Shown piece after piece: positions 1 to 64,000 of a stretch of 64,000 nt of DNA (position 1 is its first letter; each line of letters begins with the position of its first letter). The notes under the pieces are model-generated. The model saw nothing but the letters and a program-made list of their open reading frames with translations. It searched no databases and had not been told where the DNA came from. Made by a program: the position numbers and the translations under genes. The DNA is from Bugula neritina (taxonomy: Eukaryota > Animalia > Bryozoa): contig OZ037772.1 in NCBI GenBank assembly GCA_964035545.1, positions 7,548,889 to 7,612,888 on the forward strand, written 5' to 3'.

Positions 1-488
<488 letters not shown>

Positions 489-618
489 GGCCGATAACAG
501 TTTCACTTACAACACTGCTGAAAAGTTTTAAAATTCCTACATTAAACTTTGAAATTGTATTCTCTATTTATATCAATATGAAACATACGTGAAAACTGAT
601 TATACTGAACTTTGCTAG

Positions 619-3600
619 ATATCAAGTGATGGAGAGGACTACTTGTTGATTGTGGTAAACACAACTGATGTACAAGAACCGAGACAGGATAAAGTACAAA
701 ACATACTCAGTGACATGGATTACTCTGATTACCACGGCAAACCTAAGGTATAATGTATTATTACTACAACCAAAACATGTAACTATGTTTCTCAAATTTC
801 AATGTCTTCATATAGTATAAAAATGATACTTCAAGCTTTCTGCTCTTATAGATAATTACAGCCATTGCAACAAAAATGTTATATTTATCTAATGTCATTA
901 TAAATATAAATTAACTCTCTTAACTCTTAAACATTTATATCATGCTTTAAATCAAACCAGCGTGTTTGTTAAAAAGCTTATACCAAAAATTTCAAGCTTA
1001 AAATCGTAATAATCTAGTTATAAATAAATTCATCTCCATATAGAAAACACACCTTTTAATTATGTAGCGGTGATTTTAATTTATAGGATTTACTCTGAAA
1101 ATAATATAACCTTTATTAAAATACTCTTTTACCAATGATGAGCTGTGTAATATAATCATTCATATAGTTTTTGTGTTAAGCTTGTATCACCTTTATTAGC
1201 AAATATTGACCTACTTTAAAATTATATTTTGTTGGCAAATTAGTCTCTTGTCTATTACAAAACTATAATTTTTTGCTCCAATTAGAAGTATAAATATATA
1301 TCAGTTGTTTTGATGTTTTCATATACACTGTTTAAAAACTTGTTTTAAATATAACCCGTATAATTGCATAGATAACTACATGTTCTAAAATAAGCGACTG
1401 AAGATCAGATGATTCTTTGTAAAGGGGTTTGTCATTCTGTCTTTATATTTATAGATAGCAGTTATACAAAGGTATGAAATGGAACCAGATCTGAACTTGA
1501 TACCACCAGGTCCTGACTATCTGATACTCTCAGTAAAATATAACACAGCTAAATACACAAGGTAATGCTATAAACTATTAATTAACTTATTCACTAGATG
1601 TGTTTAACTATTTTTGCATTTATCTTTTATACAACAAAATTCCAATAACTCTTTTCCTCAGAAATTCTGTACCAGACATGGGGAAGCATGGATCTATTCA
1701 TTCTCTGATTTCTGAGTTCAGCTGTGTTCCTGGTGTTAAGAAAGTGAGTGTCAACTCAACCCTAAACAAGAGATACATCAGAGACAATGATAAGTGTCTG
1801 GTAGATGATGGTGAAGAGAGAGAAACATCTGATGAAGACAGAAGTAAAACTAATGATGCTCAAAAGAGAAATGTTGATGGCAAAGAGAGTAGACCAGATG
1901 ACGGTTTTATATTTAGTAAATCAGTTGAGAACTTAGCACTTGAAAAAAAAATTGGAAAGGCATTTATTATATGCAACCAACATAAAGACTCAACGCATGG
2001 TAAACTTCGCTTGGAAGCCTTAAAAAACGCCATGAAAGCATTCGAGGAATATTTTGCTTTTGAGGTGATTTCCAATAACTGCTGATTTACTACAATTATT
2101 GAATAATAATGCTTGTATTATAACAACACAATAAAATTTTTTAGATACATTATACTTTTCGAAATAGTTTGGAATTCTAATAAATATTACTTAATTACAT
2201 TTTCAGAAAAGTATCGATCGTTGCAAATTTAGTTTTCTGCTTTACTAGTTTGTTTAATATTTATGTGTAACAAGCAGCTTCAGGGCTTATTAACTTGTGA
2301 TACTTCTGTATTCACATAGGTAGAAGTCAAGTATGACCTCTCTGCAGAAGAAATACTCAGCTCCATATCTGAGTTCTCCAGATCAGAAGGACATGGTCCA
2401 ATGGCTGCTTTAGCTATCCTCTCTCATGGATATCAGAGAAACATAATGGGAGCTGATAACCAATCACTGTGTTCTGTACAGGAAGTAGTTGATTCATTCA
2501 ACACTGGAAATATTCAGAAAATAAAAAAGGTTTAAACATTATGTTTTTATTTAAACTAAGAATTGTGACATCAATGCATGTTAAATGCATGAGTCGCTTT
2601 ATTTCTGGTTATAATAAATTCCATTTAAGAACAAACCACACTTTATATTGCGCTTGGAGATTTTTTCAAACTTGTCCAATTATCATCAAAACATTTATGT
2701 TACACTTTGCTTGTTTGTTCTCTAGATACCTTTTCTGTCTTAATGTTGCAGAGGTATTTTTCCTTGAATTCTATCTGTTTTGAAAATTATTTGGCAACAT
2801 TCTTCAGAAATGGAGTTGTCTGACCGAAATTGGAACAAAACATAAATATATACCTACATGGGACCTTTACAAACACTTGTATAATGTGATAATTATTTTA
2901 GCTCTTATTTCTGTCTTACTGCCGAGGAGGTATTCCCCCTCAGTACAACAGAACTCCACGCAACTTTGAATCTAGCTCTAATTTCCCATGGCCAGAGAAT
3001 GAGGTGTCAGTAATGTATCAACCTGTAAGAAGGGGTTTGGATGAAACTTTGAGAAGGCAGGAGTGGAGCAGACAACCAACTTTCCCACCATTAGATGTTC
3101 CTGTAGACTGCTACATTATGTTCTCAACTCTACCAGACAGCAAGTATGTAGAATCTGAACTGAACATTACCATAAAATGATACATTAATAATCCTATGTT
3201 TAGAATAATAAATGTCAATAGTTATTTTTTGATTAAATTTAAACAGTTGTACATTCGCATTTCGAAATTAAGATTTTTACCAATATCCTATATACTTAAC
3301 ATCACTAAATATAAATTTTTACTCACTTAATTTTAAAAGGCTATTAGTTGATTTTCAATAAAGATAAATTTTAAAAAGTGATGATATATCATACTAAATT
3401 TACATAAAATCCATAACTTCAAAATCCATCATCTCCTACAATGAATAGCTCTCTTGTTGCAGCCTCAGTTAGAATTAGTGAGGTGTAACTTCTATTTCTC
3501 ATTTGTCTCTTTGTAACACATTTGACAATAATTTACCAGGTCAAAGCCTGGACTGATGTTCAAATGTCTGTCAGAACATCTGAAAGATCTGACCAGTGAT

Positions 3601-3876
3601 TACAGAAGTAAACTATTGACACCTGCTACCAGCTCATCTGATGACATCACAGAACAAACAGACAGACAGACAACAACAAATGACTCTGTGTTATCAGATG
3701 AAAAAAGGAAAAAGCCAGTAATGATGGTAAACCTGCTGGATTTACTCACAGATGTAGCTGGAATAATGAGAGATACGTCCAGATCCACACAATATGCTAA
3801 CTTATGTTATACTGTTGATAGAAACAGTCAACCAATCTTCCTTGACATATTTAAGCCTAGCTCCAAGTCAAAATAG
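619..3876 (+). CDS. Caspase-like gene copy A, 3' six exons only (619-747, 1455-1561, 1662-2064, 2320-2529, 2902-3143, 3540-3876); 5' part outside the window
   Basis: All introns GT..AG and phases join into one open frame. Caspase (peptidase C14) motifs: GKAFIICNQ, FEV, AILSHG, KLLFLSYCRGG, DCYIMFSTLP. Exon sizes 129/107/210/242/337 nt are identical to copy B. Confidence 0.88.
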
Positions 3877-6800
3877 CATTCATAAATGAGTCACACCTAC
3901 TGATTCATAGGAGTTTCCTCATGTAATATAAATAGTGATAGCATTCATGTGATAGTAATCCTGCTTATAGCTGATAGTGACAGTACTTTACAAGTGATTG
4001 TGACATTCTACATGTTTACAGGAGATATTCTTTTATATTTTCCCACCAATTTATTTTAGTCCATTGTTTAAATGACGGTGTTTTCTTTAAGCAATAATGA
4101 CACTCTTCTATCCACTCTGACATATAAGCGACAGTTTTTAAATATCCAAAGCATTCTCTGAGTTCCAGAGTTACTACTACTGCTGTATGGTAATTCAGTT
4201 CATTGCAGGAATTTGATAGTATTTGCCAGTAGTCCACATACAACATAACCCACAGCTAGTTTAGTATAATTATCTTATTGTATTATTTATATATACACTG
4301 TCAACTTTGCCCTTTGCTAATTGACTCTGATTCATTTTTACATGTTGTTTACTGTATTATAATATATAATATTGCTTCACATAACTTAGTACACTTATAC
4401 TTATACTATTCCTTCAAAAGTTCGATTTGCAATGATTTTTAATGTTGAAAACAACCATTTATATAGAGTAGCTTAACTTCTATTACTCAGTTATGAAGTT
4501 ATTTAGTTTTGCACAATTCCATGAAAACTCTTTTTTCCAAAAAATAAATTTCCCATATTTGGATAGATATCGTGTGTTATACATAGGGAAAGCTTTTTCT
4601 TTCACAAGTTATGTTGCATCTATTTCTTTATTCTATCACTAAATATTTATGCTATAAATGAGTACGCTGGTTTCATCATATGCAGTACTATATCATGGCA
4701 TATCTGCATGTCAGATTTTGTCTCTTTACTAATAAATTATTTAACCTTCCTGCTTTTATTTAATAGACGATTCTTTTATTTTTGTATAATAATATGTTTC
4801 TTTAATCAAGCACTAATACGTAGACTTGGAAAATAAAACATAATATTTTCTTTATAACTTTGTTCTCTTTGATTGGTCAAATTAAGTAAACGTAACTCCT
4901 ATGTGTAACAGACTAATTTCTGCAAGTAGTCTATCATGTAGTCTATAGCTTACTGTTACACAAGTTAAATAAAATACACACAATGTGAGCATTTCATGTT
5001 GTGACAATGTAGACTTTCATATCCCTCCTCTCTGCGGTCTATTCCGTGTCTTCAAATGTAAAACATCTATAGGGTCAAAGTAGTTATAAAGAAACAGATT
5101 TCTTCATGTTTTGAATTGTCTTCTCTTATCAAGTGTTACTAATTATATAACAACCATAATATGGCAAAAATATGACAAGACATAATGACAAGGCTAAATA
5201 TAGACTGACATGTAAGATGCTCTGTTTATATGCCATCCTGTCTGTTATGCAGATCAATCAGATATCCATAACACATAATAGTCTGGTGCTTTCACAGCTA
5301 AGTCATGACTCACAACTAAATAGTAAGATGACATTCAAATGTGGGGCAACACTTTGCAACTCTGCTCCCTATTAACTACATGGTGTACATATGTTTGTTT
5401 CACTAGTAATGGTCTAAAATAAAGTTAGATAACTGGCAGCACACTGAATTATGCTATTGCTGTTGTACTATATAAAGAAAGTACATTGCTTTTTAAGAGT
5501 TTGAGCAGCCTAAGAATTTAAAAGGTATTTGAAACTTGAATCAATGGAGCCCAGGCATCTTGTGACAGTAAAGACCACAGAGTTAAAGTAGCATTTTTAT
5601 TCCAAATTGTAACACAATTCAGAAATTTTAACTGAAAAATATGATTATCATTTCAGCAAAACTGAGTTTTAAATTGACTTAAGAAACCACGCAGGTACAG
5701 TGTAAATCATGGTAAGAGAGAAAATGTTTTCACCAACGGACAATATATAAATATTTACTGCATGAAATAACATAAAATACTAGAGCTACATGCTCCACAG
5801 TCTAATCTAATTCAAGTATTGTGTTTTGAACAAAAACAACACCTAAGTAAACATGTGCAGTTATGAAACTATGCTTTGATTTCAATTTAGTTTCAGCTAT
5901 TCACTAACACAAAAGATTCAATGAGTTTTTAAGTTTCAAGATAATAATAAACATTAACAAAAAAATTGTTTTAAACAAATAGTTGAATAAAATCTAAGAT
6001 TAGTTTTGTGTATTCTATAAATTGAGCTTGAGGTGCGATGCATTCTATTGGTGCAAATTTTAAGCTCAGATGATATAATACTGAGTGTATTGAGCGGATA
6101 TTAGTGCCCTACACTAAGCGATTGTGAATGGACATTAACAGGTACTACTGCGTGTAGTGCTAAAACTGGCTGATTGTCTTCATATATACAGAGATATCTT
6201 CAGATGAATGCAGGGCTGTAACTATACACATCTTTAAAAGGTAAAGCATATTTCTATATATGAATATAAATGTGCTATACAGTATCAGATTGACAACCAA
6301 ATCTTAAAAGTTATAGTGGAATAAGTACATAATTATTATGTATATATTGTGTAGCTATAAATCTGTAAAAGTGCCACACAAATGAACGGTTGAAGATCTC
6401 CTAATGACTTTCTGTAGACTTAGATTATCCTTGCTGGTTCAAACTCGATCTTTGCAATAATTTTGGGGGATTATTTTCTGTGATCTCGTTGTTTTATATA
6501 CTTTTCCCTTCAGTGGTACATCTGAAATTAGCTGTTTACCTTAACTTGTAACAGCCTATAGGATTAAGGTAGTTATGCCATTTCTAGTTATTATTTCTCA
6601 CCATCCACCAGCTAGATCCTGGTCTTTCAACTCCTCATCAAAGTACAAAGTTGCAGGTGGCCCATGATTGGTTATGTACTATTTGATGCTTTCAACGCTT
6701 GATTATAAAGTTATTGCTTTCCTCTAAACTCTAGAGCATGTGAACACTTGCAGATACAATGTTATTTTATTATTTATCGACATTGAAATTGAAACAATAG

Positions 6801-7150
6801 GACATTATGGTAATGTTTTTTATACGGTTTTTTGGAACTCAAAATATTTGTGACAATGGATTAAATTTCATGATCGGTGAGTTACTATTTGGTGCTGTAA
6901 ATATTTATAATAGTTTTTGCTTTCCTCTATAGCTTGTGAAACTATTTATATACATAATAATTCTTTCAATGGCACTGAAAGGAAACAGTTACACGTATTT
7001 AGAATGTGTTTTAATAGAGTATTTCTTTTGATTTTTAACTCATATATTTCATTTGATGTCTAAGCTTACAAAAACACATGCACGCGCACACACACACAAG
7101 CACGCATGCACACACACGCGCACATGAACACACATGAGCGCACAGACACA

Positions 7151-7182
<32 letters not shown>

Positions 7183-7780
7183 CACAAAAACACACATGCA
7201 AACACACTCACCCATTGTTAATATCCAATGTCACAATGTCTTGTTTATGTCTCATATAAGAAATGGTGCTTGCAAAAACTTTTAAAAATTAACTATAATC
7301 CTTTATATCACTAGATCTATATTTTTAAGCAGTTTGGCTTAGCAAGTAGTTGCCTTTTGCACGAGGGTAATTTTGTCTCAGGAGTGCTGTGAAATATTTT
7401 AAGATATATGATATTTTGCGCTGTATAAAAGGAAATATTTCCCAGCATTTATTTGCAGATTCATAATACCAAACAAGAGTGCTACTAAGAAACAATTTAA
7501 AATATTAACTTTTTTCCTTAAATTTTTCTGCACTTTTTTATTTAAGTTATGAGGACTATCATATACTATTTCATGGCTGCCACACAGTAGCCATATGTAA
7601 CATGTCTAGTACTGCTAGCTTGGTGCATTTTTTTGACTTTCTCAGAAAGGGTTACCTGCAGTATTTTCTGTCTGTTTTGTTATTTTCATGGCTCTGTTGC
7701 TAGATGAACTCCATTTCTGCCTTTAGTTTAAATAGTGCCGTATTCTCACATTGGCTTTGTTGGACCATTTGTCAAGCAAT

Positions 7781-8170
7781 TATAGTATATCTACTAGCTG
7801 TATAGTATATCTACTGTATAATATATCTACTGTATAGTATATCTACTGTATAGTATATCTACTGTATAGTATATCTACTGTATAGTATATCTACTTTATA
7901 GTATATCTACTGTATAGTATATCTACTGTATAGTATATCTACTGTATAGTATATCTACTGTATAGTATATCTACTGTATAGTATATCTACTGTATAGTAT
8001 ATCTACTGTATAGTATATCTACTGTATATTATATTTACTGTATAGTATATCTACTGTATAGTATATCTACTGTATAGTATATCTACTGTATAGTATATCT
8101 ACTGTATAGTATATCTACTGTATATTAAATCTATTGTATAGTATATCTATTGTATAGTATACCTTATACT
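7781..8170. repeat. 16-bp minisatellite (TATAGTATATCTACTG)n
   Basis: More than 20 near-perfect tandem units visible. Confidence 0.95.
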
Positions 8171-9702
8171 GTGGCTATTAAGAATAGCTTTATGGTTGAA
8201 CACTTCTTGTTTATTTCAAACTTGCCCTGAGAGACCACTTAATGGCAAACTTCCAATCAACATAAATAAATATACTCTTTGAGTTGCTAAAGCTGACTGT
8301 CAACCATTCATGGCTCGGTGCCTCGACTAGCTACTGTGCTATTATATGCCATAGGCCTTGTCATTTTTTTATTTTCCTCAATTAATTATTTTTCGTTTGG
8401 GACAAAATAAAACAAAAAAACAAACAAACATATTCATTGCAGTTTCATAGCAACCTGTAAACAGTTCAGATACAAAAACATGCATTAAGTAAGAATCATA
8501 CATTGGCTTAGAGCCAAAAATAATGTTTAGTCTATTAATAGACGGGATATTTCTCTTAAGTTGTTGAACTCCAGAGGAGAATAGTTTGAAGGTTGAACAC
8601 TTTTTGTGTATTATGCATATTCATGGCAGTTTCATAGCAACCTGTAAACAGTTCAGATACAAAAACATGTGTTAAATAAGAATCATACATTATCTTAGAG
8701 CCAAAAATAAATGTTTTAGTAAGCTGTCCTAATAGTAGATAGGTTATTTCTCTTTAGAAGTTGACCCTTGAATTATGTTTCTCAACCTTAAGCAGCACCA
8801 TTATTATGATTCAACATATACTATGCTTTCCATAGCAACCAGTAAACAACACATAAATTAATCTTTTGGTGCATATTTTTAGAGCCAAGAAAAACAAAAA
8901 CATGTAGACATCATTGTATTGCTAAGAAGCTCTGCAGCTGAATGGAATTGATAAGAATCTGAAATGGACAACAAAGAAACCTAATTCACCATAAAGTAAG
9001 TTGCTTATGCTTCAGCAGTAAAATATTTTCCAAACAGGCAACAATTATTGTGTTTTGCTAGTTGTTTCTGAACAGTTTACATCTCAGATTGAAGTTGTCT
9101 GCCATATAATTGGCAAGGAGAATTTGTGCATAGAGCATGAACCTTAGCAAAATGTAAAAGCCATCATTGCAATACCGATGTGTTGTTATTGCACCACTAA
9201 CATAAAGCAGTACAAACTACTCTAACTATAGTTAGGTATAAGAAATTAAGCAGCTGTTGCAATTGTTGACAAAGTCTACTCATAGCGATTAAACTGTTGC
9301 CTTCAAAAATAGTAACATATCTTTATATCCATAACTGGGCTTTGTTCAAACCTAATATGCATTTGATTTGATTACAGTCGTGGTTGACCAAAGAGCACTG
9401 GTAATTTACCTAATCAAAGCCAAATAATTGAATAAACAAGTTTGATAGATGGCTGCAAGTAATTAGAGCATTTGCAAACATTCATGACAATCAAATCATA
9501 TTTGTATGGGATACAGATTAACCATCAATTAAGTTCTGTAATAAAAAGTAGAGAAGTGTTTGTTTTAGATAAATGTAGAATGATCCAATTATTAGACTAA
9601 ACAAAATTGCAAGTAGGCAACACACATGCCACCAACAGAGCAATATTATACAATAGCTTATACACTACATTTTGAGATAAATCTATGGTATTAACTATTC
9701 TA

Positions 9703-9914
9703 GAGACCAGCCGTGGTTCAGGGATTAGAGCGTTTGCCTAGTAAACCTGAAGTAATAGGTTTGAACCTTGTCAAAGGCCATTGGTGATGTTAGGAAGAGC
9801 ATCCAGTCATAATTGCTCCTGTGCCTCATTTAAATAAGTCCTTAGCCTGCTTTAACAAAAACCCTTTCTATCAGGGGTTTCTCACAGGGATAGTGACTAT
9901 AAACTTGCGTAAGT
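9703..9914 (+). mobile_element. tRNA-derived SINE (about 210 bp), copy 1
   Basis: A-box-like GTGGTTCAGGG and B-box-like GGTTTGAACC, then a shared body GATGTTAGGAAGAGCATCCAGTCATAATTGCTCCTGTGCCTC; 5 copies in the window. Confidence 0.8.
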
Positions 9915-10571
9915 GTATAGTATTAACTATTCTATGTGTATAATATATAATATATATAATGTATAACAGTATATCCTTTGAATAGTATGCTTATTTGAAT
10001 ATAAGATTGATAAAAAGCATGTAGCAAATGCAAGTAGTTTATTGGTTGAACACTATTTTATTATTATGCAGATTCATGGCAGTTTCATAGCAACCAGTAA
10101 ACAGTTCAGATACAAAACATGCATTAAGTAAGAATCATACATTGGCTTAGAGCCAAAAATAATGTTTAGTCTATTAATAGACGGGATATTTCTCTTTAGT
10201 TGTTGAACTTCAAATAATATTTTTTAACACTAGCCAGCACCATTCTTATCATTTGCATTACTTAGCAACCAGTAAACAACATATAAAAATCACATAACAT
10301 CCTTTATGTTGGTGCATTTTAAACAAAAACAACATTAGGTTAACATTTGCAGTTATGAAACTGTGCTTTGATTTCAATTCAGTATATCAGCTAGTGCTAA
10401 CCGTCAATGTGTATTGACTACTGAACACAAAAGATTCAATTAGTTTCTAAGTTTCAAGATAATGATAAACATTATTAAAAAAATGTTTTAAATAAACAAT
10501 CAACTAAAATCTGACATTTCTTTATTGCAATCTGTAAACTGAGTGCGTTTTATATATGCAAATGTTGAGCT

Positions 10572-10603
<32 letters not shown>

Positions 10604-10617
10604 CACACACACACACA

Positions 10618-10670
<53 letters not shown>

Positions 10671-10736
10671 GCACACGCGCACACACGCACACACGCACAC
10701 ACGCACGCACACACGCACACACGTACACACGCACAC

Positions 10737-11566
10737 GAATCCGCGACATTTCACAAATGACAATTCAAAAACACCTATTTCGAAAAAGACAATTCCCAAA
10801 TTGACAATTCCCAAATTGACAATTAATAAATTGACTTTTAGAAAAAAGACATTTCTAAAAATGACATTTCACAAATGATACAGCCCAGTCGGGTGTGAGC
10901 TCGACCGGGTCGAGAGTAAGTTCATATAAACGTGGGCAATTGCAGATTGGGACTGTTTGGTAGCTAACACTACTTCCGTGATAGCCTAACTCATACGGGT
11001 TTATATTTGTTGCTGAAAGCTTTAAATCTTGTCAAGTTCAAGTTGAAATAATTACTACTTATTTACTTTTACTTTTATACTTGTATTATTGCGTGATGTT
11101 ACTATGTACATTATATGTTATTTAACTTTATTAACTGTATTTCATAAGTTAAAACTGAAAAGTAAGAAGAAAATGAAATACGGTTAATAAAATTAAATAT
11201 CATATAATGTACATAGTAACATCACGCAATAATACAAGTATAAAAGTAAAAGTAAATAAGTAGTAATTATTTCAACTTGAACTTGACAAGATTTAAAGCT
11301 TTCAGCAACAAATATAAACCCGTATGAGTTAGGCTATCACGGAAGTAGTGTTAGCTACCAAACAGTCCCAATCTGCAATTGCCCACGTTTATATGAACTT
11401 ACTCTCGACCCGGTCGAGCTCACACCCGACTGGGCTGTATCATTTGTGAAATGTCATTTTTAGAAATGTCTTTTTTCTAAAAGTCAATTTATTAATTGTC
11501 AATTTGGGAATTGTCTTTTTCGAAATAGGTGTTTTTGAATTGACATTTGTGAAATGTCGTGTCACC
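10737..11566. mobile_element. Foldback/MITE-type non-autonomous DNA transposon, near-perfect 830-bp palindrome inserted in a (CA)n tract
   Basis: Arms about 10744-11145 and 11173-11559 are reverse complements; 15-bp subterminal tandem repeats (GACAATTCCCAAATT); flanked by CACGCACAC on both sides (possible 9-bp TSD, Mutator-like). Confidence 0.88.
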
Positions 11567-12804
11567 CACGCACACACCTACACCTACACACATACACACA
11601 TGCGCACATACACATATACACATAAATACACACACTCATGCACGCACACACATACATGCACATAAATAGACACAATACATATGCACATGCATACTCACAT
11701 GCATACATCTCGTCATATTCTGTCAATCGTGCAGTTTACATTTCCTATAGAAAACATTGCTTGCTTAAGATATTGTGGAAGTCTATACATCAGTAAATTT
11801 TATTATCAGGCAATAACTTATCAAGTTGTCATTTTTTGCAATAAAGTTTCTCTACTTTGATATGGTTTTTCACAAGAATTCTGTGACATAATTTAAGATA
11901 TGTTAGCTTTTTTAGCAATCAAAGGGAAATATTTTGCCAACAATTATTTGCTGAGTCATATAATTGATTAGTATTCCCTGATATGTAGAAAACACAGTAC
12001 TATCAAGTAGAAGAACTCTTTCTCGTTACATAACTATTCATGCTATGATGTAGGTGTGTTTTGTGGCAGATTTAACTCTGATAAAGTTTTTCTGAAATCA
12101 CTAATCAACCTATTTACTTGTTTTGTTAAAAAAAACAAATTGATGTTATTGAAAACTATAGCTGTAAACTTTTATTTGCTGATTTGGTGCTTTGAAACAA
12201 TGCCCGGTTTATTTTTAATGCTTTCTAATTAGAGTCACATACATGCTTCAGCTGTGAAGATTCAACAGTAAAAGTTGATCTTCCAAAGGAAAATAAAGGT
12301 CACTGGCAGCCATGTTTAACAGTTTTATTTTTAGCACAATAGATCAGTTGTAGGACTACTATACATAAGAAACAATTTAAAATACTGAATTTTTTTTTAA
12401 ATTGTGCTGCACTTCTTTTATTCAAGTTATGAGAGGTATCATGCCATTTCACGGCTACAACACAATATCTTTTATAGCCATATGTAATGTGCATTGTCTA
12501 GTAATGCTAGCTTTATGTAATCTTTTGACTTTCTCGGAAAGACTTAGCTGCAGTATTTTCTGTCTGTTTTTTAATTCTATGGCTCTATTGCTAGTTGTTC
12601 CATTTCTGCCTTTAGTTTAAGCAGTGCCATATTCTCACTTTGGTTTTGTTGGACCATTTGTCAAGCAATCTAATCAATTATCGTATACTACAATTATTTT
12701 ATGCATTTTACAAGCTATAATGACTATGAATTGTTATAGAACCAGTGAGTTGTTCTTTGGGATATAATATAGTGTGCCGATAAGTATAGTATACTATAAT
12801 ATAT

Positions 12805-13035
12805 GTATAGTATATCTACTGTATAGTATATCTACTGTATAGGATATCTACTGTATATTATATCTACTGTATAGTATATTTACTGTATAGTATATCTACT
12901 GTATAGTATATCTATTGTATAGTATATCTACTGTATATATAGTATATCTACTGTATAGTATATCTACTTTATAGTATATCTACTGTATATTATATCTATT
13001 GTATAGTATATCTACTGTATAGTATATCTTATACT
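12805..13035. repeat. Second, shorter array of the same 16-bp minisatellite, in the duplicated unit
   Basis: Same unit and same right flank (ATACTGTGGCTATTAAGAATAGC) as the 7781 array. Confidence 0.93.
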
Positions 13036-14615
13036 GTGGCTATTAAGAATAGCTTTATGTTGAACACTTCTTGTTTATTTTAAACTTGCCCTGAGAGACC
13101 ACTTAATGGCAAACTTCCAATCAACATAAATAAATAATACTCTTTGAGTTGCTAAAGCTGACTGTCAACCATTCACGGCTCGGTGCCTCGACTAGCTACT
13201 GTGCTATTATATGCCATAGGCCTTGTCATTTTTTTATTTTCCTCAATTAATTATTTTTCGTTTGCGACAAAATAAAACAAAAAAACAAACAAACATATTC
13301 ATTGCAGTTTCATAGCAACCTGTAAACAGTTCAGATACAAAAACATGTGTTAATTGTAAGAATCATACATTGGCTTGGAGCCAAAAATAATGTTTAGTCT
13401 ATTAATAGACGGGATATTTCTCTTAAGTTGTTGAACTCCAAATGAGAATAGTTTGAAGGTTGAACACTTTTTGTGTATTATGCATATACATGGCAGTTTC
13501 ATAGCTACCTGTAAATAGTTTAGATGTGAAAACATGTGTTGAGTAAGAATCATGCATTGGCACATAGCCAAAACAAATGTTTTGGTAAGCCGTCCTAATA
13601 GTAGATAGGTTATTTTTCTTTATAGGAGTTGAACTTTAAATTATGTTTCTCAACCTTAGGCAGCACCATTATTATAATTCAACATATACTATGTTTTCCA
13701 TAGCAACCAGTAAACAACACATAAAATCACATGTTGTTGCATATTTTTAGAGACAAGAAAAACAAAAACAAAGAAATTCTGCAGCTGATTGGGATTGATA
13801 AGAATCTGAAATGGACAACAGAGAAACCTAATTCACCATAAAGTAAGTTGCTTATCCTTCAGCAGTAATATATTTTCCAAACAGGCAACAATTATTGTGT
13901 TTTGCTAGTTGTTTCTGAACAGTTTACATCTCAGATTGAAGTTGTCTGCCATATAATTGGCAAGGAGAATTTGTGCATAGAGCATGAACCTTAGCAAAAT
14001 GTAAAAGCCATCATTGCAATACCGATGTGTTGTTATTGCACCACTAACATAAAGCAGTACAAACTACTCTAACTATAGTTAGATATAATAAATTGAGCAG
14101 TTATTACAATTGTTGACAAAGTCCACTCATAGCAATTAAACTGCTGCCTTCAAAAATAGTAACATATCTTTATATCTATAACTGGGCTTTGTTCAAACCT
14201 AATATGCATTTGATGTGATTACAGTCGTGGTTGACCAAAGAGCACTGGTTTACCTAATAAAAGCCAAATAATTGAATAAACAAGTTTGATGGATGCTGCA
14301 AGTAATTAGAGAAATTGCAAACCTTCGTGACAATAAAATTATATTTGTATGGTATATAGATTAACCATCAGTTGAGTTCTGTAATGATGAGTAGAGAAGT
14401 GTTTGTTGTAGATAAATGTAGAATGATTAAATTATTTTTACATGACCTTAAAGTAAGCAATTGCAAGTAGGCAACAAACATGCCACCCACAGAGCAATAT
14501 TATACAATAGTTCAAATCTATGGTATTAAGTATTCTGTGTGTATGATATATAATGTATATAATGTATAACAGTTTATCCTGTGAATTATAGTATATTTAT
14601 TTGAATATAAGATTG

Positions 14616-14618
<3 letters not shown>

Positions 14619-14677
<59 letters not shown>
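14619..14677. repeat. (TA)n microsatellite
   Basis: Directly visible. Confidence 0.95.
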
Positions 14678-14678
<1 letters not shown>

Positions 14679-17600
14679 GTATAACAGTATATCCTTTGAA
14701 TAATATGCTTATTTGAACATAAGATTGATTTACTGCATGTGGCAAATGTAAGTAGTTTATTGGTTGAACACTTTTTGTTTATTATGCATATTTATGGAAG
14801 TTTCATAGCAACCAGTAAACAGTTCAGATACACAAACATGTGCCAAGTAAGAATCATAGTAATGGCTTAGAGCCAAAAATAATGTTAGTTTATTAATAGA
14901 TGGGATCTTTCTCTTTAGTTGTTGAACTTCAAATCATATTTCTCAACCCTGGCTAACACCTTTCTTAAAATTCATTAGTCTGTGCATTACTTAGCAACCA
15001 GTAAACAAGACATTAGTCACATAACATCTTTTATGTTGGTGCATGTTTTCAGAGTCTCAGAAAAACAATAATAATCACCCGAAATACATTATGAGTTCAA
15101 AGCAAGTTAGGAGAAAGATATTTTCAATGGCAGACAATAAATGTTTACTGAATGAAAGGACAGAAATACTCTAATCATGCTCAATAGCCTAACCTAATTC
15201 AAGTACTGTATGTGTTTTGAACAAATATAGCAACACCAGGTAAACATTTTCAGTTATGAAACTGTGCTTTGATTTCAATCCAGTGTCAGCTAATGCTATT
15301 CGTCAAAGTGTATTGACTACTGAATACAAAAGATTCAATGAGTTTCAACACAATAATAAACATTAATAAAGGCATTTTTAGCTGAATGATTAAATAAAAC
15401 CTGAAGTTTCTTTATTGCAATTTATGAATTGAGCGCATTCTATACATGCAAATGTTAAACTTACGTGATATAATACTGGTTTTATTTAGCACACATCAGT
15501 GACCTACCCTACACTGAGCCATTGCACATGTGAATGAACATTATTAGCAGTTACTAATTCAGTGCTAAAACTGGATGACTATCTTAATATGTAAAGAGAC
15601 ATCTTTAAATGAATACAGGGCTAGCTGTAACTAAACACATATCGCATGCACGCAAGCACGCACGCAAGCGCGCACACATGCACATGAATAGACATATCAC
15701 AATGCACATGCATACACACATACACACCATCAAATTCTGTCAAACATGCAGCTTACATTTCCCATAGAACACATTGCTTGCAAGAAATGTTGGAAGCCGG
15801 CTATATATTAGTAAATATTATTATTAGGCAATAACTTATCGAGTTGTCATTTTTTGCAAAAATGTTTCTCTACTTTGATGTGGTTTGTCACAAAAGTTCT
15901 GTGACATCATTAAAGATATATTAGCTTTTGAGCAGTCAAAGAGAAATATTTTGCCAACATTTATTTCTTGAGTCATATAATTGATTATTGTTCCCTGATA
16001 TGTAGAAAACACAGTACTATCAAGTAGAAGAACTCTTTCTCATTATATAACAATCCATGCTATGATGTAGATGTGGTTTATAGTGATTAAACTCCCATGA
16101 AGTTTTACTGAAATCACTAATCAACCCATTCACTTGTTTTAGGATTAAAAAAAAATTACAAATTAATGTAATTGAAAACTAAAGTTGTAAAATTTGAGCT
16201 GCTGATTTGGTGGTTTTGAAATAATGCTTTCTTTATTTTTAGTGCTTACATACATTAGCAAATATTTTCTTATTAGAGTTACAAGCATGCTTCAGCTGTA
16301 ACGATTCAACAGTAAAAATTAATATTTCAAAAGAAAATAAATGTCACTGGCAGCCAGTTTAGGAGTTTTATCTTTAGCACAGTGGATCAGTTATAGGCCT
16401 ACTATAGGCTACATGCATAAGAAACAATTTAAAATACTGATTTTTCTCTTTTTAAACTGTGTTGCACTTCTTTTATTTAAGTTATGACTAGTATTATATG
16501 GTATTTCACGGCTACCCCACAGTATAGAGGTCATGTGTAACATTCAAGGTCTAATAATTTTAACATGATGTAGTTTTTTGGCTTTCTCTGTTAATGTTAA
16601 CTGTAATAAATAGTATTTTCTCTCTGTTTTTTGTTCTATGGCTCTATTGCTATAGTTGTTTTATTTCCGCCTTTAGTTTAAGTAGTTCCATATTTTCACT
16701 TTGTTTTGAAGAGGCCATAAGAAAGGCAATCTAGTCAATTATTGTAGACTAAGATTCTTTTATATACTTCTTATAAGCTATAATGACTATGAGTGGTTAT
16801 TGGATTGTTAAGCAGTTTTTTGGCATATATTATGTGTACCTATTATGTATAGTGTATCAACTACATACATGTATATATGCATAGTTCATACGTGGAATAG
16901 TATATATAATATATAGTATATTCGGTGAATAGTATATTTATTTGAATATCAAACTGATTCATGGCATGTGGCCAATGAGAATAGTGTGATTGAATACTTC
17001 TTGTTTGTTTCACATATTCAGGGCAGTTTCATATCAACCTGTAAACAGTTCAGATACAAAAACATGTGTTAAATAATAATCAGACATTGGCTTAGAGCCA
17101 AAAAATGTTCAGACTAATAATAGATGGGATATTTCTCTTTAGTTGTTGAACTTCAAATCATATTTCTCAACCCTAGCCAGCACCTTTCTTAAAATTCAAT
17201 ATCATTTGCATTACTTAGCAACCAGTAAACATATAAATCATATAACATCTTTTATGTTGGTGCATGTTTTTAGAGCCTAAGCAAAGGATAATGGCATGCA
17301 GACTTCATTGTATTGCTAAGAAGGCTTTCATTTGTGCAGCTGAATGGGGTTGATAAGAATCTAAAATGGAAAACCAAGAAACTTAATTCACCATAAAGTA
17401 AGTTGCTTACACTTCAGAAGTAACATATTTTTCAAACAGGCAACTATGGTAATTAGTTATTCATTTTTGAACAGTTTACACTTTAGATTAAGGTTGTTTG
17501 ACATGAGTGGCTAATATAATTTGTGTATAGAGTGTGAACCTTAGCAAAATGTAAAAGCAATCATTGCAATACCAATATTGTTTTTGCACCACTAACACAA

Positions 17601-18119
17601 AGTGGTGCAAACTGTTTTACCTATATGGTTAGCTATGATAAATTGAGCAGTGATTGTAATTAATGATAAAGTATACATACAACTCATGGCAATTGAACTG
17701 TTGCTTCCAAAAATAGTAACATATCTTGATATTCATAACTGGGCTTTGTTCAAACCTAATATGCACTTGATTTGATTACATGTATGATTGACCAAAAAGC
17801 ACTGGTTTACCTGATGAAAACCAAATGATTTAATAAATAAGTTTGATAGATGCTGCAGGAAGTTAAAAGTATTTTCAACCATTCATGACAAACAAATGAT
17901 ATTTGTGTTGCATATAGTAACCATCGGTTAAGTACCGTAATGATGAGTAGAGAAGCCTTTGTTTTACATTCATTTACGATTATCTGTTATACAACATTTA
18001 AAAAATTAAGCATAATATACATCAATAAAATCCACACACTTCTAAATTATTACCTTAGCTTTTTCAAAGAGCCAATGGTAACTTTTTTTACAGAAAAGTC
18101 CTAAAATAGAAATTGAAAC

Positions 18120-21100
18120 ATGGCTGAAAAAACACTACACACAGTCTCAAATCGCGAAGAAGCACAATTACTTGTAGAATCAGTTGAGATTGGGGAAAGA
18201 AAAAATTACTTACTTTCTGTTAATGAAAAAATGCGCACAGCTCTTCATGTTTTGGCCTACAAAGAAAAGGCTGAAGTTGTTGAATATGTTTGTAGCATAT
18301 TTCCTAAATATGACGAACTTTTATTAGCTAAAGATTTAAGTGGCAGAACAGTTTTGCATTACGCTAAAACAAAAAGAGTAGCTAAAATACTTGTCGAATC
18401 GACTTCACAGAAGCAACGAAAGAGTTTCGTGATTGCTGCAAATAAGTTCCAATGGACAGCATTGCATGAAGCTGCTATGAATAGCAGGACCGATGTGGTA
18501 GAATATCTCTGTAGTTTACCAGAAAAAGATGAGTTGGTGTTAGCAAAAAATAACAATGGCTGGACAGCCCTTCATTATTCCTCAAATCAAGAGACTGCTC
18601 AATTACTGGTAGAGTCAGTTGCACCTGAGAAACAGAGAAATTTTATTTTATCAGTTACAGACAATCAGCGGACAGTATTGCATGTAGCTGCTAGCAATGG
18701 TCGAACAGACGTGGTAGAATATCTCTGTGGTTTACCAGTGAAAGATGAATTACTTTTTGCGAAAGATAACAATGGCTGGACTGCCCTTCATCGTTCTTCA
18801 GAAAAGAAGATAGCCCAATCAATAATAGAGTCAACTACACCAGAAAAACAGAAAGATCTCATATTGTTAGTTGATGACAATAAATGCACAGTATTACATT
18901 TAGCTGCTCTAAGTGGTAAAACAGATGTGGTAGAATATCTCTGTAGTTTACCAGTGAAAGATGAATTACTCTTTGCGAAAGATAACAATGGCTGGACTGC
19001 CCTTCATCGTTCTTCAGAAAAGAAGATAGCCCAATCAATAATAGAGTCAACTACACCAGAAAAACAGAAAGATCTCATATTGTTAGTTGATGACAATAAA
19101 TGCACAGTATTACATTTAGCTGCTCTAAGTGGTAAAACAGATGTGGTAGAATATCTCTGTAGTTTACCAGTGAAAGATGAATTACTCTTTGCGAAAGATA
19201 ACAATGGCTGGACAGCCCTTTATTATTCCTCAAATCAAGAGACTGCTCAATCACTGGTAGAGTCAGTCATAAGTGAGAGACAGAGAAATCTTATATTTTC
19301 AGTTACAGATGATCAGAGGACAGTTTTACATATAGCTGCTAGCATTGGTAAAACAGATGTGGTAGAATATCTCTGTAGTTTATCAGTGAAAGATAAGTGG
19401 GTATTCGCAAAAGATAACAATGGCTGGACAGCACTTCATTTTTCCTTAAATCAAAAGACTGCTCAATTGCTGGTAGAATCAATCACGCCTAGGAGACAGA
19501 GAGACTTTATATTATCAGTTACTAATAATCAGAAGACAGCATTGCATGTAGCTGCGGGATTGGATAGAACAGATGTGGTAGAATATCTCTGTAGTTTACC
19601 AGGTAAAGATGGATTACTCTTTGCAAAAGATAATGAAGGCTGGACTGCACTTCATTATTCCCCAAATCAAAAGACTGCTCAATTACTGGTGGAGTCAGTC
19701 ACAAGTGAGAGCAAGAAAAGTTTTATATTTTCAGTTACAGATGATCAGCAGACAGTATTGCATGTAGCTGCTAGCAATGGTCGAACAGATGTGGTAGAAT
19801 ATCTCTGCAGTTTACCAGTGAAAGAGGCATTGCTATTGAGAAAAGATAAACATTCTCGGAATGCTCTTCATTATTCGTCAAATAAGAAAATAGCCCAATC
19901 AATCATAGAGTCAATTACACCAGAAAAACAAAAAGATCTCATATTGTTAGTTGATGACAATAAATGCACAGTATTACATTTAGCTGCTCTAAGTGGTGAA
20001 ACAGATGTGGTAGAATATCTCTGTAGTTTACCAGTGAAAGATGAGTTGGTGTTAGCAAAAAATAACAATGGCTGGACAGCCCTTCATTATTCCTCAAATC
20101 AAGAGACTGCTCAATTACTGGTGGAGTCAGTCACAAGTGAGAGCAAGAAAAGTTTTATATTTTCAGTTACAGATGATCAGCAGACAGTATTGCATGTAGC
20201 TGCTAGCAATGGTCGAACAGATGTGGTAGAATATCTCTGCAGTTTATCAGTGAAAGAGGCATTGCTATTGAGAAAAGATAAACATTCTCGGAATGCTCTT
20301 CATTATTCGTCAAATAAGAAAATAGCCCAATCAATCATAGAGTCAATTACACCAGAAAAACAAAAAGATCTCATATTGTTAGTTGATGACAATAAATGCA
20401 CAGTATTACATTTAGCTGCTCTAAGTGGTAAAACAGATGTGGTAGAATATCTCTGTAGTTTACCAGTGAAAGATGAATTACTCTTTGCGAAAGATAACCA
20501 TGGCTGGACTGCCCTTCATTGTTCTTCAGAAAAGAAGATAGCCCAATCAATAATAGAGTCAACTACACCAGAAAAACAGAAAGATTTCATATTGTTAGTT
20601 GATGACAATAAATGCACAGTATTACATTTAGCTGCTCTAAGTGGTAAAACAGATGTAGTAGAATACCTCTGTAGTTTACCAGTGAAAGATGAGTTGGTGT
20701 TAGCAAAAAATAACAATGGCTGGACAGCCCTTCATTATTCCTCAAATCAAGAGACTGCTCAATTACTGGTAGAGTCAGTTGCACCTGAGAAACAGAGAAA
20801 TTTTATTTTATCAGTTACAGATGATCAGCAGACAGTATTGCATGTAGCTGCTAGCATTGGTCGAACAGATGTGGTAGAATATCTCTGTAGTTTACCAGTG
20901 AAAGATGAATTACTCTTTGCGAAAGATAACAATGGCTGGACTGCCCTTCATCGTTCTTCAGAAAAGAAGATAGCCCAATCAATCATAGAGTCAACTGCAC
21001 CAGAAAAACAGAAAGATTTCATATTGTTAGTTGATGACAATAAATGCACAGTATTACATTTAGCTGCTCTAAGTGGTAAAACAGATGTAGTAGAATACCT

Positions 21101-24100
21101 CTGTAGTTTACCAGTGAAAGATGAGTTGGTGTTAGCAAAAAATAACAATGGCTGGACAGCCCTTCATTATTCCTCAAATCAAGAGACTGCTCAATTACTG
21201 GTAGAGTCAGTTGCACCTGAGAAACAGAGAAATTTTATTTTATCAGTTACAGATGATCAGCAGACAGTATTGCATGTAGCTGCTAGCATTGGTCGAACAG
21301 ATGTGGTAGAATATCTCTGTAGTTTACCAGTGAAAGATGATTTGGAATTTGTAAAAGACAATAAATGCCAGACTGCTCTTTTTTACTCCTCAAGTACGAA
21401 GATAACCCATGCAATCATAGAGTCAACTAAAGCAGAGAAACAAAAAGATCTCATACTATCAGTTGATAAAAATAAGCAGACAGTTTTACACGTAGCTGCT
21501 AGCAATGGTAGAACAGATATGGTAGAATATCTCTGTAGTTTACCAGTGAAAGATAAGTTGGTATTCGAAAAAGATAATAATGGCTGGACAGCACTTCATT
21601 GTTGTTCTAATCACAAAACTGCCCAATCACTCGTAGAATCAATTGTGCCTGGGAGACAGAAGGATCTCATATTATTAGTCGATGAAAATAAATGCACAGC
21701 ATTACATTTAGCTGCTCTAAGTGGTAAAACAGATGTGGTAGAATATCTCTGTAGTTTACCAGTGAAAGATAAGTTGGTATTCGAAAAAGATAACAATGGC
21801 TTGACAGCACTTCATTGTTGTTCTAATCACAAAACTGCCCAATCACTCGTAGAATCAATTGTGCCTGGGAGACAGAAGGATCTCATATTATTAGTCAATG
21901 AAAATAAATGCACAGCATTACATTTAGCTGCTCTAAGTGGTAAAACAGATGTGGTAGAATATCTCTGTAGTTTACCAGTGAAAGATAAGTTGGTATTCGA
22001 AAAAGATAACAATGGCTGGACAGCACTTCATTGTTGTTCTAATCACAAAACTGCCCAATCACTCGTAGAATCAATTGTGCCTGGGAGACAGAGAGACTTT
22101 ATATTATCAGTTACTAATAATCAGAAAACAGCATTACATTTAGCTGCTCTAAGTGGTAAAACAGATGTGGTAGAATATCTCTGTAGTTTACCAGTGAAAG
22201 ATAAGTTGGTATTCGAAAAAGATAACAATGGCTGGACAGCACTTCATTGTTGTTCTAATCACAAAACTGCCCAATCACTCGTAGAATCAATTGTGCCTGG
22301 GAGACAGAAGGATCTCATATTATTAGTCGATGAAAATAAATGCACAGCATTACATTTAGCTGCTCTAAGTGGTAAAACAGATGTGGTAGAATATCTCTGT
22401 AGTTTACCAGTGAAAGATAAGTTGGTATTCGAAAAAGATAACAATGGCTTGACAGCACTTCATTGTTGTTCTAATCACAAAACTGCCCAATCACTCGTAG
22501 AATCAATTGTGCCTGGGAGACAGAGAGACTTTATATTATCAGTTACTAATAATCAGAAAACAGCATTACATGTAGCTGCTAGCGAGGGTAGGACAGATGT
22601 AGTAGAATATCTGTGTGGTTTACCAGTAAAAGATGAGCTGGTATTAAAACAGGATGACACAGGTTGGACAGCCCTTCATTATTCTTCAAATCAGAAAATA
22701 GCCCAATCACTTGTGGAATCACAAGAGCCTGAGAAACAGGAAAAATTTATTCTGTCTGTTGCAAAGGATCAGCATACAGCATTACATGTAGCTGCTAGCA
22801 AGGGTAGGACAGATGTAGTAGAATATCTGTGTGGTTTACCAGTAAAAGATGAGCTGGTATTAAAACAGGATGACACAGGTTGGACAGCCCTTCATTATTC
22901 TTCAAATCAGAAAATGGCGCAATCACTTGTGGAATCACAAGAGCCTGAGAAACAGGAAAAATTTATTCTGTCTGTTGCAAAGGATCAGCATACAGCATTA
23001 CATGTAGCTGCTAGCAAGGGTAGGACAGATGTAGTAGAATATCTGTGTGGTTTACCAGTAAAAGATGAGCTGGTATTAAAACAGGATGACACAGGTTGGA
23101 CAGCCCTTCATTATTCTTCAAATCAGAAAATAGCCCAATCACTTGTGGAATCACAAGAGCCTGAGAAACAGGAAAAATTTATTCTGTCTGTTGCAAAGGA
23201 TCAGCGTACAGCATTACATGTAGCTGCTAGCAAGGGTAGGACAGATGTAGTAGAATATCTGTGTGGTTTACCAGTAAAAGATAAGCTGGTATTACAACAG
23301 GATGACACAGGTTGGACAGCCCTTCATTATTCTGCAAATAAACAAGTAACTCTTTTGCTAGTGCAGTCTTTAGCACCAACAAAACAGAGATACTTTGTAT
23401 ACATGTTAAACAAGGAGAAGTCTACTGCATTACATGCAGCTGCTGAAAATGGTAAAGCCGATGTAGTAGAATATCTCTGTAGATTATATCAAAACAACGA
23501 TGAGCTGATACTGAAGAGAGATAATAATGGGAATACTGCATTGCATGTTTCGAAAAGTGGAGAAATTGTGAAAACGTTTTTAGAATCTCTTACAAAAGAG
23601 CAGCAAACCAACCTTTTTTTGGCTAGAAACAAATCACAACAAACAGCATTGCACACTGCTGCCAGTTTCAGCAAGACTGAGGTCATAGAATACATTTGTA
23701 AATTTGAAAATGTTGATTATCTACTTTGCATTAAAGATAGGACTAGCAGAACTGCTCTATACTACATTGACAACAAAAGTGTAGCGGAAATATTAGTTAA
23801 ATTTGCAAGAGAAGATTGCAAAGCTAAGTTGTTAGCAGCTGTTGACAAAGATGGACAAACAATATTGCACAGATTTGCTAAACTTTCTAAAGCTGATGTA
23901 GTAGAATATTTTTGTAGTTTACTTAGTGATGATGAGTTAATACTCAAAAAAGACAATTTTGGTCGAACAGCTTTACACTATGCAAATAATAAGCATGTTG
24001 CTAAAACTCTGCTCACATGTGTCGCTTCACAAAATAAAGAAAAGTTTATATTGTCTGCTGACTACTCTGGGTTAACAGCATTACATGTAGCTGCGGCCAC

Positions 24101-27100
24101 TAGTCAAACCTCTGATCTGGTAGAATATTTTTGTGGATTAAGCATTGCTGGCGATAAATTGCTTCTACATAAAGACATACGCGGCAATTCTGTTTTGCAT
24201 TGCGCTAACAATAGCAAAGTCGCGAAAGTGCTCATAAAATCGGTTGCACTGGATAAGCAAAAGAGCTTCCTTTTTTCTCTCGATATAAATCAGTGCACAG
24301 CATTGCATAATGCTGCTTTATCTTTTCGAACTGATGTTGTCAAGTTCTTCTGCAGTTTACCCCTAGTTGACAATAAATTTATATTTCTAAAAGACGGGCT
24401 TGGCCGTACAGCTTTACATTATGCTCAAAACAGAGAATCAGCAGAAGCTATTGTAGAATCAGTTTCACCACCAGCAAGGCAGAGAGATCTTCTCTTTTCA
24501 AGAGATGAAAACAAATGGACACCATTGCATCATGCAGCTTCGCATTTAGTTGGGCCAGATCTAGTAGAATATCTTTGCAAAATCTCAGTAGAAAATTATG
24601 AGCTGATATCCGCTCAAAATTCGTATGGTCAAACAGCGTTGCACATTGCAGGGAACGCACACGCAGTAAGATCCATTCTTTTTTATCTACACCTTGAACA
24701 GTTACCATTACTGCTTATTAGAGAGGATAATGCAGGAAACACACCTATTCTCTCATTAGCATTCTCAGGAAATGTTAATGCTTTGAAAGTTCTTCTTAAG
24801 CATATTGATGATCAGTGTGAGCCAGAAATAATGTCACTATGCTTACAAAAACACAACAAACTGAAACAGAACATTTTACACCTTGCAGCTTTGTCACCAT
24901 GTCTTGACCAACTCCATGATGTTTTGATAGACTATTTATACAGTGTGGATATGAGCAGCATGATGTATCTTGATGTTTATGGTAACACCCCATTACACTA
25001 TGTAGCTGCCAAGTATAGCACCAAAATATTTGCTGACTTTATGTTGCACCTTCCTTTGACATTGAGAAAGTATGTTGTGGATTGTCCAAATCAGCAGAAA
25101 ACTACATGTCACTCAATCATTGCTAGATCTCGTTTTGATACTAGATATTATGTTGATAAGGTTCTAGGAGGTGATGCAGCAGGTTTAGCAGAAATAGGCA
25201 ACGCTACATCTTTATTCGGTATATTTGCAACTATATCAAAACACCTCGTTTGCCCTGTCCCATACGCATATAATGAAGATATTTTCAAAGTATTGCAGCA
25301 TACTCTAAATCAATACCTACTGCCATGCATCTCTGTACATGATGAAACAACTAAACTGTTACCTGCAGCTGCTGCTACAAGAACTAAAACAGAACGATGC
25401 CTTCAAAAAAAAGGAAAAGTAAGTTACCTGAAACATTTTCAACAATTTTCTCACCAATTATTTTTTGACCGTCACTGATTAAACTTATAGTTTGTATAGT
25501 TATCATACAGTTTAAAAAACAACTTCCACTGCTGTTAATATCAAACAACAATCGTGTAGATAGTTATGTGAAACTATGATATACAAACTCCAGCTTATAT
25601 TCTCAGCATCTCTGTTCAACCTACAACATATGTTTTTGTAGTAAATAATTTTTAAAAGCTTCTTGAAAAGCTAGACTAGCACTAAATATTGTCCAATTGT
25701 GTTTACATTATATCTTTATTTAAGTTCCGATAGTTTATAATTTCTTCAAATAAACTTTTCTAATCAAGGATTTTTGCTAGTTGGCAATATACAATTTCGA
25801 ACAGTTGTGCTAATTGAAGTTGCTCAAAAGTTACTTTTCAACTTTATTTCATAATATGAAAAATTAGATACGAAAAGTTATCAAAAGCAATCGCGATAGA
25901 AAACTGTAGGATGTCAAAAACTAGCCAGTTTTATTCAGATTGCTGAAAAGTTTTAAAACTTCCTACATTAGGCTTTGAAATTGTGTCCTATATTTACATC
26001 ATTATGAAACATACAGTTGAACTCTACATTATATTGGATTCTGATAGATATCAAGTGATGTACAGGGGTACTTATTGATAGTGGTAAACACAACTGATGT
26101 GGAAGGATCAAAACAGGATGTAGTGCAAAATAGACTCAAAAACATGGATTACTCTGAATACCATGGCAAACCTAAGGTATCATGTCTATTTGTCCAACCA
26201 GAGGATATAAGTGTGTTTTTCAATTTCAATGTATTTGTATTGGTTATCTTACCCAGTATGCAGTTAGCACTATAATTTACAAGTTTGCTTTAAATACAAA
26301 TTGGAATTACATGGTAAATTTTGCAATGTAAATTACTGAAGATTGGGTGATTTTTGTTAAAAGGGTTTCTCTTTTTGTTTTTTCATACATTATAGATAGC
26401 AGTTATACGAAGTTCTGCAACGGAACCAAATCTGAACTTGATACCGCCAGGTCCTGATTATCTGATACTCTCAGTGAATTATAACACAGCTGAATACACA
26501 AGGTAACACTAGAAACAAATAATCAACCCATAAAGTGATTGACTTGATGTGTTTTCACTTTAGTTTACATGTTATTTTTTATACAACAAACTTTCAAGAA
26601 CTTTTTTGCTCAGGAATCCGGTACAAGATGTCGAAAAACACAACTCTATTCAATCATTTATTTCTGAGCTCAGCTGTTGTCCTGATGTACAGAAAGTGAA
26701 TGTAAACTCAACTCTGAACAAGATATACATCAGAGGAAAAAATAAGTGTCTTGCAGATGGTTGTAAAGTGAGTTATAAACCAATTGATGATCCAATGCAA
26801 GCTGAATCTAATGAGAAAAAGTCCAAAGCATTGATAATTTGCAATCAATTTAAAATCAGAGATGGAATGACTCCAGAAAACCTAAAAACAACAAAGTCTC
26901 GCAAGACTACCTTAAAATTGGCCCAGACAGTATTTGAAGATTATTGGGACTTTGAGGTAATGACTTTCTAATGACATATGTTATTTATCATAATCAAAGC
27001 ATGCATAATTGAAAATATGTTAATCTAAATTGTACTTATTAGTAATAATCCAAATCTGAATGCTGATCAAAATTTCAACTTTCCATAATTCTCAGATATA

Positions 27101-28800
27101 TCTGAGCATTATAATGCATTATAATGCTATAACTATGGAGCTCAAACAAATTAACACATAACTATCTTTGTACATAAAGGCTAATTGTGGTATATGAGTG
27201 CAAGTTACAATTATTAAATCAGTTACCAGATAATGTTGTTAGTAAACCATATTATTCTTTAAACTTCTTTAAATTAGGTAGAAGTCCAGTACGACCTCTC
27301 TGCAGAAGAAATGCTCAGTTCCATATCTGAGTTCTCCAGATCAGAAGGACATGGTCCAATGGCTGCTTTGACTATCCTCTCTCATGGATATCAGAGAAAC
27401 ATAATGGGAGCTGATAGCCAATCTCTGTGTTCTGTACAGGAAGTAGTTGATTCATTCAACACTGGAAATGTTCAGAAAATAAAAAAGGTTTAAACATTAT
27501 GTTTTTATTTAAACTGTGAATTGTGACATCAATGCATGTTAAATGCATGAGTCGCTTTATTTCTGGTTATAATAAATTCTATTTAAGAACAAACCACACT
27601 TCATATTGCGCTTGGAGATTTTTTCAAACTTGTCCAATTATCATCAAAACATTTATGTTACACTTTGCTTGTTTGTTCTCTAGATACTTTTTCTGTCTTA
27701 CTGTTGCAGAGGTATTTTTCCTTGAATTCTATCTGTTTTGAAAGATTTTTGGCAACATTCTTCGGAAATGGAGTTGTCTGACCGAAATTGGAACAAAACA
27801 TAAATATATACCTACATGTGATCTTTAGGAACACTTGTATAATGTGATGATTATTTTAGCTCTTATTTCTGTCTTACTGCCGAGGAGGTATTCCCCCTCA
27901 GTACAACAGAACTCCACACAGCTTTCAGTCTAGTTCTGATTTTCCATGGCCAGAAAATGAGGTGTCAGTAATGTATCAACCTATAAGAGGAGGTTTGGGT
28001 GAAGCTTTGAGAAGGCAGGAGTGGAGCAGACTACCAACTTTCCCACCATTAGATGTTCCTGTAGACTGCTATATTATGTTCTCTACTCTACCAGACAGCA
28101 AGTATGCATAATTCGAACTGGGCACTAGTATCAACTTATACTTGAAATTTAATATTTTAGTTTATAGGCAGTAGAAGTTCTAGAAATTTACCTTTTGCGA
28201 AGTTTCAGCAAAGTGCTTCAATTTACCTTTCTAAACTTGAAAGTTTAAAAAGACTTTTAATGAAGCCCTCATTATAAAATTGATTGCACAGCTTTTTTAA
28301 TTTAGATTCATTAAAATTTACAAAAAGTGCTTTGAGTAAATAAAATCTTGTAAATTATTGTGTATATGTTATTTCTAGCAAATTTTCTAGCTATCGTCAA
28401 CATACTGCCTTGCATTTCTCAGTAACGATTCTCTAATGCACTCTACACAAATTCACCATGCAGGTCAAAGGCAGGACTGATGTTCGAATGTCTGTCAGAA
28501 CATCTGAGAGATCTGACCAGTGATTACAGAAGTAAACTATTGACACCTCCTACCAGCTCCTCTGATGACTCCACAGAGCAAACAGACAGATGGACGTCAA
28601 CGGATGACTCTGTGTTACCAGAGGAAAGAAAAGAAAAGCTGGTAATGAGAGTAAACCTGCTGGATTTACTCACAGATGTAGCTGGAATAATGAGAGATAC
28701 GTCCAGATCTACACAATATGCTAACTTATGTTATACTGTTGATAGAAACAGTCAACCGATCTTTATTGACATAGTTAGGCCCAGCTCAGAGTCAAAGTAA
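18120..28800 (+). CDS. Giant ankyrin-repeat / pseudo-caspase / caspase protein, copy B, about 2,888 aa (exons 18120-25418, 26048-26176, 26396-26502, 26614-26956, 27278-27487, 27860-28101, 28464-28800)
   Basis: 2452-aa ORF of ankyrin repeats (G-TALH-AA--G--DVVEYL). Strong phase-0 donor AAA|GTAAGT at 25419 joins in frame to six exons paralogous to copy A, with SKALIICNQF, TILSHG, KLLFLSYCRGG. In-frame stop at 18114 supports ATG 18120 as the start; acceptor at 18093 implies an upstream non-coding exon. Confidence 0.85.
18450..23340 (+). repeat. Coding tandem array with 216-bp period (two ankyrin repeats, 72 aa), plus 432-bp higher-order duplications
   Basis: GATGTGGTAGAATATCTCTGTAGTTTACCAGTGAAAGAT recurs every 216 nt; adjacent and non-adjacent units are near-identical at the DNA level. 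Confidence 0.95.
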
Positions 28801-31248
28801 TTTATATATGCGTCATACCTCTGATAGTAACAAAAAACCCTGTGATGTTCTTACTCTACCTACCTGATAGTGACACTGCTTTATAAGTTATACTGACACT
28901 CCATAAGAAATATTTGGAATTTTTGTTTAATTGTTTTACCTGTTTTTCACTTTGCCAGTTATAGTCAAGTGCTCTAGTAAAAACCCCTTTATCTAAACTA
29001 TTATGATATTTTTCCAGCCGCATTGCCATATGCTTTAAAATATTTGTCTTCAATCAGCAAAAGCATGTTAATTTGAGCTCTACAGTGCTTGCTACTGCAG
29101 TTTGTGGTATTTCAATTCATTGCAAGAATTTTACACAGTATGCCAGGTAACTGCACAGAGCTAGTTTAGTTGAAACTATTATTTTTATTTTATATTTAGG
29201 ATGCCTAGCTTTACTGTTTGCTCATATCAATATTGCAGTGACTGCTTTATATTTATATATAACTTGTTATTCAGCAATTTCATTTGTGTGATGACTTTTC
29301 CTTTGAGTTTAAGACATATTTTTATTGTATGGAGAAGCTACAATACTATTACTTAGATGTGCAGCAAATTCGTTATGCTACGTTTCCATGGAAGCTACAT
29401 TTTTCTAAAGATACTCTGCTTTATATTCTGTACAGAACTATACATAATATGCCAACATTCACTTTTTCTTATCCACTCTTTTCTACGATCTTTATTTAAT
29501 TGTTTCATTATCAAATGTTTGTAATTTATATATTTTTTATGGCTCAATCATATGAAGTATGTATCAGTATTTAAAAGGTTTATTACCAATATTATATTGT
29601 TCTGCATAATTAGATATGAATTAACAAATAATAATTTCATTTTGAGCAAATAATAATAATGTTTTTCTTTTAACCAAGTACGCAGGCTAATGTATAGACT
29701 TAGAGAAAAAGTCTAAACTCTCAGATAATAAAATACAAACATGGTTTGAAATGAAAAGTGGATCTGCTTAGTTTTGTTCTCCTTGATTAGTAAAATTCAG
29801 TAATGACAAGTCCAAACTGTAATTAAATAAATTCTACAAATATTCCACCAAGTAACTTATTTAAATAGAATACACACAGTTTGTGTGGTTGAGAGTGCGC
29901 TAATATATACTCTTTCAACTGTTTTTATATGTATAATGTTGTATCTTAGAATGTTTGGAATTTGTAGAATCAAAGTACAAAGAAACAAGTTTCTAATGTT
30001 GAAATCGTCTTCACTATTAAATTTGCTGATTATCCATAATTACAGATTTATAGATAAATATAAACCAACATATAAAACACTTTACGCCATGACTTCCCTG
30101 TTTGCTAACCTTACTAAAACTTACCAATCTGGTACTTTCACAGCTGACTGAATGTAAATCTGTATAGCTAATATTTGATTTTCTGTGCAATGAATTGTGA
30201 CATCTTTAGTATTCTGATAAGTTACAAACAGTGTATAATATACTTGCATACTGACATGACCTAAAGTTATGTCATAAAAAACATGCATATACAGATAACT
30301 GACATCAAGTTGAATGCTAGCCTTGTAATAAGGAGAGTTCCATGAGAATAATTTTGTCTCATTTTTGAAGAGTTGGTACAGCCCTAGAAAAATGTAGCTA
30401 AGCTAAGACAGCAGCTGTATAAGAAAGTTCTTTTTGAGCTTTTGGCATTCATAAATTTAGAGCAGAGCCATTAGTCTATATCCTTATGAATGAGAGTAAA
30501 AGGTTCAAAATTTGGCCCATTGGGGCCCCTTCACTCATTACCCTTTTTTATGAAGTTGGAGCAGAGCTATTATAAATTATAAACCCTCAAAGGATTCAGA
30601 TTTTCAAACTTTATTTGCATTCTCTTACTCAATATGTATTAATAAGGGAATAGGAAACCAACATATGTAACCCAGAAACTTTTGAATAAGAAAATGGTTG
30701 AGCATCCAATAATTTGATACGCTGGTTACTCAGGTTTGTAAAAGTGCAAACAAGATATGGGTTACATAAACCAGTACAGCCCTATATAATGTATACTTGA
30801 AACATAAACTAAAAAACAAACAAAATTCAAAGACCTTTAGTTATTTTTAGCACTGAATGCATTGAGAAGCATCAGTTGACTACTTGAGTTGAGGCTAGGC
30901 AAACATGTATTGAATAAAGAGCATACCTAGCCCCCCAAACAATAAACAAAGAATAGATTAAGAACCAGAACTAAATAAAGTGCAAAATTATACTAGATAT
31001 ATCTGGTATACTCCGGCAGCTTGTTTATGTTGTAGCGGGCCGGCTTATACACTGTATACTTTACACCAAAATTGTTAAGTAATAGAAGTTCCAACTAATA
31101 CTCTTTAATGCTAATCTCATAAGCAGTTACTCTAGGTAATCAGAATGATAATAGTAGTTTCAACTCATACACAATATACGGGCTACTATACCAGGTTTTC
31201 AGAGTGACTAATAGCTTTTTATTCAATGAAAAGAGTAGAAGTCATTTC

Positions 31249-34200
31249 ATGGAACTTCAAAAATTGCTTAATGTTTATTGCAAGGTGAGTCATACATCTT
31301 CATATTAAGGAATGGACCTTGCTGCTGTATACGAGTCATCATCTCAAAATTGGTGTGCAGATCCAGTTTCTAAAACCTCTACTACTGAAGCTGCTTCAGA
31401 TAATGATTATATTGCTTTTTTATATGTTGCTTGTGGTATTCAGTGACAGAGAATTTGAGTAATTTATTATTTTTCTCCAACAGTTACATATCTGTCATTG
31501 AGCGATTGAGCATGAAGTACTTCCCAATGTAAATTTTGTAAAAATATGAATAAATGAGGTTAAAGACCATGTCAAGTGTGGACACCGAACTTTTGTTAAG
31601 CCTTTTAATTTACTTTCCACAAAGGAGTAGCCATGGTTCAGGTATTAGATCATTTGCCTAGTATAAACACAAAGTCATGGGTCCGAACCTGGACAAAAGC
31701 CATTAGTGATGTTAAGAAGAGCATCCAGTCATAATTGCTCCTGTGCCTCATTTAAATAAGTCCTTAGCCCGCTTTTCCAAAAACCCTTTCCATTAAAGGT
31801 TCCCGCGAGGATAGTGACTACACACTTGCGTGAGCTTGTAAGTTATTCTCCATGGCAATAAAAAAAGCTAAAATTCTTCGACTGATCAGTTCTTTGCATA
31901 CTGTTTATCAAACATATTTTATTGAGTTTGTATTAACACCTAACATACAAGACTCTTGTGGACTAGATTATTAATAATATAGTAAAACTCACACTTTAAC
32001 TTTTGCATCTGCTCAGCTAATATTTAAGAATTAGGGGAAATGGAACATCACCAATAGTTAAAACTAAACAAGAGTGTCTTACAATGATGCCATTCTTTCA
32101 ACAAATTGACCTATAATGTAAAGGTCAAATATTAAGGTCTAATGTAAAAGTTAAATTTTAAGAAACTATAAAAGAGCTTATCACATTTGATTTGAAAAAT
32201 AAATAGCAGTTTGAAGTATAAAGATGCAAACCTTATTGTTGATTACCAGGCAAACATGATAGTTTCATCTATATATAGTAAACTCTAAGTAACCTGTTAC
32301 ATGGGAACTTATGATCATAGGACACAATCATGCTCACAAGACAAAAAACTATTGTATTCTAATTAGTATGCTGATTTAAAAATACCAAAATACTATAACT
32401 TTTGTCATATGTCTGGGTGCACAGTTTAATGCCAAAGAACATATCTTTAATTCAATAATACCTTCTAAACACAATAACTGTTGGAAATATTTGCTGCATT
32501 TTTAAAATAATTTTGCTTTTCTAGAATAAAAAAACATTAGAAATATTAAAATAACAAGGTCTAAACAACTTTTGTTACGAAGTGGAAGAAATGCTACTGT
32601 CACACTCTACTACACTAGTAAGCGCAGTAAATTATATACGTTGTCATCAAAAGAAATCATGAGTATTTGTCAAAAAATGTTTAATAATTACAAAGCATTA
32701 TTGTTATAAATTTCCTGTAATATAGGAAGTGTGATTAGTAATAAATATGTGTAAAATATGTTGTTAAAGGATTGCTCTATCTTGTCTAATAAATGGCCAT
32801 TTAGGTCAAACACACATAATATTGTGTTTTTCTAAGCATGCATTGACAAAAAGCATTTGACCAAAGGTAGAAAAAGTTAGTTGAAGTTGAGGGTGTAGAT
32901 TGGTAACAGCCAAAACGCCGATTTTGAAATGAGCTGGGAAATGTGACGTAACAGCGCCAGCATTCCTGCTGGTCACGTGACTATACAAATGAATAACTAT
33001 AGAAATATGACTGTGAGATGTGATCTTTCAGCTCGTAATTTGTATATTTATAGAAGTGTAAATGTGAATTATCTCAATCTATAGTTTTTTGACATTTTAA
33101 ATAACATGTATGTGATAACATTAGGCCATATTTTGCTTGTAAACATAAAAAAAAGCATTGCAAAAACATGCATTCTTTAGGATGAATGCCTGCGATCGAT
33201 CTAAACTAGGTCAGATTGTGCAATATTACGGGCGCACCAAAGCTGACCTATATAGCGCACTGTAACTGCTTGAGCGTTATTGGTTGATGTTGCGCTCAGC
33301 AACCTTGAATACTAGCGTTATAGTTAGCACGTGCAGCATAGTTACTGGCGTTCACTCGTCACGTATTAGGCTATTCTTTTTCATGGCTGAAAATTTTACC
33401 TCCCTCAAAATTGGAATTTTGAAAAGCTGTTTTCTAGGCATATATCCCTTTGCAAAGTCACAATTGTTTGCATACACATTAGATTATAGTTCATAATTAT
33501 AATGTGATTGTAATAAACTAAGATAGAGCAATCCTTTAAGGGTAGTGCTGAGAGTTACCAGTAATCTTTGTAGAAGTCTTGAGTTAAAATCTAAGCAGGG
33601 CTGTCATTTCTTTTATACATGTAGGAATCTGCTAAGTAAATAATTTAATGCCCAATGGTACTCCTTAACCAATTTACTAGAACTGAAAAAGTAAAATAAA
33701 TGTAAAGTAAAAAGATTAAATAGATTTCTGCGATACTTTGAATTTGTATTTTTTTTATACCGGTATGTTTTAGATTTTTATGCATGGTAGCTGTTGTTGC
33801 ATTTCATACTGTATAATTATTACTTTCTAGGTTTTGGCTATTATATTATTAAAGCTGAGTAGCGGAACAGTGATATTCTCTAGTGACGTTGCAGGGTATG
33901 TTTCTGACCAGTAGTTACTATTCTCACCTCACCTATCTCTGCTTTGTCTTGTTTGGGTAGTGGGTTGACCAATAGTTACTATGATATGTTTCAACTGCAA
34001 ATCACAAACGCACACACGCACACACGCACACACGCACACAAACACACACAGGCACACACGCACACAGGCACAGACACACGCACGCACGCACGCACGCACG
34101 CACACACACAGACACATGTATATATAAATATGTAAGCATTCTTATAGTAACATAGTAAAACTTCTAATTTTCAGATTACGATTTAAAAGTCTGTCTCGCC

Positions 34201-36869
34201 AAAATTCTGAAAGGCAATTGAAGGGCACATACAGGTACCTTGCCACAGACACATTTATTCCAGGAAATTTTCTCGTTGTCATAGGAGATGCTCTTTACAC
34301 AACTACCAATTTCCAAGATAGACATCTGATAGCTGGAAATTCTCAAGAGTCTGGATACGTGGACGGTGCTGGCAGAAACTCGAAGTTTAACTCCATATCT
34401 GGAATAATACAGGCTCCGGATGACCCCAACTCAGTATGGATATCTGACTATTCTAACAACTGTATAAGGATTTTATATCGCCTTTGGAACACAACAAGTT
34501 ATTTGACGGGCAAGTGCTTGGAGAATCACGCACGAGATGGTGATTTTAAAAATGCAGGCATTGGCCAACCTTTTGAACTGCTTCTAGACACAAATAGAAA
34601 AGTCTATTTTTATGACAACACAGCATTAACAATCAGATGTTTGATATTGCAAAATTCAGTATGGAAAGTGAAGACTCTATATTCTTTTGGCCACCATGTT
34701 ATTGGGCTGGGATTGAACCCATCTGGATTATTAATGTATATCTCTCACTCAATGGGTGTCACTCAAGTTTGCTTAGTGTGCGGCAATCTGGAATCTCTGC
34801 TCATAGTGAAAAAAAGTCAAAAACATAATGACGGAGATTTAGAGTACTCAGCAGTGAAATCAGTCGAGCACTTCTTGTTTCTTGACAACTACAACTTCCT
34901 GTTAGCTGATACGGGAAATAACGTGATTCGAGTTGTCAATCTTAGAGACTCAACAATAAGCAGTCTATGTCGGCCACAGTCTTCATATACAATCACCGAA
35001 CAATCTGGAGGTATCACCACTTGCAAATTAAAATTTCCCATACATCTAGTGAATGCTGAACACCTCAACCGTGTCATTGTTTTGGGCTTTGACAGTTTTT
35101 ACATACTCAACTATGGTGAGAATATTATAACACCAAATTGCATATAACTAACTTTAGAGGATTTTTGAAAACTAAGTGCAAAAGCAAGTTATATAAATTT
35201 TGTTACAATTCATTTCCCACTTAGCTTGTATACTTATATAGTGATTGAGCTTTTTAACTCTGATTATAAACTCACACTGCTTGCACTATGCAAAATTCGT
35301 GACTCCTATATAGTCACTTGGGATTTTTGGCTTGAGAATCTTGCACATATTTAAATAAGTAAAAACATAAGTTTCTACTACTGCCAAATTGCAGACCATG
35401 GTACTCTGTTTTGTGTTAATGAAGGGATTAACCCTGAAACGGCTGCTGTACATAATTTAAAGTATATAACATAATTGTATTGAAAATACGAGGAGTATAT
35501 GAGTTGTTTTCTCAATGAGAAATATATTAATAATAATGAGATGAGGGCAATTAGCATCTGTCAGTGTTGACATTGCATAGCATCTTTAGTGCTGGTGTCT
35601 TGTATGTCTAGCCATTGGACTCTTGGTGTTGTTATCTGAGTCAAATGTCGGTCTGGTATTAATGTTTTGCCTCCATTCTGCACAATCATAAGAGAGTGTG
35701 GTAAAGCTGCTGAGAATATTTTGAACTGCATCTTTTTCAGATATTATCAGTCAACTGACCAAGCCCAAGCCTTTGACAACTGTAACCAGAACTACTACAA
35801 CTACAACCAGAAAAGATACAAAAACATCAACTAAATCAACAGATAGATCAACATCACCAAATATAACATCCACTTTTTCCATTTTCTCCGACCAATATTT
35901 CTTGCTGATTTTAGCAGCTCTTGCATCTCTAGGCTTTCTCACTCTGGTACTCATCGTTCTGGTAGCAGTGATGACGTTTACTAACTGTTCCGAAAAGCGT
36001 AGAAGTATGTTTTTGCACACTTTTGATGCTCATTTATATTACTTAGACTTGTGGAAAAATGTTGCTATATATTATAGTTCCGTTTTATCGTAGTACCATG
36101 CGGTGTAATGTCATTCACAGGCAATGGTTACTGCATATAATTTTATCGTATCAATCCTTCAATCAGACGGAATATTGTTGATGAAATTATTACCAGTTGA
36201 TAAATCAGTTTTCATTATTTTCATTATTTCTCAACTTTCTTAGCCATACCTGAGTTAAATTTTATACTTAAATGTCAAATAGAAGTAAGTTTTTTGACAG
36301 AAAACATGTTGAATGAGTTTATAGATGAAGTATTGAAAATGAAAATCCAAGTCTAGTTTTGTTGACGAAACTATAAATGAAAGATTTTTTTAAAAAAATT
36401 AGCGATATATTTTAACCTACTTTAACCTGCTTCAACTATCAATTTTTTTTCGTGGATATCTTAGTTTTTAGTTAAAGTTTATTTTAAAAATTTAAAATGT
36501 TCTGATAAAAATATATAACAGCATATTGAAATTATTAAGCTAATTAGTTTTTTAATGATTGAGTTGCAAAATTAGGGAAACCTGAATTTTTACTTGTATT
36601 TTTTAGTGAATTGTACTTTAACTCTCTAAAAAGATGTTTTTGTATTTCAATTATGTTTAAACATTTTACGATCATAAAATCCACAGCTCTAACGTGATTT
36701 AAACTAGATGCGTTTAATCATTTGTTTAGATTCCAAGGACAGAAAAGTCACCCTGACTTTTAACATGTCTGTAAGTTCATCCACATTGGATCTCATACAT
36801 TCGTCAACTGTTGGGAAGTCGTACACAGGCACTCCTATGACTGAAACTTACTACAAAATATCTTCATAG
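31249..36869 (+). CDS. NHL-repeat beta-propeller type I membrane protein, copy 1, about 481 aa (exons 31249-31284, 33831-33895, 34175-35115, 35741-36004, 36730-36869)
   Basis: Exon phases join (0,2,1,1). Signal-like [24 protein letters not shown]; NHL motifs IAG..SGYVDG...[31 protein letters not shown]; Thr-rich stalk; [28 protein letters not shown]; Ser/Thr/Tyr tail. First exon is the least certain. Confidence 0.8.
31624..31834 (+). mobile_element. tRNA-derived SINE, copy 2 (intron 1 of NHL copy 1)
   Basis: Colinear with 9703-9914. Confidence 0.8.
34007..34117. repeat. (CA)/(CACG) microsatellite
   Basis: Directly visible. Confidence 0.9.
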
Positions 36870-37299
36870 TACCTCCACTTACTTCTCATCTGTAAATAAA
36901 AGATACTGTTCTAATTGTGTTATCTCTCACCTTATTCTGTCCAAACAGACACCAACTACAAAATATATCTGTAAAACTTCTGCTTCTTATTCATCTGTAA
37001 ATAATGAACTCTCTTTCATTCACTCATCTTTTCTGAGCGGACAGTAACTACAAAATATCTAGTTATTCATCTGTATATAATATAAGATACTGTTTAAACC
37101 TGCATAAATCTCTTATATATTGCACAGAGAGTAGCATGATTATCAACCGTTATGACATTTTCTACTTAGCTGTCACTGTATATAAAATATATACTGCTAA
37201 ATCTGTATTGTGTCTTATCTGTTATCAATCTGTATAAAAACACTGCTGCTTATGTCCCAGACAATTCTGTAGCACTCCCTGTTTCTCATCTATCTGTAC

Positions 37300-37465
37300 A
37301 GAGAGTAGAACTACTATTGATCTGCTATAACAGATGTAGCTGAAGTAATGAGAGAGAAGTTTAAATCTAAACAATGTTTTTACTTATGTTACTCTGTCAA
37401 TAAAAACAGCAAGCAGATTTTCATTGTAAATAGATACAGCAAACAGATTTACGTTGATATTTTGC
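37300..37465 (+). pseudogene. Decayed relic of the last caspase exon, downstream of the NHL copy 1 stop codon
   Basis: ACAGATGTAGCTGAAGTAATGAGAGA...ACTTATGTTACTCTGTCAATAAAAACAGC aligns with 3748-3830 and 28672-28755 (TDVAGIMRD...LCYTVDRNSQPIF); contains a stop. Confidence 0.78.
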
Positions 37466-40400
37466 TGATTAAAATTAGCTCTTATTATTTAATTCATGTT
37501 TACTGATTATGCAATATTAAAATATCTATAGTTTAGAAATAAAAATTGACTTTACCTTTTTCTATTTGATTTGTTTTTGCTGCAGCAGAATTTTTCAAAT
37601 CGATTTTTTTTTTCTTAAATAATCATTTCAACTTTTAACATTAATAAAAACAAAGTAATTGCTACAATTGCAACATCAGCATGATATTGTTAATAATATT
37701 TTACTTTTTATGTCATTATTTCTGTTAAAATTTTCTCAACGAGTAAAACTTTTTATGGAAACCCTATTGCTAGATTCTTATAAGATGCAACTAATAATAA
37801 GTGCTATTTGCATCTCAACAATATAGCTTTGTTGGTAAGAAAAAACATTAACAATTGATTGTGTAAATGAGTGAAATACTTGTTACCTTTGATTTTTATA
37901 TATTTCCCTTTTTATAAGAAACTATCATTAGAGAATGTGATTTAAGTTTTCTTGTTTTGTAAAAGTTTAAAAGACAGTAACAGACTTGTAATGTTATCAC
38001 CATTGAATCTAGTAAGCAAAGTACAATATTATTTTTGTAATGATGATTGAAGTTCCAAATGATTTGCTTTAAGTAAATAGTATCTCCTTTTGAATGTACA
38101 CTGTAACAAGCAAAGTTTACAAAAAAAAACAACCTATCAATTTTAAATATAAAATAACCATGGTTCTGCTATCAATAATTTGAAGAAAGTATTTTTGTAA
38201 AAGGCAAAATAATTTTCACTAGATAAATGGTTGGAGAAAATGATATTCCACTTGTTTCAAAACATTTTCAATTTTTCTAAAAATGACAATTTTTTGGGCA
38301 TCAAAGACAATAGAATTAGGTGTACGTTACTTGATAAGAACTATAAAATAAAATCTAGATATTTTAATTTATTACTTTTTTATATGCAATGCATTACTTT
38401 GTATAGTTAGACAAGTATGTACATATGTGTGCAAACATAGTTCAAGAAAGATTTGAGAACACATATTTATGTCTTTCCAGATCACAGTTATTATATCATT
38501 GGATGCCAGTTATGGTGAAGTAAGTTTTCTTGATGAAGTAGGAGGGTAAGGTTTATACTCGACGAGAAAGCCACAATCTTTTGAAAATCTCACCTCTAAC
38601 AAACAATAGACAACTTAAAATTAGCTAATAACTATAATGCTTAAAATTGCTTATTGCAATTGCAAACAATACCGGAAGTGTATAACACTAAAAAAATAGT
38701 GTAGCGACTTAAAAAATTTCAGATTTCTATAACATTTTTCCAAGCTTTTATTCATTTCAACTCTTTTTCATCTAATAAGTAAAATTTACTCTATATCAGC
38801 TTCTCAATGCTTTGCATTACTTGTTGAAATAGCACTAAATATTTATAAATATATAATGCAATAATATTTCTTTCGTTGTAATAATTAAATTAGTATATAT
38901 GACTTCAGAGTTGGTTAAAATGTTACCCCAGTCCGCAAATCTCAAATACTTAGCGAAAAGATTGGAAATTATCAAATGTTTTCAACTAAAATTTTAAAAG
39001 TCTAAAAAGCTATTACTGTGCTATAAAAATATTTTTAGTACTCAAACTTAATTACAAATTGCAAATAATATGTTTGCATAAATTCAATCAGATGTTTGTA
39101 TCTGATTTGCAAATTTTTAAGATGACATTTTTCAAAGGTGATCTTATATGCCTTTTGACTCTTTTGATATATCTAATTTAGATGTAATTTTAATTCAATA
39201 GAGCAGCTAACTTAAGTAAAGTAATTTACTAGAATTTTGTCAACACTTTCTTTGATAAGTTAAACATTATGTCTATTATTTTCTTGGTTTGCTTCAATCA
39301 TTTGGATTTTTCCAAGGTTCAAAGGCACTGCATGAAAAGGAACTTTAAGTTTCGAACAAACTGCAGTTTATTATATTAGATTATGTATGAAAATCTAAGA
39401 CTGAATTTGTATTTGACTCCTTGAAAACAGTGAAGCTGTGAATGATTGTTGACAGATTTCAATTTATGAAAATTTATAAAACATCTAAATTTATTGCTCA
39501 GTATATAGTGGTATGCAATAAATGACTGTCGAAGTAAAAAAGTTCAGTCGACTTTTTTGTTTACTGAAATTTGTTAACTCTTTTTTCAATTGCAAAAGCT
39601 GCATAATAGTAAAATATGATTTATTTTATGTTCATTGAGAGTTTAAAGAATCTGAAAAAATTAGCAGTTTAACTCAGGCTAAAACTGTTGATAAGTGCCC
39701 AGTAGGCCTTTTTATTAATCCAAATGATTTTTTGACTAACATCTCAAAGGTAAAAACTCACACCTTTGAATCAGTTAAACAAAGACAAACAGAGATCTCC
39801 AATTACAACAATTTGTGAAATATTTTATTATTTTAGATTAAAATTTGAAAACGTATCATTGAAATATGTTGTCAACAGAACAAGTATCTCTTCACCGAAT
39901 ACCTACAGATACATTACAGTAGACTCATATGTTCCAGGAAACTTTCTCATTGTCAAAGGAAACGCTCTTTATACAACGGATTTTCAAAGTACGACTCTCG
40001 TTGTTGGACAGGAGCAAGGGTTTGGTTTTAGGAACAGCGTAAGAGGCAAAGCAAGGTTTCATTCTATTACGGGAGTTATCTCCTCTCCTGTTGAGTCGCA
40101 CTCAGTATGGGTAGCAGACTACCTAAACGGCTGCATCAGAAAAATCAACCGTGCTAAAAACCAAGTGAGTGAGTTGACAGGGGGCTGTCTACAGTATATC
40201 TATTATCCTATACCACTATAAAAGTCGTAGAGAACTTCGGGTCAATCAGTGGTAATGGGATTTGTATTACATTATATAGATTTCGTCAACGATCCTAGCC
40301 TAATGAGGCGCAATTGAAATAAGTAATTGATTGGCTGGAGGTACAACCAGTTCAACTTCATTGGTTAGGCAACGATCGTAACAACTAAAACAAGTGGTGG

Positions 40401-42385
40401 ATACAGTTAGGGTTGACATTAAAACACGGCAATTTCTAGCAGTAATTTGCATTCTAAATCAATTTTTTCATGCAAAAGGTTTTAGAAGCTAGGAGTTATG
40501 AGAAAGAATAATATAATGTAATAATTTTGATTGAAAAGTTTTAACAAATGCAGGTCTGAATTTTTATTTAAATCCGCTCCTTTTAGACTTTGTTCTGAAC
40601 AAAGGATATTAAATACTGTAGCTATTAGATAAGAATTTAGTCTTGTAAGTATTTTGAAAGCATAATTGTCTTCTCACTCAATTTCAGCTCATATTATAAA
40701 TTTATCAATCTTCATTATAAAGACATAATTGTCTTCTCATTAAATAATAGTCTATTACAACTTTATTGCTACCATAATATAATATCATTTTGTAAAATGT
40801 TTTTATTTTCATAGCATTTTTTGCTTAGTATTATAAAATTTTATGCTGCATTGTATATAGCCTACATATGCATATAATGAGCTGCATGTAGTAGACGAAA
40901 AGAAATATCGCAATTATATAAAAGATGTAGAAATTATTTGTAGAATATAAACAAATGCAAAATAATTTAACAAACATATAACTTTACGAACCTCAGCATT
41001 TAAATTTAGTTTGCGGCAAGAATAATTTTTTGCTTGTAAAAAATTAAGTAAAAGATACCAACAATTTTGTTTCTTGTTTTTAATGTTATATTTGTTAACA
41101 TTGTAGATGTGCCTGTATTACACTATATTGAGTTCTGATTATTTTGGTTTAACATTGTAAATAACATATTGTGCAGTATATACAAAATGAGCACATATAT
41201 AAAACATATACTCATAGTGAAAGTATAAGTTCTAATTTTTTTTGCAAATTCATGCATATACTATTTGAAATATATGCATACAACTTGGTGTTTCTGATTT
41301 GTACATGAACAATTTTATTGCTAAATGCTAAGTAATTATTTAAATTTTTCTACAACAAATTCGTCGACATGTTTTATATACCATCTTTTAGCAAACACTT
41401 GCAACACTCCTATGCAATTACATATAACTGTAGCTATAGTAAGCTGTTCATAAAATAGCAACTATTATGAGTGCTGCATTTTTACACACACACTCACACA
41501 CGCACACACACATGAAGAAAAGCAAGCATATAGTTTACTGTCATGAGTTACTTGCAAAAATAAGTTGAAATATATGTTGAAGACTTCATACATTAATACA
41601 AATGGTATACTCTCAGACAGAGGAGCGATTTAGTGCACATGCTCTTAGGAGTTGCATTATCACCTTCTTTCTTGGTGTCATCAAAAATATGGCATTGAAA
41701 GAAGACAATCACTGCTTTGTGGTTTACATATTTGTATTCCTTTTAAAACGTAGTTGAAAAATATATATACATATTTTCTAACTTGAAAAAATGCTCTATG
41801 TAGCTGCTTATATTTTAAAAGAAATTTTAGGTAGCAAAAGTAAGGAATTTTTGACATATTTACTGCAGGGGTGTGATAAACAAATGGACATAACATGCTT
41901 GTTTTAAAGCTAAAATATGATGTAACAGAATTAAAATATATATATATATGCCTATATACATAATGAATGTCATTTCACTATATAACAAGAAGAAATAGGC
42001 TGCTATTTTTACACTTCTGTGCAGTAATTTAAAAGCTTTGATAGCTTAACCTTCTTCATCTGGATAACAAATTTTAGCGTGGGGTGCGGTTAATAAAAAT
42101 GTAATCACAAGAACATGTACATAACTTAATTTCTCCATTATTGCACCAACTATCAATATTTACTTAATAACTAAACCCTATATTTAGCCCAGTGTTCAGT
42201 ATCTAACTAATATGTATGTACTATATACACTGTCCACCTGTTGAGTGTTATTTAAAAAGTGAAAGAAATTCTACAACTATAGTCATATTTGACCCATCAC
42301 TATTATTACACATATCAATGTGTAAAATTAGTAAAAATAATTTAGTGGAAGTATTTGACAAGAATGCAAGATTGCAAAAAATTTA

Positions 42386-42460
42386 GCTGACTGCGAGGAT
42401 TGAACCCATACCCAACGAGTGCAAAGGAAACGCGGTTTACCACGAAGCCAATGCATCATC
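42386..42460 (-). mobile_element. tRNA-like sequence (probable SINE head or pseudo-tRNA) nested in the transposon
   Basis: Minus strand has TGGCTTCGTGGTAA (A box) and GGTTCAATCC (B box) at tRNA spacing, but poor acceptor-stem pairing. Confidence 0.5.
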
Positions 42461-44456
42461 TTAGGAAGAATGCCAATACATAAGGGATTATACTATAATG
42501 ATATAAACAACAGCTAGAAAAATGAGTGGGTTATATTCCATCAGGGTGTTTACTAGCAGTGGATTGCCATCTTGTTTTAAAATTGGCCTATGACTCTGTT
42601 GCTACTTGCAAAGGTATCTTGATTAAATAAACCAACGGTTAAAAATAAACTGTAGTTTGTATATTATTACTAAGGCACAGCCAGCGGTCAGAGCTATGGT
42701 ATATAAATATACACTGATGTACTAGGACCTAGGTAATAGATTGACAAGTCAAATTATCTTTTATAGGTAAACACACTTTGGTTTGAGAAAACATGCATGC
42801 AGCCTTAATTTTAGGTTTACGTCCGCAAATCATGAAAAGATCTAAACTAATATTAGAGGTAAATTTTAAAAATTAAATTAGTTTTACTTATTTTTACAAT
42901 AACAAATTTTTTGGAGAAAATAAGTTGCTTCCTTTTTGTTGCAATGATATTCAACTTGCTTGAGCTATGGCCATCAGTGATGAAATTTGAAACCCTGATT
43001 GTTTTGAGATAACTTTGTGACTTGTTATACATTTTTGCATATCTTTACCAACATATTACTTGATTCATGATAGTTTTCACATTGCAATTTATGGCATCAG
43101 TTGAGACTTGCACTCTGACAAAATATTAACAAAGCCAAACATATGGCCACACTACAGTGAAAGCTGGTTGGTTATATTAATTGTGGCTGCACTAGTCATG
43201 GTCCTAGCAGTTGGCCTACCATGGTATTGCCAGGTGCGAGCAAGCTTACAAGCATTTATATAGCTATAGCTAAACTGATAAGCTTACAAAACATGTTGGC
43301 TAACATTATGCAGTTCACAATAGGCATATGGAAAACAAAGATGGTCAAAGGGTAATGATATTGTGGTTGACATAATATGTTAACTATAAATAGTTCACGA
43401 ATGCAGTTCCATTAGGCCTACTGGATTACCACTTATTTGCACTAACAGAATGTGTTACAAACGGGCCAGCAGGCAACTAAACCGTGTAATGCACAACTAT
43501 TGACGTTATGCTATGTCATTATGCTCTGAAGTACGTTCTGTCATGGCTGAAAGTCACACTACTCTACACTTGCAGTAGCAATTCGTTTACTACTTCCATC
43601 ACCAACACTTGCATTTTTATAGGGGCCAAATTCCTGTACCAAATGGTGTGCTATTCTTTCAAAACAGAGTACTATAAATATTATTTTGCTCATAGATTTT
43701 AGCAGACAAAGAATTTATACTAAAGACTACCCTATAGAAATTCTATTTAAGAAAAAACTTCAATCCTAAAATACTACCTATTGACTTATACAGCTGAACA
43801 GAAAAAGAAGTAACCGCAGTTCGAGTATTTAGCATATCTGAGCCACAATTCAAAAATAAATAGAAGCATAGCACATGTGCATAGTTAATATCATATTATA
43901 ATAGTTCATATAGTTTGTTTGCCTTTGACAGCATATTGAATATAATTTCTCTACTTGGCTGTAGGTAAGCCCTGCAGTTTTTGTTTTTATCTTAATTTAC
44001 AATGAAAGAATAACTTGAAAAATGCAACCAAAAACTTATTATTGAAAAAAGGCTTTTAACTACTCTGCTAACTATGGCTTTTAATTGTCAATAAATGACC
44101 CTTTTAATCTAACTATTGCATGGTGCTGAGACGACTGATAATTATGTGTAAAAATGTGTGCAGGTGGGATTAATTAGCTGAGAAACTTTATTAACCTAAG
44201 CTCTTAAACTACAAGAGCGTTGATTAGGGGTGCATGGTAAAACGAAAGTTATTTCACTGCTTTTCCTCTATAAAACTGAAGCCTTTCCAAATATATTTTT
44301 ATTGCACCAGCTGGTACAATCTAAAAATAAAATCAAGCTGAACAATCAAATTAAAAGAATAGGCGTTTTATATCTTAACTTGTTGAAATGGTGCAGTAAA
44401 ATTTGTTTGTTGCCTTTTAGGTAAATATTCACCAGGGCTGACATTGACTTCTTTAT

Positions 44457-44619
44457 CACTGCGTTTCCATGACTTCGCATAATGCGAATGAATTCTGTAC
44501 GGATTATTTGCGGTTTGTGGTTTGCATTAACTTATAGTTGCGTTTCATCGGATGTAACTTAGTTCCCATTAGCCGAATGAAAAAATCCATTCGCATAATG
44601 CGATAATGGAAACGCAGTG
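44457..44619. mobile_element. Small (about 163 bp) inverted-repeat element
   Basis: CACTGCGTTTCCAT...ATGGAAACGCAGTG termini with internal TTCGCATAATGCGA palindromes. Confidence 0.65.
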
Positions 44620-45604
44620 TACTTCGCTTCTATGACTGAGCATTTTGTGAATTTGTAGTTGCAGTAACTCATCAGTTGTGGTTTCCTTCGTTATGTAATT
44701 AGTTCCATGAGGTGATGAGAAATCCATTTCGGAATGAGAATGATGAATTGCAGTGCATGTAGGCTGCAGCTTCCAATTTTCTTAAATCAACCATTAGGCT
44801 ATGTGTACAAAAAAAGGCAAAATACTTTGCTGTGGCCAACAGTCTGAAAAATACCAGCTAGCACTGAATAAAGCACAATAAGTATAGCTTATTTGCAATG
44901 CAATGTTGAGTTTTAGAAAGGTCTCAAGTTAGTGTTATTTTCTCACCACTCATGTGGAAAATTTACCAATACTCCCTATTGCTAAGACTTTGTGCTATGC
45001 ATCTAATTACTAAGGTGTGAGTTTTTAGAACCAATACTAGAATGTAACTCCTTGCGATTATGTGGGAGAGAGATGACATATTTGTTGTCAGTCAATATAT
45101 ATTGTAGGCTTGCCTATTACAGAGCTCAAGCCTAGCTCTTTACAATAAAAAGTACAAAGGTATGAAAGAACAATAGTATGACAACAGAACCATGCGGTAT
45201 CGTAACAATCAGGATGCAAATCATCTTGATTATATAGCTAGATGCTTTTCTTCTCTAACGTAGATGTTCTTGTCAATAGTGAAGCTGCACTTAAACTCAA
45301 ATGGCCACTTTCTTTTAGACCTGTAAAAGCAAAATATATTTCAACAGTCAAACTAAATAAGTTGAGGCGATGGTTTCATTGAAGTGACACATAGCAACAG
45401 AGTATGCAAAACAGGGGTAGAAAAAGAAATAGGGTAAGGCTCCATCAAGAAGACGCCAACAAAATTGAAAATGCTGATATAAAATGTGCATTTGACTGAC
45501 AATGTCTTTTGGCAATAAATTATGACTGCAGACAGCCCCTAGTTCTTAGTACCTAGAGGATCAATTAGGTTTCATGGAGATGAGTTGTGCTACATAAGCA
45601 ATGA

Positions 45605-46109
45605 GGGTAACTAGTCAATATTCTGAATGCCCACTGCTCCGAAGGTCCATTAGTCCGAAAATTAGTACACACAGGCATCCTCAATGAGAATATCATTAAT
45701 TTCACTCACAATTCAGTTTAAGTTCTAGCTATGTTATTGCTCTGTGGGTGGCATGTGTGTTGCCTACTTGCTACATCATCTATCAACATGATTATGCGTA
45801 CGGTACATTATTAATTACAGGCTTGCGAGGTGACAGGCTAATGAATAGCTTGGTGTGTACTTTGTTTATGGAGCAGCCATAATGGAATGTTGATAAACGA
45901 TACAGCCCTTATTGATCATAGTGTAATCTCAGGCTAAACAATCACAAATAGGCAACACGCATGCCACCCACAGATCAATAATATAGCAAGAACTTAAACT
46001 GAATTGTGAGTGATATTAATGATATTCTCAGTGAGGATGCCTGTGTGTACTAATTTTCGGACTAATGGACCTTCGGAGCAATGGGCCTTCGGAATATTGC
46101 TTCGTTCCC
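45605..46109. mobile_element. Foldback MITE with about 165-bp arms nested in the transposon
   Basis: 45616-45770 is the reverse complement of 45948-46099; 15-bp subterminal repeats; flanks AGCAATGA / AGAAATGA resemble a decayed TSD. Confidence 0.8.
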
Positions 46110-48278
46110 AGAAATGAAGGGATCTGAGACAGGGCGGCAGTAAATGCAGTAACTATATTTGTGGGAAAGAGAAGGCTGGAATAATATGGGCACCTATGCA
46201 GCAGAGAACAATAAAACAAGAAGGGAATCAGCTACATCAGTGTGAAACTCCAGAAAAAGGGAGCAAGACCAAAACATTTAAACATGGGGGTTAAAAATCA
46301 AAAGAGATCATAGATTAGTGCAGAACACTGCGACCTAAAAGAATACAGTGAAGAATAGGAGGATGGCAAAATTAAGTAAAACAATGAGTATGAGAGTGAC
46401 ACCACTTGTGAAGCCGAAGTTCTATTTCTTTTAATTAATTGGTGAAAAAATATAATAGCAACTTTTATGACAGTCTTGTAGATTGGCTGTGTGATGAGGT
46501 GACTTGAATACAGCAGCCATGAGTAAAACCTGGCTGCAAATTAAAGCAGAAGGTGAACATTTTATGTATAATATAAGAGATATATTCAAAAATTGAAATT
46601 ACCATAAAAACTGTAGTCCTTGTCTGATAGTCAAAATAAATTGGCTGCCATCCATAATTTCATCATTCATAATTTCATCTTGATTACACTGCAAAACAAA
46701 ATGAAGTATTTTGTTGATCACATGTATGAGTTTGAAATGAACTATGGTAACAAATATTAACATAATATTTCCTTGCATTTAGTGCATTTTTTAGTTAAGT
46801 AACTAGTCTGAATACTTCACATTGCAGTTTAATTTTCTAAACCAAACATACATTGATGAGCCTGAACTGAACAAGTGTTAGGTCAGCTTGACTAAAATAT
46901 AACCATAAATACCATCAATATAAATTAGGGGTTTGTTGATTAAAATATAGTAAAGTAACAGAGTAAAATTAAAACAACCCTGAACAATAGCGTAGTAAAA
47001 GTGTACATTCAGGACTCCACACTTGAGGAGTATAGGAGAATGACAAAAATCAAGTTCAACCATATGAAAAACTAGGAAACATACTGACATCATGTCCAAA
47101 TATTCTTCCAACTGTCAAACATTTTAAACACTTAAGAAGAAAAATACCTCAAAATTGTGTGCATTATTTTTAGGTCTTCAAAGTTAATGCTTGTTCATGA
47201 AGATAAAGAAAAAAACTGAGAAACTGATTATTCATGTAAAAGTAAATGTAATAATTTGACTATGTTCTGTAGTAAAAAAATTATGATGACTTCTTTTTCT
47301 AATATGTGTAAAGAGATAATATACTAGGTAAGCAATGCAGGGCTTTTTAATCATTTAAATTTGTGCTCAAAGTATATTATATTACCACTAAGCCTTAAGA
47401 TATGCAATTTATTTTTAGATCATCTGTTATCATAATAGACTTTTAATTTTGTACAAATGATTTACCTGGACAAGCAAAACAAAGTCTTTCCATTACATCT
47501 TCTATGTCAGCATTTTTCAGCTTCACCACAACAGCCATCGAGTAGTTCATTTTAAACTAAAAAGAAATAATTAATTTAGGAAATACAATGATTGCCTATG
47601 TAAAAAGTGACAATGTATGCACGTATGGCATCTGAAGCCACATTTAACTAACTATTCAACTTGCTAATATCATTTTTAAATACGTTTTTGAAAATGGAAT
47701 TAAGACAGTTATGAAAAAAAATTGATAACAATAAGAATATATGTTGAATTAGGTAATCATAGGTAGCAACTATAATAATCATAGTGAAAGAAATAATTTC
47801 GAAGGGTGATGAAGTAATTCAACAGAATAAAAACTATGATGCGACTTTTAATTGTCACAATAAGAACTTTGGACAAAAAAAAACTTTCAGGCTTTGAGTT
47901 ATATATAAATAAAACCCTTTGGAATTTTTTGAAAAATAGTCTTACGAGACATAATAATACATAGTTAAGTTTTAGATTTTTACAACACACTATGACTCAT
48001 AATTAGTTAATAAAATATTCTTTTGTAACTGCATAGTGCATATAACATCTATTTGAATCAATTTGATGGAGTTTGTGAAATTTCTTGTTTGAAAATTACA
48101 AAAACTGGCGGCATGTTCGAGTTGTTGAAAATAGCAAAAAACAAGTAGTAAACAAAGTTAAATAACATTTGCAAAACCTTATACAATGTGCTGTTAAATG
48201 CTTGGACAGATACTATCTTGAATAAGATTAATGCAAGCTTAAAAAAACTTTAAAGTTGAAAGGCATATATTTTGTTAC

Positions 48279-49134
48279 CATCATAATTCATATGCTGTGT
48301 AATCAAGCCACATCTTGAGATATAAATATTTTTCTGCTCCGTGGTCTCTTCAGTACTTAGACCTATGCCTTGCCACACTCTACCACTGCACTTAGCCTTC
48401 AATCATAAATCACGATGACATGCAGTGTAAATGTTGCAGCTGTGGCCTGGTGAATAAGGATATTTTCCAACCACAATTTTTAACAAAACAAAACAAGTTC
48501 TCACCTAAAAAACTAGAAATCAAATATAAAGAAAAATAATTGATTTTTAGTTTGATTATATGGTTTAAACCTGCATTTGCATAGGGGTAGTTGAAGTCTA
48601 AACATTCACCAGATTCGCATACATTATTTTCAATATTTCATGTTACCTAAAACTAAAATATATCTAATACTAAAACATCTATTAAAGTGTAGTAACTGAC
48701 ATGTTCAAATGTGTGCCTTAGCGAACATCACACTCAAAAAGTAATCGTGAGAGGAAACAAGCTTTGCTTGCATTTTAGAAGTCAAGAGAAGTACCGTCAC
48801 CTTACATTGGTAGCAACAGATTGTGTACCAAGAAATTGTTTCTAAAACTCCAAAAAAATATAATTAAAACGTTGAAGATTCTACAGGCAAAAAGTTCTGA
48901 ATAGATTTTTATAAGCAGAGGACAAATTAAATTTTGCAAATAATTTCAAGCACAAATAGTCACTAAACAAACTTTATATGCATATAAATAAAAGCCAGCA
49001 ATACATTAATTAACTTACTTGCATTATATAAGGATAAGCACAGATCTCCCTCTCTCCATATCCAATGCCTTACATATAAGTGCCTGAAACCGTCTTTGCA
49101 GCTTTCCATTCAATTCCTCCACAGTGGTCACCAA
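48279..49134 (-). pseudogene. Decayed KDZ transposase core exons (about 49134-49019 and 48504-48279)
   Basis: Minus-strand translations: HCGGIEWKAAKTVS, ICKALDMERG/EICAYPYIMQ (frameshifted) and SGRVWQGIGLSTEETTEQKNIYISRCGLITQHM. These match my recollection of metazoan KDZ motifs CG...W.AA.E, ALNM.RGE.FAYP and G.G...GE..EQ.NSYLSR...TK.M. Stops, frameshifts and an apparent deletion of the CRHG segment are present. Confidence 0.72.
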
Positions 49135-50469
49135 CTGAAATATTCTGAAAAATTAAATAATAATTTAACGTACCCATACAATTCTTATTTGTTTGCTCAT
49201 ATTGAAAACAAAAAAGATGAAAAAATAAAACAAGACATGTGACCATCGAACAATAGTTGGTAAATAGTATTGTATTGTAAATCATACGCAATCATTATCA
49301 AGAGTCTATAAAAATCATTCCAAACAGATAACTTTTAAGTTGTAGTCAGCAGCTCATATGAACAGAGTTGTCATTGTGAACATTTCAATAATGAAAAGGA
49401 TATTTATATTCCCATTGAACTTAAATACCCATATTATAAGTACATCTAATAACGCAGCAAACTCCCTTTTAAAATCACATTAATATAGCATCAGCAAAAG
49501 AACACTAAATGGCAAAAGCAGTTTGAAAACCAATTTCAGATTGAAAATTTAATTGATCAAATATTGCTTTTTTATTTAGATTAAGACTCATTGCGGTAAA
49601 CAAGCAAGAAAACTTTGTGATATGGATAAGAAAGGTTTTAAAACAAAAGCCATGATTTTCAAAAAGTCTGCACCACACTTAATATCAACACCATCCTAGA
49701 TGCTACACCAGAGCAACGAATAATTAAAACAGTATACCTTGGAGAGTTAATAACTGATATTGCATGGTTAAAATGAACAAGAAATAAAGAGAAGAAATGA
49801 ACTGGCAAAAAATGCTTTCCAGGATATTTCTTAAGTATATTGACATTAGAAAAATCAAAATACAAACACGAGAAAAATTACTATGCAAAAAATTCTTCCC
49901 CATATAACAAGCAGATATTATTAGTTATTTATCAGTAATGCATCTACTAGGCATAGACTCACAAGGTTTCATAGTTGATTGTAAGAACAAGGTCGGCAAA
50001 GGTTTTTGGATGTTGCAATAAAGATAAAACTCAAACCTTAGTGTGTTAGGATAAATGAGCAAAGACTCTACCTATGCTACCAGAAGCAGCAACTGGTCCC
50101 AAAAAGTGGAGTAAAACTTTACACTTTTAATGATGATGTTTTATGATCATTATTATTAAAAAAATGTATATCATACTGATAAAACTATAGCGGTAAATGT
50201 GAAACATATAATTCATATCAATATTCACACCGTATAAGAGTATTTACTTAAAATGGCTTATTCATTTGGAATTGTAACAATACTCACAAGTAACAGAACA
50301 CGTACCAATAAAATAACAATCACTGTAAAAAATGAGTATTTAACACCATAAAAACCTAAAGCATTGATACTTGTGGTACATCTAGTACTAAAGCACTTAC
50401 AGACTTACAGTGGTAGTCTGTTATCACTAAATCTAATGATTTTCACAGTTCTCAATCAAGGTATTAGAC

Positions 50470-52330
50470 ACCATAACTACTAGTGGGCCTACTAGTACTA
50501 CTACTACTAGTACTAGTAACTAGAGTACTACTACTACTAGTACTACTACTGTACTAGTAGTAATAATAATTTATATCAAAAATGAGCACATTGTGATTGT
50601 TTTACTAATAATATTCTCAACCTAATAGCAATAGTACCAACCTGATCCGTAATGGGTTTTCCTGAAGAATGGAACTAGATTGTAATTACCGACATGTGTA
50701 TACATACTAAATTAGTCTCTAATAATATATTATTATGAAATTTATGATTATCGCCCCATTTGCGGAGTAGTCAGGCCGAGTTTATTATGAACACAAGAGT
50801 CGAGTAAATTTGCGCAGATAAATTACTGGCCACCATGATAGACCAGACCTGTTTTGACCGAATATCGGTTCTACTTGAACACTAGAATCGCCCCCAAGGT
50901 CCAATGCCTAATTGAGTCCGCGGCTCCTTTGGTCAAATGACCCAAAGATTCAATTTCAATTTTGAATACCATAGGCGTGCTCAAACTTATAGTTATAGGC
51001 TAGGGCATATGCATGGTTATTATTGGAAAATAGATTAATAATTAGTAATACTAATACTAATAGTAATACGAATGCACTAATGGTAATAGTTATAATGTCA
51101 CGATTAGACTTTACATTTGCTCTTACTCTTAGTCTTAGTTATAATCATATTTATAAACATGAATATCGCTCTCACTCTGACTCACACTCTAAGTCTAAGT
51201 CTATCAGCATCACTATCAGTATCACTACCAATATGAATATAGCTATAACTATAAGTATTACTCAATCAGTTTCACTATGACTATGATAAAATCATAAAAT
51301 GATAAATAATCCACTAATACTTAGTGATAACAGTTACTGATTAGAGTGATCTTAAATTAGTAATCAGTATAGCTGTGAGTATAACTCACTGTAGTACTCT
51401 TAATCATAATCATAATGGTAGTGGTATGAGTATCACTATCAGTATGGGATCAACTAATACTAATAGTAATACTGTAAAGTGTAATACTAATACTAATACA
51501 GTATTACTAATAGTAATAGTAATAGTATCAAATCGAAATTAATCAATAGTAAATATAGTTATACTTAAACTTAAAGACTTATACTTATAGTAGTAATAGT
51601 TATACTTATAGTATTAGAACCTTATACTATGTCTATAGTCTATGACGGCATGACATACCCATAAATGGTGATGTCTAAGTCCTACTTCAAAGTAGCAGTT
51701 AAACTTAAAGTTTGATATTCTACTCTGTATAACCGAGACTGACTATCATACACCTTACATGTCATGCTGAGTATCATTATGATTATCACTTGAGGTTTAT
51801 GAGTATCACTTTCAGTAAGATAATCATACTATGACTATGAGTTATACTTATAGTCACACCCCGATACCCATACTTCTACTTCTAGTGATCTACTCTTACT
51901 CCTAGTTCTACGGGCAAGGCTACTCACTCATACTCATAGTCATAGTAACTGATAGTGGTGTAACCTAAACTAATACTATAACCAATGCCAAAAGACAAGG
52001 TAAAGCTAAAATTAAAAATAGAAACCAAAGGGTCATAAATCATATATGTAATGGTGTTTTAGTTTATGATTGTTTATGTTCATTTTATGTTTATTCTACC
52101 AAGTACCAACTCATCAGTCACTTAGTTTTATAGTGATAATTATACTTACACTTATAGCCTACACCCTATAGCTTATTTAATTTTGACTTTACCTTGCCCT
52201 TTGGCAGTGATTTAGTTTTAATTAAATTGTTATATTTAATGTTTTTCATGAACTTTATGAAATTTTATTGATAAGATATCATATAGTAATAGTGATAATT
52301 GTATCATAATGATGATATTGATATATAAAA
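50470..52330. repeat. Degenerate (AGT/ACT/AAT)-based low-complexity tract with hexamer-like periodicity
   Basis: Runs of TAGTAA/TACTAA/TATGAC/CATACT variants alternating between strands. Confidence 0.65.
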
Positions 52331-52402
52331 CATTATGACCATCAATGTATCACTGTGAATGTAATAATTTTTATATAAGTAAATTAATTTACTATTAAAT
52401 AA

Positions 52403-52531
52403 AACTTGTGCAAGTTTATAGTTGGCATCCCTGTGAGAAACCCCTGATGGGAAAGGTTTTTTGTTAAATGGGGCTAAGCAATTATTTGGTTGGAGCATAG
52501 GAGTAATTATGACTGGATGCTTTTCCTAACA
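52403..52531 (-). mobile_element. 5'-truncated copy of the tRNA-derived SINE, nested in the transposon
   Basis: Reverse complement of the 3' body of 9703-9914 (CCCTGTGAGAAACCCCTGAT...TTATGACTGGATGCTTTTCCTAAC). Confidence 0.78.
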
Positions 52532-53574
52532 AATGACAGTAATGAAAAATTGAATATGATTGTTATCTAATCATTATGTAAGGTTAACCTTTATGTTAGG
52601 AATCTCAATAGCACGAGCATACAATTCAATCATCGCCATGTTGGCTGTGATTTTCTTAATCATACTTATTAAGCTTGCAGTTTTTGATATTTGATAGATA
52701 TAGTATTCATAATAATAGTCACTTAAATTTGATGGTAATATTGATCAATAAATTTTAAGTACACTGACTAAATCTAATGATTAGTGGTAATGAAACTAAC
52801 GACACTCAAACTGATTTGCCTCAAGACTGAACTATGTTTTCTAAGTGATGACAGGCTAAGATTAAGTTTAATAATAGGGCAGTAGTACATGTAACTAAAA
52901 GTATAAGCTAAAGTATACAACCATAAGTGAGTAACCATGATGTTATCTCGACCAACGCAATCTCAATACCAATACCTGATTTATTGAAAATGTTACTATA
53001 TATTTGAGTATGAGTATGTAACTGTATTAATATGATAAAACTTATACAGTTATGCACATAGTGCTAGTGAAAGTATCTCAAACCGTTGCAAAATCCAACT
53101 TTATTCAAAACTTTGCTACAAATACTTGAGTTTTTATTTTAAGGTTGATCATAAAAAGTTAAAATTATTGTGAATAAATTAATTTTAACTGTTCATTTTA
53201 CTTCAACATTATCTTTTAATTTAATAAAGTTTTAATGAATATTAATTTATTTATTTTTCAACAAGTCACTGTTTTAATTAATATAGGTATAAGTTTAGGT
53301 ATCTAATAACTTTAACCATCATTATATTCATCATTTTTAATTTGTATGCCAATTGCTAAATTATAATACCTATACTGATATCACCACTGTTGAATTATTT
53401 TTCTTATTCACCTATGTTTGTAATACGGTTATTGCTTGTTAGTTAGTAGCATATATAACAACTATAGTAATAGCTATAACTACAAGCATATTTAATATGC
53501 TAAGGTATATTGAGAGATTGTCATAAATATCTCAGTGATCATATACATGACACCCTTAGCATTCATGTCTTGAA

Positions 53575-54125
53575 CATCTAGCCATAGCTCCCTTTATATT
53601 GTTTCCAGTGTTGAATGCCCATCCTGCAAGAATGCTTTGCCTCCATTTGAGAGGTGGTAAATTGATTGGATTTTATGTAAAATTCCTTAAGCTCTTGTTT
53701 CAGGACATCCTCAAACCTTAGATATAAGTTCTTCTAGCTGGATGAGTTCCTTTTGATATTAATGCATGCAATCGAGTGCGGCGGATGAGATACTTTGGCA
53801 TGTTGACCAGCCCAGTGAAGACAGAAGAAATTCAGTTTTGAAGAAAGAGAATCCGGGTCTGTGATTTCAAATACATCTTCATTTATCATTTTATCTTCCC
53901 AGATTTTACTCAACATGCATCTTAAACTCCAGGTATGAAAAGTGCTGAGCTTTGATTCTTGCAGTCCACATGTTGCCCATGTTTTTGATTCACAAGGAAG
54001 AATGCTGAGAACACCAACTGCGTAGACTTTTCTTTTGGCGTGAATATTAGGGTGTTTGTTTGTCCATATTTGCTAGTTCACAAAGCCGAATTATTTTGGT
54101 ATTTGTCATATCCTGCAGAGCCCAT
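53575..54125 (-). mobile_element. Decayed 3' fragment of a non-LTR retrotransposon (RTE-like C-terminal region)
   Basis: Minus strand reads IWEDKMINEDVF...LHWAGQH...RFEDVLKQELKEF, typical of the post-RT region of RTE-clade LINEs; frameshifted. Confidence 0.7.
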
Positions 54126-55914
54126 TTAAATGTTTGAGCAGAAAAAGTAAAAATAAATATTTTGCAGTGTGTTTACTGTTTTGATGATGGTTTTAGGAAA
54201 ACATCTAAATTTACCATTCATGTACTTGTGACAGGCCTGTGTTTCAGCGATTATAGGAGAGTATAATTTTTCTTTAATAGAAATTGAGTCATGCAAGGGA
54301 AGCTGGTTTCCTTACTTTATTAAGCAAAATTTGCTATCACAACAACAGAAGTGTTGCTAGCCTTGATTTGGAAACATTTTATATTTATAACTCTGAAGCC
54401 TATTTTGAGACATTTGGCTGCATGTTGGATAGATTGCATAGCATCTTTACTTGCGCTAATACTTAGAAGCATTTACTTGGTTTTCCTATAGTTTTATTTT
54501 GAATGTTTTTATGATATATTGCAGAACTGTGGGTTCATTCTACTTGTAAGTATATTCCATAGGTCTAACTCAAACCCTGTGAATTTTCAAGTTAATATGG
54601 CAAGCTATGATGAAAGAAATGCTAAACTAGACAGGTAATAGAAAAGAAAGTCCGATAATTTTTTTAATTGTAATTTAAATTACTTAGCTTGCATTACTCA
54701 ACAGTATGGTAGCAGTGGTAGAACCAGCAGCAGCAGCAGCAGGAGTAGATTATAGTATAGTAGTATTGATAAAATGATTGATAGATTAGAACTGTAATTT
54801 TGAATATTAAAAATATGACAATGCCACTGTGCGCCATAAATTTCTTGTTGGCCATTAAAATCAGCCATTAAATCAGTTTTCTTTTGGCTAGAACAAGCAC
54901 TGCTGCCTGGACATAGTAATATATTATATGTATGGACTGTATGTTAATTATATGTAGAGGAATTATTTTTGCTAGCTTTAATAAAAAACCCTGCTCGTTT
55001 CTCATATTATTGTATTGTCAGTTTCAGCAATTTCAGGCCAGATAAATTTAAATTATACCTTGCAAATTTTAGGCCTGTTCCAGTCTACCTGTCAACACAT
55101 TTGTTTGATCTAATCTAATTATGATGGCCTTCCAAGCAATGTAGTTAGCAAAAGTGAGAGAACTAATATTGCTTTTTCAGCCTATATTATGTTTGAAACC
55201 AGTAAAATAATAGAAATCATGAAACTAGTAATAGGCAATCCTATAATGCTGTTTAATAAACTTATTTGCGCTGTTACTTTAGTGATTTCGACGCTGTTTT
55301 ATAAATTATTAGCAATCTTTTAAAAATGAATAAATATACATTTTCTTTTAGTATGTCACCAATTGGAATATTTTGACCTGTATACCTATCTAGTGGAGGT
55401 GTTAATTTGTAAACATATTGGTTTTACCAAGATCAGTGATTAAAGCAGTTGCTGAAAGCCAAAATAAAATGCTAACTAAAGTTCATATCTAGTGGGCTAC
55501 AATTTGCCAACTTCTATAAAGCATATAATAGCTAGTAATTGTTTCTATGCTGTACCACTTGACGGTCTGTTCTCTTTTACCTTACTCTATATTATGCTGT
55601 ATAAATTCTAGCACACCTATCTGGTTTTTAATCATTTCTTGCACCATATGCCAATAATTTTTACGTAGATGCATACAATCGGACAGCTGGATAGCCTGGC
55701 TATTGTGGAGAAGCATCATAACCACCTGCTTGGTGTTAGAGCTGAGTGCATATCAAGGTGGGTAGCACAACTTCTTAGTTCATAAGTAGCAGCGTAGCTT
55801 TTTAAAAGGTTTGACTATATTAAAATATAAACATTTTGTTATTGCACTAATACAATGATAAAAATATGAGCAAACAGTTTCCAATATAACTTGCTGCTGG
55901 TAAGATTTACAGTA

Positions 55915-56145
55915 TTTGTAGTAGAAACAATATTAGTAGTGGTAAAAGTAGTAGTAGCAGTAGTAGTAGTAGCAGTAGTAGTAGTAGCAGCAGTAGTAGC
56001 AGTAGTAGAAGTAGTAGCAGCAGCAGCAGTAGTAGAAGTAGTAGTAGCAGTAGCAGTAGCACTAGTAGTAGTAGTAGTAGCAGTAGCAGTAGTATAGTAG
56101 TAGAAGTAATAATAATAAAATAATAGAATTATTAGTAGTAGTGGT
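55915..56145. repeat. (AGT/AGC)n trinucleotide microsatellite
   Basis: Directly visible; explains the poly-T/A and poly-V ORFs. Confidence 0.92.
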
Positions 56146-59100
56146 GAAGTTGTTTTTGGTTCTGACGTTAGTACTGTTAGCGGTAGAGATGGTGTTGGTA
56201 GAAATAGGATTAGTGGTTGTGCACTCATAGTTGAAGGCATAAAGCATAAACCAGAATTGAATACATATATAACATAGATATGATATGACTTCTTATTTAT
56301 ATTGATTTACTATCTTGCATGAACATGGCATTTTCGCTATCAACATTAGTGTTTGTATTATACACTTTCACTAAACAAGCTTGTTAAATTTATAAAAAAT
56401 TATGTAGGTGATGACTGTTGCATATCTGTGTTTAATTTTGAAAATATCATGTTGCATAATTATTTTTTAGGTGTCTGGTGAGCGGACGACTTCATTTTCG
56501 GCTGCTTCATGGCACCTTTATTTTCGGAAAAGATGTAACCACTTGTAAAATCAGTTTTTTTATGGTGAACTTAACAATATAATGTTTAACAAAATTCTTT
56601 CTTGGTTAAAAATAAAGGTATACCGTCTTTGGCTTTCTGTTATTTCTATATTGTGTTCTTCTGTTGCTATGTGTAATTGATGAGATGACTCCAAACTCTT
56701 GCACATCCGCCACAATAAAGTATATAATTTTGCTATGGGCATCAAGATTTTGTTATAAGTAGATATAGTTTTGCAATGATAGTGTTGATGCTGCAGCAGG
56801 TAACATTCTAGTAGGATAAACCAAACAGAATTTAAGCTAAAACATTCTAAAAAAATACAGCATCGCTTGAGCCACCTTGCCTTCTCTCTTTTCTAGGCAA
56901 AAGTTGTTAGCTAAATAAGGAAAAGACAAATTAATGATTTCTGTGAGAGTTGTCTACTACAAAAATTACGTAGCAGATCATCATTAGTAACCATAACAAC
57001 ACGTACATGTTTACAGCACTCATGTGCTCTCTTTGTTCTGATTCGTCAACAGTAGCGCCCTAGACAGTCGATGTTATCGCACGAAAATATATTGTTTATT
57101 GCGGCTAATATCGCGAAATGGCAAAATGAGGATCGACCCTGACAGTCGTAAAAGCCGTGTGATGCACTGGCTGTCTAACAAATGACGTCTTAGATGGAAA
57201 TTTTACAGACGCTGGAATAGGATATCCACTCGAATTAATTTTTGGCACAAGTGAAACCATTTACTTTGCAGACAACAAATCATTGACAGTTAGACGTCTG
57301 TGCTTAGAGAATGGGGTCTGGAAAGTTAAAACTTTGTTCACTACCGACAAATTTGCTCTGGCACTCGCCTTAAGCCCATCTAAAGAGTTCATGTATATTT
57401 CTCACGCAGAAGGTCTCAATAGGTATTGTATGGTATGTAAGGATGCAGAAACTTTACTGATAGTTGAGACTAATGGAACTCACAATGATGGCGACTTACA
57501 GCTCTCAACTACAAGTCCTATTGAACACATTCTATTTATAGACAATGAAAACTTCCTGTTAGCCGACACAGATAATCACGTGATTCGGGTAGTTGAACTG
57601 AGAAAGTCTCGGATTAGCACTTTGTGTCAACCCCAATCTTCTCCCCTGCTTGCCGAGAAAGCTGGGGACATCAGAAACTGTGTACTAAGATTTCCTATAC
57701 ACCTGCTGAATATAAAAGATATCAAAGTCATTTTTATTTTAGGCCTTGACAGCTATTACTTTCTCCGTTACAGTAAGGCTTAACTTATTTTCTCAAAATT
57801 GTCAAACCAAAATTTTTTTTAAAAAAAGTAACCCTTTCTTGCTTGTTTTGATTAACAACTCTGCATATTACATATCTAGTTGAGTTAAAAATCATTTTGG
57901 TCTAGTATAAAAAATGCATATGCTAATTTTATCATTTTCCAGCAGTAAAAAAATTCTTTATCTATCTTGTGTTTATAGTTTTTAAACTAGTTTAGACACT
58001 GACACTCTTCAAGTAGTTACAAAACTAGTACTTGTGTACTTAAGATACATCACCATACTTTTTATATTTGCTAGACACCAATGGGAAGGCAGCAGATTAT
58101 TCGTTGTACCCACCGATTATTAAATCGAAAGCCTCTACTAAAACGACAAGCGAAAGATATACAACAACTCCAGATCTAGAAATAAATCTAACCGTAAATA
58201 GAGAACTTGCAACCCAAGCAAGTAATCCAAATGCAATAAAACCATCATCAACTAGAATTCCAAAAACAACAAAATTCTGGCAAACTCTAGCAGTCATGAT
58301 AGTTTTGGGTTTATTCACTTTAGCTCTTATGATTGTGATATTTTTAGTTGTTCTAGAATATACTTGATACTTTTCTTGTTTTCTGGTTGATTTGAACTCT
58401 ATACTCTATTTCTAACAGGCAACCCTTTTCTATTAGACTTTTGTATTATATGGTAACATATGGTATAATTACAAATTTAGAATTGATTGGCTAAATAGTA
58501 ATACACTGTGTATTTTACTTTGTCTTTGCTACACTACTAGTGTAGTATATGTGATACTTTTAAAATAAACGCAATTGTTTTATTGTATTATTTGTCTATA
58601 CGAATACTGTAAGTATTAGTTATTTGATAAAAACTAAATGTAAATATTAGATTAAATCTAGTCTTTCAAACTTAGAAACTTCAATTTTGAATATATAAAT
58701 TATAAACAGCTTTTAACTTAAACACTGAAGTTTCTGTGTAGGCCGACATCTAATAATTTAGTATCAACATTTTTTTTATTTAATAAATGGAAGTATTTTG
58801 TAATAGCATTTTTTAACATTTAATTATTGGGGTTGAACATCAAATACTAAAATTTCAATCAAACAAGTTGTTATAATAGACAATATTGAATGTTGATTCT
58901 TCATGAGTGATTAGCAATAAAAACGCAAACCTTCAAAAACTATGGTACTGATAGCAGTAAGATTGTTTGTACAGAAATCATCATCATGATAAGACTATGT
59001 ATTAAATGCAACTTTACTGCTACACGTATATACAAGGTTAACACAAAACGCTATCTCCTACTTGTAAACGCACAGCACCTTACAGAAAACTAATATCGCT

Positions 59101-59609
59101 CATTGAAATACACTATATATACTCTTGATGCTTCATGAAGTCTACAAAAGATAAATAAGTGCTGAAATATGCATAAATACATTTTATGAAATAAAAAAGG
59201 GTTTTTCTTTCTGAAGTATTTTGTGAAAATTAAATTCAGCAGAAATATTAACAACTTTTTATAATATCATCAGCAAAAAAGATGCTTAAAAATTGTGAAT
59301 TTATTAGTCATTTATTCTTATAGTTTTTTTATTTTGTGAATTTAAAGTTGTTTTACTTACGCAATTGAAATAGTATATGCAATTCATGTATATAAACTTT
59401 TTTAAGTAAAAATAATTATAATTTTTTTGGAGAAATATTTTTAGTGCACACAGACTTGTAAACAAAATGAATCAACATTCTTATGACACGCTGTCACACT
59501 AAAATGTTCAACAATTGATGGTTTGCAGAAATTATTTTCATAATTACATTTATTGTATAGTAGAACGGGAAACTAACCTCACAATTAGCAGCATTCAGAG
59601 GACCTAATC

Positions 59610-62600
59610 ATGATACTTTCTGTAACTGTTGTAAGTAACTGGTAACATAACTCCAAGTCAAATATTTATTTCTCATTTCTCAGTATAGTATCTTTTTGAA
59701 ATGTTATCTACCACCACCTATCTAATGTAATCTCTGCAATATCATGTATAATTACAACATTCACTTCACAAAGGAGCAGTCGTGGTCTAGGGGTTAGAGC
59801 GTTTGCCTAGGAAACACAAGTTCACATGGGTTCAAGCCTAGACAAAGGTCATACATTTGTGATGTTAGGAAGAGCATTTAGTCATAATTGTTTTTTGCCT
59901 CATTCAAATAAGTCCTTATGTGAAACCCTTTTTATTAGGAGTTTCTCACAGGGATAGTGACTATAAACTTGTGTGAGTTTTTTTCTAGGTGTAAATTTTT
60001 ATTATAATAATGAATGTGCAGCTTATATATTATAATCTAAGCTTATTTTAATATATTATATAGTAACTATAGGATATGAGTACATGAGCCTTTTTTGAAA
60101 AAAAACACAGGCTATGTGTGCGTGTGTGCGTGTGTGCGTGTGTGCGTGTGTGCGTGTGAGCGTGTGTGCGTGTGTGCGTGTGTGCGTGTGTGCGTGTGTG
60201 CGTGTGTGCGTGTGAGCGTGTGTGCGTGTGTGCGTGTGTGCGTGTGTGCGTGTGTGCGTGTGTGCGTGTGTGCGTGTGTGCGTGTGTGCGTGTGTGCGTG
60301 TGTGCGTGTGTGTGTGTGTTGTAGAAAGTACATTAGCAAAATAAAATCTAAATTAAAAACTTGCTGATGTCAAAAACGATTGAGATTGTCACTCACGTTG
60401 CTTTCATTCTTTTTTATAGATTTTCTTGACTTCAAGCTTGGCATTTGCTAGAGTAGAGTACAAAGAAGATGTAGCAGAGTAAGATATAATCTAATAAAAC
60501 TTGTTATTGCTATGTATGTTAAAGCCTATGTATTAGGGGGCAGCTGTGGTTTAGAGGTTAAAGTTTTTGCCTAGTAAACAGGTCATAGGTTTGAGCCCTG
60601 ACAATGGCCATAAGTGTTGTTGAAAATATTAGCATCCAATCAAAATTGCTCATATGCCGCATCTGAATAATTCCTCAGCTTGATTTAACAAAAACTCTTC
60701 CATCGAGGTTTCATTACAGGAATGGTGAACACAAACTTTCGCGATTGAGTATGTAGTCTAGGTATTGCAAATTGCAGATATGCTACTTGGCACATCTTTT
60801 TCAAGTATTGCAATTCAAGTTCCTTACATCAGTATGCATGTTAGTAACAAATAGTATGGCATGTTTTCTCTTCTACTACTGTGTACTCTATCTATACCTA
60901 CATCAAGTCGTGTTTGTAGTACTTGAAACAAAGCATCTAAATTCAGTCTATACTTGAAGCAAGTAGTATTTTAAAATCATATTCATAATACGTAATGCAC
61001 ATAACTCAGGTCATATTATTAGTATTTGATATGTGTATCTCATGTCATGTTTATGGTACGTGATCATGTACTCACCTCAAGTCATTTCAAGTTTCTTACG
61101 GTGATGTAATATATTACTTTTCTTGAGTGCTATTCACTCATCATTTCTTACCTCAATTAACTGTGCTATGTGCAGACATAATTTTAAGTGCATAACCAGT
61201 GAAAAATAATATCTATCAAATTGTTTATATGAAGAACAGGAGAACAAAATTACAAAATGCATAGCATGTGACTATAGTAAGAAAAGACAACTGCAAGTTA
61301 CAACAACTGTTTGCTTTTTTTCAGCTTAAAATTTGAAAGAGTAAACTTTGAAGGAAACGCCAGCGAAGCAAACGTTTCGGAAGATGTCTTTTTCAGAAGT
61401 ATTGCAGAAGACGCATATATTCCGGGAAATTATCTTGTATCTAAAGGATTTGCTTTGTACACAACTAAAGATCTGAATGAGGCTACCTTAATTGCTGGTC
61501 GGTTGGTAGACATGGGATATCAAGAAGGGATAGGAAGTGATGCTAGGTTTGGGGAAATTCTTGGAATAGTAGCATCCCCGACGAGCCGACAGACAACTTG
61601 GATAGCGGATTTCACCAACCATTGCATTCGTTGGATTGACCGCCAAACCAACATGGTGAATCATTTAACTGGAATGTGCGAAAATGATGAAAAAAAAGAT
61701 GGAAACTTTGATGAAGCCCGATTAAACACACCTTTGGAACTAGTTGCAGTAACAAGCTCTAAGATATATTTTACTAGTGGCCAAGAATATGCAATAAAGT
61801 GTTTGTGTAGTGAGAGCAATGTTTGGATAGTTAAGACTCTATACAACTTTGAAAAAAGAATCATTGGCTTTGCGTTGAATCCTTCTCAATCCATGGTATA
61901 TATATTACATAGAAAAGGAGTGGGCAGAATCAACAAATGGTTCAACGCTAAGAGCTATCAAGTAATTGTAAATGATTATCGCTATCACACTGATGGACGG
62001 CTTGAAGCAGCCAGCGTCAACTTTGTCTCAGGCATTCACTTCTTCGACGATAACAATTTTCTTTTAGCCGAAGCATACCTTCACGATCTCCGGGTAGTCC
62101 AACTTAGAAAATCTAGAATTTCTTCTATTTGCATACTTCAACCTCCAGAACTACCAGAAAAACTGAGCTCTGGTCGCATTAATGAATGCCACATAAGATT
62201 TCCAAGAAAGTTTGCAAGAGTTGCTGAAGATTCCAATAAAATAAGAATCATAGGATTAAGAAATCACTACAGCTTGGAATTTGGTTTGTATTCAATAATA
62301 TATAGTTATATATATTGCAACTTTTTAAGTCTTTTTAATTCTTTTGTTAGTAAAATGAAAAACAAGTGAAATTTCTATTTTACAACAAATGAAAGTAGCG
62401 GAACTATTTTACCAATTTCTGTTTTCATCTTTGGAATCTAAATTGACTAACAACATTAGATAACATTTTACCATCAAAAAAATTAGGAGACTTATGAGCA
62501 AAATTTTTTTTTCTATTTTTAGTAAATACCACCAAAGTCAAACAATCAGAAACCAAACCTACAACACTAACCACGAGGCAACAAGCAACAAAAGCAACAA

Positions 62601-63419
62601 AAACAACGGAAAAAACAAAAACACCAACAACAACAGAAACAAAAGCAACAACAACAACAGAAACAAAAACAACAACATATAGAAAGACAATAAAACCAAA
62701 CTCAAAAAAGAAACCAGAAATTGAAGTGACCACCAAAGTAAAGCCTGTGGAAACTGTTAGGCCATCTAATACCACAGACGACGTCGTGCTTGTTGTTACA
62801 CTTGAAGCGTTAGCCTTTTTGCTCATCTTTGTTCTGATCACCCTTGTGCTAAAATACTTTGACAATAAACCAAGTAAGTTTGAAAGCTTTTGATCAAACT
62901 TAGAGAATTAAAATTTTGCGCATCATTTAATAAATTTCTAAGAAGCTGCTTCCTTTTGATACACAAATCATGCTAAAAAACAATATTTGGTTTGAACATT
63001 TATCACTGTATCTATTTTTATGCTTACAGGCAGCTGGCTTTTATAGAATTTAAATGCCACAATAGAAATGTGTACACATGCAGTTTTATTCAAATTTAAT
63101 TAATTTTTTTCAAATGTGTACACAGTTTTATTCAAGTTCATGCAATTAATTTTTTTCAAATGTGTACACAGTTTTATTCAAATTTAATTGATTTTTTTAT
63201 ATCTATAAATGTTATTTTATTTTATATTTCAACTGACCATTTCATTCTAATTTGTTATAGCTTTCAAAAATTACTTTTGTAGAAGAGAAATTTGACCTTG
63301 AAGTGCAAGTGCAGTCTTCTGAAATGATGCTTGATAATAATAATGACAACCAGGCCATTGTATCAAACTCTTCTCTGTCTAAAAAAAAGAGACGTATAAG
63401 AAAACCTCAGAATATATAA
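59610..63419 (+). CDS. NHL-repeat beta-propeller type I membrane protein, copy 3, about 508 aa (exons 59610-59630, 60420-60478, 61325-62283, 62523-62873, 63283-63419)
   Basis: Spliced N-terminus [17 protein letters not shown] is a typical signal peptide. NHL motifs IAG...[36 protein letters not shown]; Thr/Lys-rich stalk; [25 protein letters not shown]. Same intron phases as copy 1. An alternative last acceptor at 63261 would give a shorter tail. Confidence 0.82.
59773..59978 (+). mobile_element. tRNA-derived SINE, copy 4
   Basis: Colinear with 9703-9914. Confidence 0.78.
60114..60319. repeat. (GTGTGC/GT)n compound microsatellite
   Basis: Directly visible. Confidence 0.95.
60537..60748 (+). 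mobile_element. tRNA-derived SINE, copy 5 (more diverged)
   Basis: Colinear with 9703-9914 with more substitutions. Confidence 0.7.
63066..63200. repeat. Three tandem copies of a ~45-50-bp intronic unit (AAATGTGTACACAGTTTTATTCAAATTTAATT...)
   Basis: Directly visible. Confidence 0.8.
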
Positions 63420-63665
63420 ACCAACTTCTTACAAAAAAGGATTCTATTTTGGTTAAAACAATCTTGATCTAACTCAGAAAGAGCAGAGGCAGTGAATTAT
63501 CTATTGCCTCGTGCAGCTAGATATGCTAACAGAACAGAAGTGGTAAAATATCTTTGCAGACTACCATTAGTTAAATATGAGCGACTGTTTGCTAAAAACT
63601 CCAAAGGAGTAACAGCATTACAATTAGCATGTGACCTCAAAAGATTACAGCCACATAGCACATAA
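63420..63665 (+). pseudogene. Decayed ankyrin-repeat relic related to the ankyrin-caspase gene, directly after the NHL copy 3 stop codon
   Basis: Translates AARYANRTEVVKYLCRLPLVKYERLFAKNSKGVTALQLA versus AASNGRTDVVEYLCSLPVKDELLFAKDNNGWTALH in copy B. Confidence 0.8.
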
Positions 63666-64000
63666 TTATCTTTGGTAGACTTAACGAGACATCACAGTAT
63701 GTATATAGTTTATTTCAGCCAGTGATATTAGCCTTCTTTGTAGAGCTGTGCATTTAAAAGTGAGAGGTTACTACATTGTGTTAACCTTGTATGTACATGC
63801 AGCTGTAAAATTGTATTTAATACATATTTTTATCACAATGATTTTTATACAAGCTATCTTGCTGTTATCAGTACTATAGAGTTGAAAAATTATTGTTTTT
63901 ATTTCTAATCACTTGTGAAGATTCAATATAGATTATGATAATAACTTGTTTGATTGAAATTTTAGTAAAAAAAAATCAGTACTAATAAATAAATGTTGTA

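What the first reader, a model, noticed from the sequence alone, without database searches (positions are those of the whole stretch)
18450..23340. Ankyrin array shows unit shuffling and concerted evolution with variable surface positions
Seen: 216-bp double-repeat units fall into distinct types that recur in mosaic order. There are exact neighbours (about 18730-19160), 432-bp higher-order duplications (about 19660-20490 and 20530-21335) and homogeneous blocks (about 21530-22560, HCCSNHK type; about 22560-23330, QDDTG type). The scaffold is invariant while a few positions vary (AASNG/AALSG/AASIG/AASEG/AASKG; HYSSN/HRSSE/HCCSN). Terminal repeats are old and diverged. Established: fungal NLR WD40/ANK/TPR arrays generate new specificities by such shuffling. 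Inference: this is a recombinationally diversified binding surface, likely polymorphic between individuals.
Basis: partly seen in the sequence, partly recalled or inferred. Interest (0 to 1): 0.8.

Follow-up and report, generated by a model that had tools for sequence, protein, structure and literature searches.

The report
Expanding ankyrin array in a caspase gene
A bryozoan gene carries a giant ankyrin-repeat exon whose middle has recently grown by copying and recombining 72-residue units that differ mainly at the usual ligand-contact positions, and it sits in front of a caspase domain; it looks like a fast-evolving sensor, but selection for diversity and variation between individuals were not shown.

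Summary
One intact ORF (18120-25478, +, 2452 aa) is almost all ankyrin. TRF finds a 216-bp array at 18456-23341 (22.6 copies, no indels). The 22 central units fall into 8 types in the order a b b c d e b e b b a b a f g g g g g h h h.

- **Mosaicism:** the units are mosaics (PHI test p<0.0005).
- **Age of units:** flank units have orthologues in tandem paralogues, whereas central units cluster by gene.
- **Variable positions:** variation is enriched at the 12 positions equivalent to the ankyrin target-binding positions (dN/dS 0.93 against 0.38 elsewhere, Fisher p=4e-6). It never exceeds 1, and only 20 of 72 columns are invariant.
- **Concerted evolution:** unit types are as old (dS 0.5-1.0) as the paralogue split. 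This is local block amplification, not array-wide homogenisation.
- **Gene context:** the exon belongs to a lineage-specific ankyrin-caspase family, very likely in Bugula neritina. There is no NOD domain, so it is not an NLR.
- **Untested:** polymorphism and assembly correctness, because only short-read contigs were available.

Other notes of this scan had already flagged the ankyrin-caspase family on this and other DNA of the same genome. Verdict: real, moderately interesting, a new variant of high-internal-conservation repeat sensors.

The parts
18120..25478 (+). Uninterrupted 2452-codon ORF (stop included). It is the giant first coding exon of an ankyrin-caspase gene.
   Evidence: only large ORF within 10 kb; Ank_2 E=7e-266 with 30 stretches; no other credible domain.
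18120..18551 (+). Old N-terminal units 1-2, 37-64% identical to the central units.
   Evidence: matrix. In the tree, T02 groups with units C02 and B02 of the paralogues (support 100/99).
18552..23303 (+). Expanded central array: 22 units of 216 bp (T03-T24), each holding two ankyrin repeats (37 + 35 residues). Type order: a b b c d e b e b b a b a f g g g g g h h h.
   Evidence: AF2 model of units 3-6: pLDDT 93.6, ankyrin solenoid.
18768..19199 (+). Two adjacent units that are identical base for base (T04 = T05).
   Evidence: 100%; 287-bp diagonal, 2 mismatches at its edges.
19672..20476 (+). First two-unit (432-bp) higher-order duplication: 19672-20044 and 20104-20476.
   Evidence: 373 bp, 2 mismatches, both nonsynonymous.
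20432..21340 (+). Second two-unit higher-order duplication: 20432-20908 and 20864-21340.
   Evidence: 477 bp, 4 mismatches, 3 nonsynonymous and 1 synonymous.
21520..22571 (+). HCCSNHK-type homogeneous block (units T17-T21). It shows all four combinations of W/L at column 4 with the KDLILLV/RDFILSV segment.
   Evidence: 357 bp with 1 mismatch at offset 3 units; 444 bp with 3 mismatches at offset 2.
22560..23333 (+). QDDTG-type homogeneous block (second half of T21 through T24).
   Evidence: 558 bp, 8 mismatches. No copy above 84% identity elsewhere in the genome.
23304..25418 (+). Old, diverged C-terminal ankyrin units and a degenerate ankyrin-like cap, conserved in position across paralogues.
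   Evidence: T25 groups with A13, B05 and C13.
25419..25424 (+). Candidate splice donor GTAAGT, at a codon boundary after residue 2433.
   Evidence: read directly from the sequence. The tail is conserved in paralogue A. Its use is inferred, not shown.
26054..28794 (+). Six conserved downstream exon blocks: 26054-26182, 26396-26503, 26600-26959, 27278-27490 (LSHG), 27860-28108 (SYCRG), 28462-28794. Together they form the linker and a caspase domain.
   Evidence: collinear blocks after the ankyrin exon in at least 8 paralogous loci; CED-3, E=1.2e-5.
24702..27008 (+). Tract 86-99% identical to tandem paralogue A, including the intron. The ankyrin units just upstream are only 63-81% identical, so this is inter-paralogue gene conversion of the effector end.
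   Evidence: (dS 0.088 against 0.70-0.79). The right end is not defined because the fetched locus ended there.

Best explanation
The region is the central part of the giant, intronless ankyrin exon of one member of a tandemly clustered, lineage-specific ankyrin-caspase gene family. The genome is very likely that of the bryozoan Bugula neritina.

Each 72-residue unit is a pair of ankyrin repeats. The exon encodes roughly 60 repeats stacked into a long solenoid. In this gene the central segment has grown to 22 units, against about 10, about 10 and 2 in the three neighbouring paralogues. Growth came from repeated in-register tandem duplication of one-, two- and three-unit blocks by unequal crossing-over or replication slippage, with exchange between units that leaves them mosaics. 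The flanking units are old and orthologous between paralogues.

Differences between units are concentrated on the beta-hairpin tips and inner-helix ends that form the ligand-binding groove of ankyrin domains. The helices that pack the solenoid are under purifying selection.

Shown here: the repeat anatomy, the duplication and mosaic history, the site pattern, the ankyrin fold, and the neighbouring caspase exons with His and Cys retained.

Inferred: the array is a modular binding (sensor) surface whose specificity and length change by unit gain, loss and shuffling, and it controls the caspase encoded downstream in the same gene. Possible mechanisms are ligand-dependent clustering or release of autoinhibition. 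The most plausible setting is cell death, immunity or self/non-self recognition in a colonial animal.
For: - **Array anatomy:**
- **Gene-specific expansion:** the unit tree puts central units in gene-specific clades and flank units in cross-paralogue clades. Within-gene unit identity exceeds between-gene identity (T 78%, A 86%, C 81% against 74-78%). H- and Q-type units have no close copy outside the gene.
- **Mosaicism:** PHI 0.275-0.355 against 0.410 in permutations, p<0.0005; Hudson-Kaplan Rm at least 38.
- **Site pattern:** dN/dS 0.93 at the 12 binding-equivalent columns against 0.38 elsewhere, Fisher p=4e-6, permutation p=0.0017. The same columns are hypervariable in paralogues A and C (Spearman 0.47-0.55; Mann-Whitney p=1e-4 and 2e-4).
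- **Purifying selection:** its presence at scaffold columns argues that the ORF is functional.
- **Fold:** AF2 pLDDT 93.6; Foldseek TM-score 0.72-0.74 to ankyrin-1, AnkB and Espin-1 ankyrin domains.
- **Caspase link:** the exon with LSHG hits CED-3 and SYCRG is present. The exon blocks are collinear behind the ankyrin exon in at least 8 paralogous loci. The 3' ankyrin cap, intron and following exons are co-converted with paralogue A. The public B. neritina model EB796_001182 joins an ankyrin array to Peptidase_C14.
- **Expression hint:** contigs of a run guessed to be RNA lie on 22335-23999.
- **Precedent:** fungal NLR ankyrin, TPR and WD arrays with high internal conservation and hypervariable concave-surface sites (PMC4986451, PMC12222747).
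Against: - dN/dS at the binding-equivalent columns is not above 1 in this gene. Surface positions of any ankyrin array are its least constrained, so the pattern does not by itself show selection for diversity.
- Several of the most variable columns (23, 24, 29, 30, 66, 68, 70) lie outside the canonical binding positions, in extra helices and loops.
- Unit types are old (dS 0.5-1.0), so most of the diversity predates the recent duplications.
- No ligand, no expression level, no splicing evidence and no population data were obtained.
- The ankyrin-caspase joining in this particular gene rests on synteny, co-conversion and a paralogue's gene model.
Confidence: 0.6

Rival explanations
1. Neutral repeat turnover in a structural solenoid. 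The ankyrin stack acts as a spacer, spring or general scaffold. Unit number drifts by unequal crossing-over, and the variable positions are simply the unconstrained exposed residues, with no specificity being generated.
For: - dN/dS at the binding-equivalent columns is about 0.7-0.9, close to neutral and not above 1.
- Changes between the youngest copies fit neutrality: about 13 N to 3 S, binomial p=0.52.
- Variation is also high in non-canonical loop columns.
- Indels of ankyrin repeats are common in metazoan proteins (PMC5100051).
Against: - The same columns are hypervariable in three paralogues that expanded independently.
- In paralogue A, dN at these columns is 1.66 times the array-wide dS (Poisson p=7e-4), though the ratio is only 0.65 with the local dS.
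- The effector end is homogenised between paralogues while the arrays stay distinct. That is the pattern expected of variable sensors on a constant effector.
- The family is large and tandemly clustered.
Confidence: 0.27
2. A decaying or non-functional recent expansion. The array is a young, unselected by-product, or the gene is on its way to becoming a pseudogene, and only the short-array paralogues are functional.
For: The youngest duplicates evolve about neutrally. No run on record as RNA holds the stretch. The exact protein is not on record in the gene collection.
Against: - A 7.4-kb frame is open in a 31% GC genome with no indel in 22 units.
- Scaffold columns have dN/dS 0.38 across unit types that differ by dS up to 1.0.
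- Contigs of a run guessed to be RNA cover the 3' part.
Confidence: 0.08
3. Assembly artefact. The number or order of units is wrong because near-identical 216-bp units were collapsed or expanded.
For: Exact and 99% identical neighbouring units are a classic hazard. No read or contig laid here spans the array.
Against: - Contigs of run X1 match at 99% or more in 28 of 30 bins, with no other letters in the listed pieces.
- If the genome is tzBugNeri2.1, it was built from 132-fold HiFi data averaging about 9.7 kb per read (27.37 Gb in 2.82 million reads), longer than the 4.9-kb array, with QV 53.7 (PMC11480708).
- Perfect codon register and an intact frame are not what a misassembly tends to give.
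Confidence: 0.05

Closest known systems
Fungal NLRs with highly internally conserved (HIC) WD40, ANK or TPR repeats (Podospora HNWD/het-e/het-d; PNP_UDP/NACHT/ANK genes; PMC4986451, PMC12222747, PMC2873952)
   Same: Tandem repeat units of a solenoid-forming fold, with blocks at 85% identity or more. Repeat gain, loss and shuffling by unequal crossing-over. Variation focused on the hairpin and inner-helix binding face. Variation clusters by gene of origin. The repeats are attached to a cell-death effector.
   Different: No NACHT or NB-ARC domain. The effector is a C-terminal caspase rather than an N-terminal HET, HeLo or PNP domain. The host is an animal. The unit is a 72-residue double ankyrin repeat. 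Internal conservation is local (array mean 69% aa) rather than array-wide. Positive selection and length polymorphism are not shown here.
Canonical long ankyrin solenoids (ankyrin-R/B 24 repeats, NOMPC 29 repeats, Espin-1)
   Same: Fold and stacking: Foldseek TM-score 0.72-0.74 and phmmer E down to 6e-33.
   Different: Those arrays are ancient with fixed repeat numbers and diverged repeats. This one holds about 60 repeats with recent duplications, extra short helices (unit columns 25-32 and 64-68), and a caspase partner.
Designed ankyrin repeat proteins (DARPins)
   Same: A constant framework with variation at positions 2, 3, 5, 13, 14 and 33 of each repeat. The natural array's most variable columns include the equivalents of these positions. 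The numbering equivalence rests on my own alignment of the TxLH motif to the consensus.
   Different: Natural, not designed. Many framework and loop columns also vary.
Public B. neritina gene model EB796_001182 (UniRef name: Caspase family p20 domain-containing protein; P0121)
   Same: Same family architecture: a giant ankyrin array followed by Peptidase_C14. Its caspase region is 46% identical to the window's exon at 27278-27490.
   Different: Only 25% identical over the ankyrin part. In its closest match seen in this genome by architecture and size (C6 locus, L016; the identity of the two was not tested) the repeats are old and diverged, with no visible recent unit duplication.

Membership tests
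Ankyrin repeat proteins (Pfam clan Ank) | Significant match to the ankyrin repeat profiles across the region | tested here: met
   Ank_2 E=7e-266 with 30 stretches; Ank, Ank_3, Ank_4 and Ank_5 also match.
Ankyrin repeat proteins (Pfam clan Ank) | Helix-turn-helix plus hairpin repeats stacked into a solenoid | tested here: met
   AF2 pLDDT 93.6, pTM 0.88. Foldseek hits to ankyrin-1, AnkB and Espin-1, TM-score 0.72-0.74.
HIC-repeat sensors (as defined for fungal NLRs, PMC4986451) | Repeats over 85% identical over at least 100 residues | tested here: met
   19 of 22 central units have a partner at 85% aa identity or more. The g block (T17-T21) and the h block (216 aa at 96-99%) qualify. The array-wide mean is only 69% aa.
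HIC-repeat sensors (as defined for fungal NLRs, PMC4986451) | A few codon positions under positive diversifying selection on the binding face | tested here: inconclusive
   Variation is enriched at binding-equivalent columns (Fisher p=4e-6), but dN/dS is 0.93, not above 1. The best single column is 40 (uncorrected p=0.03). HyPhy and PARRIS are not available, and only one allele was seen.
HIC-repeat sensors (as defined for fungal NLRs, PMC4986451) | Repeat-number polymorphism between individuals | not testable with these tools
   Only short-read contigs could be laid and none spans the array. No allele was found in protein or contig collections.
NOD-like receptors (STAND NTPases) | Central NACHT or NB-ARC nucleotide-binding domain | tested here: not met
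   Pfam scan of the whole 2452-aa ORF and of both ends finds only ankyrin families. The downstream exons are linker plus caspase.
Caspases (Peptidase_C14) | p20 region with catalytic His (SHG) and Cys (QACxG-like), in the same gene as the array | tested here: inconclusive
   LSHG and SYCRG are present on downstream exons. CED-3 match E=1.2e-5. Synteny holds in at least 8 paralogues, and a paralogue's public model is a fusion. Splicing of this gene was not observed.

The most novel reading that the evidence does not exclude
The bryozoan ankyrin-caspase family is an animal counterpart of the fungal HIC-repeat death receptors, reduced to one protein without a NOD module. In this reading, polymorphic ankyrin arrays acquire new specificities through unequal crossing-over. 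They recognise non-self (pathogen molecules or allogeneic colony contact) and directly activate the fused caspase. The effector end is kept uniform by gene conversion.
Probability: 0.15. Interest if true: 0.85.

Novelty: new variant of a known kind. Interest (0 to 1): 0.55.

Why it matters
Repeat arrays that diversify by unit shuffling are well documented in fungal NLRs. They are rare in animals: PMC4986451 puts high internal conservation at 0.8% of metazoan ANK, TPR and WD repeats.

Here such an array sits in front of a caspase, in a large tandem family, in a colonial animal that must tell self from non-self. If the arrays prove polymorphic and ligand-specific, the family would be a tractable one-protein sensor-executioner system. 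It would also offer a new route to the unknown genetics of immunity or allorecognition in bryozoans.

If not, it remains a clean natural example of how long ankyrin solenoids grow.

Tried and rejected
- **Reads.** All 16 runs are kept as short-read contigs, and no piece spans the array. Joints in X1 have sides of only 21-23 letters, which fits graph artefacts at repeats. One contig of a 2016 run joins 22896 to 18793, but with 11 other letters in 116. It may be a different arrangement, a paralogue or a diverged lineage, so I did not count it. Coverage gaps in other samples also affect the unique flank at 18000-18399, so they say nothing specific about the array.\n- **Metagenome contig scan with units 2-26.** It returned only 22%-identical generic ankyrin loci.\n- **Exact-protein look-up.** Not on record.\n- **Full-length word search.** No allele or orthologue of this gene was found. 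The best hit is a 25%-identical paralogue.\n- **Pfam on single downstream exon pieces and PDB phmmer on the 26606-26968 piece.** Both were blank because the pieces are too short. The 27311-27490 piece did hit CED-3.\n- **Looking for a one-ORF ankyrin-caspase fusion at C7 and C3.** The stretches I fetched did not contain it. One apparent overlap in L012 came from my own minus-strand coordinate error, which exposed.\n- **Horizontal transfer from a symbiont.** I considered this at the start and rejected it. The gene has spliced caspase exons, dozens of paralogues on several chromosomes and host-like composition.\n- **C-terminal tail (24816-25418) as a separate domain.** The atlas features point only to ankyrin-like clusters.\n- **repeat finder output.** It was redundant, so I replaced it with a diagonal scan.


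Full report
**What is there**

The window is AT-rich (about 31% GC) and poor in ORFs, so it is eukaryotic. It is G000:C8:7548889-7612888 of a 216,009,554-base assembly in 321 sequences. That size and sequence count match the published Bugula neritina assembly tzBugNeri2.1: 216.00 Mb, 320 scaffolds plus a separately assembled mitochondrial genome, 9 chromosomes, built from HiFi reads (PMC11480708). The best named protein relatives are also from B. neritina. I treat the species as very likely, but it is inferred.

The finding lies inside a single uninterrupted ORF, 18120-25478 (+), of 2452 aa. Its only credible Pfam matches are ankyrin families (Ank_2 E=7e-266, 30 stretches). Both ends of the protein are also ankyrin-like. 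No NACHT, NB-ARC, death-fold or other domain is present.

**Check of the observation**

TRF gives one array at 18456-23341: period 216, 22.6 copies, 82% matches and no indels. Cut into 72-residue units from the start codon, the protein stays in register for about 25 units.

- An exact neighbour pair, T04 = T05 (18768-19199).
- Two 432-bp higher-order duplications: 19672-20044 / 20104-20476 (2 mismatches) and 20432-20908 / 20864-21340 (4 mismatches).
- An HCCSN-type block (21520-22571).
- A QDDTG-type block (22560-23333).

Clustering at 85% aa identity gives 8 types in the order a b b c d e b e b b a b a f g g g g g h h h.

Two corrections are needed. Only 20 of 72 columns are invariant, so the scaffold is not invariant. 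High similarity is local: the central units average 78% nt and 69% aa identity.

**History of the array**

Three tandem paralogues lie just upstream on the same contig. They have the same terminal units but different numbers of central units: 2 in B, about 10 in C and about 10 in A, against 22 here.

In a maximum-likelihood tree of 51 units, the terminal units group by position across genes: T02 with C02 and B02 (100/99), and T25 with A13, B05 and C13. The central units fall into gene-specific clades. Within-gene identity of central units (T 78%, A 86%, C 81%) exceeds between-gene identity (74-78%). The H- and Q-type units have no copy above 84% identity outside this gene. So the expansion and exchange are intragenic.

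The aligned units are mosaics. The pairwise homoplasy index is 0.275-0.355 against 0.410 in permutations (p<0.0005 at three window sizes), and the Hudson-Kaplan lower bound is 38. In the H block all four combinations of W/L at column 4 with two alternative mid-unit segments occur.

Dating by synonymous divergence:
- Youngest copies: dS 0-0.09.
- Unit types: dS 0.5-1.0.
- Paralogue pair T-A in its unconverted part: dS 0.70-0.79.

The types are therefore about as old as the paralogue split. The array is a set of old unit types amplified recently in blocks, not an array kept uniform by ongoing homogenisation.

**The variable positions**

Each unit is two ankyrin repeats of 37 and 35 residues. phmmer aligns the units to two canonical 33-residue repeats of ankyrin-1/2 and NOMPC. 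An AlphaFold2 model of units 3-6 is confident (pLDDT 93.6, pTM 0.88). It shows the two helix pairs plus extra short helices at unit columns 25-32 and 64-68. Foldseek finds ankyrin-1, AnkB and Espin-1 ankyrin domains at TM-score 0.72-0.74.

I placed the TxLH motifs on the designed-ankyrin consensus. This mapping is my own alignment and rests on established knowledge of DARPin positions 2, 3, 5, 13, 14 and 33. It gives 12 binding-equivalent columns: 1, 2, 4, 12, 13, 35, 37, 38, 40, 48, 49 and 71.

Results for those columns:

| Measure | Binding-equivalent columns | Other columns | Test |
|---|---|---|---|
| Mean amino-acid entropy | 1.27 | 0.64 | Mann-Whitney p=0.002 |
| Pairwise dN/dS | 0.69 | 0.39 | none run |
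| dN/dS from parsimony counts on the unit tree | 0.93 | 0.38 | Fisher p=4e-6; permutation p=0.0017 |

The same columns are the variable ones in paralogues A and C (Spearman 0.47-0.55; Mann-Whitney p=1e-4 and 2e-4).

Limits of this result:
- No class exceeds dN/dS of 1 in this gene.
- The best single column is 40, with 12 nonsynonymous changes and uncorrected p=0.03.
- Several very variable columns (23, 24, 29, 30, 66, 68, 70) lie outside the canonical set, and I could not compute their exposure.
- Recombination inflates the counts, although it should affect both kinds of change.

Between the youngest copies I count about 13 nonsynonymous and 3 synonymous unique changes, which is what neutrality predicts (binomial p=0.52). 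Five of the 13 fall on the 12 columns (p=0.05).

In paralogue A, dN at those columns is 1.66 times the array-wide dS (Poisson p=7e-4), but only 0.65 times the local dS.

Overall there is a robust contrast between surface and scaffold, compatible with diversifying selection. It does not separate that from relaxed constraint.

**What the array is attached to**

- A consensus donor, GTAAGT, sits at 25419 on a codon boundary.
- Six coding blocks follow downstream on the same strand. They recur in the same order behind the ankyrin exon in at least 8 diverged paralogous loci.
- The 27278-27490 block carries LSHG and matches CED-3 (E=1.2e-5). The 27860-28108 block carries SYCRG.
- The genome has at least 179 six-frame matches to Peptidase_C14, several of them 1.5-3 kb behind ankyrin paralogues.
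- A public B. neritina gene model, EB796_001182 (3367 aa), joins an ankyrin array to a Peptidase_C14 domain that is 46% identical to the window's exon.
- From about 24702 through the end of the ORF, the intron and on to at least 27008, this gene is 86-99% identical to paralogue A. The ankyrin units just upstream are 63-81% identical. The effector end is homogenised by gene conversion while the arrays stay distinct.

I conclude that the array is most likely the N-terminal domain of a caspase. Splicing in this gene was not observed.

**Reads**

All runs on offer are kept as short-read contigs. On 18000-23999, the best holder, X1, matches at 99% or more in 28 of 30 bins, but no piece spans the array. 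Other samples are patchy and carry variant letters, and the unique 5' flank is affected as well. One contig of a 2016 run joins a Q-type unit to a b-type unit in an order absent here, with many mismatches. Contigs of a run guessed to be RNA lie on 22335-23999.

These data neither test polymorphism nor the assembly. If the assembly is tzBugNeri2.1, its HiFi reads average about 9.7 kb at 132-fold coverage, which makes a wrong 4.9-kb array unlikely.

Searches for an allele or orthologue elsewhere found none. Metagenome proteins about 90% identical to paralogue B and to the C9 paralogue do exist, and B's two central units are the same there.

**Comparison with known systems**

The closest described phenomenon is the high internal conservation of WD40, ANK and TPR repeats in fungal NLRs. 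Those show repeats at 85-100% identity, shuffling by unequal crossing-over, length polymorphism, and a few positively selected codons on the concave face. The repeats are attached to death effectors (PMC4986451, PMC12222747, PMC2873952). PMC4986451 reports such repeats as rare in metazoa (0.8%).

This locus works like that in anatomy and inferred mutational mechanism. It meets the 85%-over-100-residues criterion locally. It is not an NLR, because it has no NOD domain. Its effector is a C-terminal caspase, its unit is a double repeat, and the two population-genetic hallmarks are untested or inconclusive.

I found no paper describing ankyrin-caspase genes in bryozoans.

**Verdict**

The mechanistic reading, tandem duplication and exchange of units, is well supported. 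The functional reading, a diversified binding surface, is plausible and statistically hinted but not demonstrated. The polymorphism claim is open. I rate it a new variant of a known kind, interest 0.55.

Noticed in passing
window 24702-27008 against G000:C8:7514800-7517080 (L002): Paralogues T and A are 86-99% identical from the last ankyrin-like repeats through the intron into the linker and caspase exons (dS 0.088). Just upstream they are 63-81% identical (dS 0.7-0.8). This is a gene-conversion tract that keeps the effector end uniform. Its right end was not reached.
   Followed up: partly
whole genome G000 (for example C1:32.8-35.5 Mb, C6:2.5-6.3 Mb, C7:5.0-7.7 Mb): At least 179 six-frame matches to Peptidase_C14 in a 216-Mb genome, many in clusters. 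This is a very large caspase expansion.
   Followed up: no
window 27860-28108 and 27278-27490: The downstream caspase keeps the catalytic His (LSHG), but its Cys motif reads SYCRG instead of QACxG. The effect on activity or specificity is unknown.
   Followed up: no
L014 (G000:C8:7543500-7549500), units C09-C12: The paralogue just upstream of the window has its own run of four near-identical units (up to 98.6% nt). It also has a YFIYM-type unit (C03) displaced to the front of its array. So recent unit duplication is not unique to this gene.
   Followed up: partly
L016 (G000:C6:3072000-3081999, minus strand): A 3025-codon open frame of the same family with old, diverged repeats and irregular spacers. 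By architecture and size it is the closest match seen here to the public model EB796_001182, but that identity was not tested.
   Followed up: no
P0001, P0002 (JGI metagenome contigs): Proteins about 90% identical to paralogue B and to the C9 paralogue occur in public metagenomes. They probably come from host DNA of a diverged Bugula lineage and could serve for between-lineage comparisons of the family.
   Followed up: partly

What the first reader, a model, noticed from the sequence alone, without database searches (positions are those of the whole stretch)
31249..63665. Ankyrin and caspase fossils directly behind NHL receptor tails: possible ancestral NHL-TM-ankyrin-caspase receptor or interleaved receptor/effector pairs
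Seen: the predicted terminal exon of NHL copy 3 runs, just past its stop (63419), into decayed ankyrin sequence of the same subtype as the ankyrin-caspase gene. The region about 450 bp after the NHL copy 1 stop holds a decayed copy of the last caspase exon. Both relics are on the same strand as the genes. Inference: the two families are linked. Either a transmembrane receptor (NHL propeller, stalk, TM, ankyrins, caspase) split into tail-less receptors or decoys and soluble ankyrin-caspases, or a receptor+effector gene pair was repeatedly duplicated. Copy A, whose 5' end is outside the window, could be an intact fusion.
Basis: partly seen in the sequence, partly recalled or inferred. Interest (0 to 1): 0.88.

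Follow-up and report, generated by a model that had tools for sequence, protein, structure and literature searches.

The report
Gene scraps at a duplication junction
Two short dead fragments of ankyrin-caspase genes do lie just behind two NHL receptor genes, but they are young, neutrally decaying debris from local rearrangements where two gene arrays meet, not remains of an ancestral NHL-ankyrin-caspase receptor.

Summary
Both relics are real. The ankyrin relic is at 63503-63653 and the caspase last-exon relic at 37260-37430, both on the + strand, 84 nt and about 390-430 nt behind the NHL3 and predicted NHL1 stops.

The window is the junction between a tandem array of ankyrin-caspase genes and a giant array of more than 65 NHL-transmembrane genes, in a bugulid bryozoan close to Bugula neritina.

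- **Different sources.** The ankyrin relic is sister to copy A's last ankyrin unit. The caspase relic is 85-87% identical to a different caspase subfamily.
- **Junction position.** The ankyrin relic lies at the junction of a 5.6-kb tandem duplication (NHL3 to the next NHL gene). A 2.14-kb inversion splits it; undoing the inversion in silico restores both alignments.
- **Young and unconstrained.** Relic versus copy A has dS about 0.5, while NHL1 versus NHL3 has dS above 2. The relic drifts at intron rate.
- **Unique.** None of 20 further NHL genes has a relic, and no NHL relic lies among the caspase genes.
- **Copy A is no fusion.** It has its own ATG-initiated ankyrin exon and no NHL upstream.

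One lead stays open. At C8 8.69-8.73 Mb an NHL exon lies about 3 kb upstream of an ankyrin-caspase gene on the same strand. I could not read that sequence.

The parts
1600..3876 (+). Caspase exons c1-c4 of ankyrin-caspase copy A. Its ankyrin exon lies upstream of the window at -4792..-542.
   Evidence: tblastn and exon profiles; Pfam PF00656 on c2, 31.6 bits; upstream ORF with its own ATG
18120..25478 (+). Single-exon ankyrin array of copy B (2452-aa ORF made of 72-aa units)
   Evidence: ORF list; Pfam Ank families
26606..28800 (+). Caspase exons of copy B: c1 26606-26956, c2 27278-27487 (ILSHG), c3 27860-28102 (SYCRGG), c4 about 28468-28800
   Evidence: Splice sites read directly; Pfam PF00656 at 29.8 bits on c2
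34128..35147 (+). NHL propeller exon of NHL copy 1
   Evidence: NHL profile E 2.3e-118; PDB profile hit to NHLRC2
35773..36093 (+). Thr-rich stalk and transmembrane exon of NHL copy 1
   Evidence: ORF translation
36658..36750 (+). 93-nt piece (end of an intron, acceptor and start of the predicted NHL1 terminal exon 36729-36869). Its only other copy in the genome is at 65547-65638 (-), beside the second ankyrin piece.
   Evidence: blastn 80.6%; genome-wide DNA search finds only these two copies; ORF end at 36867-36869
36934..36983 (+). 50-nt piece of the NHL1 3' flank, also copied into the junction filler behind NHL3
   Evidence: blastn 80% over 50 nt, E 6e-6, on the un-inverted model
37260..37430 (+). 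Relic of caspase last exon c4. It covers residues 44-97 of about 104, carries two 2-nt insertions, and has no 3'UTR or poly(A). It belongs to subfamily II, not to the four neighbouring genes.
   Evidence: Own-genome DNA search: 83-87% to C8:7353926, 7355398, 8702833, 8691446, C9:390260 and C4:18600442, against 75-77% to the neighbours
39829..40194 (+). First part (profile positions 1-123) of the NHL copy 2 propeller exon
   Evidence: NHL profile E 1e-34
40195..57171 (.). About 17-kb insertion that splits the NHL copy 2 exon cleanly, with duplicated GGCTGTCTA at both ends. No Pfam hit in its ORFs.
   Evidence: Junction sequences; profile positions 1-123 and 121-317 on either side; Pfam blank
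57172..57771 (+). Second part (profile positions 121-317) of the NHL copy 2 propeller exon
   Evidence: NHL profile E 9.9e-61
57864..63436 (+). Unit of the tandem duplication: NHL2 intron end, TM exon (58068-58367), tail, intergenic DNA and all of NHL3. Its copy lies beyond the window and ends with the NHL gene at 68588-70903.
   Evidence: blastn colinearity; NHL3 versus NHL68588 dS 0.45
61311..62290 (+). NHL propeller exon of NHL copy 3, under purifying selection (dN/dS 0.15 against L021)
62525..62876 (+). Stalk and transmembrane exon of NHL copy 3
   Evidence: Sequence read; 88% identity to L021
63283..63419 (+). Terminal (cytoplasmic tail) exon of NHL copy 3, with TAA stop at 63417-63419
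   Evidence: Splice phase and conservation of the stop in L021/L022 with an in-frame indel
63503..63653 (+). Ankyrin relic, piece 1, equal to copy A -1424..-1273. Piece 2 (copy A -1255..-1166) lies at 65684-65779 on the minus strand, outside the window.
63657..64000 (-). Start of the 2.14-kb inverted block (63657-65797). It holds an inverted copy of the NHL2-type TM exon and tail (matching 59163 to 57864), the two NHL1-flank pieces and ankyrin piece 2.
   Evidence: blastn 75% over 1344 nt; tblastn of the NHL2 TM exon at 64446-64742 (-); in-silico un-inversion restores both alignments; the same junction is present in L021/L022

Best explanation
The window is the seam between two tandem gene arrays on one chromosome of a bugulid bryozoan. 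On one side are ankyrin-array caspase genes; on the other are single-pass NHL-propeller surface protein genes. The two relics are short non-functional fragments (about 170 and 245 nt) of two different ankyrin-caspase paralogues, left at the first genes of the NHL array by local rearrangements.

What is shown for the ankyrin fragment:
- A 5.6-kb unit (57864-63436: NHL2 tail, intergenic DNA, NHL3) was duplicated in tandem. This produced the next NHL gene at 68588.
- Between the two copies lies about 1 kb of filler. It is a mosaic of 245 nt copied from the last ankyrin unit of the copy-A lineage, two shuffled scraps (50 and 93 nt) of the NHL1 3' flank, and about 600 nt of unknown origin.
- A 2.14-kb inversion later cut the ankyrin fragment in two.
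- All of this predates the split from the lineage of contigs L021/L022. Since then the fragment has drifted at the neutral rate.

Inferred: the mosaic arose by template switching or fragment capture during repair.

The caspase fragment behind NHL1 is an internal piece of the last exon of another subfamily, whose intact members sit at C8 7.354/7.355 Mb, C8 8.69/8.70 Mb, C9 and C4. It is either a similar captured scrap or the last remnant of a resident gene of that subfamily that has been deleted.

Neither relic encodes anything, and neither marks a former domain of the NHL proteins.
For: 1. Array layout. Four tandem ankyrin-caspase genes lie at -38 kb to +28.8 kb, and 22 NHL exons lie from 34 kb to 212 kb. 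Genome-wide lists agree.

2. Uniqueness. Profile scans of 264 kb find exactly one c4 relic and one ankyrin relic, no c1-c3 relics, and no NHL relic on the caspase side. The ankyrin relic's only DNA relative in the 216-Mb genome is copy A.

3. Junction and inversion. The homology map and the un-inverted model give single continuous alignments across both breakpoints: copy A -1424..-1188 at 74% over 245 nt (E 4e-39), and 57864-59446 at 73% over 1652 nt. The NHL1-flank scraps lie in between.

4. Age.
- Relic versus copy A: dS 0.50.
- NHL3 versus NHL68588: dS 0.45.
- Window versus L021: dS 0.39.
- NHL1 versus NHL3: dS 2.2.
- NHL1 versus NHL2: saturated.

5. Placement. The relic is 70-73% identical to copy A. 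Copy A is 63-65% identical to B, m1 and m2, and the relic is 57-63% identical to those three. The motif TDPNKTE is shared only with copy A.

6. No constraint. Relic identity between the two lineages is 82%, with 2-nt and 4-nt indels, like introns at 78-82%. The NHL exon is 89% identical with no gaps. dN/dS is 0.61 for the relic against 0.15 for the NHL exon.

7. Different sources. The c4 relic is 83-87% identical to subfamily II genes and 75-77% to the neighbours. The ankyrin relic is copy-A-like; the corresponding subfamily II unit is only 43% identical to copy A at the protein level.

8. The c4 relic has no poly(A) or 3'UTR homology.
Against: - Two independent ankyrin-caspase scraps both lie within 0.1-0.45 kb behind an NHL stop on the gene strand. 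That is more orderly than random debris would predict (rough chance about 1%). Only the ankyrin one has a mechanical reason, namely the duplication boundary.
- The c4 relic is about equally similar (83-87%) to six subfamily II genes. This fits a lost resident paralogue as well as a copied scrap.
- At C8 8.71 Mb an NHL exon lies about 3 kb upstream of a subfamily II ankyrin-caspase gene on the same strand. This is the same order as NHL1 followed by the c4 relic.
- About 600 nt of the filler has no identified source.
- No RNA data exist, so use of the relics in transcripts is untested.
- The NHL1 terminal exon is only predicted.
Confidence: 0.68

Rival explanations
1. Interleaved partner genes. 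Ankyrin-caspase genes once sat directly downstream of NHL1 (a subfamily II gene) and NHL3 (a sister of copy A), as receptor/effector neighbours. Large deletions later removed them and left only the two relics.
For: - Both relics are on the gene strand close behind NHL stops.
- The c4 relic is roughly equidistant (83-87%) from six subfamily II genes, as a separate paralogue would be.
- A second locus has NHL (-) at 8711625-8712578, then an ankyrin ORF (-) at about 8706.6-8708.6 kb, then c2 and c4.
- Caspase and NHL clusters are adjacent at two of about 13 caspase loci.
Against: - The ankyrin relic sits inside mosaic filler between the two copies of a tandem duplication, next to shuffled scraps of the NHL1 flank. 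That does not look like decay in place.
- There are no c1-c3 or further ankyrin remains.
- Twenty other NHL genes have no relic, and no NHL relic lies between caspase genes.
- NHL1 is not specially related to the NHL at 8.7117 Mb (37% identity, against 51% to NHL2).
Confidence: 0.2
2. Ancestral single-chain receptor. An NHL-stalk-TM-ankyrin-caspase protein was the ancestor of both families, and the relics are the decayed cytoplasmic part of NHL1 and NHL3.
For: In this genome the ankyrin relic is in the same frame as the NHL3 tail exon, with two stops between. Both relics are on the gene strand.
Against: - The relic is sister to copy A and only dS about 0.5 from it, while the NHL paralogues are saturated.
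- In L021 the relic is in another frame.
- The relics belong to different subfamilies.
- Ankyrin exons start with a conserved ATG N-terminus preceded by stops.
- Copy A has no NHL upstream.
- No protein of 507-4291 aa with an NHL Pfam domain appeared among database relatives of the post-ankyrin region. This is weak evidence, because few bryozoan gene models are in the database.
Confidence: 0.03
3. Functional non-coding use. The relics survive because they act within the NHL 3'UTRs or flanks, for example as antisense or small-RNA cross-talk with ankyrin-caspase mRNAs, or as alternative terminal exons.
For: - The relic and its junction are retained in two lineages.
- Both lineages keep an open frame of 62-70 codons over the relic, because the two indels sum to 6 nt.
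- The stretch between the stop and the relic is 88% conserved.
Against: - Relic identity of 82% equals intron identity.
- dN/dS of 0.61 rests on 22 changes and is compatible with neutrality.
- 78% identity to copy A is too low for small-RNA targeting.
- No RNA data exist.
Confidence: 0.05

Closest known systems
Filler DNA and templated insertions at segmental-duplication and inversion junctions (replication template switching of the FoSTeS/MMBIR type, or fragment capture during end joining).
   Same: Short fragments of 50-250 nt, copied from nearby loci within tens of kb, sit in shuffled order and orientation exactly between the two copies of a tandem duplication. A small inversion accompanies them.
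   Different: The event is old (shared by two lineages), so microhomologies at the joints can no longer be read. About 600 nt of filler has no identified template. The mechanism is inferred, not shown.
Unprocessed gene-fragment pseudogenes in tandem arrays (by-products of unequal crossing-over in immune-type multigene families)
   Same: The relics are truncated, frame-shifted and stop-containing, evolve neutrally, and lie at the edge of two expanding arrays.
   Different: Each relic is only a part of one exon, not a truncated gene. The two come from different subfamilies.
Processed (retro-copied) pseudogenes
   Same: The c4 relic comes from the last coding exon, as 5'-truncated retrocopies do.
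   Different: There is no 3'UTR homology, no poly(A) tract and no visible target-site duplication. Homology stops before the stop codon. The ankyrin relic is internal to a long exon. The retrocopy reading is rejected.
Genetically linked receptor/executor pairs (for example plant paired NLRs or fungal het loci; recalled from general knowledge)
   Same: A diversified surface-receptor array lies beside an array of repeat-sensor proteases, and this occurs at two loci on one chromosome.
   Different: There is no evidence of one-to-one pairing, shared promoters, co-expression or interaction. The arrays abut rather than interleave.

Membership tests
Caspase (peptidase C14) - identity of the source genes | Match to the C14 profile over the p20 core | tested here: met
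   Exon c2 of copies A and B scores 31.6 and 29.8 bits against PF00656, cutoff 21.4. Database relatives from Bugula neritina are named 'Caspase family p20 domain-containing'.
Caspase (peptidase C14) - identity of the source genes | Catalytic His (SHG) and Cys (QACxG) motifs | tested here: met
   ILSHG is in c2 and LSYCRGG in c3, so the Cys-Arg-Gly is kept while the two residues before Cys are non-canonical. Activity was not tested.
NHL-repeat six-bladed beta-propeller | Profile similarity to solved NHL propellers and to the Pfam NHL repeat | tested here: met
   A profile of 16 paralogues matches NHLRC2 (6g7w) at E 2.5e-21 and SOQ1 at E 1e-19. Pfam PF01436 is hit by 9 of 16 members, best E 6.7e-6. 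No single ORF reached Pfam at the E cutoffs used: 0.1 for five window exons, 1 for the trimmed NHL3 exon. The fold was not modelled.
   Copy A and the other three ankyrin exons start at a conserved ATG with upstream stops. No NHL lies in the 50 kb upstream of the window. The relic's frame differs between lineages. The one untested candidate is C8 8.706-8.713 Mb.
   Relic versus copy A has dS 0.50, against dS above 2 for NHL1 versus NHL3. The relic nests with copy A inside the caspase array.
Repeatedly duplicated receptor+effector gene pair | Alternation of the two families, or relics of one beside most members of the other | tested here: not met
   There is one ankyrin relic and one c4 relic for 22 NHL exons, and no NHL relic among four caspase genes in 264 kb. 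The unread part of the array (7.763-8.03 Mb) shows no c4, c2 or post-ankyrin hits in the genome-wide searches.
Tandem-duplication junction with filler plus inversion | Colinear duplicate units, foreign fragments exactly between them, and both inversion breakpoints healed by un-inversion | tested here: met
   The same junction is present in L021/L022.
Processed retro-pseudogene | 3'UTR and poly(A) tail behind the copied exon, and no introns | tested here: not met
   Alignment of the c4 relic with L023 shows that homology ends before the stop codon, with no A-tract.

The most novel reading that the evidence does not exclude
The NHL surface-receptor arrays and the ankyrin-caspase arrays are kept together as a functional recognition/execution supergene, for example for allorecognition or immunity in a colonial bryozoan. 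On this reading the relics are traces of a formerly interleaved arrangement. The locus at C8 8.706-8.713 Mb, where an NHL exon lies about 3 kb upstream of an ankyrin-caspase gene on the same strand, would then preserve an intact receptor-effector pair or even a co-transcribed or fused gene.
Probability: 0.1. Interest if true: 0.75.

Novelty: already known. Interest (0 to 1): 0.25.

Why it matters
The result removes an attractive but wrong reading. A transmembrane NHL-ankyrin-caspase receptor would have been a new kind of one-chain surface sensor coupled to a death protease.

The seam between the two arrays is instead a clear, datable example of how tandem immune-type arrays grow. A 5.6-kb duplication with mosaic filler, a later small inversion and a clean 17-kb insertion into an exon all lie within 30 kb.

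What remains of wider interest is the double adjacency of the two expanded families on one chromosome. That is a testable lead for a receptor/effector relationship in a phylum with almost no functional immunology.

Tried and rejected
- **RNA evidence.** The one run search found no RNA run. X1 is DNA of the same organism, with contiguous coverage that includes intergenic DNA. X2 and X3 hold only a high-copy repeat at 59773-59984.
- **More genome letters.** I did not try to obtain them by another route. The array beyond 7.763 Mb and the 8.69-8.73 Mb locus were therefore studied by coordinates only.
- **A collapsed pseudogene behind NHL1.** A weak blastn hit of 36437-36552 to the intron just after the ankyrin exon of A and B turned out to be AT-rich low-complexity similarity. 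I rejected it.
- **c1-c3 remains.** Targeted profile tests for c1-c3 remains around the 93-nt piece gave negative scores.
- **Subfamily II c1-c3 peptides.** These found nothing on the NHL side of the 264 kb.
- **Retrocopy origin of the c4 relic.** Rejected.
- **Search for fused proteins.** The NHL profile search of 1.84 billion representatives was swamped by giant multi-NHL proteins. Family members there are single-exon ORFs of 270-400 aa.
  - The NHL3 exon found only one relative.
  - Relatives of the post-ankyrin region showed no NHL domain.
- **Pair duplication between the two loci.** NHL1 is not specially close to the NHL at 8.7117 Mb.
- **Transposon identity of the 17-kb insertion.** Pfam gave nothing on its nine longest non-repetitive ORFs.
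- **Literature.** Two searches found nothing on NHL/caspase linkage in bryozoans.

Full report
**Setting.** The window is G000:C8:7548889-7612888 of a 216-Mb eukaryotic assembly with about 32% GC. The best named database relatives of its ankyrin-caspase genes are Bugula neritina proteins (EB796_001182, EB796_014620, 'Caspase family p20 domain-containing'). The orthologue of EB796_001182 in this genome is 83-95% identical. The genome is therefore a bugulid bryozoan close to, but not identical with, that B. neritina assembly. I fetched 50 kb upstream and 150 kb downstream (L001-L020) and analysed the joined 264 kb.

**What the genes are.**
- The 'caspase' label holds. Exon c2 of copies A and B matches Pfam PF00656 above threshold. 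The motifs ILSHG and SYCRGG are present.
- The 'NHL' label also holds, but only at profile level. At E cutoffs of 0.1 (five window exons) and 1 (the trimmed NHL3 exon) these ORFs do not reach Pfam. A profile of 16 paralogues matches the NHLRC2 and SOQ1 NHL propellers at E 1e-19 to 2.5e-21. Nine of the 16 paralogues hit Pfam NHL.
- Each NHL gene has one propeller exon of about 320 codons, then a Thr-rich stalk/TM exon, then short tail exon(s).
- For NHL3 the splice phases (CCAA|GTAAGT ... TTTTGTAG|AAGAG) and the related contigs L021/L022 fix the stop at 63417-63419.

**Layout.**
- Four ankyrin-caspase genes stand in tandem on the + strand: m2, m1, A and B. Their ankyrin exons lie at -38098..-33308, -20174..-17190, -4792..-530 and 18117..25475.
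- From 34 kb onward come 22 NHL propeller exons in 180 kb.
- Genome-wide, the NHL family forms one array of more than 65 copies at C8 7.583-8.03 Mb, a small cluster at C8 8.71-8.73 Mb, and more distant clusters on C2, C3, C4, C7 and C9.
- This caspase family has about 20 members. Seven lie at C8 7.335-7.578 Mb and two at C8 8.69-8.70 Mb.
- The window is thus the seam between two arrays.

**The observation.** Both relics exist and are highly significant.

| Relic | Protein-level evidence | DNA-level evidence |
|---|---|---|
| Ankyrin, 63503-63653 (+) | 49% over 47 aa; unit profile E 1.9e-9 | 78.3% over 152 nt to copy A, E 2.6e-28 |
| Caspase c4, 37260-37430 (+) | 48-51% over 33 aa to neighbours; exon profile E 2.7e-9; 73% aa to L023 in two shifted pieces | 83.75% over 160 nt to L023, E 4e-44 |

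L023 is a metagenome contig from the related lineage that carries another subfamily of the family.

**Copy A is not a fusion.**
- Its ankyrin ORF (1416 codons, L005 5208-9458) begins MAERTLHNVSN..., homologous to B's MAEKTLHTVSN....
- Stop codons lie two and a few codons upstream of the ATG in both genes.
- Upstream of it are a LINE-type reverse-transcriptase fragment and then the caspase exons of m1.
- The NHL profile finds nothing between -50 kb and +34 kb.

**The relics are unique.**
- I built profiles of exons c1-c4 and of the 72-aa ankyrin unit and ran them with all filters off on every stop-to-stop frame of the 264 kb.
- They find the four intact genes, one c4 relic and one ankyrin relic. 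Nothing is found behind the other 20 NHL genes.
- At the DNA level, the ankyrin relic's only relative in the whole genome is copy A.

**Anatomy behind NHL3.** The homology map reads as follows.

| Interval | Strand | Matches |
|---|---|---|
| 63503-63653 | + | copy A -1424..-1273 |
| 63657-64950 | - | 59163..57864 (NHL2 intron end, TM exon, tail) |
| 65547-65638 | - | 36750..36658 |
| 65684-65779 | - | copy A -1166..-1255 |
| 65853-68096 | + | 59203-61090 (the NHL2-NHL3 spacer) |

- The spacer copy leads to the NHL gene at 68588, which is 71% identical to NHL3.
- Re-inverting 63657-65797 in silico yields one continuous alignment to copy A (-1424..-1188, 245 nt, E 4e-39). It also yields one continuous alignment to 57864-59446 (1652 nt). 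Both cross the former breakpoints. A simple 2.14-kb inversion is therefore demonstrated.
- Before the inversion the order was: NHL3 stop, 84 nt, 245 nt of ankyrin, 50 nt matching 36934-36983, 93 nt matching 36658-36750, about 600 nt of unknown origin, then a second copy of the unit 57864-63436.
- The ankyrin relic is thus part of a mosaic filler at the junction of a tandem duplication.

**Age and source.**

| Comparison | Measure |
|---|---|
| Relic vs copy A (orthologous last ankyrin unit) | 70-73% identity |
| Relic vs B, m1, m2 | 57-63% identity |
| Copy A vs B, m1, m2 | 63-65% identity |
| Relic vs copy A | dS 0.50 |
| NHL3 vs NHL68588 | dS 0.45 |
| Window vs L021 (NHL exon) | dS 0.39 |
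| NHL1 vs NHL3 | dS 2.2 |
| NHL1 vs NHL2 | saturated |

- The motif TDPNKTE is shared only by the relic and copy A.
- The fragment therefore left the copy-A lineage about when the 5.6-kb duplication happened. That is long after the NHL paralogues had separated, and this excludes a vestige of a common ancestor.

**Conservation.**
- L021 and L022 (JGI metagenome contigs, about 80% identical to 60119-64120) carry the same relic and the same relic/inverted-tail joint.
- Between the lineages the NHL exon is 89% identical with no gaps and has dN/dS 0.15.
- Introns and spacer are 76-82% identical. The relic is 82% identical with a 2-nt and a 4-nt indel and has dN/dS 0.61 from 22 changes.
- In L021 the relic is in a different frame from the tail exon. 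It evolves like non-coding DNA.

**The caspase relic has another source.**
- In the own genome it is 83-87% identical to the c4 exons at C8:7353926, 7355398, 8702833, 8691446, C9:390260 and C4:18600442. It is only 75-77% identical to the four neighbours.
- The ankyrin relic, in contrast, is copy-A-like. The corresponding subfamily II unit is only 43% identical to copy A at the protein level.
- The two relics are therefore not the two ends of one decayed gene.
- The c4 relic is an internal 170-nt piece with two 2-nt insertions. It has no 3'UTR and no poly(A), so it is not a retrocopy.
- Its near-equal similarity to six genes leaves two readings open: a captured scrap, or the last remnant of a resident subfamily II gene.

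**What stays open.**
- At C8 8.69-8.73 Mb two subfamily II ankyrin-caspase genes lie on the minus strand. Their c4 exons are at 8691.4 and 8702.8 kb, and their ankyrin ORFs of 672 and 674 codons reach to about 8708.6 kb.
- They are preceded on the same strand by an NHL exon at 8711625-8712578 and followed by five NHL exons on the plus strand.
- That is the same order as NHL1 followed by the c4 relic. However, NHL1 is not specially related to that NHL (37% identity).
- L023, the related-lineage counterpart of the caspase pair, shows caspase followed by ankyrin-caspase, but it does not reach the NHL gene.
- I could not read this locus. It is the one place where a pair or a fusion could still exist.
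- No RNA data are available for this organism in the run index.

**Verdict.**
- The linkage of the families is real as chromosomal adjacency.
- The ancestral-fusion reading is rejected, the repeated-pair reading is unsupported, and copy A is an ordinary ankyrin-caspase gene.
- The relics are best explained as rearrangement debris at the seam of two tandem arrays.
- Other windows of this scan had already noted the two arrays and the 17-kb insertion. None had treated the relics.

Noticed in passing
window 39829-40194, 40195-57171, 57172-57771: NHL 'copy 2' is a single propeller exon split by an insertion of about 17 kb, with GGCTGTCTA duplicated at both ends. The reading frame continues exactly across the insertion (SELTGGCL | TNDVLDGNF). 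Its nine longest non-repetitive ORFs (63-77 codons) give no Pfam hit, so the kind of element is not confirmed.
   Followed up: partly
window 2317-3183 versus 27275-28141, and L005 8560-8859 versus window 24507-24806: Copies A and B are 94% identical across caspase exons c2-c3 including the introns (caspase exon dS 0.09-0.18). Their last ankyrin units have dS 1.1. This looks like recent gene conversion or an exchange of the caspase module between otherwise old paralogues.
   Followed up: partly
G000:C8:8691426-8734788 (outside the window): A second junction of the two families: two ankyrin-caspase genes (-), one NHL exon (-) about 3 kb upstream of the second ankyrin ORF, then five NHL exons (+). 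It is known only from search coordinates.
   Followed up: partly
window 59773-59984 and 60580-60700: A very high-copy short repeat: summed contig depth of 50,000-700,000 in three runs, with many joints and loose ends. Flanking letters such as GGGTTCGAACCC suggest a tRNA-derived SINE.
   Followed up: no
L005 655-1530 (window -9345..-8470): A 291-codon ORF with a reverse-transcriptase-like sequence (…YADDTNLF…) of the non-LTR type lies between ankyrin-caspase genes m1 and A. The call is by eye; no profile search was run.
   Followed up: no
L021, L022, L023 (JGI samples 3300002729 and 3300003318): These metagenome contigs are host bryozoan DNA about 80% identical to this genome. They serve as a second lineage for dating (NHL exon dS 0.39).
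   Followed up: yes
window 36658-36750 and L006 1547-1638 (-): A 93-nt piece occurs only twice in the genome, both times within about 0.5 kb of an ankyrin-caspase relic. At NHL1 it covers the acceptor of the predicted terminal exon. Why it travels with the relics is not explained.
   Followed up: partly
L023 3781-4161 versus 4115-6145: In the related lineage the subfamily II ankyrin exon is called as two overlapping ORFs. This is either a frameshift near 4115-4160 or an assembly error.
   Followed up: no
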